Assembly: GCA_051294905.1 (NCBI GenBank)
Contig: CM119371.1
Span: forward strand, 30,072,001-30,136,000
Reading direction: 5' to 3'
DNA length: 64,000 nucleotides
Origin: Botryllus schlosseri
Taxonomy: Eukaryota
Within the stretch, counting starts at the first letter, position 1. The number at the start of each line of letters is the position of its first letter. Positions 1-64,000 of the stretch are shown here, piece by piece. Both the position numbers and the translations under genes were made by a program. Under the pieces are notes generated by a model that was not told the origin of the DNA, ran no database searches, and saw nothing but the letters and a program-made list of their open reading frames with translations.

Positions 1-37
1 CAGGCAAGGGGCTTTTCATTTGCGTGGTATGCTGTAG
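1..37 (+). CDS. 3' end of a CUB-domain exon, left paralogue (cut by window start)
   Basis: Reads QARGFSFAWYAV(G)|gtaagt, matching QKVGFSFVWCAV(G)|gtaagt of the exon ending at 62882 on the minus strand; the following intron sequence is also homologous. Confidence 0.85.
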   Translation, partial: RQGAFHLRGML

Positions 38-769
38 GTAAGTTTGCATTTATTGAGCGATCCATCTCTTCACTATGGCAGAGCTGTCAAACATTCTGCC
101 CACGGGCCGGGGCCGGCCCGCAAAGCAATGCTGAGTAAATGACAATCTGCTCGGATACGCAAATAATGTATTCTACAATGCAATCGTTCGAGCTAATCCG
201 AGATAGGTAGCTGCTTCCTATATCATCATGAGAGGAACTTATACTTTACCCTGAGCTAATGTACGGTGACTTGAAACCAGAGGTGGTCACTGACGAAGTA
301 CTTCTAGTCTTTATAAATACGGGCCTGCCCTGTATTAGGAGTGGTTGCGATAATGTAAAATTTTCTGAAAGGTGGCACTGGGGTAATTAAAGGTATACTG
401 TAGAATCATAGCTCTATAGCAAGGGTTCATAAAAATTTTATGATCGCGACCCCAAGGTTTGAACATGTTTCGCGACCGCACTTCCCAAATTGTCGCGCTG
501 ATCCCTAAAGAAATAATCAGACCCTTCACCCAAACCTACTAAAGGTGTATGTGTGAACTTTGAAGCAATTATGCAGTCGTCTAACGCCGTCTTTAAACTA
601 AGAGACTCAATCAAGACTATAACAGCATATATATGTATTTTCAATTGATTTCTTTATATATCTAATCCAAGTTTAGTATAGCCTACTGCTACGAGAAATA
701 TTGCGCCACACGAATTAGAGATAACGATTTATAGTTATTCAGCCGCGCCGAGCGTGTGTGTAGGCCTAC

Positions 770-1740
770 TTGGGATGGTGTGAACATGAGGTTCAAGTTC
801 GCGTTCTGTGTGTAAACCTTGGAAATTTAGAGGTTCACGTTCACAAACGAACCTCATTAGGTTCTGCACTGTGAACCTTTTTCATATATTACAATTTTCA
901 CTTAATCATAACATCCTTGGTTAATATTTATTGCATTTCAACTGCGGGCCACTCTATGCATGGCGCTGGCAGCATAAAAATCAACACTACACAAGCATGC
1001 ACCTTAGCAATTTCAATAATTTGACCTGTTTCGGTACAAAAGTTTGCTCAAAATATCCAGCTTTCTGTTTGTGAATATTTAGTGACTCTTTGCTGCGAGC
1101 TTGACCCGCAATCTCAAAACTTCAAGAGCGAAATACACTACATGTAGGTCGGCGAATGATGCTTTTTCAACCAATCAATGAAATTGATATCGTTGTCTAA
1201 CATAAAAAATCTAGCAACATACGGGGTCGATCTCGATTTCATATGTCTATTGTATCATACAAACCAAATCTGTACGATTGGGGTGTTGGCTACTGCTGTA
1301 TAAATTGCTAATGGGGTAAAACCAGTTTTACACTCTGCTCAACATCAACGTAGCAACACTCAGACGCCGAATATATTGCCCGGTCTGGTATCGAGCGTTA
1401 AGGCGTTAGGTTATATTCCCTTGGAAGTCCTCGTCGAAATTGTTGGCAAAGCGACGGAAGACATTGATTTCATTGGATTATTATATCATATGATTGCCCC
1501 ATCTGGCGACGTTTAAAAAGTCACGATGTAGCCTACTTCAGCATTGTGGTATTATGTAGCCCGAGTCGTCGCTAGTTAGCGTGTACATAAATATATATCA
1601 CTTCACTAAAATGTTCGGTTAGAATTAGGAATATGACGTCACGTGACGTCATGAGATTCACGTTCGCGTTCACACAGAGCCTTTTAAAATGGTTCACGTT
1701 CACGCGAACCTGAATCTCTCAGAGGTTCACACCATCCCTA
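770..1740 (+). mobile_element. hAT-type MITE family A, copy 1
   Basis: TIR (T)TGGGATGGTGTGAAC...GTTCACACCATCCCTA with GTTCAC subterminal repeats; colinear with copies at 5432, 6961 and 19908; TSD not readable. Confidence 0.9.
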
Positions 1741-2281
1741 GCTGTGTAAGTACGTATAATACTGTTAGCCCTAGCGGTCACTTTCATTTTTCCGTTTAAT
1801 TGGCAATCTTGTAGTAGTGATAGACTAGGTATGTAATGTTCATCTCCGCGACCCTAGTTTGGGACCCCTTGCTCTATTTTAAAGGTATCATTTGTATCAC
1901 ATGATGCTGTCGAATCTTTATGCTGTTGCAAATATCTATGTCCTGCAATAGATGTAGCATCACAAAAGCCTGCTCTCTGCACCATGCGCATATGTCAGTT
2001 TCACGGTTTTGATGGTCCATGATAGCATATTTATGACTGATTTCCAGAACTGCTTGCTTCCTTGAGTAGTTTTGAAAATGTGACTTCTACTTTCGGTGGT
2101 TTTGGGTCGCTTCCAAAAGCACTACTTTTACTCCTACTCCAGTACAATTCTGAGCCGCCCCTTCTACATGAGTAGCCTTCTTGACTACTTCGGCCACGTC
2201 TGTCTAAAACTCATGTCTTTTCCGTGCGATAAATTTCAATGTTGCCCGTCAGTCGCGACGCATCTCAATTCCATGATGCAG

Positions 2282-2323
2282 ATAACTGGACAGTGCACAA
2301 TATTGATGAAATTATCACTATAG
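2282..2323 (+). CDS. Putative 42-bp phase 1-1 exon, left paralogue
   Basis: ctcaattccatgatgcag|(D)NWTVHNIDEIITI(G)|gtaaga; the acceptor is identical to the one before the TSP1 exon at 58528 (minus). Confidence 0.5.
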   Translation: MTGQCTILMKLSL

Positions 2324-3032
2324 GTAAGAGGGGTTTGAAGGATTCATCCCCATTGATTGATAGCCCTATGAGGGCCAAGACCACCGGTTTCTGGGGTTGA
2401 ATGTGAATATATGAACCGGTTGAATATGATTCATGATAGTAGAGTTGAGTTCTCAAAAACGTGGATTAACCGACCGCGCCAACTCGAATGATTTTCTTCT
2501 TTACGACAATATCCACAGAAGAAACGTGTTGGAGTATGACCAAGCCCCTTGTCGATATATCTTATTTATTGACGTATTCATGGTGTTTGTCGACTACTAT
2601 GGTCGTTTACACCAGGCCGATATTATTCATTATTTTCCGTAACCGCCGACTTATAGCACGGCCCACCTCTTGGCTTTTTGTAAGACACCGTTTACGCGGA
2701 TGAGGTGGCGAGGATATATCTTATTCATTTCCCTCTACTACCTGACGTACTACGCAACCAATCAATGTTTCTGACGCGTGTACGTTATTATCAAATCAAT
2801 GTTTCAGATATATTAGTTCCATGTCGTCAATGACTACGTATTCAAATAACAACATTGAATTGTGACTTGGTATATCCTAATTTTATATAGTGCGGTCCGC
2901 CAATGGATTCAAATGTCGAATGCGGCCCGCGAGCTAAAACGTTCGCCCACCCCTGGGCTACGCTATCGTCATTAATCTCCGAAAAGAGACGTTGGCGAAA
3001 ATGTTGCGAAATAAGAATCACTGTTTTTTTAG

Positions 3033-3110
3033 ATGATTCGTACCAGCACAATGACACTTATACCAATCGGACTAGATGGTTTAATTCAGGCAACACGATC
3101 GACGACGAAG
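3033..3110 (+). CDS. Putative 78-bp phase 1-1 exon
   Basis: ttttttag|(D)DSYQHNDTYTNRTRWFNSGNTIDDE(G)|gtaaca; open frame with good splice sites. Confidence 0.6.
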
Positions 3111-3156
3111 GTAACATGCTTCATCTCTGACTATAAACGAAACTGGTGCATTCTAG

Positions 3157-3237
3157 CGATTAAGCCTACCATCGCGTTGGGTACCGATAAAGCAGTCGCC
3201 ACTTCTGGTGTGATATTAGACCTTCACAACTATTCCA
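3157..3237 (+). CDS. Putative 81-bp phase 1-1 exon after a 46-bp intron
   Basis: ttctag|(A)IKPTIALGTDKAVATSGVILDLHNYS|gtaagt; phase compatible with 3033-3110. Confidence 0.5.
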
Positions 3238-3484
3238 GTAAGTGTAAATGCGCCGACTGCACGGATCCTTATGTTTATATCCCAAAGCCATCGATTTCTC
3301 GTCGCGCTGCTGACCGAATATATCGACGGTATCCAATATTTTCCATTAATACGGGGGTCACTATGTTCCGTGTACAAGATGATGTGTTACGCCATCGTGT
3401 ACGAAATGTTCAAACCGCACAGATGTCCTAAACGCAGGTCCATTTAGTTTCGATTCTCAACTAATTGTTTCGGACTATGTGTCG

Positions 3485-5102
3485 CAGAGTTGGATCAATT
3501 GTAATTTGTAATTGAGCTTAATGTAATTATTCCATTTTTTCATGTAATTGTAATTGCAGCATTTCTATTTTGTGTGATTGTAATATAATTTGATAAAAAT
3601 TTTGCTCAATTACAATTTCAATTACATTGTCATGGAAACCTGACAATCCCAACTTAAAATGATCAATTAATCAATCAATCATCTATTCATCACACCAGTG
3701 AAAGTCCGGTACGGGCCAGGATGCTGACGGGGGCCTTAATGCCTTACACAGTCGCCACCTGTAATAATTAGCCTTTACATCGGTGTTCTATGCGTGCTGC
3801 GTTGTAACTTAATAGTTCAGTCATGCTTAACTGTTTCCCATACTTCAGTAGCAACAGAAACTTTAATGAATTACAATATAGGCTAAATCGGTGATTCTCA
3901 AACTTGGGGCGTACCCCCTTGGGCGGCGTGAAAGCATCTGAAGCGGGTTGCGAAGCTCCAGTGAACTGAAATTTTTCCGCGCTTGGCGCGATTCACTTCC
4001 ATTTCATAGCTATTGCTCTGTGTATAGTCCAAATTTCGTATTAGAGAATTCTCTCGTCAACAGTCATAAACCTTCCATACCATCAAACTATATGTAAGGA
4101 TTGCTAACATTCTGGTTTCATTGTGTGATATGACGATAAGGGGGGCACGAGATATTTCACTGTCATAAAGAAGGGCGTTAGAGAACCAGTGGGCTAAACT
4201 AAATCTTAGTATTTCAAATATGGATTAACAGCAAATACAATTTTCCGAAACCTGTGCTGAACCATTTCCTACACCACGTTCCTATTTTTTCTTTTTAAAT
4301 CTCTGACCAGTACCGAGGCTTGATGCAACAATTGCAAAAAGAAATTTAAGTTTCCAATCAAGGCTTCATCAAACTCGATCACGCATTTGTAGAAATGTTA
4401 TCCCAATTTTGCATTCAATATTGGCTAAATTTACTGGGGCCAGAACCTTTTCGCACCCTAATGTTCATCAAATGCAGTCTAACAGTTTCCGAGCAAGTGA
4501 GAATGTAAATGCGAACCATAAGGGTGTATTTTGTAGTTATCAGGAGATTCTTTCCTTTGCATTTACTTTAATTGTACGCACCTTATCGGTATCATTCTTA
4601 TCGATGACGCCTTACCAATTACATTTAATTATCCTCACTCAGCGCTGAGTAGCCTAATCGTTTGATTACATTTCATTAACTGTCCTGTAGCCTATTCGCT
4701 GTTAGTCGCTCAAACTTTTGGTTGTTAACAGTCATTTGAAGCATTTTCCTGTGCTTGTAGTTTTCAGTACTCATGATTAGGAATAGTTTGAATACGTTGG
4801 AGTTTTTTTTTAATTAAAGGGTAATCTACGTATCATGAATGAAACATGAATAGCTTGAGATCGTTGCTAATTACGTCGCTACGTTTATCATAGAACACCT
4901 CTTTACCGAAACAATTACATGTTTATCAGTAATTTTAATTGTAAATATAATTGTAATTGTTACATGTTTAACAGTAATTGTAATTGTAATTTGATATTTT
5001 TAGCATTGAGTAATTGTAATTGTAATGTAATTGTAACAGGCAAGGAAGTATTTGTAATAGTAATTGTAATTGAACTGAAATATAGTAATCGATCCAACTC
5101 TG
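3485..5102. mobile_element. hAT-type non-autonomous element with GTAATT subterminal arrays
   Basis: TIR CAGAGTTGGATC/GATCCAACTCTG; perfect 8-bp TSD ATGTGTCG. Confidence 0.92.
3889..4191 (+). mobile_element. Charlie-like hAT MITE nested in 3485-5102
   Basis: Degenerate CAGTGGTTCTCAA-type ends; TSD GGCTAAAT/GGCTAAAC; similar to 9430-9736. Confidence 0.8.
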
Positions 5103-5431
5103 ATGTGTCGTGGCGTGTTCAAATCTGGAAAAGCGGCGCATTTTTCAATTTCTTCGCTGCCACGAGCCTCTAACTCCTGCCGGCAGACTTTTATGATCAA
5201 TACCTCCTTGCGCATCAAAATGACATTGGTAATTAGTAGCAGAGGTGATCACTGATCAGTTACGAAGTGTTTCCGTTCTTTCAGATTAATCAAAAGGTTA
5301 TGTATTAACTGCATCTGCTTCTACGTGAAACATTTTTATATTCAAATCTGCTTATCTTTTTAAATTCGGATCTTAAAAGCAGAAAGTACTTTTAACATGA
5401 GTTTGGACCAATTTATTAAGGCTGTCGTTAT

Positions 5432-6328
5432 TGGGGATGATGTGAACGTGAGTTTCACGTTCGCGTTCTGTGTGTGAAACTCGGAAATTTAGAGGTTCAC
5501 GTTCACAAACGAGCCTTGGTGGGTTCTGCACCGTGAACCTTTTTCATATATTACAATTTTCACGTCATTATATCATCTTTGGTTGAAATTTATTGCACTT
5601 CAACTGCGGACCACTCTATGCATGGCGCTGGCAGCATAAAAAATCAACACTAAACGAGCGTGCACCTTGACAATATCAAAAATTTTACCTGCTTTGTTAC
5701 AAAAGTTTGCTCGAAATATCCTGCTTTCTGTCCGTGAATATGTAGTGACTCTCTGCTATGAGCTTCACTCGAAATCGCACAACATCGAGAACGAAATACG
5801 CTACATGTAGGTAGTCAGTGAATGATGCTTATTCAACCAATCAATGAAGTTGATATCGTTGTCTGATGTAAAAAATCTATGAAGCATACGGGATCCATCT
5901 GAAATTCATATGTTTATTGTATCATAAAAACCAAATCCATTTATCGGGATGTTGGCTACTGCTGTATAATTTGCTAATGGGGTAAAATCCCTTTTACTCT
6001 CTGCTCAACATCAACGTAGCAAACCGCAGACGCCGAATACATTGTCCGATTTGGCCTAGACCGTTAAGGCCTAAGCTTATATTCCCTTGCAAGTCCACAT
6101 TTGATACATTTGGCGACTTTTAAAAATTCAGTATGCACTGCAGCATTGTGTCATTATGTGGCCCCAGTCGTCGATAGGTGTCGTGTACATTAATATGTAT
6201 CAAATCATTGAAATGTACGGTTAGAATTAGCAATATGAAGTCACGTCACTTTCGCGTTCACACAGAACCTTTCAAAAAGGTTCGCGTTCACACGAACCTG
6301 AACCTATCAGAGGTTCACACCGTCCCTA
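5432..6328 (+). mobile_element. hAT-type MITE family A, copy 2
   Basis: Family A TIRs; perfect 8-bp TSD GTCGTTAT. Confidence 0.93.
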
Positions 6329-6960
6329 GTCGTTATTATAAATACCACGTGAAGCAGACACTGCATCGCAGTATTTAAATATAGTCAATATATATTTGAA
6401 GATTGCACCTATTTGTAGTGTCATTATTTGCATTGCGTTCGCAAGGAAGATGCCTATTGCGAATTCGAACGCTGTCACCTCTGCTGAAAGCATGCTACCC
6501 GTCGTCCGAATTTGAAACAGTTTACTTGAGTATACTTACCAGACCTTTCATTTCCTCCTTCTACGTGGTGCAGTTTTACGTGCCTAAGTAATCGCAACTT
6601 CTACTTCTACTTCAGGGCGTTACTTGTAGGCTACTTCCATTGGTGTAGAAAAGCTGACTATAGCGCTACCACCACTGGTTAAAAATTTCTTCGTCATCCT
6701 TTTCGGATGATTCAGTTTGTTGTATTGACTCATACCTTCATAATAGGTCATAAAATTAATTTTGTTTTGTTCGACGTACATGTTGCCGAATGTAAAAAGT
6801 AGGTGCAGCATTATCCCACTTGTTTTCCGAAATAAAGTTTTACGTGTAGGCCTATATTAGGGTTGTCTGGCGTATAATTTCCAGGGTAGAAAACATGATC
6901 AGCTAGTTTGCGGATAACAGAAAGCAAAATTATATAATCCAATACAGATACGGTTGAGCG

Positions 6961-7807
6961 TAGGGATGATGTGAACGTGAGGATCACGTTCGCGTTCTGC
7001 GCGTGAACCTCGGAAATGTAGAAGTTCACGTTCACAAACGGACCTTGGTAAGCTGGCCTCGGCATAAAAAGCCAACACTAAACGAGCATGCACCTTGACA
7101 ATCTCAAAAATGTTACCTGCTTTGTTTCGAAAGTTTGCTCGAAATATTCAGCTTTCCGGTTGTGAATATTTGGTGACTCTCTGCTGTGAGCTTGGACCGG
7201 AATAATCAACATCAAGAGCGAAATACGCTACAGCAAATGAGGCTTATTCAACCAATCAATGAAATTGATATCTTTGTCTGATGTAAATAAATGTAGCAAG
7301 CGTACTGAGTCCATCTGGATTTCATATGTCTATTGTATCATAAAAACCAAATCCGTACGATCAGGCTACTGCTGTGTAACTTGTTAATGGGGTAAACCCG
7401 TCTGCACTCTGTTCAATATCAACGTAGCAACACTCAGACCCCGCATATATTGTCCGGTCTGGTCTAGCCCGTTAAGGCGTAAGCTTATATTCCCTTGCAA
7501 GTCCTCGTCGAAATTGTGGGCAAAGCGACGGAAAATATTGATTTATCGGATTATTATATCATTTGATTGCTCCGGTTGACACATTTGGCGATATTTAAAA
7601 AGTCAGTATGTACTTCAGCATTGTGGCATTATGTGGCCCGAGTCGTCGCTAGGTATTGTGTACATTATTATATATCACTTCACTGAAATGTCGGGGTGGA
7701 ATTAGGAATATGACGTCACGAGGTTCACGTTTGCGTTTACACAGAACCTTTCAAAAAGGTTCGCATTCACATGAACCTGCACCTTTCAGAGGTTCGCACC
7801 ATCCCTA
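6961..7807 (+). mobile_element. hAT-type MITE family A, copy 3 (internal deletion)
   Basis: TAGGGATGATGTGAAC...GCACCATCCCTA; colinear with the other copies but lacks about 110 bp. Confidence 0.9.
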
Positions 7808-8626
7808 GACTAGAGCCCACTGCAAAGATGAGATCAAGTTGTGTGTGCGTGTGTGTGTGTGTACAATGTACATGTAGGCTACGTACATTGATCTCGAACC
7901 CGAACGTTTGAAGTTGTACCCCATAACCCAGATTGCATGTTTATGTGATGTTGTTGATGTGTAATCTGACTCTGGTAGGTTTCGTTGCATATCATCTGCG
8001 TATAGTAGGACTATATCTTCCGACCGACCTGACTCATTCACGTATATTACTTCGACGTAACTCGCGACAGCCTGTCCTGTAGAAACAGTGACCACAACAC
8101 GACGATGTTTGTTGTAACTGTTCCAACGAAATGTAGTCTATATTGAACCAGATGTGAAATAGATTCTCTAGCAATTATATATATAAATATGAGTTTGATG
8201 ACATAAATTCAATGCGATAGAGGGTATAACGGCGGGGCGGTTGTTATCAATATTTTCGTGCGCAGTATGGGCCTACGAAGTCTTATCGGTTGTTTTATGG
8301 GAACGTGTTATATTCTGTGGATAATGCGTGGCGATTTGTCTATACGTTTACTGGATTACGATATGGCAAAATGAATATATATTGAGGTATATACCCCATG
8401 GTTGTAATGATAGCCTGGTTTGAGCTCGACAAATAGTGCGATTTTTACGTCGCGCTGACTGGTCATCAAGCACTATATATTTACGCCGGAAATACTCCCA
8501 AAATCAAACAGAAAACTGGCCCTAAGTTCGTGAACTGCGCTTCCCTCTTTAATATAGTTCCGTTAACATCGAGTAACGCACTGTGCAAATTTCTGAAAAA
8601 GGTTAAGAATCACTGCTTTTTCATAG

Positions 8627-8692
8627 ACCGTTCATACAGTGAATCATCTGGCTATCATACTTTGGAACTCGAAACCACAGATTACGGTCCTG
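8627..8692 (+). CDS. Putative 66-bp phase 1-1 exon
   Basis: ctttttcatag|(D)RSYSESSGYHTLELETTDYGP(G)|gtaagt; strong splice sites. Confidence 0.65.
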
Positions 8693-8869
8693 GTAAGTTG
8701 TTTTATCTTTACGCTGAAGTTGTTCCAGTGCTCCGAGAGTAGAGTCCATGTTTTAGTATCACGTGTACCCATAGTCTACATACCTATTTCAGCATCGAAA
8801 TGATTACGGGACATTGCATTTGCCATTACCCAGTACACATGAGCTTTGACGTCAGCGTATAACAATCAT

Positions 8870-9784
8870 TACGGTTGCATTTAGAAAAAAATTCAAACAT
8901 GTTTTAAACAGTGCCTTTGTTTAAAACATGTTTTCATTGTGTTATTTAGCAATGCCGTCACGAATTTTCAATTCATTTTTATATGGCCCCTTAAGAATTG
9001 CAATTGAAAATACATGGTCAATATAGCTTCTTTGGTGAAAAAGGCTTCCGACCCGTCTTAAACTGACCAAAACTATTTTGACCAGGACTACTTCCACATG
9101 CAGCATCAGCAATCATCACCATCAGAATACCCATTCGGTTCCAATGATATATAAATATATGCTTTAGCTATTGAACCGACGGCGACAGCGATTCCAACGC
9201 TTCCAACCATTGTATATCGTATACGTCGACTACATTTACTTCTTGGCTTGGTTGTGGTGCAAACGACCAGCGCCGTGATTTTATTATTGAATCATAACAT
9301 CTAGGACAAGACGTCAGCAGGCTCATGCTACATTTTTTTCCGAAAATATTTACACAGTTATGGCATAATTATTAATACAGTTCTGTAAATAAAATTGGTT
9401 TGAAACACCTTTTAAAACTGGTTTTAAACCAGTGGTTCCCAACCTGCGGGGCGCGCCCCCCCCTTGGGGGGGGGGGCGTGAAAGCTCAGAAGGGGGGCCC
9501 GAATTGCGCTTCGCGCAATTTACCTGCAATTCACGCGTGTTTCTCTCTCTATATATATACACCGAATTTCATATTTTTTAATTCTCTCATCAACAGTTAT
9601 AACCTTCTATGCCATCAAAAAATCTGTTGGAGTTGGTAGCATCCAGGTTGGATTTTGTGATATGACGATAAGGGGCGCGCGAAACTTTTCACTATCATAA
9701 AGGGGGGCGTGTCTAAAAAAAGGTTGGGAACCACTGTTTTAAGCAAAGTGTTTTAAAGCAATTCTTGTTTTAGATGCAACCCTG
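8870..9784. mobile_element. MITE family D (AGGGTTGCATTTAAAAC ends)
   Basis: Ends ACGGTTGCATTTAG...TTTAGATGCAACCCTG; internal similarity to 34573-35096 and 38690-43130. Confidence 0.75.
9430..9736 (+). mobile_element. Charlie-like hAT MITE nested in family D copy
   Basis: Perfect 16-bp TIR CAGTGGTTCCCAACCT; TSD TTTTAAAC/TTTTAAGC. Confidence 0.92.
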
Positions 9785-9856
9785 ATTACAGCTTCATAAA
9801 CCGACCAGCTTCATAAACCGATGTTACGAACCCCGGAGCTGTAGCCTACTTTGTAG

Positions 9857-10096
9857 GAAAGGCAGAATGTTGATAGGGATCAAGTCCGTTGGCACCAGAA
9901 TCATGCGCCGACGGCAATAATACTATAATTGTTGAAAATGCAACAATGAGCCGCTTATCCCCTCTTATCGATCTGCAGCGCCACGGCCGTAATTTGATAT
10001 CAAAAGTCACAGTAGATTATAAATGGGGTAACCTATCGCATGTTTGGCTAGGACGAACTCAACAAGGGTGGACAGAAGTTACAGCATCAGGAGAAA
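9857..10096 (+). pseudogene. Putative 240-bp phase 1-1 exon with two in-frame stops (weakly discoidin/F5-8C-like)
   Basis: tttgtag|(G)KAEC**GSSPLAPESCADG...IDLQ...VWLGRTQQGWTEVTASGE|gtaaga; TGA TAG at 9871-9876. Confidence 0.5.
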
Positions 10097-10214
10097 GTAA
10101 GATGTTTTGAATTCTATGTTCAAGTTCAAATGCCGATTTTATGAACTCCTGACCTGTAATATCTTGGTTTGAAGACATGACTCAACCCGAGTTATCGAAT
10201 TCATTTTATATCCA

Positions 10215-10605
10215 GAATTTCATAGCACCAGCAGTACACCCCTAAACGGCTTTTGACAAAACTAAACTAATGCGCACGTTAATAAATCGTCTGGTAGTTA
10301 CACAACGTGATACCAGAAACGTATATTACCCACGGAACATAGAGAAAACCTGGGAACAATTCTTTTACTACCCAAAATACCATGATATCGTCTATATCTC
10401 GGATCGAAAATTATTCATCGCTTATAACTATATCCAATATACGTGTGATTGAGACTATTGCAAAGTTCACAGAAACCTGTGAAGAGTAAAAATTACTTCG
10501 CTATAACATATATATGTAATTGTTTAATGTATATATATAGATATATATATTCCTACGACAAATCCCCGGGATATCCACGGGATGGCGATATATGGAACAA
10601 GCCAA
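10215..10605 (+). pseudogene. Degenerate coding segments with hemopexin-like YPR motifs
   Basis: YYPRNIEKTW and SPGYPRDGDIW; in-frame stops; the YPRDGDI segment matches YPLDSDI near 53345-53370 (minus) with synonymous changes. Confidence 0.45.
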
Positions 10606-10652
10606 GTGAATCGTATCTCATCAAATTCTATCCATATTCTTTGAATGAGCAG

Positions 10653-10760
10653 GTCCTAGTTTCGAGGAATCTTTGTCCGACTGTCTGCGTGTCCTCAGTC
10701 ACGAATATTGCTACGACGATTTTCTGTGTGTGTACCGATCAGCGCATGGAGAGCGGAAAG
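10653..10760 (+). CDS. 108-bp phase 1-1 Cys-containing exon, left paralogue
   Basis: gagcag|(G)PSFEESLSDCLRVLSHEYCYDDFLCVYRSAHGERK(G)|gtaacc; homologous to 53188-53289. Confidence 0.8.
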
Positions 10761-11960
10761 GTAACCTTGGTTTAAAATAGATTAGATATATACTTCTAAT
10801 CGACTTGAGTGTTGTGGCAATTCATGACGGTATTGCCGACTCACAACATACTAAGAGAGTTTAATAAATATACATCATCCTCTAAAATATAATTATATTT
10901 GAAACAAGTATTGCCAAGAAATGCACAAAACCAAAGGTATATATCAGGAGTTCTCAAAGTATGGCTCGCTATCCAAAGATGGAGTAGTAGTATCGATCGG
11001 TCTGGGTGTACGTGGGGTTCTTATGGGTGCGGCGGTGAGGTGCCGCGAAACCCAGGGTGATGATGGCACCCTTTTAGACCCCCCATGGGTGTGGTGATGA
11101 GGTGCCATGTATTCTTATGGTGGTATGATGGTACCCTTCCAGATATAGGGATTGCTCACACGGTACTTCGAAAACTCGTGTTGACATGTCGTACTTTCTG
11201 GTGCGTATAATCTCGAAATGTGACTGGGTGAAAGTTGGTAGTCATGTTTGTCAATCCTATTTCAATTCACACTATGTCAAAGTCAAAATATGTTAGGGGT
11301 ACTATATTTCTGTGACCCAAATTCAAGGCACTTTATAGCGCCCACTAGTGGATTTCGAAATGAGTTATGACCACATTGTCTGTTAATATGACGTCATACT
11401 GGCAAAGCTATGCTTATAGACCTGAAATGGTCACGATCCGGTTCAAGAGTATGTGGCTGTGTGCTGTGTGAACGGGAGCGAATCCACCTTTTTTTCAGCC
11501 CCTTCCCACCCAAATGAACAATGATTTTGGACCCATCATAGGGTATTCGACGCAACTTCTGGGGGGCTTGCTATGTGCATCTGGCCGATAATATTTTTGA
11601 ATAAATTATTACTATAATATTGTTTCTTCCCAATATTACTGCAGTTTGATCCTCTCTCTCTCACGCCCACATGATCAGAGTTAGAGTTAGCGGTTGAGCC
11701 GATGAAGGATGATGACTTCGAAAATACAGGGAGCGTAATTGTGCATCGTTAAGTCATGTTCATGTCACACCGAAAAGATTGTTCTCAGCCTTATTCCTGT
11801 GCGCACCACGTAGCTTTATAAACACCCCACGTCCAGTGGTTTCCAATCTTTTATGGTCACGACCTCATCTTTCATTTGAAATTGTGCCATGACCCAGATC
11901 ACAATTTGACGAGCGGATTACTGAAAGAAATCAGCACCTTTGCCCGGACGTACTCACTAC

Positions 11961-13192
11961 CAGGACCATAACTGCCGCACCCCAATTAGGGGGGGGGGCG
12001 ATCTCGAAGGGGGCCCAAAATTATTTCATGAATTTGCTTAAATTATGGAGTATTTTTTGAAAATTTATGCAACTTTTTCAAATAAATTTTTGCGCTTCGC
12101 GCGATATCAAGCTGCCAAATAAATATCTTGATTATTGGCTCCTCTTCCTCTAAGAAAAAATCCCAAAGATTTATAGAAATGAGCATATCGTCGTTGGCCA
12201 TTACAGCGCCACGACGCATCAAGACATATAAAGTTGTAAGCCATGTAACATGCGACTCCAGGAAGTGTGCCAGAACGATCGGCAGCGAGGAAACCTTGAC
12301 CGAAAAAGACTACCCTAATGCTGACCGAAAACCTCGTTATATATACAAAATACATGTAGGCCTAATTGTCCATAGGCACCTACATGGCCGGCGCCGAATG
12401 ATCCTGTCTTGGCAATCTGAACCTCCCAAGACAAATACCATACCACACGGAAAGATTATATGCTACTGAAGAAATGCCAATTTGAAATCGTGTGATCTTT
12501 TAGTTTAGTACGTTTGAGTGATTCTATATATTTTTTGATATTGCAGACAGGTCACGAAATAACATCATGTAACAAAGTCATCACAACGGGTCCGCCCGCC
12601 CGAAGATGTTTAATTATTATTTACGGGCCCTACAGTTTCCAAAATACCTCACTCAGCTCTATCGGTAAATCTGATTACGTGAGCAGAAAGGTCAAAAAAG
12701 TCATAGCACCATTTTTATGCAATTCCAGATCCTATTGACCGATTTTATCGTGAATCCTCGAAAATTTTCGTGCTCGGCGCTGGCTCACTAAACAGTATAA
12801 CTATAATTCCGTGAATAAATCGAACAACGTGATGGGCGCGGTTTATCACCCTATACGGGAGCCCAAGACTTAAGTTTTTGGAGGGGCCGACGAAGTGCTG
12901 TTTCGTTCCTGCCAACGGTTATACACCCGAAAATGTTTAATATTGAGGGGTCCTACCTTTTCAAACACAACTCACTCAGCCCTAGCGGTAAATCAGATTA
13001 CGTGAGCAGAGAAAGGATAAAAATTGATAGCAATATATATACAATTCCCGATCATATTGACTGATTCAATATTGAATTATAGAAATTTCCGGCTTTACGC
13101 GCGTATAGGCGAAAACGGCTGTCTTACCCTATGTGGGGCCCAAGACCTACGCTTGGGGGGGGGGGGGGTGACGAAGTGCCGTTATGGTCCTG
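11961..13192 (+). mobile_element. hAT-type non-autonomous element family H, complete
   Basis: TIR CAGGACCATAAC/GTTATGGTCCTG; perfect TSD CTCACTAC; internal ~330-bp duplication; nested in an older CAGTGGT-ended element (about 11834-13287). Confidence 0.92.
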
Positions 13193-13778
13193 CTCACTAC
13201 TCACCGGTTATTTTGGAAGCTAATTACGCTCAACATCTTCGCGAACCCCAGAATAAAGGCAAACGACCCTCACGTTTGGAATCACTACCTTTGAATAAAG
13301 CATCTAGGGCTAGGCTATAATTGCAATGACAATTAGGCTTATTTCAGTTAATGAATGTTATTTTTATTTTTATTTTATTGCAGTTTTTGCGAGGGTGGTA
13401 GTCTTCATAAAAAATAATATATAATATTAATAATAATAAATGTGATAGTATATCGCGCGCAGCATGAAGAAAAATATCCTGTAACATAAATATCCTCAAA
13501 AATAATGTTATTATGTTGATTTATGAAAAAAATCCGTGCATACGTCAAAGCCTTCAAAATTCCGGACATTTGGGCATATTTTAGGAATTCCTCCCGGACG
13601 CTAGTTCAAACAGTGAAATTCCGGACATGTCCGGGAAATTCCAGATGTATGGCAACCCTAAAACATGTCATTGTGGATTATCTCAATTTACCTATAGTAG
13701 GCTACATCTCGCGAATGGATTCCGACGCCTGAATTTTTTGGTGATGATAGAGTTGGCAATTGATAAGATGTGTGTATT

Positions 13779-15760
13779 CATAGGCGCCGTGTTCCGGAGT
13801 GGCGGGGTGGCGCAGCCACCCCATCAAACATTTATGGGGTGGCGGTCACCCCATACGATACGAATAAACGCCCGCCGTCTGCGATTTCAAATCATCAGCG
13901 CTGTCAATTGGTCCGTGATAGCGCGTAATTGCCAACTATTCACCGTTAACCGATACGCGCGTGAATAATTGAATACGCACATTAACGCAGCTTCGTCGGC
14001 GACGACGATCTCGTGCTTAAAACGCCCCAATAAATTGTAAACCGTGATTAGAAATCAGACAATCGAAGCAACCTCGCTTACGACCTCGATTTCGACACAC
14101 TTGTGCTGAGAAACACCATCTTCTCTCTCGACCAGACGAGCGAATTCACGTTCTCCTTCTCTTAATTATATTGTATTTGCGCCCATAATCGTTTGCAAAA
14201 TAATTCTTGGGTTAGTTCCGTAATAGTCTTTTTAATTGGAGGCTTCGAGCGCGAAATAGGACAGTGTGTTTGTGTATGCCTGCGAATTGAAAGTCATTCC
14301 TGCGCAAAGTGCGCATATTCATTACTCTGACAAGGCTTTGCCAACTTTTATTGGGAAATGCAACAACGCAGCTCAAACGTCGTTATAATGAGCAAACAAT
14401 TGTCGCAATGTCAGACTCGGGAGTCGGGACCCCATTGTGCTGTACGCAATTTGAGAAATTACTGATTAGATGCGCGCTTTCTTGTTTGCTATCATCTGTA
14501 GGCTACTAATCTTGTCTGCTTTATAAACTCCTGTTCCCTCGATGTCGCTGGCTAGTATTTGATCTGTTATTAATACTGCGCATTCTGCAGTGCACGTCGT
14601 TGAATTACCAGCGCGTTGTCGGTATTAAAACCATAGGTGCGTAGCCAGGGAGTTTCTCATTTAAAACCAGAAATCCCTTCTTTTTGAAATACCAATTCAC
14701 TAATTCCTATTATCGATGCTGCGTAGGCTACTGCAAGTTAGCGAGAATCGTTTGTATGCGAAATGGGTCATCGATATCTCATGTGTAGTGCACTCTCGTC
14801 GGTGGTTTGATTTAGCGCGTCCGCATGCAGGCCTGTTACCGTTCGCAGAAACACTTCCGCCAAACAGTAACAATCTCTGAGTGTAATATTGTTTGTGTTT
14901 ATGTATCTTTTTGATTAAAACTTATGCCCGCGTCTAAACAAATTGTGCTCGTTGCCATTGTCGAATTTGGGCATTTAGGTATGACTATAGCGCAAGCTCA
15001 CCCTGTAATTGTTATTATTGCGGGTTTGCGGCATGTCTGCAATTTCGTTATCAGCGCAACCTTGCCGGCCGATTGTACAGTCCGATAAAATTGATCACTA
15101 CTATGTATTTCGCACAGCGCACTGATGCTGATTTCAGCAAACTGACGATCCTTAGTACAAATTCGACCTCATCGTTAGAAACGTAGATTTCATCGCGCGC
15201 TCTGAGAAACACCCTTTCCTATCGCGATTTGACGACCAAACATACGTTCACCTTCTACAAATTAAAGTGCATTATTTGCATCGACAAGCCGCAAGCAGCG
15301 TTTAAAACATTTTGTAAAACATTTTTGTCATAAATCTCGGAGCGCAAAGTTGAACGGTGTTTTATTGTGTGTTCCTGCTAGTTGGAATTTATTCCAGTGC
15401 CCATAACATTACTCAAATTATGCTTTGCGAGCGTAAATCGAGAAATGCAGTAATGCAGTCAAAATCCATGTTTTAATCATAGCCAACAGACGCGATGTGA
15501 GCTACTCACTACTAAGTAAAAACCCATTGTCTTGGCGGTCAGCGATTATTTTAATTACTGATTGACCTCGTGCGTTTCTAATCATCATTCTTGACTGTCT
15601 TTCGTATGATAATGCGACTTGTTGAATTGCAACTGTATATTAGCATCAGAATGGTCATTTCAAAAGGACGAGGTTTTGCGATTCAAAAGGAGGGAGTTTC
15701 GACACCTCCTGGCCACGCACCTGCCCCCACCCCATGCAAAAATAAAAGTCGGCGCCTATG
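13779..15760. mobile_element. hAT-type non-autonomous element with nested element about 14634-15723
   Basis: TIR CATAGGCGCCG/CGGCGCCTATG; TSD TGTGTATT/TGTGCATT; inner inverted ends AGGTGCGTAGCCAGG/CCTGGCCACGCACCT. Confidence 0.85.
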
Positions 15761-16239
15761 TGTGCATTTGTTAAGACTTTGATTTTAAGTTGACAAATTA
15801 ACAAAATGATTGAATATTTTCGGGATAGAGATAGTTGGTATTGATTCTATAAGTGTGACAACAGCGGCGTGGAATGTGTGAATAATCCAAAAACGTAGTT
15901 GAAAGTCAGTAATATTCAGGTTACAAGGCGACAGATCGTTCGCGCACAAAATGTTTAGACTCACAAAAGGATTAGAGCGGTGATTCTCAACCGCAGCCCC
16001 CAGATAGCGTTCTTGCGGCCCCAAAAATATATTAGGAAATCGATTTATGACAAAAACAAAATTTATATTTTTAAAATACTCTTGCTTGGCTTGGCCTCTG
16101 TAGTTATTAATTTTAGAATTGCAAGAAAGTTGTGAGTAGACTGCTAACGTTACGTCACTGCTGTTTCAATGCAACGTGCCCTAACTTTCCAGTTGAACGA
16201 GCAGTAGCTATAGATATTTTGATAACTTTCAAAACTGGA

Positions 16240-16574
16240 GGAAAATCTTGAAAAATGGTAAATTTTTCCCACCTAGTGATCGCTTAAGTAAAAAAGAAAA
16301 AGAGGCTCAACTCCCGGAAAATACAGTTTTTCTTTCTCGTTAACAGGGGGTTGACTGATAAAAGGGTCAACTTTCCGGCCCAGCTCCTGAAATAGCCGCC
16401 GTAGCGTTCCTACAGGGCTGACTTAATGTATATCAGTAGAATTTGGCCCTATATACAAACAAAATTCTGAAAAAAAGACAAAATTTCAAACAAAAGAGGG
16501 CGTCCTCCGAGGGCACTTTCAAAAAAATTAAAAAAGAGGACAAATGCTCTTAAAAGGGGAGGTGTGGTAACCCT
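16240..16574 (-). mobile_element. MITE family B fragment (GTCCTC repeats)
   Basis: Ends GGTAACCCTG; similar to 33348-33703. Confidence 0.7.
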
Positions 16575-16671
16575 GTGATAACTCGATGTGCAACACGTGA
16601 CTCACGGTTGAATACGCCGAGATGCGTACTGCTTAGCCGGCAAGAAGCAGCGTAATTGGTAGTCCTATAGC

Positions 16672-17780
16672 CAGGTCCGTAACTGCCGCACCCCAAACCC
16701 CCCAATTGAGGCGGGCCGAGCTCGAAGGGGGCCCAAAATTACTTCGTGAATTAGCATAAATTATAGAGTAATTTTTGAAAATTTATGCAAACTTTTTCAA
16801 AAATTTTCGCACGTTGCGCGATTTCAATTCGCCACACATCTTCCCTCCCCAAAGAAACACACAAGATTAATAGAAATAGGCATGTCGGCGTTGGCCATTA
16901 CCGCACCACAACGCACCAATACATATAAAGTTTTAGGCCATGTAACATGCGACTCCAAAAAGTGTGCCAGAACGATCGGCAGCGATATAACCTTGACCGT
17001 AAAGGACAGCTTTTATGCTGACCAAAAACTTCGTTATATATACAAAATACATATAGGTTTAATTGTCCATATAGGTGCCTAAATGACTGGCGCCAAATGT
17101 TCATGTCTTAGCAATCTGAACCTCACAAGACATCCCGCAGGAAAAAAATTATATGTCAGTGAAGAAATACCAATCTGAAATCGTGTGATCTTTCAGTTTA
17201 GTAGGTTTGGGTAATTCTACATCTTTTGATATATCAGACAGGAGGTCACGAAATAACATCATGTAAAGAAGTCATACCAAGAGGTCCTTCCGCCCGAAGA
17301 TATTAAATTTTACGCGGTCTACAGTTTCAAAGACATCTCTCACTCAGCTCTACCGGTAAATCTGATTACGTGAGCAGAGAGAACAACCATGCATTTCCCG
17401 ATCTTATTCACCGATTTTATCATAAATCATCGAAATATTCGCGCTGGCTCACTAAATAGTACAGCTTTAATTTCGTGGCAAAAGCGAACAACGTGATGCG
17501 GGGTCAGTTTATCACCCTATGGGAGCCCGGGGCGCAGACTAAGTGCTGTTACGTTCCTGCCAACGGGTATACCCCCGGAGATGTTTAATTATCATTGAGG
17601 GGGCCTATACCTTTTCAAACACACCTCACACACCTCTACCGGTAAATCAGATTACGTGAACGGAGACAGGATGAAAATTGATTGCAATATATGCAATTCC
17701 CGATCATATTGACCGATTCAGTCATGAAGTAAAGAAATTTCTCGCGTCTCGCGCGTTTAGGCGAGAAAAGCTGTTTCACT
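16672..17780 (+). mobile_element. Family H copy 2, right end missing
   Basis: Begins CAGGTCCGTAACTGCCGCACCCC and is colinear with 11961-13130. Confidence 0.88.
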
Positions 17781-19279
17781 CAACGGACATCGAATGCAGC
17801 AGATAAGTAGCGGAAAACAGTCTACAGTTTTGAAATCTCGCCAGGGCAATAAAACTACTCCGAAATAGCCATCAAAGGTCGATTGTTCTGAACAATTGGA
17901 GCGTGGCAACACGATGACCATAACAATCGCTAATGGCGTCGAGCGATTGATCTGAACAATGCCAATTTTTATATTTTGATGGCTATTTGGGTCCGTTTCA
18001 TTGCCCTGGTATTCGTGCGGCGCCGACCGTACTCTGAAATTCTAAATTTGACCCTCATACCGGAAAAGGTTGGGAACCACTGGAATAAAGTAAGAACACG
18101 TAACACTTCGATCATTTGTCACCTCGAAAACCGATTCTCCGATGTCGTCGTTACTCACTGTTATGACCAATCGCAGGTTCCGCGAGTTTGATCGAGAAAA
18201 GGATTAGGGTTAAAACAGAAAATCTATGACAATTTGTCGGTATTCAAGTCACCGCCGGTGGCGGTTCTGCTATTCGTTAGTTAATATATTTATGATTCTT
18301 ATCAAATCTTACCAGTGAAATCAAGTTCTGTGACAACTAATTACCAAAATATTACCTTGTGAGCCATCGGTATGCCTGTAACTCCAAGTCACGAGCGATG
18401 GCTATGTCTGAGGTGTCATCTTGTCAGCGATCACGGGTTTGTAACTTATTTCACACACGATAGAACTGCTGCAAGCTAAATATATCACACTAGTCAGGAA
18501 AGCTATCGGCTGACATTTTAGTAATAAGCCAGCACACGAAGTCAAGGGTTGAGCCAGGTGCTGGATTAGGCCATGTCATTGCATAGTTGCAAGGACATTA
18601 AAACTAAGTCACTCCACCGCATGCAGAGACTTGATGTTTATCGGGATATGGGACTTTTCTAAGAAATGCAGAGATTTGATGATTGACCCATCTGTACGGA
18701 ATCACCTTCTTTATTGGTACACGGATGTCCACGTTTATTCGCTATAATCCTTGTAAAAAGCGAATAAACCAAAGAGGAGGCCCCTTCGACCAGGGGGCCC
18801 TTGGCGACCGCCCACCTCGACCACACCAAAAGCCACCACTGGCAATGGGCACATACAGGAACGGACGAAAGTCCATAATTTTTCGCTCTAGTACTATTAC
18901 ATAATAAATGTTTAATGTTTGCCAATGGCGCACTTCATGGTCGTTACCTGTTCTGATTCAAGTTTCATATGGGATGAATAAGAACGACCATTCACCACGT
19001 CGTGATGCGTGTGTTGTAATAAATGTTTGCAGAACCGTATTATACTTTTTAAAGTTGAACACGATGCATACTGTAGCAGCGGCCGGCTAAAGTGCTCATT
19101 CTTGCCTCCCAACTATGCATTTCAATTTTATAAATGTTGTAAAACTTTTTAAATCTATCAAGCTATTGTGCACAACACACTAGTGTCGGGATGATATGTT
19201 GCTATATATTCAGCGTACTACAAATTATTATAATACGGTTGATATATTATAATTTGAACCTCATTCTTTTCACATTTAG

Positions 19280-19411
19280 TTTATGGTATTGGTCGGAAAG
19301 ATTTAGCTGAATGCATGTGTCGCAATCTGACTGACCTCCGACTCGAGACTGCTCGATGCATCAATCTCACAATGGTGAATGTCAACGATAATAAAATATT
19401 AACAATTCCAG
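19280..19411 (+). CDS. 132-bp phase 1-1 exon, left paralogue
   Basis: catttag|(V)YGIGRKDLAECMCRNLTDLRLETARCINLTMVNVNDNKILTIP(G)|gtaaca; differs from 47294-47431 by a 6-bp in-frame indel and substitutions that include several synonymous ones. Confidence 0.8.
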
Positions 19412-19907
19412 GTAACATTTCTTCAATACAAGTGTAAAAGCAATTGTGTCTTTATTACAGGTCTTTGAAAATTCTTCGTCGTGTCCTCTAGTTCACCGAA
19501 ATATGACAATTATACTTTTTTTATGTTGTGGTTCGGCCGTTCGGGTATTCATGGTGTTACGACTACATTGGTCATTTTACTTCATTTCATTCATCACTAT
19601 TATTACCGATCTTACGACTTGTAGCACGACCCACTTTTGTTCTTGCTTTAGTAAGATTCCATTTACGCGGATCAGATGGCGAGGATGTGATTTTATTCTG
19701 TATGTGGCATAAAACAATGACAAATTAGAACATATTGTAAACAGGGCACTTGTTTTGGATATATGCGTTCTCTAGTATGTCAATTTAAAAACAACCCTAT
19801 ACGCTAAACAGACACAGAGAGGGTGATATCGGCGAAATCAAGTTGGGCGCTGCGGTACTAAGTTTGATTACGTGATTGTTAGGGCAAGTTTTTGTAGCAC
19901 TAAAATC

Positions 19908-21214
19908 TAGGGATGGTGTGAACCTCTGAAAGGTTCAGATTCATGTGAGCGCGAACCTTATTGAAAGGTTCGGTGTGAACGCGAACGTGAACCTCATGAC
20001 GTCACGTGACGTCATATTGCTAATTTCAACCCTACATTTCAGGGAAGTGATAGCCTATATTAATGTACACCAGCATACGATAGCTATAGCGTCGGGCCAA
20101 ATAATGTAGGGTTACCATACGTCCTATGTTAAGAGGATTTGCCCTCTTTTTTGGGTTTTTTGAAACTGTCCTCGTAGGATGCCCTTCTGTCGTCTTATTA
20201 GAGAATTTTGGTCATATTCGACTAAGATGCCGTAAATCAACACCGAAGTGACGCTCCGGCGACTATTTCGGGAGCTGAGTGGAAAGTTGACATTTTTTTA
20301 TAATCAGCCACCTGACAATGTGAAGGAAAAAACTGTATTTTGGGCACCGAGCGGGAAAGTTGACCTTTTTTTAAGTCAACCGACCACAAAGTGGGAGCAA
20401 TTTACCTTTTTTTTTGAGAAATACATATTCACGTTTTAAACGTCACCAAATGTATCAACTGGTGCAATCAAATGATCTGATAATCCCATGAAATCAATAT
20501 CTTCCGTCGCTTTGCCAACAATTTTGACGTGGACTTGAAAGGCAATATAAGCTTACGCCATAACGGTCTATAGGCCAGGCCGGATAATGTGTTTGGCGTT
20601 CAAGTATTGCGACGGTGATATTGAGCAAAGTGTAAAACGGGTTTCTATACTTGCTACCAATAATACTCCATTAACAAGTTATACAGCAGTAGCCAACACC
20701 CCAATCGCACGGATTTTGTTTTGTATGATACAATAAACATATGACGTCAAGATTGACACCGTACATTGCTAGATTTTTTACATCAGACCAAGTTATCAAT
20801 TCCATTGATTGGTTGAATAAGCATCATTCGCTGACTACATGTAGCGTATTTCGCTCTTGATGATGTGTCATTGCGAGTCAAGCTCACAGCAGAGAGTCAC
20901 TGAATATTCACAAATGGAAAGCTGGATATTTGGAGCAAATTTTTGTAACAAAACCAAGTAAAATTGCTGAGATTGTCAAGGTGCATGCTCGTTTAGTGTT
21001 GATTTTTTTTGCTGCCAGTGCCACGCATAGAGTGGCCCGAAATTGAAATGGAATAACTGTCAACCAAAGATGCTATGATGAAGTAAAAATAGTAATATAT
21101 GAGGAAGGTTCACAGTGCAGAACCTACCAAGGTTCGTTTGTGAACGTGAACCTCTAAATTTCTGAGGTTCACACGCAGAACGCGAACGTGAACCTCACGT
21201 TCACACCATCCCTA
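19908..21214 (-). mobile_element. hAT-type MITE family A, copy 4, with nested family B fragment (20107-about 20420)
   Basis: Perfect TIRs; perfect TSD CTAAAATC; empty site present in the paralogous arm near 46805. Confidence 0.95.
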
Positions 21215-22021
21215 CTAAAATCGTGAGAGAGTTTGATTTAATTGTTACAAAATTGCTGTAAAGTTGCATTTATGAACTATTTTTTTAATTATTAAGGTAT
21301 GAGACAATCGAAAAGTTCCGTTGTATAATCTAACAGTCCCCATGCCATACCATTACTGCGCCCCTAAAATCTGACTGGAAAATTTTGATTAGGCAAAGAT
21401 TCAGAGACCAAAATACTACGTGGTGTGAAAATGACTAGCGGGCCGAAAATAATTCCAGGCGGATTGTATCCTTGCCTGAGATCAGTGGCTCGTTACATGG
21501 GCGATATCACCCCTAGTGGGTGATTTTGAGAAACAGAGCGGGGGGCGAAATACCAAAGGGGATGACCGGGGGGCCATGGAGGGCGAAAATGTACGTCCAG
21601 AGAGATATGTTCAATTAACACGGTCACAAAATGCACGTGAGATGGCTTGTTCTGCATATGACCAGGACTTTGAAGCAGTCGTAAATTTTAAACTGCTTTA
21701 GCTCCCGCTCCGGAGCTCTATTCGATCATAAATTAGCTCCGGCCCCAACGCTCGTTCATACCACTGCTCAGGTTCCAGCTCCGGCAACTATAGTTCAGTG
21801 GTAGCCGTCGCAAGGAACCGTCATTTTGCAGGGTATGCAAAGTCCTGTGACTTTATGTCGTCTGTTGACTACGTCATATGCGCACGAGAACGTACTTTAC
21901 TCCATACCATTGTATATACACAATGTAGAGCGATGAAACAGTGACGTGACATTACAGAGTAAGCGCGGTAAATCCAGCCTACCCAGGTTTGGCACGTACG
22001 GATGAACATGGTTACTGGAAA

Positions 22022-22330
22022 GGAAAGGACATAATTTTTTGACCTTGATGTTTTTTTCGGCATATACTCCGACTCATGATAAACATACACACGATCTGCG
22101 CATATGCATACCATGAGTGTATGATGAGCATATGCCGCTGGACAAGGAAGTGCAGTTATAGCCTTTACGGCTTTCTAAGTCATGCACCACCCCTCCATGC
22201 TATCCCAGTAATGCATGAGCGCCAAGCCCGGAAGCCATGGTTACCAGTGTTACTAATCAGGTCTTTGGTCTGACCCGGCCGGGAATCGAACCCACGAAGC
22301 CGGACGCTTAACCATTACGCTATTACTGGT
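22022..22330 (-). mobile_element. tRNA-derived SINE
   Basis: Minus-strand A box TAGCGTAATGG and B box GGTTCGATTCC; body shared with 32777-33102. Confidence 0.85.
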
Positions 22331-23500
22331 TAGTTGGAAAATGTGGTGCCAACGAAGCAATATTTATTCTTTTGAACGACTATCTTAAAAATATGTGAAT
22401 TCAGCCATTAGTAAACTCATAACACCTTATGAAATACAGTGAACCGAAACTACTGTTCAAACTACTGTTCGGGTCCTTACTGCTGCTCTAAAGCCCTGCA
22501 TATGAGACGAAAAAAGATCAACTCAACGGAAAGTAGACCTGGAAACCACATCCTGAGTATTTAGGAAGTTGCCGGAGACTGTGAAAAAAAAGTTGCAAAA
22601 CTTTGTCCTTTAATGACTACTGTCAACTTTGTGGCCTATGCAGCTCACACTCAAACTATGTTGCGACTATATTACAAAACAAGTGAGGAATTCCTGCTTC
22701 GTTGCAAGCAGAATTAAGATTCTAAGTCAAGAGGTGGGCCACAGAACACATTTAAATCGGTAAATTGGACATGGCCAACAAAAAAGTGGAAACCCCTGTT
22801 TTAGCAGCATAGATCTACTCACTTTTTAGAATCGGCAACTAGAACTAAAACTGCAACTACTCACGAAACAGTAGTTATAGTTGAATGTCAACCAACTATA
22901 TTGGTAGTTTGTACAAGTCCGTAGCTAACACTCAAATTATGTGGTTACAGAGCACTGGTTAGTGGAGCTGAAAAAGTCTGCTGACGACCAACCAGCCGGC
23001 ACATCAATTAAGAAGAGCATCGTGTCTTATATGCTGATGTTGTATGTGGTCGCAGTTTTGTTTTGCCCATAAATAACCACACCTGAATCTGAAATGCCGT
23101 AACTTCACCGGAAAAGCGTATAATCGCGAAAGATGTATTCCTTGCATGGCTACAAATTAGGCTATACTGAATAAATACTACTCAGTCTGCAAGATTAACG
23201 GACTTACATCAACCTCGCCGATCGACACATGCGTCAGTCGTTTTCATCACTTGTCGTTTAATGTTATCTCTTGTTTCCTTCCATTCAGTGTACAGAACAT
23301 GTCCCTTCTTTATATCGCCTAGGCCCAGATGGGTGTCTGATTTCAAAGACTACTCCAAGTAGTTCGACGCCGTCCTGTATTTTCATTATATCGCAGTGTT
23401 GTGGTGTATTAAAATGATTAAAATAATAGTAGACTGATGCTGATCATTGACTCACTGTTGCACATATATAAGCTACATATCCAGTACGCAGGTGCAGGGG

Positions 23501-24340
23501 CAGCGGCGTAGCAGCCACATTGGCGGTTATGGCTCTGCAGCAGGCGGTAAAATGAAGCTGCACAGTGCGCACAGCACGGAGACATGGATGGCTATAATCA
23601 CGAGCTAATTTGTTACGTTCTAGACTGGAATTGGTGGTGTTTTCGACAATACTTTTCGACTGAAAGCGTTTGATGTTTAACTCGATCTCAATCACACCTA
23701 CTTGATTCAACAACATAGTTATGCGTGTGTCGGAAATTTTATCTTACCGTTGATGTCACAAAGCGTGATCTTATTTACTTCATTATTGGGAGAAGAAAAA
23801 GAGTGGCACCTATCACCCGCAGGTCTTGTGCGCCACGACATTACTCAATTTTAATTTTTTAGCGCAACAATTCAAATAAATCTATCACAATCAGCACATA
23901 TTCTACCAGGTATTTCAAAACAAAGCACGATCTGATAAAGCCGTATTTTCGTTCTACCACGAATAGTTATCTTCTACCATCTCCGCCGATTCTTTCTACA
24001 GAAAGATGCTACGTTAAAAGACTTTATTTTGAAGGTATTATGGCTAATCTTGCTTCGACGAAAACTCGAAAAGTTCAATTTTGAGCCGACTATTGATTTT
24101 TTATTGGCCTAATATATTTGTTCTCCATTTTTTGTCTTTTATTTTGGGCCTGAACGCTGAGACAGTCAGTCTTCTTTCTCAAGCAATATAGAACTTCTGA
24201 AAAGCGGCGCGCGCAACATTTATAATATTTTCATTGAAAAGATTGCTTGAACAAAAAATTATTTCAAAATTTGTTGCAGTCTACTTGCGGCGGCATTTTC
24301 AACGAAAGCCAGGGGCGCAGCATGCGCTCCGATGCCACTG
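23501..24340. mobile_element. hAT-type non-autonomous element
   Basis: CAGCGGCGT...ATGCCACTG ends; perfect TSD TGCAGGGG; absent from the paralogous arm near 43380. Confidence 0.88.
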
Positions 24341-25094
24341 TGCAGGGGTGACCAGCGTTGGTACACAATAGTAGAGTTAGAAATAACGCCATAAATTGAT
24401 ACCCGGCTACGCCTAGAGCGAATTACGACCGTTACAACCCGCACATCTCGCTCGACGAAAGGCTAGCCCTGTACTCATCCCCTGAAGCTTGATAGAATAT
24501 AGGCAAACGCCATAAATTCTACTATTGGCAAACATTTGTTGGGTAATCCTGTTTTTTCGAAAGAGTTATCGGGACGACAGATTCGGTGTTGTCGGTAAGG
24601 GCCGTTCACACTTTCATTTAGGTGCCTTAGAGTCGACGTTTATAAAAATACGCCAACAAAGCCTGCGCCTATACAGAAGGAGTTTGTATGCCATCTAAAA
24701 ATAGTACATTGAGCATAAGCGCTCTCTCTGCAACGAATATTCGAATTCTGATGCCGGTGTCGTCATATTTTGAAATACGATTGTTGAAGTGTTGATATAA
24801 TAATTTATAGAACGTCAAATATAAGAATATATCAATATTACACTGGGGTGTTGTGTATAAGAGGCAATAAAACATAAAAAGTAAATGATAAGATGGAGTG
24901 CATAGTTGTACGTTTCTACGACTGAGAACGTGACGATCTCCTGGTCATGTAGATTATTGTCACTAGCTCACGAAGATACGCTGGCGCAATTCCCTCCATG
25001 CATTTTAAAACATACAGAAGAAGCTTTGTATTCAGACCTATATTTTATAGGAAGCTAATAAAGGGATCTACGAATCGGTGATCACGTTTCCTTG

Positions 25095-25205
25095 ATCTTA
25101 AAGACTACTCCAAGTTGTTTCGACACCTCCCTTTTTTTCATTGTATCGCAGTTTTGTGATGTTTTGAAATGATAAAAATAATAATAAAACTGATTGATTG
25201 ATTGA
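25095..25205 (+). mobile_element. LINE 3' tail fragment
   Basis: Matches the 3' UTR at 60895-61010 and ends in (GATT)n; further copies at about 23325-23440 (+) and 43430-43545 (-). Confidence 0.75.
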
Positions 25206-25323
25206 CCGAGTTACCAAACGAGCTGCGATGTTTTGAATCTAATGTAACTTATTGTCATTGCAATTTTGGTTTTCCTCGAAAAAGCTGAACATTTCCATAG
25301 TCAAACCGTGATATCACCAACAA

Positions 25324-25468
25324 CAGCATTATGACTTCGCATGCATCCTCAGAGGTAGTTCCTGTTTCGACTGATCTTGTGGATATATAGATACAAAGTT
25401 CTTTCCAATTCTAATCTATAGTTGGTGCCAATTAACCCTGACGAGTGTCAGCCGAAATATAGGGGTTT
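25324..25468 (+). mobile_element. Ancient Penelope-like 3' remnant with hammerhead-like core
   Basis: QHYDFACILRGSSCFD resembles QHYDDNMFTVIARGRSVFHL of the element at 56-57 kb; followed by CTGACGA-n9-GAAA at 25438-25457. Confidence 0.5.
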
Positions 25469-26476
25469 ATTTCAGTATGTATATATACTAATCAATTATC
25501 GATATGATATGTCAAAAGTACTGATATAGTCTAGTGCAGTGCTTTTCAACCTTCGAGCTGGTACGCACTTGGGCCAATCAGAAAAATAGCAGTGCGAATG
25601 ACGAAGTTGATGCGAATGGTTCGAATGAAAATTTGGATGTGTGCGGATGAAAATCATAAATAACACGGGTCCACACAAAATTTCATGTTTGAGTTTAGCC
25701 CACTGTTTAACTAATTTTAGGTGATGAATCAGAAAATGAAGTCGGATTTTCTCTATCACATCATGTCACGTCTTTGTAACATGAAATAACCTAAATTTCT
25801 GAAATAAATAAATTTTTGCCCCCCTCCCTCTGTTGTCAAAACAAGGAATTCTGATGCAACAAACACTGTTTTACCTGCAATAATCTAGCTTTATTAGCAA
25901 ACAAGCATTCTATATTTTATTCACACAAATTTGCGTTTTCTTTATTAAAATTTCATGCCTTGAAATAATAATTAGGCATGCTAAAGAGCAACCATAATAT
26001 AACCTCAAACGCTATATCAGGCTGTCGAACATGTCAATAGGACAGTAGCAAGGTATTATCTAAATTATAGCCTGCAGTTCACACAATATGCACAGCATAG
26101 ACATTCCAATGGAGTGCAGAAATTCTGAAAACACACACATAAATAGAAAAGTGCTAAAATGAAGCTTTGACTCGAAGGGATTTGGACACGGCGAGTTCAG
26201 AAACAGTGAAAAAAAGAGCTTTCATAAAATATGAGCTCTTTACTTATAAGTAGGGTGATTTTATTGACATGTAAAAATTTATCAAAATTTTGACGAAATT
26301 GTAGCGAAATTTGTGAAAATTGTTGAAAGCAAAAATAAATTTGACCTCTGCATTTCGTTTGTATCGTAGATTTTGCACTGTCAGTAAACTTATCATTTGA
26401 TATTTTACAGCTTGTAGCCTACCTTATAGGCCTACCATTGTAGGCGGCACATTTATGCTCATTTTGAATCATAAAT

Positions 26477-26772
26477 CAGTGGTTCTCAACGTGGGCAATT
26501 TGGCGGTCTAGGAGGGCGAAAATAATGAAGGAGGCGATGGGGGGGTCGAAAACGGACAAGTCGGAGAAATGGCCTTTTTTTTAGACAACTCACGAAAATT
26601 TAGCTGCAAAAGTGTATCATTTCGACGTCGAGCCGAAAAGTTGACTTTTTTTAGTCATCCCGCCGGTGATTACAGTTCGTATGCCCATTTTTCGGTTCAA
26701 AAAATTTGGGGGCAATGATCGGTGTGGAGCTTAAAAAGGGGGCGATGAGTAGAAAAAGGTTGGGAACCACTG
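26477..26772 (+). mobile_element. Charlie-like hAT MITE
   Basis: CAGTGGTTCTCAAC/GTTGGGAACCACTG; TSD TCATAAAT/TCATAGAC; same family as 42745-43072 (inverted). Confidence 0.88.
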
Positions 26773-27146
26773 TCATAGACGGCCAAATGAAACAATAGGT
26801 TGGCATGATGTATGGTCTGAAGCAAGACTGCTTGGGCATTGCGTGGTTCTATCAATAAGCGCATGATGAAAAAATGGTTATGTGTAGACGACATTTTCAC
26901 ACTGAAGCAACGCTGTGTGACACTAGCATCGTACGCACTACTTCAGTGTTGCCAGCCAACAACTGCAGCGGTTGAACGTTACTTTCTCCAATGTGGGCAA
27001 GCTACTTATTAGTAAGGACAGACACTTTTTACCTTAGAATGTAGGAAATTATCTTTCGCTGTACTACAACAAATGGTAATAATAATAATACGTGATGTAA
27101 CTGCTGGAGTTCTTCATATAGCCAGACTTCGGAAAATACTATTTTT

Positions 27147-27985
27147 TCATGCAAATGATTTGTAGTAAGTCGAAACTTGAATCTGAATTAAATTTCATAC
27201 GGAAAATCTTACAGTCTAACAGATATCCAGATCACATTGTGAAGTCCACCATTGACAAAAAACCAAATGATTTCATAGCCAATAAATTCATTGGACCAAG
27301 TAGGCTAAATGTCCAGTATATTTACAATTTTACATTAACCATGAATCAGAAAAGTGTCTGGTAGATTTGAGAAGCAAATCATGTCGTCTGTTAGTCAATG
27401 TTTCATGTGGGTACAACCTAGGATAGTTTTCAACACAAAATATCTCTCGCCTGCAACATAGAAGGATGTGCCACAAAACAGAGTAGTATTATTTACAATT
27501 AGGCGTGCCGCTGCGACAGTCGGTATGTGCGTCGTACTTCACTTCGTTACCATAACAGATAGGAGAGAGGGAGCTCGAGCTCCACACCATGGCATGCAAC
27601 TCTGCAACTCTTCTTACGCATCCAGAGTGTGCAAAATCGTATAACGATAACAGATTTTCGATTCTTGCTCGCAGACGTACTCTGTTCCAATTGGAGGTTC
27701 TCGAATCGACTATAATAAATCTCAAGCAACCGATTCTTTGTCGGCAAAAGGACCGACTCCATTCTCTCCGTGTATTTCATTAGTGTTGCGTCTCTGGCTA
27801 TATATTATAGCGAATTTGTATTGCGCTAATTGCATTTTAGCCGCTCTCGTTTTGTGAATCCTATTATCGTTATCGTTTTTATACCATTCTTATACGTCAC
27901 ACTAGCTATTTCATATTTATATTTCGAATTGCAATCTCCGTATTTAATGACGGCTACTCCCGATGAGTATCAGTTGAAAAGCAGG
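27147..27985 (+). mobile_element. Decayed Penelope-like retroelement 3' fragment (RT C-terminus and GIY-YIG endonuclease)
   Basis: ICSKSKLESELNFIRKILQSNRYPDHI and FQLEVLESTIINLKQPILCRQKD match the ORFs at 56243-57393; several frameshifts and stops. Confidence 0.88.
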
Positions 27986-30724
27986 GGTGAGCAAACTACG
28001 GCCCGCGAGAATCTAAAGAAACATCTGGAATATTTACTACAACATACTCGTGAATTGCCTTTGTGGCCCAGACATCGCTCCCCTGCCATCATTTTTTTTT
28101 AATTTCCTTTTCAACTAACACTTTTTACAGCATGATTGCATCGAGTCAAGTGTACCTGTTTGATGCTGGTGTGATCGGACTAGTTGAGCTCCAAGGTCGT
28201 ATTATTCATTCTTGCCTAATATCGAATACTATGCATGTTTATTATCTGTACCACTATCATTGCCGTCTGTTTGTTGGGAATTTCGATTGGATAAAAACTT
28301 AAGACTATCATTCTCTCCGATATAAAGCAAGGAACCTATATGGAGTCATATTGCACAATATAAAACGACGCCTTCACTCCTGTGTTGTACGACACCAAAA
28401 TTGTCAGCACGGATGCCACGAATGTGAAATCATCTTTATTACCAATGCAATGAAATTTGGAAGGCATTTCGACCACCGACACTTTTTAACTGGTCTAAAA
28501 CAGAGCTGGACCGCGGTTGGATCAAAAAGACATTCCGCCATGTCATAATTCAGATGATATTCTCGGATGTTTGTCAGGATCACCGTACCAAAGACATAAA
28601 ACGCAAGACACTATTGCAAGGCGAACAGGTGCCGACCCAGACTCGAATCAGACTCTGCAATGTCTCTAAACACACAATCATGAGCCATATATCGCGACAT
28701 TGTGCAGCACCGCATAGCGGAGAAGAACGGCACAAGAAATACGTAATAGATTAAATAGCTACGGCCACGCAACATGATAGTATTAGATTATAATTTTGCT
28801 ACTTCTATGCTATTTACGATCTGTATAGATAAGAAGGATTTATTACAATGGATATCTGGAAAGGAAAAGGGAATATATACAGAGGTGTTAATAAATGTAC
28901 CCAGCAGCAAAGGGCTTGGAAATACAGACTGTATTTCACCAATTCATGCGGCATTCCTCATTATGGACATTAGAGAGTCTAATCTTAGCGTATAAACACG
29001 AGGAAATCATCTATCTACATTTCATAACTCGGACCTGGCTACTTAAAAGGGCACTGCGTCTCAAAGTCAGGCACAATTCCGTTAAATACATCACAGTGCT
29101 TCCCAACTAATGGGTCACGAATCATTTCAAAATGTATCAGTTTTCTATTCGATATCTCACAGAGGGCTGATTATCATTATTACGGGACGCAAGCAATCTT
29201 CGAATTGACATGATAGCAGTTTCATAGGTATAGCTAAAAAGCTTTTGGATTACGGTACTGAAGATCATGCTTAGACTTGATAATGTCTGATGAGCAGAGC
29301 TTAGCCTACATTGCATCTGCATTAGGGCTGTTAAAAAATAACCTTCTTGTTCAAACTTTACTGGCTACTTGACTGTGGGGTAATCTAAAAAAAACGTTGC
29401 ACACCAATTTCGGCTATATTTCAATTCGTGGAAGCGAAGTTATGGTAGCTAAAAAATTTTGGATATATTTATCGAAAGTACATATGAATTTTTTTCAAAA
29501 GTTTACGGGCTACCCTGTTAGGTTGTTTGAAAAACGATGCACGACAAATTTGGATCAATTTCAACTTACGTAGGCGAAGTTATTGCTGGTAAATAATTTA
29601 GATTTCAAATCATAGTATTTACGGTGGGTAGATCTATCATAATTATTATTACGGTAATAAAGAATTTGCCAAGTAAATACTATATTTATTAAATTCAAAA
29701 TTTTGCACTATAATAACTTCTCTTCTAGAGATTGGAATTGAGCCAAATTTGGCGTGTATCGTTTTTTTTAGGCGACCTAACTATTTTATCAAGTAGCCAG
29801 CAGAAGTTGAAAAAAAAGTCAATTTTTACCAGTCCTTAACGTGCATACATTGTTTCTTTCCTCATTTATTAGTTTCTTTATTATTACTGGTCAGTCACAT
29901 TGTGGGTCACCAATTGACTCTGGTTGGGAAGCACTGATGTATAAGATAGAATTGGCATGCATTATTGACACAAAAGTACCGTACGTACGTAGTAACATGA
30001 GCAACGACGCTGTGTCAAACATCATAAATAACACGTTAGCACCCTCAGCATGAGACCATTCAATTTACGCAGACATTCACAAAAGTACAGTATCTGCCTA
30101 TACAGCAAAATGCTCAAAGCATCACCAATTATAGATCGTACATCTTCATGTAAGCGTGAGACAAAGAGAAAAAATATGGCCAACGATTCGAATCTCTTAA
30201 CGAATTAATTCAGCGACGAAAAGCAATATCCACTGCATATAATCGAAGAAAAATTATACATGGCCCTCAAAGGACAGATTTTACAAAGAAATGCAAGCTT
30301 GATAGAATAGGAATGGTCTCTTAAAGTTTAGAATATGCGTCAGAAATAGCCGGTAGTTCCGACGTGGAATTGAACCGATTTCACAATTAACGTAAAATAA
30401 ACTATACTACTACACCCGATACCGTTAAAGCCATATAAAAAATGTACAAATAAAATCATATCTAGTGCATGAATCAAGATAGAGTTCTTTTAAATCACGA
30501 CACGCGAAAGAAGGTTAGCAACACCTTTCCAGAAATCGAGCAAGCCAGACGACAAAGTGCTTAGTTGTAGCTAGTCAGGCGTACGCATATTTTCAAACCA
30601 AGAACACGTCGCAGACAAAAGTAATGAAAATAACGACCCAAAATTGAAATTGTAAGCCACAATTACTACGTATCTTTGGTAAGAGAGATGAAACATTATT
30701 TTCATTTTGTCAAAATTCGGATAT

Positions 30725-31672
30725 ATACCGCTCATCGCAGATACTAGTGTATTAACTTTTGATAAATACAACAGCTCTAAATAAAATTCAGGATATGCGA
30801 TGGGCCCTGCCTAAAACCATCATTTTGACCGCACCGGAATTCAATATAACCCCGCTTGCATAGAATCAGTACTCGCACAATAGTCCGCATTGTTAGAATT
30901 TAAAAAAAACCTTGAAATCACACCTTTCTGCATGTTTGTTTCCAATCGCGCATCACTTTCAGCCATCGCGCCCAGTAATTCGTATTATCAGTGTAACGCG
31001 CTACCAAAGCGTGTTGCCAATTAACGAGAGTCGTCTGCACAGCACGCAATCTCCTGCTGAGTGGGTTTGCCGTTTGCACGCGAGCGAAATTAGGTCATTC
31101 ATTGATTGCTGAACCCGCGCGCGGCAATCCTCGCTAATTCATCGACAGGCCATGTGCGCAAAATATAATCGCTTGCGTAATCAGTCGCACCGCTAACAGG
31201 CGTGGTGTGCACGACATAACCGTTGGGCCTGAGCAATCGCATCTGACCTCGTGCGCAAGATGTCGCGTCGCCGGCGTCGCAGGCTTTGGCTGCTATCTAC
31301 TATCGTATAGAGGCAATACCGTTACTTGTATAATATTTAGCAATCGCATCTGTAATAGGCCTCGTGCGCAAGACGGCGTGTCGCTGGCCCGAACTATCGC
31401 GTCGCCAGCCTCGCAGTCTTTGGCTGCTCTGTACTATCGTTTAGAGACAATGCCGTTAATTGCATAATGATTACGGATGGTTATGTTATGATTGTTCGAC
31501 AGTGACATCGCAAAACAAAACATCATCGCGTACTAAAACACAGCTATTCATGTACTGTAAATGCAGGGTGCGTACTATACATGGGTACAGGCTTTTCCCC
31601 AGAATTTGCTTGCAATCGATTTTAAGGGCGCGTATTATACATGGGGCCGTACCATACTTGGCAAATTACGGT
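30725..31672. mobile_element. pogo/Tigger-like MITE
   Basis: Right end GGCAAATTACGGTA with GCGTATTATAC repeats; degenerate TACCG left end; internal ~110-bp duplication at 31234-31445. Confidence 0.5.
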
Positions 31673-32776
31673 ACTCTCTTTAGACATCTGTGTTTTTCAT
31701 TTTCAATTCAAACAACTACTCTCAAAAGCAGAGGTGGTCAGTAACGACGGACTTCTACTTTTTGAGGTACTCAGGTAGTTTGCCGCTACTTGGGTACTTA
31801 CTCAACTAGATCTAATTTCCCGTTACTACTACTTCTACTTCGAAGGCATTTGTGATGTACCTACTTACTTTTCGCTATTTTCAGGTTGGCAAGTAGAAGT
31901 AGTTTAATCCTCCAATCAGGAAGATAGCTTAAGGAATTTCGGGCTGTTTTCACGGAGTATCAACATTTATTTTTCATAGAAGTTGAGTGAAGCCCAGAAT
32001 CTTCTCCGCGCTTCGCTTACAGTGGATATGGAGTGACCAATACAATTTCACTAAAGGGTCGGTGAATATAATTTAGGTAGCGGGTTGCGTGGTTCCATTC
32101 ACACCGCATTGCCGCCTACATGAAATATTTCATAACGGTATATATGACCCATCATAACGTTCGAAACTGATGTTTCGCAATCTAGCATTTACTTATCATA
32201 TCATAATCTAGCAGTACATGGCGTGTCCTAATCTGAAAAAGTGGACTCATTTTTTTTCGCTTTAAACCTGTTTTACCATACAACCTTTGAACCTTTCTGG
32301 AGCAAAGACATGATATACGTTTTCCGCGTTTAAAAGTAGCATTTATATATCTCTCTCAATTTCCAGTGTCATACTTGGAGTTTTAATTAGTTTTAATTTT
32401 TTTGTCTGGATAACATACGTGTTGAAGCATAAAAAAAGTGTAGTAATGCCTTTAATGTCCGGAAATAAAGCTATGCCGCTAAGTATAATGTAATTGCCAT
32501 TGCATTGCCGCCTTTTTCATAGAGATATCATTTTGAATGTGGGTTTCAACAATGTCTTCTGAAAACAAAGCCATTAAATGTCTTATATATTTGATATGAT
32601 GTGCGACCGGGTCTCCCCGCCGCTGAATCAACTAGAGTACAAACAATCCGTCCATCTATTCCTTTCATCACGTTACCTGTTATGTAATAACTAAATTTTA
32701 TATTTTACTATCACTTTTATTGTGTTACATTTATAAGACTGTATCGGTCTAACTACTGCTTTTCTATAAATACCGT

Positions 32777-33102
32777 AAAGGACGTAGTTGATGTTTGTCC
32801 TCGATGTTTTTGCGGCATATACACCGACTCGTGACATATACATACACACAATCTGTGCATATGTATACCATGAGTGCATGATGTGCATATGCCGCTGGAC
32901 AACAAACGTGCAGATACATCCATGAACGGCTTTCTCAGTCCTGCACCACCCCACCGCTATCCCAGTAATGCATGAGCGCCAAGCGGGGAAGTGATGGATA
33001 CCAGTATTACTAATCAGGTCCTGGGTCTGACCCGGCCGGGAATTGAACCCACGACCTTTCGATCAACAAGCCGGACGCTTCCCCATTACGCTATCTTGTC
33101 GC
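32777..33102 (-). mobile_element. tRNA-derived SINE, full length
   Basis: A and B boxes on the minus strand; 10-bp TSD TAAATACCGT (32767-32776 and 33103-33112). Confidence 0.9.
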
Positions 33103-33146
33103 TAAATACCGTTTCTTCGCCATTTGAAGGCGTTGTAAATATAGAG

Positions 33147-34216
33147 CGGGGCCGGCCAACCCGTGGCCCGCGGGCCACATGTGGCCCGCGAGAAGGTTTT
33201 GAGTGGCCCGCGAGGTAATTTTCCGAAATTTCTAATTCATCAAAAACGGATTGCAAGGCCAACCAAATATTTGATTAGTCTGGCCGCAACACTTGAGATG
33301 TGATGACTAAAATATCAGTTTCGACTCATTGATAGATCCATCAACCATAGGCTTACCATACGTCCTCTTTTTTAAGAGGATTTGTCCTCTTTTTTGACTT
33401 TTTTGAAAGTGTCCTCGGAGGACGCCCTTTTGTCCTCTTTTTTGAGATTTTGTCCTCTTTTTTGAAAACTTGGGTCAGATTTAGAGCAAATTGCGAGTGA
33501 TATGCCGCAAATTAGCACAGAAGTGAAGCTCCGGCGCCGGTATTTTGAGCTCTGAGCAGAAAAGATGACCTTTTTTTTTTCAAGTCAACCGATCACAAAG
33601 TGGGAAAAATTCACCGGTTTTTGAGAATTCTACTTCGGTTTCGCAAGTTGCAAATTTCTGAAAAAGTGTCCTCTTTTTAGATTTCCAAAATATGGTAAGC
33701 CTAATCAACCATTCATATATTGGTATATCTTCGTACACTACAATAAACAGAATAATTTGCGATAGATTTATCAAAGGTAAAAAATTTCTACAAGCTTAGC
33801 GCAATATGTTGTCACTCGATTTCTTGTTCTTAATATTGTTGCCCTTTTGTGAAAATTGAAGAACACCCAAAGTATCAGATTGAGTCGAACTATATTAGCG
33901 ATCATGAGACAAAGTGTCGTTCAACATATGCGACCTTGCGTTTGCGCTCGCAGTAAGACCGTCGACTATGAAACCTAGACACGAAATGATTGACGCATGT
34001 AGGTCGCAGCTTTCGATATCGATATTTCCATGCGCCGAATAGCCCAGTCCTCGCAAACTTAGCCCAGCGATATACAGCATGCCCGCAATATAGTCAAGTG
34101 ACAATATTATTGACCTATGAACTTCAAATAATTTTCGCGCTTCGCGCGGATAGTGGCCCGCGCAAAAGTTCGTCAATCGAATGTGGCCCTTTGGCTGAAA
34201 AGGTTGGCCAGCCCTG
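33147..34216. mobile_element. Charlie-like hAT MITE with GGCCC repeats
   Basis: CGGGGCCGGCCAACC/GGTTGGCCAGCCCTG; perfect TSD ATATAGAG. Confidence 0.92.
33348..33703 (+). mobile_element. MITE family B, complete, nested
   Basis: TIR TAGGCTTACCATA/TATGGTAAGCCTA; perfect TSD ATCAACCA. Confidence 0.95.
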
Positions 34217-34572
34217 ATATAGAGGGTCATTCATATTCCAATATTTTTAAAGGGGGCCACGATGCAATAAAGGTTGAGAACCCGTGGATTAATTGATGAT
34301 CCACTAGGTCCATTCCAGCTAACACCTAAACTATGTGGGTTCAGAGTACTGGTTATTGGATCTGAAAAAGCCTGTTGTCAACGATAGTGTTGAGGAGTCG
34401 ACGAAACTTCCTGTGCCGAGCGGAACACCAATTATGAAGAGCATCATGAATTATTTTACGCTGTTCATTGTTGTCGCAGTTCTGTTTTGCCCATAAACAA
34501 CCACAACGCCATATACCTTCCCGGGACAAGCGAATAATCCAAATATATCGACTGAAACGTCTCGCATATGTA

Positions 34573-35096
34573 TAGGGTTGCTTTTAAAACAGAAATTATT
34601 TAAAACAAACATGTTTAAAATAAGGACCTATAATATAAAACATATTTTCATTGTTTTTTTAAGTCATGACATCACGAATATTAAGTTGTGACGTCAAACT
34701 GGATTGACATTTACAATTGAAAATATTGGGTAAATATAGCTTCTCTGACGAAATGTCCTTACAATTAATGTTGAATCGACTATTTTCAGGGTTCCAACCA
34801 TCTCATATCGATATTCGATATACGTCGGCTATATCGGGTAGTAATTGTCCGTATGCATATAGGTTTGTATGTACATATGTAGGGTTGCATTTAAAACAAA
34901 CGGTGTTTTAAACAGTGTTTTGAACAAAGGCTTTTAAAAAAATTGTGTTTTTTCAAGTTGTAAAATTATACAACATGTTTCTGTAAAGTATTTACACAAT
35001 TCTTGCATAATTTTACAACTTGAAAAAACACAATTTTTTTAAAAGCCTTTGTTCAACACACTGTTTAAAACACCGTTTGTTTTAAATGCAACCCTA
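34573..35096. mobile_element. MITE family D with internal rearrangement
   Basis: TAGGGTTGC...GCAACCCTA; perfect TSD CATATGTA. Confidence 0.9.
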
Positions 35097-35121
35097 CATA
35101 TGTACATACAAACCTATATGC
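34855..35121. repeat. Near-perfect foldback with ~118-bp arms
   Basis: 34855-34973 is the reverse complement of 35003-35121 with about 2 mismatches. Confidence 0.95.
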
Positions 35122-35687
35122 CGAGGTGGTCAAAGTAGCATTCGCGGGTACTAAAATAGAATTAAAAGTAACCTCGTCTTTTTATACTCGATTACTAGTA
35201 GAATTAGCGACATCCTCGACATGTCAACACCATTTCAGGTGGAAACAGGAAGCAGAAGTCTGGCTCAAGTATAAAGGTGGTTTCCAAAAAGTAGATTTTG
35301 TATGGTAAATGAGCGTATCCCAAACATACTTTCTTTGTTTGTCCAATCCATAGTGAAAAGAATCATTGGATTTGACAAAATAAAAGACAGTCTAAAAAGA
35401 AAACCATATGAAGTATGTGCGAGTTGGCAACGCATACTTCAGTAGGCCTATTCCCCGAACGTAGAATTCCTTCATTACTGACCGCCTCTCTAACTATCTA
35501 GAATTTAAATATTTCTACGATCCCAACTGTTTCAATAGATTCATTCCTATGATGATAATTCATTCGCTCAGATCTCAGACACTTTGTCAACATACATCAT
35601 CTTGAAGCAAAACTGACGTTCGTACCCTTCGTTGTTGTTTGTGACATTCATAGTGTTTTTCAATTACAATGTTCATTTACACTAGGC

Positions 35688-36425
35688 CAGGGGTGGCCAA
35701 CTTGCGGCCGTGGAAGGAAATTTGTGTGGCCGTGTGCACGTAATTCAATTAGTATATGTTGGTGGCCCTCGACGTGTAATTTGTATTTACGAATCGACTC
35801 CATGTTTTAATTAATATCGAAATTATCTCACTGCCGTTCGCGAATCAACGTGACTTCATTTTTTCGATTTTAATATAGTAGCGTCCTTTGCAATCAGAGC
35901 CCCACAGTACAGATGCGAGCCGCAGAGGAAAACCACATAAAATACGAACTCGTAGTCGTGTTCTCCTCATTATAAGGGTAATCCCGAAGGATGGTGAAGA
36001 AACAGCATGCAACAAAGAGACTAATAATAATTGGACCACCCGAATGTGCATCATCATTTATAACTTGCGCTAAATTTTCGAAAGCACCCCGTCCGTCAAC
36101 TCTACCGGTGAATCGTATCACATGGACAGGGAAAAAATAAATGTTTGATAGCAATATGTAAAACTACTAATATTAATGACGAAATTCATAAGTTAATCTG
36201 AACATTTTTTCGCATGACCATTGACCTGTGACCACTCGCGATTTCGGAGGCGTATACTGAGCTTATATATGGACGATTAATCCGGAAATGGACTGAACAT
36301 AGACATTTTAACATGGGTATTTGGCGTCCAGCTAGCTCATTACGACTATGCCCTGGAATTCGGCGATAGGCCACATGACTATAGTCGAAATGCGGAGGTG
36401 AATGGCAGAAAAGTTGGTCACCCTC
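35688..36425. mobile_element. hAT-type MITE
   Basis: CAGGGGTGGCCAACTT/AAGTTGGTCACCCTC; perfect TSD CACTAGGC; related copy at 61422-61949. Confidence 0.88.
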
Positions 36426-36548
36426 CACTAGGCCGATTATCCCTTGTTATTATTCCGCAGCAGTCATCCAGTAGCATGGCCCTATTCTGATTTCTTTTGA
36501 GGACACCGCTTGCGCGGATCAGACGGCGAGGAGGTATCCATATATTAG

Positions 36549-36931
36549 TGTAACCACACGTCCTTTAGTAGGATTTGTCATCATTTTTTTTCTGGAAATT
36601 AAAAATGTCCTCTGAGGACGCCTCAATGTACTCTTTGTTGGCAATTCGGTAACTGAATATAAGCATGAATAACGCGAAATAGGTAATTCGGACATTTGGA
36701 CGGGTCATTCGGGAGTTGAATCAAAGTGACGATATTATGCTAAACATCACAGAATTATCGTAAAAGTGGGCAATTCGGGAGTCGAGTCAATATGATGGTC
36801 TTTTTATTAGTCAACTCAACCAAGATTTTCAGTAAAGATATAAAAATCAGCTGTTTTCAGTTTCGGTAAACTAACTCTTATGTATTTTAAGAAGTGCACT
36901 ATTTTCGGGATTCCAAAATATGGTAACCCTG
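36549..36931 (+). mobile_element. MITE family B, diverged
   Basis: GTAACCACACGTCC...AAATATGGTAACCCTG. Confidence 0.75.
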
Positions 36932-36969
36932 CTTTGGATAAACCTCCAACACTTGAGAAGAAACGTAAT

Positions 36970-37047
36970 GGAGTCGACCACGGTCGAACTCGAACCCACA
37001 ACCTATAAGGTTGTTGCAGCTTCGGATCATACTACTACGCCACGATT
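36970..37047 (-). mobile_element. tRNA-derived SINE head
   Basis: Minus strand GTGGCGTAGTAG...GGGTTCGAGTTC; no intact cloverleaf. Confidence 0.55.
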
Positions 37048-37165
37048 CTTTCCCTTCGTGTGTGCCCCTTATGGTCAATGCTTGATTACAGTTTAAACTT
37101 TTTTTTACGATGCACCAATATAGTTACTCGGATATAAGACTTGAAATTTCTTACACTTGTATTTA

Positions 37166-38075
37166 CTGTAGGGGACGGTGGGGAGCAGTAGATACGGAGA
37201 TACAATCGTACATTGTGAATATTTTAAAAACCTGACTGGAAGAATATACATCGTTTCGATGATTTAGCAGTGTCGTATCAGCCATAAGAAAATGATAAGT
37301 TGATAAATTTTTATAACCTGCGTATATTTACATCGCTACCTTTCGCTAGTGTTTTAGATAGGTAACCTATATCTCGTTTGTTTTGCTGGAAATTAGTAGA
37401 CAGCTAACTGAGAGCCGTTATTAGTCGCCCTGTATGCTATTTGAGGCTCAGATTTGCGGTTTTAAAGTCTTCGGAGTAGTTTTGCACTGAATAAGTGTTT
37501 GGTGCACCTTGAGACGATTTGGCTGGGCTATTTTACCATATTGTGCTAAAAATCAACAGAATAGTGTGCAGAAACAAGATCGTCACCGACAATTCCTTAG
37601 AAAACATCTTTTGAAGTGTCTCGCAATAAATGGAGGACATTAAGGCTATTTTGCCACCCCTTATAATCAATGTGGCTCGACGAGTCGGCAGCGATCTTCA
37701 TGCGAGTTTCATTACGATTCCAAACTACAGGATGTAAACTAAAACTAGGACACTTTCTGATCCGTCATTTTCTTCATCAGCTCTCAGTTTCTTTCTAAAT
37801 GATGTGGTGTGAAATTTCTTCATACTGTCCCGTTCTTCCGCACCGCTTGAAACCATAGTACCCCGCGTGTGGGACACAATGGGATAAAATATGTACGTTT
37901 TCCAAATTACTGCGCTTTCGTTATTCCTTTGCAATTTCAAATCAGTTTTCTTTTGATATATGCGTTCTATGTTCATCCATCGTTTTGCTGAAGTTCATTG
38001 GTATTTCAGGATTCGTCAAATTTTTATGACTAAAAATCTATTTTCCTGCCCGTTGTGACCCACCTTCTCCTACAT
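37166..38075. mobile_element. Tc1/pogo-type MITE with TA target
   Basis: TA|CTGTAGGGGACGGTGGG...CCCACCTTCTCCTACAT|TA. Confidence 0.7.
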
Positions 38076-39502
38076 TATGCCGACAGTAACTCCAGCAATA
38101 TAAACACACCCAGCAATGTGATTCTCTTGGCCGTTTCTTCCTGTATTTTGAGACATGAAATCATGAATCTGTGAAATATCCGTGTAGCCAGGGTAACCTT
38201 TTTTCCTTTATACTCGCGACATCGGCCATAGCGCAAGCGCATTTGCGAAATCTAACTTGGTCAGCCGTTTCGACCATTAGAAGGTGTATTGGACGAGTGA
38301 TTCCGATTTGAGTATAATAGTGAGCCTATATTGCGTATATATCTGATCTATAATAATAAATTGAATACGTCGCAAATATGCAGAATTCTCTGATACGAAC
38401 AGGTGCTCCGAATGGCGCAAGCTAATATATACATCGTGACATCATACTCGGTAGAATGTAGCAGTCACCCGAGATTTTGGAAAATTACTTCTCAGCTAGC
38501 GAGATCTGACAAGAAATGAGCGGTACAGGGCTGGCCCTCGCAACAATATTAGCTTTCCGTCGCGAATGGTCGTCAGAATGTGCGAGAAATTTTTCGTTAG
38601 GCTTACCAAGAATATGCTCTTCTGCAATTTCAGAGGCAAAAAGCGTGTTCGTTGTAGAAAAAGACGCGGTTGAAAATATATACTAGACCTAGGCAGTCTA
38701 AACGAAAATCGATTTAAAACCAACATGTTTAAAACAAGGTCCATAATTGTTATTTTTTTAAGCCATGACGTCACGAATATTTTATCGTGACGTCACAGTG
38801 GATTGGCAGTAACAATTGAAAATGTAGGGTAAATATTGCTCCTTCGACAAAAAGGGCTTCCAATCACCGTCATAAACAGACCAAAAATATCTTCTGCCAG
38901 GACTACTTCGTTATGCAACCATTTTACGGTCGACGGTCATCATCATGAGAACACCCATTCCGTATCAATGTTGTATATCTTCGTGCAAATACTGTTGGAC
39001 CGACAACGATTTGCAAGGTTCCAGTCACCCCACATCGTATACGTCGACTATTTTGGGTGCAAATCGTCCGCGTAAACAGGATTTGAGATTTCGGAAGAAC
39101 GCCTAGTAAATCATATTGAAAGGCTGCAATTGATTTCAGTTTAAAAGTATTGTTGCTGTTGTTGTTCAAAATGAGTTATTTCCTGTGTCCAACATCACTA
39201 TTTCTTACTGACTGACACGGTCTCGGCGATAGCATTCCATGGCGGAAGAATTAGCTGATATGAATGTGCATATTGCCTTGACGTGCTGTGGCCCAGACAC
39301 TGTCAAGACCGAGACGCTTACAAAACGAATCGGTGCTTCCCTAGAGGATCAAACTTTACGAAGAGATTATTTCTCAGCAAGTACTGTGTTTAGCTAACCC
39401 CAAGTTTAGTCAGGTATTGTTCACAGCTCAAAGCGATGATCATGATGTTTTTGTTGTATCTCTAATTCCTTAACAAAAGACTTTTTCTTTTATGGTAACT
39501 AT

Positions 39503-40097
39503 CAGGGTTGTAACGAAGTCTGAAGGCTCCGAGTCACAAGTCAATCCCACTTTTTTAGATTTGACTCGAGTCAATTCGAGTCATTTTCAATCCACCATCG
39601 AGTAAAGTCCGAGTCCTAGTCAGCGACCAGGGGGTCAAGTCCGAGTCATGGTAATATGACTCGAGTCCGAGTATAAGTCATTGCGTTGACTGCTCAGTTT
39701 CCAGTTAAAGTCTTGTTCAACTCTTTTTATAACGCCTTTGGGTGATATCGGACGGTTCGCATTTATAATATACTAATGTTCCTCACTTTTAGCAGTTTCT
39801 GGTCGCCTTTTCAAGTACCGCTAACAACAGACGAAATACCAATAGTGTGGTTACTAATACCAATAGTGTGGTTACTTTACTATTCTCCGAAATTACATTG
39901 AAATGTCGGTCTTGGTCGCCTGAGCCTCAAGTCATGTGACTTGGTCCGAGTCATGCGCAATTACTCGAGTTCAAGTCGTGTACTTACACAGATTGACTCG
40001 AGTCGAGTCATTTCCGTATTCTCAGAAAATGACTCGAGTCAAGTCAAGTCATCGGAAAATCACGAATCGAGTCATTACTCGAGTCATTACAACCCTT
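39503..40097. mobile_element. hAT-type MITE with GACTCGAGTC arrays
   Basis: CAGGGTTGTAA/TTACAACCCTT; perfect TSD GTAACTAT. Confidence 0.92.
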
Positions 40098-40120
40098 GTA
40101 ACTATATGCCAGTCGCCCAT

Positions 40121-42572
40121 TAGGGTTGTTCAGAATTGATCGACTTTCAAAATGTCGTGGTTTTCAGTCCGATTCCCATGCCTTATACCATAAAAACATA
40201 TTCTAGGTACTTTTTTACGTAATTCATCCCTTGCATCCGTGTGCACATTGAGCTGGAAGAATATCGGCTAAAAATAGGGGATTCCCCTAAAATTTGAGTG
40301 TCGCTATTCGGACTAGGCTAGTAAAACGTCATATATAAGCTGGTTTTATGTAGCTATTGCGGTTGGAGTGCTACATAACCTCACTATAGAAAGTATTGTC
40401 AGTTCAGGACACCATTTTCATGTCCCACACTGCCTTAGAACTCCTCAAAACTGCCTAAGACTGATAGTCATTTTGTTGGATCACCTATCCTACACTCCTC
40501 AACCCTACCCGAGATTGTTCATCAATTGCCGGGATCACCACGTGCAAGAATACAACTGTAAATGTATCATTCACTCACAGCCACATTATAAACATCACAT
40601 TGTTCAAAGGAAACGAAACAAAAAGGCAAAGAAACAGATCAACTTGGCAAATACTACTTAAATCAGGTCCGGATGAAATGGTTGCTTTAGAGAAATCAGC
40701 ATATCTGTTCCCGTTATCTTCCACGGCTTGTAAGAGGCTCGCTCGCTGTTCTTTGTCATCTGTTTTGAAAGCATCAAAGTCGGTATTCAATTTCACCAAA
40801 CGCTCTGCTGCGCCGTTAACTATTTCAACGATACTCACAAATTCTTGAGCAGTCACGAAATGCGAATCAGTATGCCATTCCGAAACTGGAAGACTAAACC
40901 AATCATGTTCGACATGTATAGCATTGAATAGAAACCATGATTCCGGTTCAATTAAAGCAACCATACTCATTGACTCAGAGACAGAGTCAGAGATTAGACT
41001 CAGAGGTATATAGCCTACCTCTGCGAAATTGTTCAAGGATTGGCATTTGCAACAATTTAGCAGCCATCGCCTCCTTCACTTTGTCAGGAATCTTTGGTTT
41101 AGCCGAGAACAATCTTGATACCACCGTTTCCTTGGTGAGATGCCAATGATGTTCCCGCATCTTTTTATATGCCACATCAGCAACTGTGAAATCGCACAAT
41201 GAAAAGTCTGACATGCCATGAAGGAATTTGAGATCAATATACTGTGCGTCACATGCATTACCAGTTTTCAACCAAGCTGGGACATAAAACAGGGCAACTT
41301 TCTAATGAACTCTTCAGAATAGCCCATTTGCTCTCTCCACATGAACATCTTTGACAGTACAGAACTTGACTCATCCATCCAGTGCTATTAGTTGCACCAG
41401 GCTTGCGAAAACGATTATCAATATATTGGGCAGCTACAATCGCCAAGGTGCCTGTTGCACATTCTCTGTAGTCATTTATTATCAAGACTTCTTTCTGCTT
41501 TCCATTATATGGCATCATCAGTGGAATTATTTCTTGCATAGCTTCATCAGCTTTGATCGCCAACCAGCTGCATTCATCAAACTGAAGTGTTTCTTAATTG
41601 ATCAATATCTTTCCACTTCTTGGAAGGTATTAAAATCTGTGTTTTCAGGGCCTGTGGTCGCAGATCCAAACACACTTCACTTCCAGACCTCCCCGGATGA
41701 CTAGTTCATAAATATGATGGCGACAAGCAGAAGTAGAAAGTAGAAAACTTTCCTGTTTATCAATTCTTCAAGTAACAGAACCGCACCTTTATTTTTTCCA
41801 TTGTTTGAGGGTGTTGTGTTAAACACAAAAACTCTGACATTATTTGTTAAATTATAAAGTTCCAGCAGTTCAAATGACAGATCAGCCTGTGCTTTTCCTG
41901 TAGCACTCTCCAGAGTTCGATTGCCAAGAAGTTTGCCTTTCTCAAATGCGTTGGAATACGCAGACTATGCCAGCACTGCCAAGGCCTCAAATTTCCCTCC
42001 GAAAAGACTTCTAGTGAGCTTTGCATCCCAATGCAATGCAATGTGCCAAGTTGATCTGTTTCTTTGCCTTTTTGTTTCGTTTCCTTTGAACAATGTGATG
42101 TTTATAATGTGGCTGTGAGTGAATGATAAATTTACAGTTGTATTCTTGCACGTGGTGATCCCAGCAATTGATGAACAATCTCGGGTAGGGTTGATGGGTG
42201 CAGGATAGGTGATCCAACAAAATGACTATCAGTCTTAAGCAGTTTTGAGGAGTTCTAAGGCAGTGTGGGACATGAAAATGGTGTCCTGAACTGACAATAC
42301 TTTCTATAGTGAGGTTATGTAGCACTCCAACCGCAATAGCTACATAAAACCAGCTTATATATGACGTTTTACTAGCCTAGTCCGAATAGCGACACTCAAA
42401 TTTTAGGGGAATCCCCTATTTTTAGCCGATATTCTTCCAGCTCAGTGTGCACACGGATGCAAGGGATGGATTACGAAAAAAAGTACCTAGAATATGTTTT
42501 TATGGTATAAGGCATGGGAATCGGACTGAAAACCACGACATTTTGAAAGTCGATCAATTCTGAACAACCCTA
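40121..42572 (-). mobile_element. hATm-like DNA transposon derivative with 529-bp TIRs
   Basis: 40121-40649 and 42044-42572 are inverted with about 9 mismatches; TAGGGT termini; perfect TSD TCGCCCAT. Confidence 0.95.
40658..41720 (-). pseudogene. Decayed transposase, C-terminal part (hATm-like)
   Basis: Frameshifted pieces NDYRE, FRKPGATNSTGWM, HHWHLTKETV, SWFLF and IVNGAAERLVKL in the order expected for this transposase group. Confidence 0.75.
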
Positions 42573-42744
42573 TCGCCCATGTTAGAGAGAGCACAGCGTT
42601 ATACCGATGCAAAGTTTTAAAAACGTGGTTGTTAGACTGTGTGGCCTATGTTATCTCGATATTGAATTCATGCGGCCCGCCGCCTCTACGGAATATGAAA
42701 ACTGGCCCGCGACCCGCTTTGAGTTAGCGACCCATGGTTTAAGA

Positions 42745-43072
42745 CAGTGGTTCCAAACCTTTTTCGACTCAACGCCCCCTTTTCAAACTCCAAACCGATC
42801 ATCACCCTCCAAATTTTGTGAACCCAATAATGAGCACACAAACTGTAATCACCGGCTGGTTGACTAAAAAAAAGGTTAACTTTTCGGCTCGATGTGGAAC
42901 TTTTACACTTTTGCAGCTAAATTTTCGTGGGTAATAAAGGTCATTTCTGCGACTAGACTCCAATATAGCCGTTTTAACGCGCCATCGCCCCTTCGCTATT
43001 TTCGCCTCCTGTCGCCCCCTTCGTCATTTTCGCCGCCCTAGACCGCCGAACCGCCCACGCTGGGAACCACTG
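42745..43072 (-). mobile_element. Charlie-like hAT MITE inside the right end of a family D copy
   Basis: CAGTGGTTCCAAAC/TGGGAACCACTG; TSD GTTTAAGA/GTTTAAAA. Confidence 0.88.
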
Positions 43073-44115
43073 GTTTAAAACATGTTTTAAACAAAGTGTT
43101 TTAAAACACGGTTTGTTAAAAATGTAACTTACTGACGACACGGAGTCAGCCGTCTCGAAAATTTTTCGCGCAAATAGGAATATCTAACAAATGTTTGCCA
43201 ATCGCAGAATTCAGATAACGAGAGTTAAGTGCTAGCCTTTCGCCGAGCAAGATGCGCGTGTTTTAATAAATATTCGGACATGCTGTTTTATGCGGTCCTA
43301 TTTCACTAATGCTAGGCGTAATCGAGTATATATTTATGGCGTTACTTTCGCCTCCGCTTGTGTTCCATCGTTGATCTCCCCTGCCTAGTGAATATGTAAC
43401 CCATAAATGTGCAACAGTGTTTCAATGATAAGCATCGGTATATTATTATTTATATGATTATAAAACACCACAAGACTGCGATACAATGAAAATATAGGAT
43501 GCTGTCGAACTACTTGGATTGGTCTTTGAAATTAGACACTCAACTGGGCCTATTATACGATGTAAAGAAGGGACATGCACACTGGATGGAAAGAAACAAG
43601 AGATCACATATACCGTCTTGTGATGAAAGTAAATGACGCATGTGTCGATCGGCGAGATTGATGTCAGATCTAAGTCCGGTAATCTCGCAGACTGAGTATG
43701 TATTTATCCAGTAGCCTAATGTGTAGCCTAACAAGAAATCAGTCTTTTGCGATTATTCGCTTTTCCGGTGAAGGTATACAGTGTTGTGGTTTATTATGGG
43801 CAAACCAAAACTGCGACCATATACAACAGCAGAATGTAAGACACGGCGCTCTTCTTAATGGGTGTGCCGTTGGGTGTGTCGTTTGGTGTATGACGTTTCG
43901 TCGAGTCACCAGCAGACTTTATTGGATCCAATGACCAGTTCCCTGTAACAACGTAATTTTAGTGTGAGCTGCAGACTTGCAGTAACTACCAATATAGTTG
44001 GTTGGCATTCATTTAACTACTGTTTTATGAGTAGTTGTCGTTCTTGTTCTAGTTGACGATTTTAAAAGGTGAGGAAATCTAATTCTAGACCTAGTTGCTA
44101 AAACAGGGTTTTCAA

Positions 44116-45841
44116 CAGTGGCGGCTCGTGACAATATCGGGTGGTGGGAAATGCGGTGCACGGGATGTTTGTGGTCAATATGACGTCATCATGGTGTATT
44201 CCGACGTGAAAATAAATGTGACTTCGTAGTGGTCACAGACCAGATGCGCTTTGCAGTGAGAACTGTGCGTACAGCTCACTGTCTCTTTAATCCTGTTGCG
44301 AAATCGGTATTAAAAAGCATATTATCGAATAAATATGTGAATCGAAGCTTTAAACTTAGAACACTGTTAGATGACATCACCGAGATGTAGAATACGCCCA
44401 TTTCGGTGTGGGACACGGTCGCAATCAATACAGACCAACACCAAATTATGCGTAAAGTAGGCTATATTTAGGTATTGGATGATCAAGTGAGATCGGAAAC
44501 GAAATAACTATCGCAGTTGACAATGCGGATTGTTAGCAAATGGCTTGAAGGCAATAAATTCACGGTAAAACCGACATTGGAGAACATAAAATTGAATAAA
44601 TATTTGCTTATAAGACGTTTGGAAGTGGCCTACAGACGTTCGCTCCTGATAAGAGTCAGTCCAAAAGCTTGAAGTGGCATAAATTTGCAAATATGAACGC
44701 ATTGTTTGCTGCAATATTTGATTGCAAATCGATAAACTTAGTAAACAGTTACATGAAATCATCCGTACATACCAATCGTGACATCATCACCTATCTCGGT
44801 ATGGAACACAGCTGAAATTAGCACAGACCAACACCGGCTTTTGCGTGAAATCCGCAATGCGGTAAGTAAGTGTCAGATCAGCGCACATCTCTACCATACT
44901 GGATGTCGACAACGAAATTACTGCCCTATTATCATGGAGTGTCAATGTTGAGATTTGGCACAGCGCTCGATACTAAAATCAAGAGATACCATGCTTAAGC
45001 TCATGACAGATCTTGGTATGGAAGCATCTTTAAAATCAACAGAGACCGATACCGGTTTTGCGTAAAATCTGTTAGCGATAAATGATAGTCTTCTCTCACT
45101 CGACTTAGGAAACGAAATCATCACCCACATAGTTCAGTTTCAAAGTTACAACTCAACACAGCATTCGATACTAATATTAGAACATACCGTGACAAATCTC
45201 ACGGCCGATCTCCGCGTGGAGCATATTCAAAATTAATGGTGATCAATACCGGCTTTTGAGTAAAATCTGTTTGCGATACGTGACGAATCAGCAGACACGC
45301 AACTTCGGAAACGAAATTACTACCCTAATCCTTGAGTATAGTAGCCCTTAAACTTGGAGCAGTGTTGAATACCACCATCTCGACACATAATACCAAGTTT
45401 CAAGAATTATCATGGTGTGGTGCGAAACACCGTCAATATCGACCTATACCAATAAAGGTCGACTCAACGCTTAGGAACGTAACAGAGTTAGACATAGATA
45501 CCATCGCTACATCATTCCGGCGGGGCAACTCGCAAATTTGACTCGTCTGCTCAGTAATATTATGAATAGAGAAAATAAATCGCAATTTCTTTATTGTGTG
45601 AGGCTTCGAGAGAACAGACGAGGAAAGCGTCTTATGAGCGCCACCGTAACATGCCCCCGCTAGGCATTTACAAAGCGAAACACACAGAAGATAAAACGAT
45701 TTTCACCGAGACTTCGCTAGGCGCAAAAAGAATGCGATTTCTGCAGTTATTTCGGTATGCATTGATTGCTGTGCGTCTATAATTGGTAAGTCGTTGTTAT
45801 AGGACGGAAATTTAGGTGGGACATAGGACGAGCCACCACTG
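44116..45841. mobile_element. hAT-type non-autonomous element with internal ~190-bp degenerate repeats
   Basis: TIR CAGTGGCGGCTCGT/ACGAGCCACCACTG; TSD GTTTTCAA/GGTTTCAA; inserted into another MITE's TIR; empty site near 22790. Confidence 0.9.
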
Positions 45842-47293
45842 GGTTTCAACCTTTTTTGCTGGCCGCGTCCCATTTACGGCTTTAAATATGTTCTGTGACC
45901 CACCTCTTGACGTAGAATCTTAGTCTGCTGGAAATAAAGCAGCAATTCCGCATTGGTTTTGCAATAGTCGAAACATAGTTTGACCGTGAGCTGCATAGAG
46001 GCCACAAAGATGACCATAATCATTAAAGGAAAAGTTTTTGCAACTTTTTTCACAGTTCCCAGCAACTTCCAAAATGTTCAGAATTCATGTAGTGAGATCT
46101 TTCAATCTGTTTGTGGAAATTTTATACTGCAACTTTTTACAACTTTTTTCTTAATTTTCAATGTACTTTTACTGCACGATTTCATCAAGTATTGCGCCAA
46201 ATGTAAAAGAATGATATAAAAAACACCTTATCGACAATTCATTGTATCACTATATTGCATTCCAGCTGCATCTCACCGTTATCTATGACGCAACCGAGAG
46301 CTTACAAAGCTAAAATTTCGACAACTCCAGCCAAGCACGACAGTGCCCGAACTAAATTAGAAGAGGACGCATGACTTGGATTTTGATTAAGCCCGCTCAA
46401 ACCGGAACAGGTTGTGTCTAGTCTTTCGCGGTCAAGTTTAGTTGAGATACCTTATAGTTAGTTAAAGTGTGTGTTTATGAAAGTGAATGCGTTGTTATGC
46501 AAGTAAGGAGCGATTGCTTTGATATCTGTTAAGATGACGGTAAAAAGCAGGGCTGCGGCTCGCCTAAAAACATTTTCGGTCCGCTAGTCATTTTCAATCC
46601 AAGTTGTATTTTGACCTTTGAATCTTAGCTTAATCAAAATGTGCCAGTGAGCTTTGACCGGCGCAGTAATGGTATGGTGTGGGGGCTGTTGTGTTATACA
46701 ACGCATCCTTATTCCTTTCGAGTATCTCATACCGTAATGATTTTGCAAAACTATTGCAATTTTTGTACTGCAATTTCTGTTGAAATTAAATGAAACCTTC
46801 TCTCGATTTTAGTGCAACAAAAGCTGCTATAATAATCACGTTATCGAACATGATATCGAAGTGCCGACCTGATTTCGCCGATGTCACTGTCTGTGTGCAT
46901 GTTTGTCTTGGGATTATGTTTATATTGACATAGAAGAAAACGCAGATATTTAAACAAGTACCTTGTTTACAATATGTTCTAGTTTGGTATTGCGTTATCA
47001 CACACACAATAAAATCGCCTCCTTGCCATCTGCATAGCGTAAATGAATTCTTACGAAAGCCTAGAACAACATTGGGTCGAGCTATAAGTCGGAAGATCAG
47101 AAATAATATGATACTGGTGTAAAATGACCAATGCAGTCGTATCACCATGAATACCCGAAACACAACATAGAATTGAAAAAAAAAACATTGATAATTGTCA
47201 TGTTTCAGTGAACTATAAAGGACACGACGAAGAATTTTAAAAGACCTGTATTAAAGAAAGAATTGTTTCACGCTTGTATTCAAGAATTATTAC

Positions 47294-47431
47294 CTGGAAT
47301 TGTAATTGTCTTATTGTCTTGGACATTCACAAAGATGAGATTGATGCATCGAGAAGTTTCGAGTCGGAGGTCATGGTCATCCAGATTGCGACACACGCAT
47401 TCAGCTAGATCTTTCCGACCAATACCATAGA
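47294..47431 (-). CDS. 138-bp phase 1-1 exon, right paralogue
   Basis: catttag|(V)YGIGRKDLAECVCRNLDDHDLRLETSRCINLIFVNVQDNKTITIP(G)|gtaata. Confidence 0.8.
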
Positions 47432-47698
47432 CTAAATGTGAAAAGAATGAGGTTCAAATTATAATAATGTATCAACAATAATGGAATATTTTGTAGTGCG
47501 CTGAATATGCCAACATATCACCCCTACGCTATAGTGTGCTGTGCACAATGCCTTGATAGACATATTGTTATATAAGTATAACAATATGTATAAAAGACGA
47601 AATGTCAAGCTGTGAGGCCAGAATGAGCACTTTAGCCGCTGCTACAGCATGCATCGTGTTCAACGATAAAACGTTAAGTACTGTCCTACAAATGTTAA

Positions 47699-49110
47699 AG
47701 GGGCACTGCGCTCTAAAAATGATGTGGTCTTAAATTGAAGAAAAAAAATAAAGAAACATTTTGGCCGCAACCATTTTCTTTAGAACGCCAACGTAAAGGA
47801 GCTTCAATTTAATGAAATTTCCACAGGACCAGAACGCTCCAGCGGTCGCGGCTGTGCGTCATCGTTTCTTAACCCGTTGACAAAATTTATTGCTCGTTAT
47901 CTTCATTGTCGCACTTGCTCGACCCGATAAGGCAGTCACTTAGAGGACGAACTTCAGACAGTTGTCAGCCGATATTATGGAGGAATTATGTCTCACGCCA
48001 GGGCGGTTTAGTTACGTTAAGTATAAGCGTACGGTACCGGCGCTCAACCAGCGTACAATATTAAGTCTGGAGGATTTGTGTCTGAAGCTTGTTATGACTC
48101 TATAATATTTGCCAGATGACTGATGCTGACAATTGAGATGCCATTGCAGTTATATATTGATGCAAAGCTATTCATACAACTGTAAATTTTAAGCAGTGAT
48201 TTTACAGCGTATTACTGACTGCACAGAAGGGTTGTTCATATTTGAAAAATTGTCTGGAAACTTCGTTCGGCTAATTTCAAATGAAACTGTAGTGTGTCTT
48301 CCTTTCCCTCAGAGCCCCTAAAGGTCCACGGGGCAATTCTCCTTACTACTGGATCTGCAATGTCGACCATGTCACCGGTTTATAGCTTTTGTGGCGTTAT
48401 CAGTTGAAACCGGCCATGTAGTGATGGGATATTGTAATAAAATAGCTATGTCTACAAAATTGTACTTGAATGCAGTCCTATAACGGCCATATTCATCTCC
48501 GTTTTGCTCTACACAACCTGTCTATCGTGTTCATGGAAAGCATTGGTTGCACGATTGACATTGGCTTGTTTTGGATCGTACTTCGAAGAAGCGCCGTTGA
48601 GTTGCAAGTCGAGAACGAATGCAAACAGGCTTGTACAAATATTGTTGTGTGATATTTTTATCGTATCATGTTGTTCTCAGTTTCACAAATGAATTTTTGT
48701 TTCCATCAGTTCATTTATGCAATTCCTTTGACACGTAGATAATATATAATTTGTTAAAATTATTACTGGTATGGAAGAAGATCTGTGTGATGAATTAACT
48801 TCTGATGAAGACACAGATGTAGAAGATATCACGATATTTGGTGAGAGCCTGCCGTATCAATTCGAACCACAATATTCAGAGGAGGAATTCGCCCGTCTCG
48901 TTGCAACTCAAGAAGCACAAACTCATGTCTCTGTAAGTATTGCACTGTGTTTCTTAAATGCAATTTATCAATGTAATTGTATTGGTCAAAGGAATCGTCA
49001 GAAAACCAGAGTCAACTTCGGACACTTGACAATGAATGGTGCAGCTGCTTGAACTGTCCACGCATGCCAAACGAGAATGTCGTTTTTCTCACGTAGACAC
49101 AATGTCACCG
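47699..49110 (+). mobile_element. Kolobok-like transposon fragment
   Basis: TTAA|AGGGGCACTGCG terminus at the point where arm homology breaks; similar end at 29043; contains the Cys-rich gene below. Right end not found. Confidence 0.6.
48771..49096 (+). pseudogene. P2X7 C-terminal-domain-like Cys-rich protein, two exons (48771-48932 and 48992-about 49096), frameshifted
   Basis: Acidic N-terminus with LPYQFEP, donor gtaagt, then NEWCSCLNCPRMP followed out of frame by RECR. Confidence 0.7.
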
Positions 49111-49422
49111 TTCACATTTTATCCACACACTGCATTACTTTGTTGCTATGAAGGAAGAGTTTCCCAGTGTATTGCAAAAGGGCTTAGGAGTCGGAGTTGT
49201 GGAGTCAGAGTTTCGCTAGTTTTTCCCTTAATGGAGTCGGAGCCGGAGTCTCAAAATGTTTCAGCACTCCTTGGAGTCGGGATCGGATTTTGTGAAAGTG
49301 CTCCTGACTCTGACTCCGAATCCAACTTCTTTAATATGAAAACAAGTGCTTTCAAAGATCTCCTTAAATTACTAATAATAAATAAAAGAAGATTTGCACG
49401 TACCAACAACCACTTTTATTAG

Positions 49423-50300
49423 TAGTGCTGGGCACAATGCTTCGAGTACTCGAATCTGAATCGAGTATTAATTTTAATGATTCGAGTCGAGTAGTAAAAG
49501 ACGATTTCTTTTGAGTACTGAAATCATACGCTCCTCACGACTGAACGTTAATTTAATGACGAGAATTATACTATTTTCCACTGAGGAAGCCTCACAACCT
49601 TGATTGGCAGCGTCGCAGCATACGTAGGGTTAGTATATTTTGGAATGGGGGAAGGAAAACAGTTTTTCAAAATTTTCAGACTGAGAATTGTGGAGTAAAA
49701 TTCGGAGAAAATGGTAAATTTTTCCCGACTCCGTGGTTGGTTGACTAAAATAAAATCAATAACTTCACGGCTCAACCCCCGAAATGAAGTTACATTCTCC
49801 GTTGGTCGTCACTTACGTTTAAACCACGAATTTCCTGTTTAGCTTAATTTATGATCATTTTCGCTCGAAGCTTACTTCCAATAGCTGTAAAGGAGAACGA
49901 ATTGTCAAAAAGGATGACATTTAGGCGTCCTCGGAGGACATTTTCAGAAACCTGAAAATGGAGGACAAATTCTTCTAAAGGAGGACGCATATGGTAAACC
50001 TAAGCATACGAGACATGGTACAAAGCTTTGAAAATAACACATTTCCGAAGTCATACTCACCCCACAACGTTGTTAAGTCGTGCTATGAAATCGGTAAGGT
50101 CGTAAAAATACAAAAGTATATTTAATGTGACTGATAACTGGCATTATGTTCCTTGTGGTGGCCTAAAAGGTACGTATTTGAACTTTGATATAATACATTC
50201 TGTTGTGACGCTATAATGAGTGATACTCGAATACTCGACTCGAGGCTTAATACGTGATTCAAAATCGAATCACTCAGGTACTCGAATTTGCCCAGCTCTA
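49423..50300. mobile_element. MITE with ACTCGA repeats
   Basis: TAGTGCTGGGCA/TGCCCAGCTCTA ends; TSD not preserved. Confidence 0.75.
49625..50002 (-). mobile_element. MITE family B, nested
   Basis: TAGGGTTAG...GGTAAACCTA; perfect TSD AGCATACG. Confidence 0.9.
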
Positions 50301-50914
50301 GTCATATAGTGACGAGAGTGATAAAATTGGACATTATTCGCAAACTGCAATTCAGTAGCATGGAGGAAGAACATTCCAAGATGCATCTTCGTGACCAACG
50401 CAGAATATCTGATGAAATCAAAAATTGGGTGCAACTTTTGGAATTATTAAAATAATATCGTGTAAGAGTAAATAAATCGTTTTGTAAGTTACAACATCAC
50501 TTGGAAAATTGATGCAAATGTAACCAAGCGATGATTCCTATTTGACAAAATCAAAACTATTCCTAGTAAGTAAGTCGTTTTGGTCGAACAAATCTTTAGG
50601 AAATAATGCAAGCATAGTCCTACTCCGTGAATACTTGTCAAGTGCATGTAGACATATGCTATTTTATTGCGCCGTTTATTAGTAGTGTGAGAGTGTGTGC
50701 TTCTCATTGGTATAGTGGGTAGTGAGAAAATTTGTACATATCTGTATTAGTTGCTGGCTTATGCACAATAGCTGCCTGCACCACTATTGTTTTATGGGCA
50801 TTTGAAATATACAGGATGAAATATGGATTTGTTACAACATGCGCATCACGATCGGGTGAATCATGCTCGTACTTATTCATCCCGTGAAGCTTGAATCAGA
50901 ACAGGTAACAACCA

Positions 50915-51050
50915 TGAAAAGCGCCATTTAGCGTCATTTTGAGAAGCAGTTCGTTCTTTCGTTATGTGCCTTGGAGTCTGCTTTCATCAAAAGCCTTCAA
51001 CTTATTAGTGCCAACAGAATGAGTTCACGTATAATCTAAAATACTACTAT
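50915..51050 (+). mobile_element. Ancient Penelope-like GIY-YIG C-terminal remnant
   Basis: SAI*RHFE, LCALESAFIKSLQ and CQQNEFTYNLK resemble SSIGQHL, LKVLESTIIQ and CRQKDFLYNLQ. Confidence 0.6.
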
Positions 51051-51173
51051 TATACCAAAGAATTTTGATTCCGTTGGCGTCATATTTGGTGATACGAGTG
51101 TTAATGTGCACCGTTCGTTTCAATTTTCTCCTATAATTGCTGAGGATTCCCTTTGAGGAGTGTCGCTTATTAA

Positions 51174-52095
51174 CAGTGTTGGGATCAAGTCACTACCTTC
51201 GAGTCACGAGTCATTTCGAGTCATTTCACATTTTGACTCGAGTCAAGTCAAGTCAATCGAATTTCGAAGGTGACTCGAGTCAAGTCAAGTCAAGTCACGA
51301 GTCAAGTCACAATTCAAGTCAAGTTGCCTTTTCGAAGTATAAGACATGCTTACGTCATTGCATTTTGCTAGCTGTTAGAAATAAAGATTGGGTGGTCATT
51401 GATTCTGGACTCACGAACGAATATAGAGTTAAATATAAAAGCAAGAAGGCACTTTATTGCTCACATATACGTAGAAATGCTAAACTAAATAAGTAATAAC
51501 ATAACCTCGGATTATAGTTACCAGCCAAAATAGAGAATAGAGAAACGAATTGATAAGATGCAATACATTTCCCAGTTACAAATTGATACAATTCGGGCCT
51601 GCGCTAATGGTAGAGGACTATATAAACTACATTAGAATTCAATTTCAATAACACAAGTTTGGTTAAGTTAAGAACAGAGAACGGAAATAGACATTTTGCT
51701 ATTAAATTACTTTACTATACTATAGTTTACGACAGCGTAAGCTGTAAGCTTCGATCACTTCGTTTCCGATCAATTTATTTGTGTGTGAACAATGGAGGTT
51801 CAGTAAAAAGCACAGTCATTGAATGATTGGTCGCTCTCACGGGTTACACCAGCGTTTCGCGTACAATCCGAACATATGCAAGACACAATGATTTTTATCG
51901 ACATCGATTGCTTGATGACTCGAAATTGACTCGTGAATTTTGCTCCGAGTCATGAGTCAATCCACATTTCTGATACGCCGAGTCAAGTCAAGTCAAGTCA
52001 TTTTAGCAAAGTGACTCGAGTCAAGTCAAGTCATACGAGAAAGGTGACTCGAGTCTGACTCTAGTCAAGTCATGACTCGAGTCATCCCAACACTG
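51174..52095. mobile_element. hAT-type MITE with GAGTC/AAGTC arrays
   Basis: TIR CAGTGTTGGGAT/ATCCCAACACTG; perfect TSD CTTATTAA. Confidence 0.94.
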
Positions 52096-52217
52096 CTTAT
52101 TAATATACGAGACTGTTAGATGCATCTATCCGGCTGATGTACGAGGATTAATGTTACTACAACCAGGCACAATCATCGTTAATATAATTAGTTCGAATGA
52201 TGCATGGTCTATTTCAC

Positions 52218-52777
52218 TATAGATAACTAACCTACGGATAGATACGCTTGCTTGTCCGGAAGAAACTACTGCTCAGCAATCTGAACGCAACCTAATTGCT
52301 AATCCCATCGCTGACGACTCGCGCGCTTAAATTCAATAAAGTGGATGTTATTTGAAACCTACTGCCGCACTGATTCCGAAAATATACATTAAAATCCAAT
52401 CAGGGCAGTGGAACTCCCTTGAAATACACCCTAAAGTCCGAAAATCGGCATTGTTCTAAACAATCGCAGCGACGCAGCACAATAACCATAACAATGGCCC
52501 TTGTGTGGTTGCGATTGTTCAGAACAATGCCGATTTTCAAACTTTGAGGTGTATTTCAAGCGGGTCCCATTGCCTTGATTAGATTTTAATGTATATTTTC
52601 GGAATCAGTGCGACAGTAGCCTTCAAATAAAATCAACTTTGTTGAATTTAAGCACGCGAGTCGTCAGCTATGGGATTAGCAATTATGTTGCGTTCAGATT
52701 GCTGAGCAGTAATTCCCTCCGGGCAAGCAAGCGAAACGACGGGTGTTGCGTATCTATCCGTAGGTTAGTTATGTATA
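52218..52777. mobile_element. Foldback MITE with ~250-bp inverted arms
   Basis: 52218-52470 pairs with 52508-52777; TA at both ends; related remnant at 17841-18009 shares loop sequence ACCATAACAAT. Confidence 0.85.
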
Positions 52778-53187
52778 ATTTCACGCGGTTTTCATACCAA
52801 TGTCACTCGCACGAGTCATGCAAACGATCACAAAACTATTCAATACATTTCAGCACCCAAAGTTTAAACAGTAAGTACTTTTGCCTACAAACTGTTCCAG
52901 TAACAGTGGAGGTAATCTAAAAACAAAACTAGTAGAGCGAAGGGTATTAGTACTGAGTAGTCAAAATCTACTTAGCACTTAACATGTAGACTGTAGAGGT
53001 ATACTTCGTTCTTAACCACCTCCGGTGAAGACTCCATAAGATTTCCATTTGCGCATATCTTGCATGATGCCTACGCCTATTGTTCGATATGTCTTGGTGC
53101 TTTGTGAGTAGGAAATAACGTCATGAACTACCACAACACTCCAATCGATTGAAAATAGATAGCGAATCCATTTTACCCACAGCTTAC

Positions 53188-53289
53188 CTCTCCGATTCCG
53201 TTGAACACACAGCAAGTCGTCATAGCATGATTTGTGGAGCAGTATGGGGTCGTGAAGCAGACAATTAGATACCGATTCCTCGAGCCAAT
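53188..53289 (-). CDS. 102-bp phase 1-1 Cys-containing exon, right paralogue
   Basis: atgcag|(D)WLEESVSNCLLHDPILLHKSCYDDLLCVQRNRR(G)|gtaagc; homologous to 10653-10760. Confidence 0.8.
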
Positions 53290-53959
53290 CTGCATATTCC
53301 AAAAACATTATTAAAAATGACATATGGTTCATTTAGTCAGTCCTCTATGTCGCTATCCAGTGGGTATATACTTAGTATAGGCCAATGCATAGATTATATC
53401 AAGGGTTCAAATCTTTTTTTCGGCCCTGACCCATTTTCCGATTTGAAAATTTTCTGCAGCCCACCGTTTAGCCTAGATTTATAGTATTGATTCCCAATGC
53501 GAGGTACGCCGGCGCCAATATGCCTATATCTCTAAGACCTGCACAATCATATTATAATCTATACCTCTAGCCACAGGGGAACCAACTTTTGTGCTATTCC
53601 CGGTCGTACTTCGATTACTTACGTAGCCTACGGCCTCATTCTTGGGTACAGTCGTAATGAACTAAATGGATGTCAAATGCCCATGTTAAACTGTTCACGG
53701 CCGTTTCCAATGATCTCCAGACTAAACAACTTTTTCATGTTGCTTACTCTATCAACATTCAATAATCTAGGCAAAGGGTAATCGTCAGATTATATTTTCA
53801 TCTGAAGAAGACACACGCAATAAATAATGCGATGCAATGAACAGATAGGATAAAGCCGAATGAAAAGTAGCGGTTGCAGTTTTTGGCTCTTAAACTGGCA
53901 TCCACCTCGGCCAACAGCCCGATGTCACAGTTTCTCTTTCGATGTTATTCTGTATTCTG

Positions 53960-54146
53960 TGACTCTTCATTTTTGCTATTTCCATTCTGTGTGAGTGTGC
54001 TCATTCATCGGGTCTTTTCCTGGGCTTTTTTGTCGCCGTAAGAACAGGGACGCTTGCGAAGAGGAGCCCAGAGTAACCTCCGACGCGGAGTCTAACCCGA
54101 ACGCGTGGGCGGTAGACACTCAGCGTCACCACTACGGTATCTCCCC
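53960..54146 (-). mobile_element. tRNA-derived SINE, second family
   Basis: Minus strand ATACCGTAGTGGT...GGGTTAGACTCC head followed by a GC-rich body. Confidence 0.5.
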
Positions 54147-54935
54147 ATACGCAGAGAAATCGCCAGAGGTCATACTATGAATAGTTACTGGTGTGGGTCA
54201 TGGTCGCGCCAATGCGAAATTATTTTCATATTCAAGAATGAATTTCGTCATTAGTATTAGTCGTTTAACATGTTATTATCGAATATTTATCTTTTCTCAG
54301 CCCAAGTGATCAGATTTAGTTGATGATGGAAGTGTTTTCGAAAATTTCGGGCAAGTTGTAAATGATTATACATCTTCGGGATGGCTAATTGTTATCAGTA
54401 ACTTTGTTACGTGCTGTTATTTCTTGTCCTACCGTCATGATTGTCGGTATAATGGAAAGTCATTGGAATCGCTCAAACGTACCACAAACTAATTTCTTTC
54501 GTGAGGAGCAAACGATTCAGAGCTGGCATTTTCATATGGTGTGCATCATTTACCTCTGCTGTTCGCATCTGCACTGTGGGGCTCAGATTGCAAAGAGCGC
54601 TACTATATTAAAATCTTTGAATCGACATATTTGTGCATTGACTCATTACCTCCATTTCTACTCGAGTCATTGCGCAAGACTCAACGAAGTCGTTTAGATG
54701 GAGACAATTTGGACCAGAAACTGCCTTTTCTGTTTGAATGGACCTCTTATGCGTATAGGTATAGGCATAACTTTCAATACAATATCCATTTATTAACTCG
54801 AAGACTTTTCGGGTGCCTCTTTTCCAAAAAGGCACAGTATGACGCAACAATCAAAATCACAGACCATGAAAATCGCATTGTATCAATGGCAACAATAACA
54901 AACTAAGAAGTATACGGACATACGGTACTATAGTA

Positions 54936-56186
54936 CAGTGCTCTTCAACCTTTTTCGACGTGGTACACCCTTTTAACGTTTGCTCAAAACTCGTACACCC
55001 CTGTTCATTAGGGGTCTTCAAAAATGACTTTTTTTTCTCAAATCGTACTGGCTACTTGATAAAATTATTAGGTTACCTAACTTTAAGCCTACACACCAAA
55101 TTTGGTTCAATTCCAACCAGTAGCCGCATTGCTACGGGAGAAGAAAGCTTCTATTTATTATATATAAAAATAAATAACGAAAAATTTGAAATTTTTCTGT
55201 TCACCCCATGAAAAAACGATGTTCTTCAAATTTGGTTGAATTCCAACCAGTAGAAGCGGAGTTATTGCCGTCAAAGAATTTGGATTTGAATAAAATAGTA
55301 TTTGGTCACAGAGTCTATTCGCAGCCAGTTAGGCCGCCCGCCACGCAAATTGGAATTTATTTCGTGTCAGTCCAAAAACAGCATAGCATTACGAACGATA
55401 ATCAACCTAAATGTAAGAGTATTGGGGAGAGAGTAGGTGAAGCTACTGCTGCAGAAGCGGTAATTCAGATCAGCGATGATAGCAGGCGCACCAGCCTACT
55501 GCGTATCAGGCTGCCCCACACCACACACAGTCGATAGTAGCACATGGGCTGCAAGAGATGTCAGTAACCTCGGATCGTATGCCGCTATACACAGTCTATT
55601 GTCGCTAATTTGCATCACTAGTAACAAAATACTAAATTGCAAATGTATGGCGAAATATTGGACATAAAATCGGCATTTTAAAACAAAAGGGTTTCGATTT
55701 CAACATGAAAGCTGTTTCGACCCTGGCAGGCTACGTCACTTCATTTATGTGCATTGCGGTATTTATTAACGTCGGGTAGGAAGTACCGATTCAAGAAGTC
55801 TGAGCTATCGCGGCGGTTCCCTCAAAAATCACTAAAAGACAAATGACTAGCTGAACAGTGAACACATGTTTGTTAACTGCATACTTTCCAACACCAAACG
55901 GAACCATTGATCTATTGCCGACTGCTAAATGAATAGGAGAAATATTTGCTTATGACATCACAATCAAGCGGTGTACAGTATTACACTTGAGATAACATCG
56001 TACCATATTGCTCATTAACCTGTGCGTCAACGTGTACTGACCCACAAACCTGCCTTTGTGATAGCTAGCCATCGGCTCATTGTAATTCGGATCTGGTACA
56101 CCCCTGTACACCCCATCCGAGTGGTACACCCTTTGCAAATTCTGGTACACCCTAGGGTGTACGACAACCCCGGTTGACGAGCACTG
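54936..56186. mobile_element. hAT-type non-autonomous element inserted in the Penelope 3' UTR
   Basis: TIR CAGTGCTCTTCAACC/GGTTGACGAGCACTG; perfect TSD CTATAGTA; empty site in the other pseudo-LTR near 57750. Confidence 0.95.
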
Positions 56187-56242
56187 CTATAGTAGCAGCA
56201 CAAATTTGTAAGTAAACAATTACACGCACTGAACAACATGCA

Positions 56243-57321
56243 CTAATGAGAAATTTGTAGGTTATAGAGGAAATCTTTCTGTCTGCATAAAATAGGTTTG
56301 CTCAACTGAATAATAGTAGACTCCAACACTTTTAAATGAAACACAGACCTACCACGCGCAATGACAGTGAACATATTGTCATCATAGTGCTGTGCACAGG
56401 CAAGGTTTTCGCTCAGATGCTGACCGATTGACGAAGCATATGCTTGGTAATCATCATAGCAGTCTGTTTTTCCAGCCAATTTGCACTGACGTGCGAGCTC
56501 CGTGCGATCATTTGCGCATGTTTTTGACCGAATCAATTTTGGGATATGCTGCTTAATACGCTCAAACAATCTTTGAGATGTACGTCCTACATACCTACTA
56601 TCACAGTGGCACTTGTATTGGTAAACAACATTACTTGCATCAAAGGCAGGAAGTACATCTTTTCGAGAGTTGGGTAACAAGGGTTTCGTCGTGTACACTA
56701 CATGCGTGTTAACGCTGTAATAGCAACGGTGAACAGCCGATTTAATTAGCTAGACACATTACCTAGCCAAGGTAGGTGTAAAAATGCCGGGCATTTTTCT
56801 GGGCCATATATTGGAGCTGTATCCGATTTTTTCAATACCCTAGAGATGGAGCATTTTAATATGTGGTCCGGATAGCCATTTTTGGAGAGAATCAAGTGGA
56901 TATCATCCAATTCGCGTGACAGTTTTTCCGGTGAGCAGAGGCGCAAGGCGCGATTAACGAGAGATGAAATGAGGTTTAATTTACGCCGCTTCGGGCAGAA
57001 TGAATCCCAACGAATATAATGACCAGTGAAAGTAGGTTTTCTGTACACCGACGTTAAAAACGTTTGTCCTGATCTCTCTACTAAGACGTCTAAAAAGGGA
57101 AGGGCAGCATCAGTTTCCTTTTCCATGGTAAATTGTAGAGCTGGATGGAGACAATTCAATTTTTCGAAGAAATTATTACACTCTCGCTCATTTTGAAAGG
57201 CAACAAAGGTGTCATCGACATATCTAAAATAGAGGAGAGGTTTTGCGACGTTTTCAAACAATTTCTTTTCATGGTATCCCACGAATATATCGGCCAGACT
57301 AGGTCCCAACGGTGAACCCAT
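56243..57321 (-). pseudogene. Penelope-like reverse transcriptase and GIY-YIG endonuclease, truncated, frameshift near 56746
   Basis: ORFs 56746-57393 and 56243-56698 carry RT motifs (YFRYVDD, LPFLDV, VYRKPT) and GIY-YIG motifs. Confidence 0.93.
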
Positions 57322-57896
57322 CACAAGTGCCACTGTGATAGTAGGTATGTAGGACGTACATCTCAAAGATTGTTTGAGCGTATTAAGCAGCATATCCCAA
57401 AATTGATTCGGTCAAAAACATGCGCAAATGATCGCACGGAGCTCGCACGTCAGTGCAAATTGGCTGAAAAAACAGACTGCTATGATGATTACCAAGCATA
57501 TGCTTCGTCAATCGGTAAGCATCTGAGCGAAAACCTTGCCTGTGCACAGCACTATGATGACAATATGTTCACTGTCATTGCGCGTGGTAGGTCTGTGTTT
57601 CATTTAAAAGTGTTGGAGTCTACTATTATTCAGTTGAGCAAACCTATTTTATGCAGACAGAAAGATTTCCTCTATAACCTACAAATTTCTCATTAGTGCG
57701 TGTTGTTCAGTGCGTGTAATTGTTTACTTACAAATTTGTGCTGCTACTATAGTACCGTATGTCCGTATACTTCTTAGTTTGTTATTGTTGCCATTGATAC
57801 AATGCGAATTTCATGGTCTGTGATTTTGATTGTTGCGTCATACTGTGCCTTTTTGGTTTTGCTTTTAAATCTGTTTAAATCCCTTCAGTGTGCCGA

Positions 57897-57935
57897 TAAC
57901 TCTTGAAAAGAGGCACCCGAAAAGTCTACGAGTTA
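57897..57935 (+). ncRNA. Minimal hammerhead ribozyme-like motif (U3-A8 variant), probably inactivated
   Basis: TAACTC-TTGAAAA-GAGGCACCC-GAAA-AGTCT-AC-GAGTTA; stem I is 6 bp; the sister copy at 54794-54823 has TC at the cleavage position. Confidence 0.65.
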
Positions 57936-58366
57936 ATAAATATTATTCTACAATGGATATTGTATTGAAAGCTATATTCAAGTTCTGTACCACGAACCAG
58001 CTATTTAAGTATAGGCATAAGTGGTCAATAAAGATATCGTTGGCAGTCAAGTAGAAGTAGGAATAACGACGTAGATTCACACTCAATTACAAGTTGAAGA
58101 AGCTATTTCTAAGTAAATAAAAGCGAAAGTATTTTAGGTGTAGTTTCGACTAAAAACTGAAATCTGTTAAGTAGAAGTAGCTAAAATCATAGCGACTTGG
58201 GAAAGTACAGCAAGTAGTGAAAACTTACTATAGTACTTTGAAAAAGTATAAGTACTTCTATACTGACCATCTCTGGTTTAGAGTAGGACAGGGAATTGTA
58301 TTAGGAATTCGAGGGATTCGTTTAACCCAAACTGATATACTGATATATACGAGTTGCCCAACTTAC

Positions 58367-58528
58367 CGCACTGTCCGACGTCACATACTTTTGACTGGAC
58401 GCTACCGACATTGTTCGGTTCTGGACATATGTGGTAATTCGAAGGACCGCAGGTCCTGTTTCTGGAGCATATACCCTGGCCACATGTGGCAGAACATTCC
58501 GAATACTTGCTACATTGGGACTATGAAC
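58367..58528 (-). pseudogene. Thrombospondin type-1 repeat exon with in-frame TAG
   Basis: atgcag|(G)S*SQCSKYSECSATCGQGICSRNRTC...VQSKVCDVGQC(G)|gtaagt; 162 bp, phase 1-1; stop at 58521-58523 at a conserved Trp position. Confidence 0.88.
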
Positions 58529-59046
58529 CTGCATCATGGAATTGAGCAGAGGTACTCACCGTAGTTATCGTTGCTACTCAGGTAGATGAAGAAGCCACGC
58601 CGTACATTGCGATTGAATTAGTAAAATAGCAATTTTATCTATTATAGATTCGTTAAAACTACGTCAACGTTCAAAAACCTTCATGATTGTATGTTTTTCA
58701 TACCAAAATCATACGTGAAATTAGAATGGGTCTTGATTCGTGATAATCTTGCTACTTCATACTTGCCGACTTAAATTGTTGCGAGAACCGCACACCTACA
58801 AAGGAATCGCGAGCTAGTCACAGGTTACCGACCCTGCTCTTGGTATTTCATTCATTTCCTGCGGAAATTTACATTTCGGTATATGTAACGTTAGGTCATA
58901 GGTTGGTCTTCATCAAATGAAAATATATTCCGCATCTGCAGTAGATCTGTCGAGATTTCATCGATGCTCTCAGATATAATCCCCATTTACAAAGATTGGA
59001 TGGCGGTCAATATGCTATGATCACGTATACGCGTTACTGAACTCAC

Positions 59047-59217
59047 CGCATGATGGCTTGTTACATTCTTCTCTCTGAACGACATCAACATTGGTCGAAT
59101 TCAAACATTCAGAACGAGGCGAAGGATTTGAGCGATCGTCAGCATCAAATCGCCGTCTTCTGATCCGATGACTGTCACCGCACGTGGCTGAACATTCAGA
59201 CCAAAGCCCCCACGGAA
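59047..59217 (-). CDS. Thrombospondin type-1 repeat exon
   Basis: gatacag|xPWGLWSECSATCGDSHRIRRRRF...QREECNKPSC(G)|gtgagt; 171 bp, phase 1-1. Confidence 0.9.
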
Positions 59218-60228
59218 CTGTATCATAGAATGGAGATATTTCTCGGATGACGGGCAATTTTTCAACTCATTACACGGAGCTGACTTGACTTTTACGCAGA
59301 TCTGGTCAAAGTAGTCTATATGTAGATACTAAAGGAGAAGTAGAAGTAGTGCTTGATGAAACACCTCAAAATGACTTCGAGTAGAAGTGGAATTCTTCGT
59401 CTTTTGAAACTACTCAAGTGAGTATGTGGATTTGAAGATCGGACATAAATACGATTTAATGGTCCGTCAAAACCTGGCAAACTACATATGCGTATGGCTC
59501 AGAGAGTGGACCATGAACCATACGGTAGGCTTAGCATGATCAGCAAAATATGGTAGTTGTAAAATTATAAGCATTTTCTGGGCAATTTTTCACTCTGATG
59601 ACCTTTTCATATGGGCGACTATGCAGTGTGAAACTGCTCGCATGAACTATACGCAACCGCTGCTTAAATTTTACTGGCCGACTTCCGTGCCAAACGCGAC
59701 GAAAATTCGGAACTATTCCAATCTTGGTCTTTCTTCCTCTCTCACATTGGAAGTAAACAATAATTCTTCTTGACAAACTGATCGCTTGCCAGTCAGACCA
59801 GTCAACATATGCTACAAACGTTTTCTTTAAATTCTTGTATTTCTTTTTCAGAGGAATACCTAATTATCATGACAATGATATGTATTAATATAAATCACAG
59901 GAACTTTATTTCTAACATTATATTTTATTTCAAACAATGGAGGTAAAGGAACAACCATAGACCGATTTAATGCTGTTATAAAGCACCACAATATTCCCTC
60001 TTGTCGGCGGTTCATGGCGGTCTAACCTGGCGTAGTTTTATGCCCCATTCATTTTAGTCGGGATACTGCATTTTAGCACTGCGTATGCATGGTGAGAAAC
60101 ACAAATGTTTTAACTGCTACTGCGGACTCTTTCAATTCCGTTCAATACTAATCAATCAAGATTAGGATTTACACTGATAGGATTTTGGATCAGCGCATAA
60201 AATCTGTTAATGAGCCGACGCACTAAAC

Positions 60229-62064
60229 CAGGGGTTCTCAACCTGGGGGGCGCAGGAGGCTCTCAGGGGGGGGGGCAAGAAATTTTTGTCAATTTGGCAA
60301 AGTCTGTATAAATTGTGACTAAACATGTGTTTCACAACCATTCTGATAAGACGATTATTGAAGATTAAACCTAATTCGTATTCTAGAAAGCTTGCCAAAC
60401 TCAAACTCCAGCAGTCGCGCTCAACGGAGTATAGGCTGACTTCAACTTCATTTGAGCAAATTTTTGATATTGTTTGAAGATTTAAAGAAATTCCTACGTG
60501 CAAGTCACTGCGGTCGTTGCCCCGAATACTTCAATGACTTCTTTACCTCTGAATCAAAAGCGCATAAGTACAACACACGCGCGTCCACGTCGTCCAAATA
60601 CCATATGATCGACCGAAAAGATCATCGCTCTATCAAATATGCCGGACCTGATGTGTGGAACAGTATCCCGCCGGCCATCCGGCAGTCGACGAGCATGTCC
60701 ACATTCAAGTCGAAATACAAGCAATTACTACTAAATAGATACAGTCCATCCTCAAGATTACCGGACCACGACTGACCTATCGATCTCGCTTCCCATGACA
60801 TGCCGCCCTATTTCTTGTCGCTTTCTTTTTCTATACTATCTTCTTTACTTTCATTCAGTGTGCATGCCTCCTCTTTACAACGCCTAGGCCAAGGTGGGTG
60901 TCCGATTCCATAGACAACTTCTAGTCGCTTCGACATCTTCCTTTCTTTTCATTGTATCGCATTTTTTGTGGTGTATTGAACTGATAAAATTGCTAATAAA
61001 CCAATGATGATGAAGTCTTTCATTACTTTATAGATTTGGCAGTAGCCTAAACCTCTATGGGCTAGGTATATAGCTGTTGTGGATAGCTGGCGAACTGACC
61101 TGCCTAAGACAGATTTAGATGCAATATAGGTTGCCCGGATTCGCCCTCAATTTAGCAATAAATCAATACAACTTAATTCATTTCCAAAACTTATCAAATT
61201 TAGCATGGCAGGACAGAACGACGCCGTGATCTCTGTAGTCACTACCAGCATCAGGATTAGTCTCAGTGCAACCTACCTTGAAATTAATTGGTGTCCTTTT
61301 CAATGTTTTTTTTGCTATTTTTAAACAAGTTTGGGGAAGTTTGTCAGCAATGTAACAGATTAAACAACTGGAATGCGGATTCAAAATTGCCGTAAGATAT
61401 ACCTTATGTATACTATCAGATCAGGGGTGGACAGACCGTACGGGCGCATGCGGCCGTAGAAGGGAATTTGTGCGGCTGTCGACGCCTAATTCCTTTAGTA
61501 TGTGTTGGCAACCGTAGACATGCGAATTGCAATTACGAATTCAACCCCGAATTTTCGAGAGATTTTATTTAATCTTGAAATTTTCTTCGCGCTCCGCGCA
61601 ATTCAACAAGACTTCATTTTTCGATTTTGATGCAGTAGCGCCCTTCTTAATTGAAGCAGGAATGGGAATCCTCAAGCAATAACAATTCATTCGCGGCTCT
61701 GAAAAATTTTCGCGCGACATTATGCACTCCCAGCGACTATTCATAACATTGCCAATCGCGATTTCGGTGCGTACAATAGGCCGTGGGGAAAAGGAGAATA
61801 GTTCGGAGTTCACCGGGAATGGATATGGACAGTTTACCATAGGTATTTTGCGTCCATATCGTTCATTGCGGCTATGCCCTGGAATGCGGCCTTAGGCGAC
61901 ATAAGTAATCGAAATGCGGCAATGATTAGCAAGACGGTTGCCACCTCTGTATTGTAAGATATTCTCATTTAGACATGACGATAACTTTAAGGGGGATCAG
62001 GGGGGCGCAATTTTTTTGACCATCGCCAAGGGGGGCGCGTGTCAAAAAAGTTTGAGAACCACTG
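60229..62064. mobile_element. Charlie-like hAT MITE expanded by nested insertions
   Basis: CAGGGGTTCTCAA/TTGAGAACCACTG; perfect TSD CACTAAAC; contains a LINE fragment and MITE 61422-61949. Confidence 0.88.
60505..61012 (+). mobile_element. CR1/L2-group LINE 3' end (ORF2 C-terminus and 3' UTR)
   Basis: HKYNTR...SIKYAGPDVWNSIPPAIRQSTSMSTFKSKYKQLLL, then UTR, AATAAA and (ATG)n tail. Confidence 0.88.
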
Positions 62065-62279
62065 CACTAAACCAATCAATTAAAGATCGGGAGATTAAAG
62101 AACCGCAACTAACATACTTTATAAGTTCACATTTGATGAATGGAATTGACTAAATTGCTATGGGAGTTCGTTGCCCCCAATGAGAAAGAAGATATAGCAG
62201 TGTCACCAGAGCGGATGTAACCTGTCAACATATGTTTAACATTGGCGTCTTCGTCTCTGTGAGTAACAACATTTTAGTC

Positions 62280-62545
62280 CAGCGTTCCTCAACCGCCGGA
62301 CCGTGGCGATTTTCCCGTCGGTCCTCCAGATACATTAGAATTTTAAATCCCAATTCGAAAACGCAAAAAGTCCGTCACTTGTTCAATAATCAGAGAAATA
62401 AAATATTAAATTTTTGTATTTGAAGAGGAACATATTTGTAGTGTGGAACGTAATTTTAGTGTTATTTGCGTGATTAAATTGGCGGCTGAATTTTAGATCT
62501 TGAAGTTTCGCTGGCCAGCGAAGTCAAAAAGGTTGAGAACAACGG
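62280..62545. mobile_element. Charlie-like hAT MITE
   Basis: CAGCGTTCCTCAACC/GGTTGAGAACAACGG; TSD TTTTAGTC/TTTTGGTC. Confidence 0.8.
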
Positions 62546-62881
62546 TTTTGGTCAATTATTCCTCAAAACCCTGAACTTGGAGTAATTTTTTTTGCCGTCC
62601 CGGAATTTGACATTGATGTCACGAACTTGTTACTAATAAACGACGGAAGGTTATAACGTGACATATCAACGATCAACGTTTTATGCATTTGCTCCTTGAG
62701 AGATACCTTACGTGGAAGTATTTTTTAAATATCTCAATTTCTTTTTATAAAAATTTGTAGGATAATACAATCACCTTTTTTCTCGGCATTGCTTCGCGGG
62801 TTGGACCAGACCCGCGGGCAGTATGTTTGGCATCCCCCTCATATATTGAAGGAATGGCTTTCTCAATAAATTTACACTTAC

Positions 62882-63002
62882 CCACAGCACACCACACAAA
62901 TGAAAAGCCCACTTTCTGTACATTACGATCGGTGATGAAATCGACAGTCAACGAGTTGCTTTCAGTTGTAAAATTTTCAGGAGGTGTATCACCGCAGTGA
63001 GG
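62882..63002 (-). CDS. CUB domain exon 3
   Basis: ttttag|PHCGDTPPENFTTESNSLTVDFITDRNVQKVGFSFVWCAV(G)|gtaagt. Confidence 0.92.
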
Positions 63003-63057
63003 CTAAAATAGCTTGAATTACTGGAAATTTATGTGAAGTATTTTACCGGCATCCTAC

Positions 63058-63153
63058 CGAATATGCGTCGCCGAATGCAAGTGAATCACGATCACAGTTC
63101 CCGTACGGGTTGTCTTCGACGTTGAAGGTGTCGTTGAAAACGATCGATATAAC
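63058..63153 (-). CDS. CUB domain exon 2
   Basis: atgcag|VISIVFNDTFNVEDNPYGNCDRDSLAFGDAYS|gtagga; phase 0-0; a 55-bp intron follows. Confidence 0.9.
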
Positions 63154-63640
63154 CTGCATGAGAGAAAGATGCAACTTCTTGCGTTGGGATGCAGTGATGA
63201 GCTTCCTGTCCAAGTGACGTATGACTGAGCTATGCTTGCAAATATATATGCTATGCAAATATTACAAGGAATTAGTAAAGTGAAAGGGATACCATAAAAC
63301 TCGAAAGAAAACAAAATTCAGCTATGATCTCAAAAATGTTAACATTGCTATAACAAATAAACCATAGCTCTGTCGTCATTTAAAATCACTTCAACATGGA
63401 GTCAAATTGTTATAATTATTCCAATCCAAAGTAATAGCGTGATAATAACATTACGATTTCAAACCAAAGTGTCCTCACTAATGTGTAGCGCTAGCAATTC
63501 AGCTAAACTGTATCGATATTATAGCCTTGCGACCAAATTCCAGCCTCGACCTAATTTTGTCCGTGGATTCTTGTATACTCTGCGAAAAATCATCTAGCAA
63601 TATACTTGATAGAGCTCCTGGTAATTCTATTGTTGCTTAC

Positions 63641-63762
63641 CATCCCCTCAGGTACTGTTATAAACCAGGAATGACACGCATTTGAATGGTAGGTCTTGGG
63701 ATAGTTCGGTGATGCAATCGTACCAGACGTTTCGTTGCTGATGACTGTGGAATTACAGGGTC
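63641..63762 (-). CDS. CUB domain exon 1
   Basis: ttttacttcag|xPCNSTVISNETSGTIASPNYPKTYHSNACHSWFITVPEGM|gtaagc; typical SG.I.SPNYP..Y and C.W.I motifs. Confidence 0.93.
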
Positions 63763-64000
63763 CTGAAGTAAAAAAAAAAACTATAATTAGGACCAGCAGG
63801 ACTATCTAGGATTGATTTGATTGCAAGCGATATTACTAGTGAATGAAGCCTAGTTGTGAGCTTCGTTGCGCCCCATGAATAATTGCGAATTAGGAATCGT
63901 GCGCATCTCACCAAAGACCAAATTTCTTTTTCAATTAGTTGTGGTATGTGTGAGCGATCTTTTGAGTGACAATCATGTAAGTAATTACACGTGGCCCGCC

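What the first reader, a model, noticed from the sequence alone, without database searches (positions are those of the whole stretch)
1..63762. The whole window is a decayed mirror image: two convergent paralogues of one modular extracellular gene
Seen: ordered inverted homology pairs 1-110/62800-62920 (CUB exon and intron), 1974-2281/59218-59500, about 10570/53355, 10653-10760/53188-53289, 19280-19411/47294-47431 and 19.0-24.6 kb/43.1-47.7 kb. Established: CUB and TSP1 domains mark secreted or cell-surface recognition proteins. Inference: an old inverted duplication produced a tail-to-tail pair. The ORF track misses this because the exons are 40-240 bp and buried in MITEs.
Basis: partly seen in the sequence, partly recalled or inferred. 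Interest (0 to 1): 0.75.

Follow-up and report, generated by a model that had tools for sequence, protein, structure and literature searches.

The report
Old inverted duplicate CUB-domain gene pair
An animal gene for an extracellular protein was copied long ago in reverse orientation, and the two facing copies now share their CUB end and last exons but have different middle parts; this is an ordinary kind of duplication of an unstudied gene.

Summary
The inverted duplication is real, but 'whole window' is overstated. Twelve inverted segments form one colinear chain (left 9-26,780; right 62,910-42,737), covering 11.9% of the window; the central 16 kb is unpaired. Two filled/empty transposon sites, one per arm, and arm divergence far above allelic divergence exclude chance and a haplotype artefact. 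The right gene (minus strand) has one CUB and two TSP1 exons; the second TSP1 exon carries a stop but can be skipped in frame. The left gene has no TSP1. Five other phase-1 exons stand there, giving a 249-codon open model rich in N-glycosylation sequons, and an earlier stop removes the hydrophobic tail. Paired exons show dN/dS about 0.4. The inner part of the mirror is younger than the outer, suggesting later gene conversion. Three RNA runs gave almost no reads in the two repeat-free exon-bearing bins of the left gene; the right gene was not tested. The shared terminal domain found no credible relative. The scan had no look-alike note. Verdict: an ordinary tail-to-tail duplicate of an orphan extracellular gene, with different middle modules.

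The parts
1..26780 (.). Left arm of the inverted duplication (cut by the window edge)
   Evidence: colinear chain
42737..62910 (.). Right arm of the inverted duplication (the gene continues to at least 63,762; its left partner lies outside the window)
26781..42736 (.). Unpaired spacer of about 16 kb, repeat-rich
   Evidence: no mirror partner found
1..37 (+). Left gene: end of the last CUB exon (8 of 12 codons give the same residue as the right copy)
2282..2323 (+). Left gene candidate exon L2 (phase 1-1); follows an acceptor homologous to the right copy's TSP1 acceptors (18 of 18 nt identical to that of the second TSP1 exon) but is not TSP1
3033..3110 (+). Left gene candidate exon L3 (phase 1-1), no partner in the right arm
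3157..3237 (+). Left gene candidate exon L4 (phase 1-1) after a 46-nt GT-AG intron; no partner
8627..8692 (+). Left gene candidate exon L5 (phase 1-1), best splice score of the arm; no partner
9899..10096 (+). Left gene candidate exon L6 (phase 1-1, weak acceptor); no partner, no family found
10653..10760 (+). Left gene exon L7, first half of a six-cysteine terminal domain
19280..19411 (+). Left gene exon L8, second half of the terminal domain
19461..19468 (+). Left gene last coding bases: stop after two residues; the hydrophobic tail of the right copy is not translated
19907..21212 (.). hAT-type non-autonomous element with 8-bp target duplication CTAAAATC, present in the left arm only (empty site near 46,806-46,813)
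44117..45840 (.). Approximately 1.7-kb insertion with inverted ends and a 7-of-8 target duplication, present in the right arm only (empty site near 22,790)
63641..63762 (-). Right gene exon R1, CUB N-terminal part (PF00431, 24 bits)
63058..63153 (-). Right gene exon R2, CUB middle part by position (no Pfam hit alone)
62882..63002 (-). Right gene exon R3, CUB C-terminal part (PF00431, 29.5 bits)
59047..59217 (-). Right gene exon R4, TSP1 (PF00090, 33.7 bits), phase 1-1
58367..58528 (-). Right gene exon R5, degenerate TSP1 (22.8 bits) with an in-frame stop at its second codon; phase 1-1, so skippable
53188..53289 (-). Right gene exon R6, partner of L7
47294..47431 (-). Right gene exon R7, partner of L8
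47205..47245 (-). Right gene last exon: short hydrophobic tail then stop

Best explanation
A segment carrying a spliced gene for an extracellular CUB-domain glycoprotein, plus about 7 kb downstream, was duplicated once in inverted orientation, leaving two tail-to-tail copies with arms 16 kb apart (shown). Transposons then entered each arm independently and erased most intron similarity (shown). The copies diverged by whole-exon changes at phase-1 introns: the left lost its TSP1 exons but kept their splice acceptor, and has five other exons that the right lacks (difference shown). Reciprocal loss from an ancestor that had both sets is my preferred direction (inferred, about 50%; gain in the left copy about 35%). 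The inner part, from the penultimate exon to the spacer, was homogenised later, most simply by gene conversion between the arms (two strata shown; cause inferred). The right product most likely is a surface-tethered binding protein (CUB, TSP1, six-cysteine domain, short hydrophobic tail), and the left a secreted, heavily N-glycosylated variant (inferred). Both were under purifying selection for part of their history; at least the left is silent or very low in the samples read.
For: Colinear chain of 12 anchors; 8 of 8 two-copy cross-arm pairs in order. Reciprocal filled/empty sites with target duplications. Same exon borders and phases in paired exons; all 8 left and 7 right modelled introns are GT-AG. 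Pfam CUB and TSP1 above cut-off on 4 right exons. dN/dS 0.40 over 81 paired codons, p=0.007. Left model open for 249 codons; 10 of 18 Asn in sequons (shuffle p=1e-4), 8 of 13 in the unshared exons (p=0.0012; spacer background 140 of 966). Among the 8 DNA-contig pieces listed, the 2 exon-rich ones differ from the window at 2.9% against 4.7% for the other 6 (p=0.002). Outer non-coding pairs 72.5% against inner 82.7% identical (p=7e-8); synonymous differences 12 of 17 against 6 of 30 sites (p=0.001).
Against: No RNA support: depth 0 in bin 8005-8671 in all three RNA runs, 0 in bin 10006-10672 except 0.07 in one column, and none of the 15 joints shown (of 2,357) matches a modelled intron. The dN/dS signal comes from one exon pair: L7/R6 0.12; L8/R7 0.61, p=0.23; CUB tail 1.79 on 12 codons. 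Without the two exons that have right partners, the excess of exon candidates on the left gene strand is not significant (5 against 2.1 expected, p=0.065), and the splice scoring was hand-made. I chose the L6 acceptor because it keeps the frame, and it is weak. The right copy has a stop in R5. The aligner used for the strata gives 63% identity on shuffled DNA, so absolute values are inflated. The contig-divergence test rests on 8 listed pieces of one DNA run.
Confidence: 0.72

Rival explanations
1. The duplication is real but one or both copies are now pseudogenes. The left copy's early stop and silence, or the right copy's stop in TSP1 exon 2, mark decay, and the sequon and dN/dS signals are left over from earlier function.
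For: Almost no reads in the two repeat-free exon-bearing bins of the left gene in three RNA runs, 4,742 million letters read. Stop and a 2-bp deletion in the left last exon. Stop in R5, and none of the tryptophans expected at the start of a TSP1 repeat (motif recalled).
Against: The left model has no frameshift or internal stop over 9 exons. Skipping R5 leaves 263 open codons. Lower allele divergence in exon-rich contigs points to present-day constraint. Only 3-13% of each run was read, and tissues are unknown.
Confidence: 0.3
2. Two separate events: an old duplication of the gene, then a younger inverted duplication that supplied only the 3' end and downstream 7 kb, so that the left gene is a chimera, possibly with middle exons recruited from a third gene.
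For: Two divergence strata; the left middle exons have no trace in the right arm.
Against: Outer and inner anchors lie on one colinear chain with one orientation. About 4.0 of the 5.1 kb between R5 and R6 is transposon DNA, so deletion from the right copy is equally easy.
Confidence: 0.2
3. The mirror is an illusion made by high-copy repeats, or an assembly artefact joining two alleles.
For: At least 43% of the window (27,296 bases) has another copy inside the window; several anchors are repeats.
Against: Exon-bearing anchors are low-copy in a DNA run. The order is colinear. Contigs from a DNA run differ from the window by 1.7-6.0%, while arms differ by 17-38% by BLAST and have arm-specific insertions.
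Confidence: 0.03

Closest known systems
Linked tail-to-tail (inverted) duplicate genes of animals (PMC3194840, passages and Table 2 seen)
   Same: Multi-exon paralogues on one chromosome, facing 3' to 3', tens of kb apart; 12-21% of linked duplication events in human, mouse, zebrafish and C. elegans are of this orientation.
   Different: Here the copies differ by whole middle exons and show two divergence strata; I did not test how often that happens.
Sea urchin egg bindin receptor EBR1 (PMC13672419, PMC9265791; passages seen)
   Same: CUB followed by TSP1; CUB split over three exons and TSP1 on single exons.
   Different: EBR1 is an ADAMTS-like protein of about 4,000 aa with many tandem CUB-TSP1 repeats. 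The window shows one CUB, two TSP1 and an unrelated terminal domain; no sequence relationship was tested.
Ascidian Tast proteins (PMC11673157, passages seen)
   Same: Extracellular proteins with two or three TSP1 repeats, in tandem gene clusters.
   Different: Tasts are type II membrane astacins, and no CUB is described for them in the passages seen; no astacin domain lies in the window.
Sponge aggregation factor genes (PMC5400394, passages seen), as a model of phase-1 exon shuffling
   Same: Paralogous extracellular genes built of symmetrical phase-1 exons with different module content.
   Different: Different domains; no homology implied.
ADGRB/BAI adhesion receptors (architecture recalled, no call)
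   Same: CUB then TSP1 repeats.
   Different: No GAIN domain or seven-helix region follows; the gene ends about 90 residues after the TSP1 exons.

Membership tests
Inverted segmental duplication with tail-to-tail paralogues | Colinear anti-diagonal of low-copy segments | tested here: met
Inverted segmental duplication with tail-to-tail paralogues | Shared exon borders, intron phases and intron sequence | tested here: met
Inverted segmental duplication with tail-to-tail paralogues | Arms are paralogues, not alleles (divergence above allelic level; arm-specific insertions) | tested here: met
Inverted segmental duplication with tail-to-tail paralogues | Symmetry continues past the window; both 5' ends present | not testable with these tools
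   no genome is held for this window
CUB-domain protein (PF00431) | Profile match above the curated cut-off | tested here: met
   right exons R1 24 and R3 29.5 bits against 21.4; the left copy has only 12 codons in the window and is assigned by homology
TSP1-repeat protein (PF00090), right copy | Profile match above the curated cut-off | tested here: met
   R4 33.7 and R5 22.8 bits against 21.6
TSP1-repeat protein (PF00090), left copy | A TSP1 exon or its remnant | tested here: not met
   no credible DNA or protein match of the R4 or R5 exons in the left arm; no TSP1 hit on the 6 left exons scanned; L2 and the CUB tail were too short to scan
EBR1 / ADAMTS-like egg receptor | Many tandem alternating CUB-TSP1 repeats | tested here: not met
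   one CUB and two TSP1 exons before the terminal exons, within the window
EBR1 / ADAMTS-like egg receptor, or Tast | N-terminal metalloprotease domain | not testable with these tools
   5' ends lie outside the window
ADGRB/BAI receptors | GAIN domain and seven transmembrane helices after the TSP1 repeats (recalled) | tested here: not met
   both models end shortly after the six-cysteine domain
GPI-anchored protein (right copy) | C-terminal hydrophobic signal with a cleavage site, plus a signal peptide | tested here: inconclusive
   mean hydropathy 1.85 over the last 17 residues against 0.55 for the left copy; no predictor available; signal peptide outside the window
Discoidin / F5-8 type C domain (exon L6, resemblance by eye, recalled) | Profile or fold match | tested here: inconclusive
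   no Pfam hit to E 0.5, no related PDB sequence, Atlas hits under 0.9, model pLDDT 43.6

The most novel reading that the evidence does not exclude
Both copies are live, stage- or tissue-restricted recognition proteins (gamete or self/non-self) that share an undescribed six-cysteine terminal domain. After the inversion they split the ancestral modules into a surface-anchored TSP1 form and a secreted, glycan-rich form, while gene conversion kept their 3' ends alike: a receptor and decoy pair made by one inverted duplication.
Probability: 0.1. Interest if true: 0.6.

Novelty: new member of a known kind. Interest (0 to 1): 0.27.

Why it matters
Inverted gene duplicates are common, so the mirror itself is ordinary. 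The modest value is in annotation and evolution. There are two spliced genes that an ORF scan misses, a shared cysteine-rich domain without relatives in the collections searched, and a compact case in which paralogues differ by whole phase-1 exons and by a membrane tail. If both are expressed in gametes or immune cells, the pair would be a candidate recognition system worth a functional test.

Tried and rejected
Whole genome: none held, so flanks and genome-wide copy number could not be searched directly. Rfam: 0 matches. Relatives of the terminal exon pair: 0 of 136 candidates passed; 2 hits among 1.84 billion proteins, both long repetitive proteins matched over 11-14 positions, rejected as chance; 2 PDB hits at E 0.47 and 1.4; no usable Atlas hit. 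TSP1 exon R4: 0 of 2 candidates. Exon L6: 0 of 20 candidates, Atlas under 0.9, 1 PDB hit at E 1.5, low-confidence model not sent to a fold search. All these used single short exons, so the blanks are weak; the spliced domain was not searched. Run search with 2200-10900: no RNA holder listed. An alternative, longer L6 from the strong acceptor at 9,775 has stops in all frames and was dropped. A pair 31716-31834/58286-58169 is two-copy but off the chain and was treated as a dispersed repeat. Papers: five searches listed 1, 4, 3, 3 and 2 papers. In the listings and in the passages of the five papers opened, none described this gene pair; the library lacks most subscription journals, and no supplements were opened. 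Haplotype artefact and repeat illusion were rejected (see rivals). Reads were laid on 1-20,000 only, so the right gene and the anchors beyond 20 kb have no read evidence.
Full report
Setting. The window is 40% G+C animal DNA, rich in repeats: 27,296 of 64,000 bases have another copy inside the window, and most 667-base bins of 1-20,000 have summed DNA-contig depths of 10^4 to over 10^5 against 32-46 for single contigs. No genome is held. An earlier, unchecked scan note calls the genome probably a sea squirt (e1-7786438); I did not test this.

The mirror. Self-comparison gave 47 inverted HSPs at E<=1e-3, of which 14 are two-copy in the window. 8 of these join 1-26.8 kb to 42.7-62.9 kb, and all 8 are in anti-diagonal order. 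With four further segments that fit the chain (two parts of one repeat, a 101-base segment and a multi-copy element) there are 12 anchors, 3,783 bp left and 3,820 bp right, or 11.9% of the window. The centre, 26,781-42,736, has no mirror partner. Two insertions are arm-specific with an empty site opposite: an hAT-type element at 19,907-21,212 with an 8-bp target duplication in the left arm, and about 1.7 kb at 44,117-45,840 in the right arm. These show that the flanks descend from one ancestral position. Contigs of a DNA run differ from the window by 1.7-6.0% (8 listed pieces), the arms by 17-38% by BLAST, so the arms are not two alleles. Anchors beyond 20 kb were not tested for copy number.

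The right gene (minus strand). Three exons make one CUB domain (PF00431 above cut-off on two of them) and two phase 1-1 exons are TSP1 repeats; R4 and R5 resemble each other (64% over 90 bp). R5 has an in-frame stop at its second codon; skipping it leaves 263 open codons. Two further exons encode about 80 residues with six cysteines, and the last exon adds a short hydrophobic tail.

The left gene (plus strand). It starts with the last 12 codons of the CUB domain, shares the two six-cysteine exons (57% and 81% identical protein) and the 48-49-nt last intron, but stops two residues into the last exon, with a 2-bp deletion further on. No TSP1 exon or remnant was found in the left arm. The intron before R4 is paired right up to the acceptor, and the left acceptor is identical over 18 nt to that of R5, but similarity ends at the AG. 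Five phase 1-1 candidate exons follow (156 residues), without partners in the right arm. For them: GT-AG introns throughout and a 249-codon open model; 8 of 13 asparagines in N-x-S/T sequons (shuffle p=0.0012; background 140 of 966); lower divergence of the two exon-rich DNA contigs, 56 of 1,913 against 165 of 3,536 (p=0.002). Against: the excess of such candidates is p=0.065 once the two partnered exons are left out, the L6 acceptor is weak and was chosen to keep the frame, and RNA is lacking. In three RNA runs (4,742 million letters, 3-13% of each run) the two repeat-free bins holding parts of L5, L6 and L7 had depth 0, except 0.07 in one column, and none of the 15 joints shown of 2,357 is a modelled intron. 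The other exon bins are swamped by repeat reads and say nothing.

Selection and age. Over 81 paired codons dN/dS is 0.40 (p=0.007), driven by L7/R6 (0.12); L8/R7 gives 0.61 (p=0.23) and the CUB tail 1.79 on 12 codons. Non-coding pairs outside 10.9/53.1 kb are 72.5% identical (428 of 590 columns), those inside 19.0/47.7 kb 82.7% (1,981 of 2,396; p=7e-8), and synonymous differences agree (12 of 17 against 6 of 30). The aligner gives 63% on shuffled DNA, so only the contrast is reliable. A later conversion tract between the arms is the simplest reading; a second, partial duplication is the rival.

How it most likely works. One inverted duplication, then independent transposon invasion, loss or gain of whole phase-1 exons, and later homogenisation of the inner part. 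The left copy lost TSP1 exons, since it keeps their acceptor. Whether L3-L6 were deleted from the right copy, where about 4.0 of the 5.1 kb between R5 and R6 is transposon DNA, or gained on the left cannot be told here. CUB and TSP1 are extracellular binding modules (established knowledge), so the right product is probably a surface-tethered ligand-binding protein and the left a secreted glycoprotein; anchoring, ligand and tissue are inferred only.

Comparison. Tail-to-tail pairs are 12-21% of linked duplication events in human, mouse, zebrafish and C. elegans (PMC3194840, Table 2 and passages). Module differences between paralogues built of phase-1 exons are described for sponge aggregation factors (PMC5400394, passages). 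CUB-TSP1 order with the same exon layout occurs in sea urchin EBR1, but as many tandem repeats in an ADAMTS-like protein (PMC13672419, PMC9265791, passages); ascidian Tasts have astacin and TSP1 (PMC11673157, passages). Membership in none of these is shown. Single-exon searches for the terminal domain and for L6 found no credible relatives, which is weak evidence. The scan's notes hold no look-alike and one other set of orphan CUB genes in this genome, also without RNA (e1-7857203, untested).

Verdict. Observation partly confirmed, interpretation partly supported. A new member of a known kind; interest 0.27.

Noticed in passing
window 54767-57975 (-): Penelope-like retroelement fragment: reverse-transcriptase ORF 57411-56749 (weak RVT_1 hit, below cut-off) and a downstream ORF 56749-56246 in another frame (GIY-YIG-like by recall, no Pfam hit); its tail is repeated in inverted form at 57318-57975 at 99% identity, and a 1.25-kb element (54936-56186) sits inside one copy.
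   Followed up: partly
window 40121-42572: DNA transposon with 532-bp inverted ends (98% identical), an 8-bp target duplication TCGCCCAT (hAT-like by that length) and a transposase-like reading frame in pieces; no clear Pfam hit.
   Followed up: partly
window 767-1741, 5428-6329, 6960-7809, 19907-21212: Four copies, 79-85% alike, of one high-copy non-autonomous element within 21 kb, all in the left arm; reads from it are common in the RNA runs.
   Followed up: partly
window 2574-2714 (older copies 19545-19698 and 47154-47020): Very high-copy short repeat (DNA depth about 10^6) with a simple-sequence tail and a constant continuation in reads, frequent in RNA: probably a SINE-like retroposon; no Rfam match.
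   Followed up: partly
window 27122-27780 (+) and about 24430-24700: Two more decayed pieces related to the Penelope-like element at 56-57 kb.
   Followed up: no
window 48750-49049 (+): 100-codon acidic ORF inside a 3.1-kb stretch that separates two anchors in the right arm only; resembles transposon-associated small proteins by recall; no Pfam hit.
   Followed up: no
window 3012-3043 and 8604-8637: The acceptors of candidate exons L3 and L5 resemble each other (79% over 34 nt, E 0.03), a weak hint of internal exon duplication.
   Followed up: no
window 8579-9057: A contig of the DNA run has about 320 letters where the window has 479 including exon L5; the piece was not listed, so an allele lacking a repeat or lacking L5 cannot be told apart.
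   Followed up: no
window 19042 and 19399: The DNA run's contigs carry the letter of the right arm at both listed positions, so some left-right differences may be private to the window's haplotype.
   Followed up: partly
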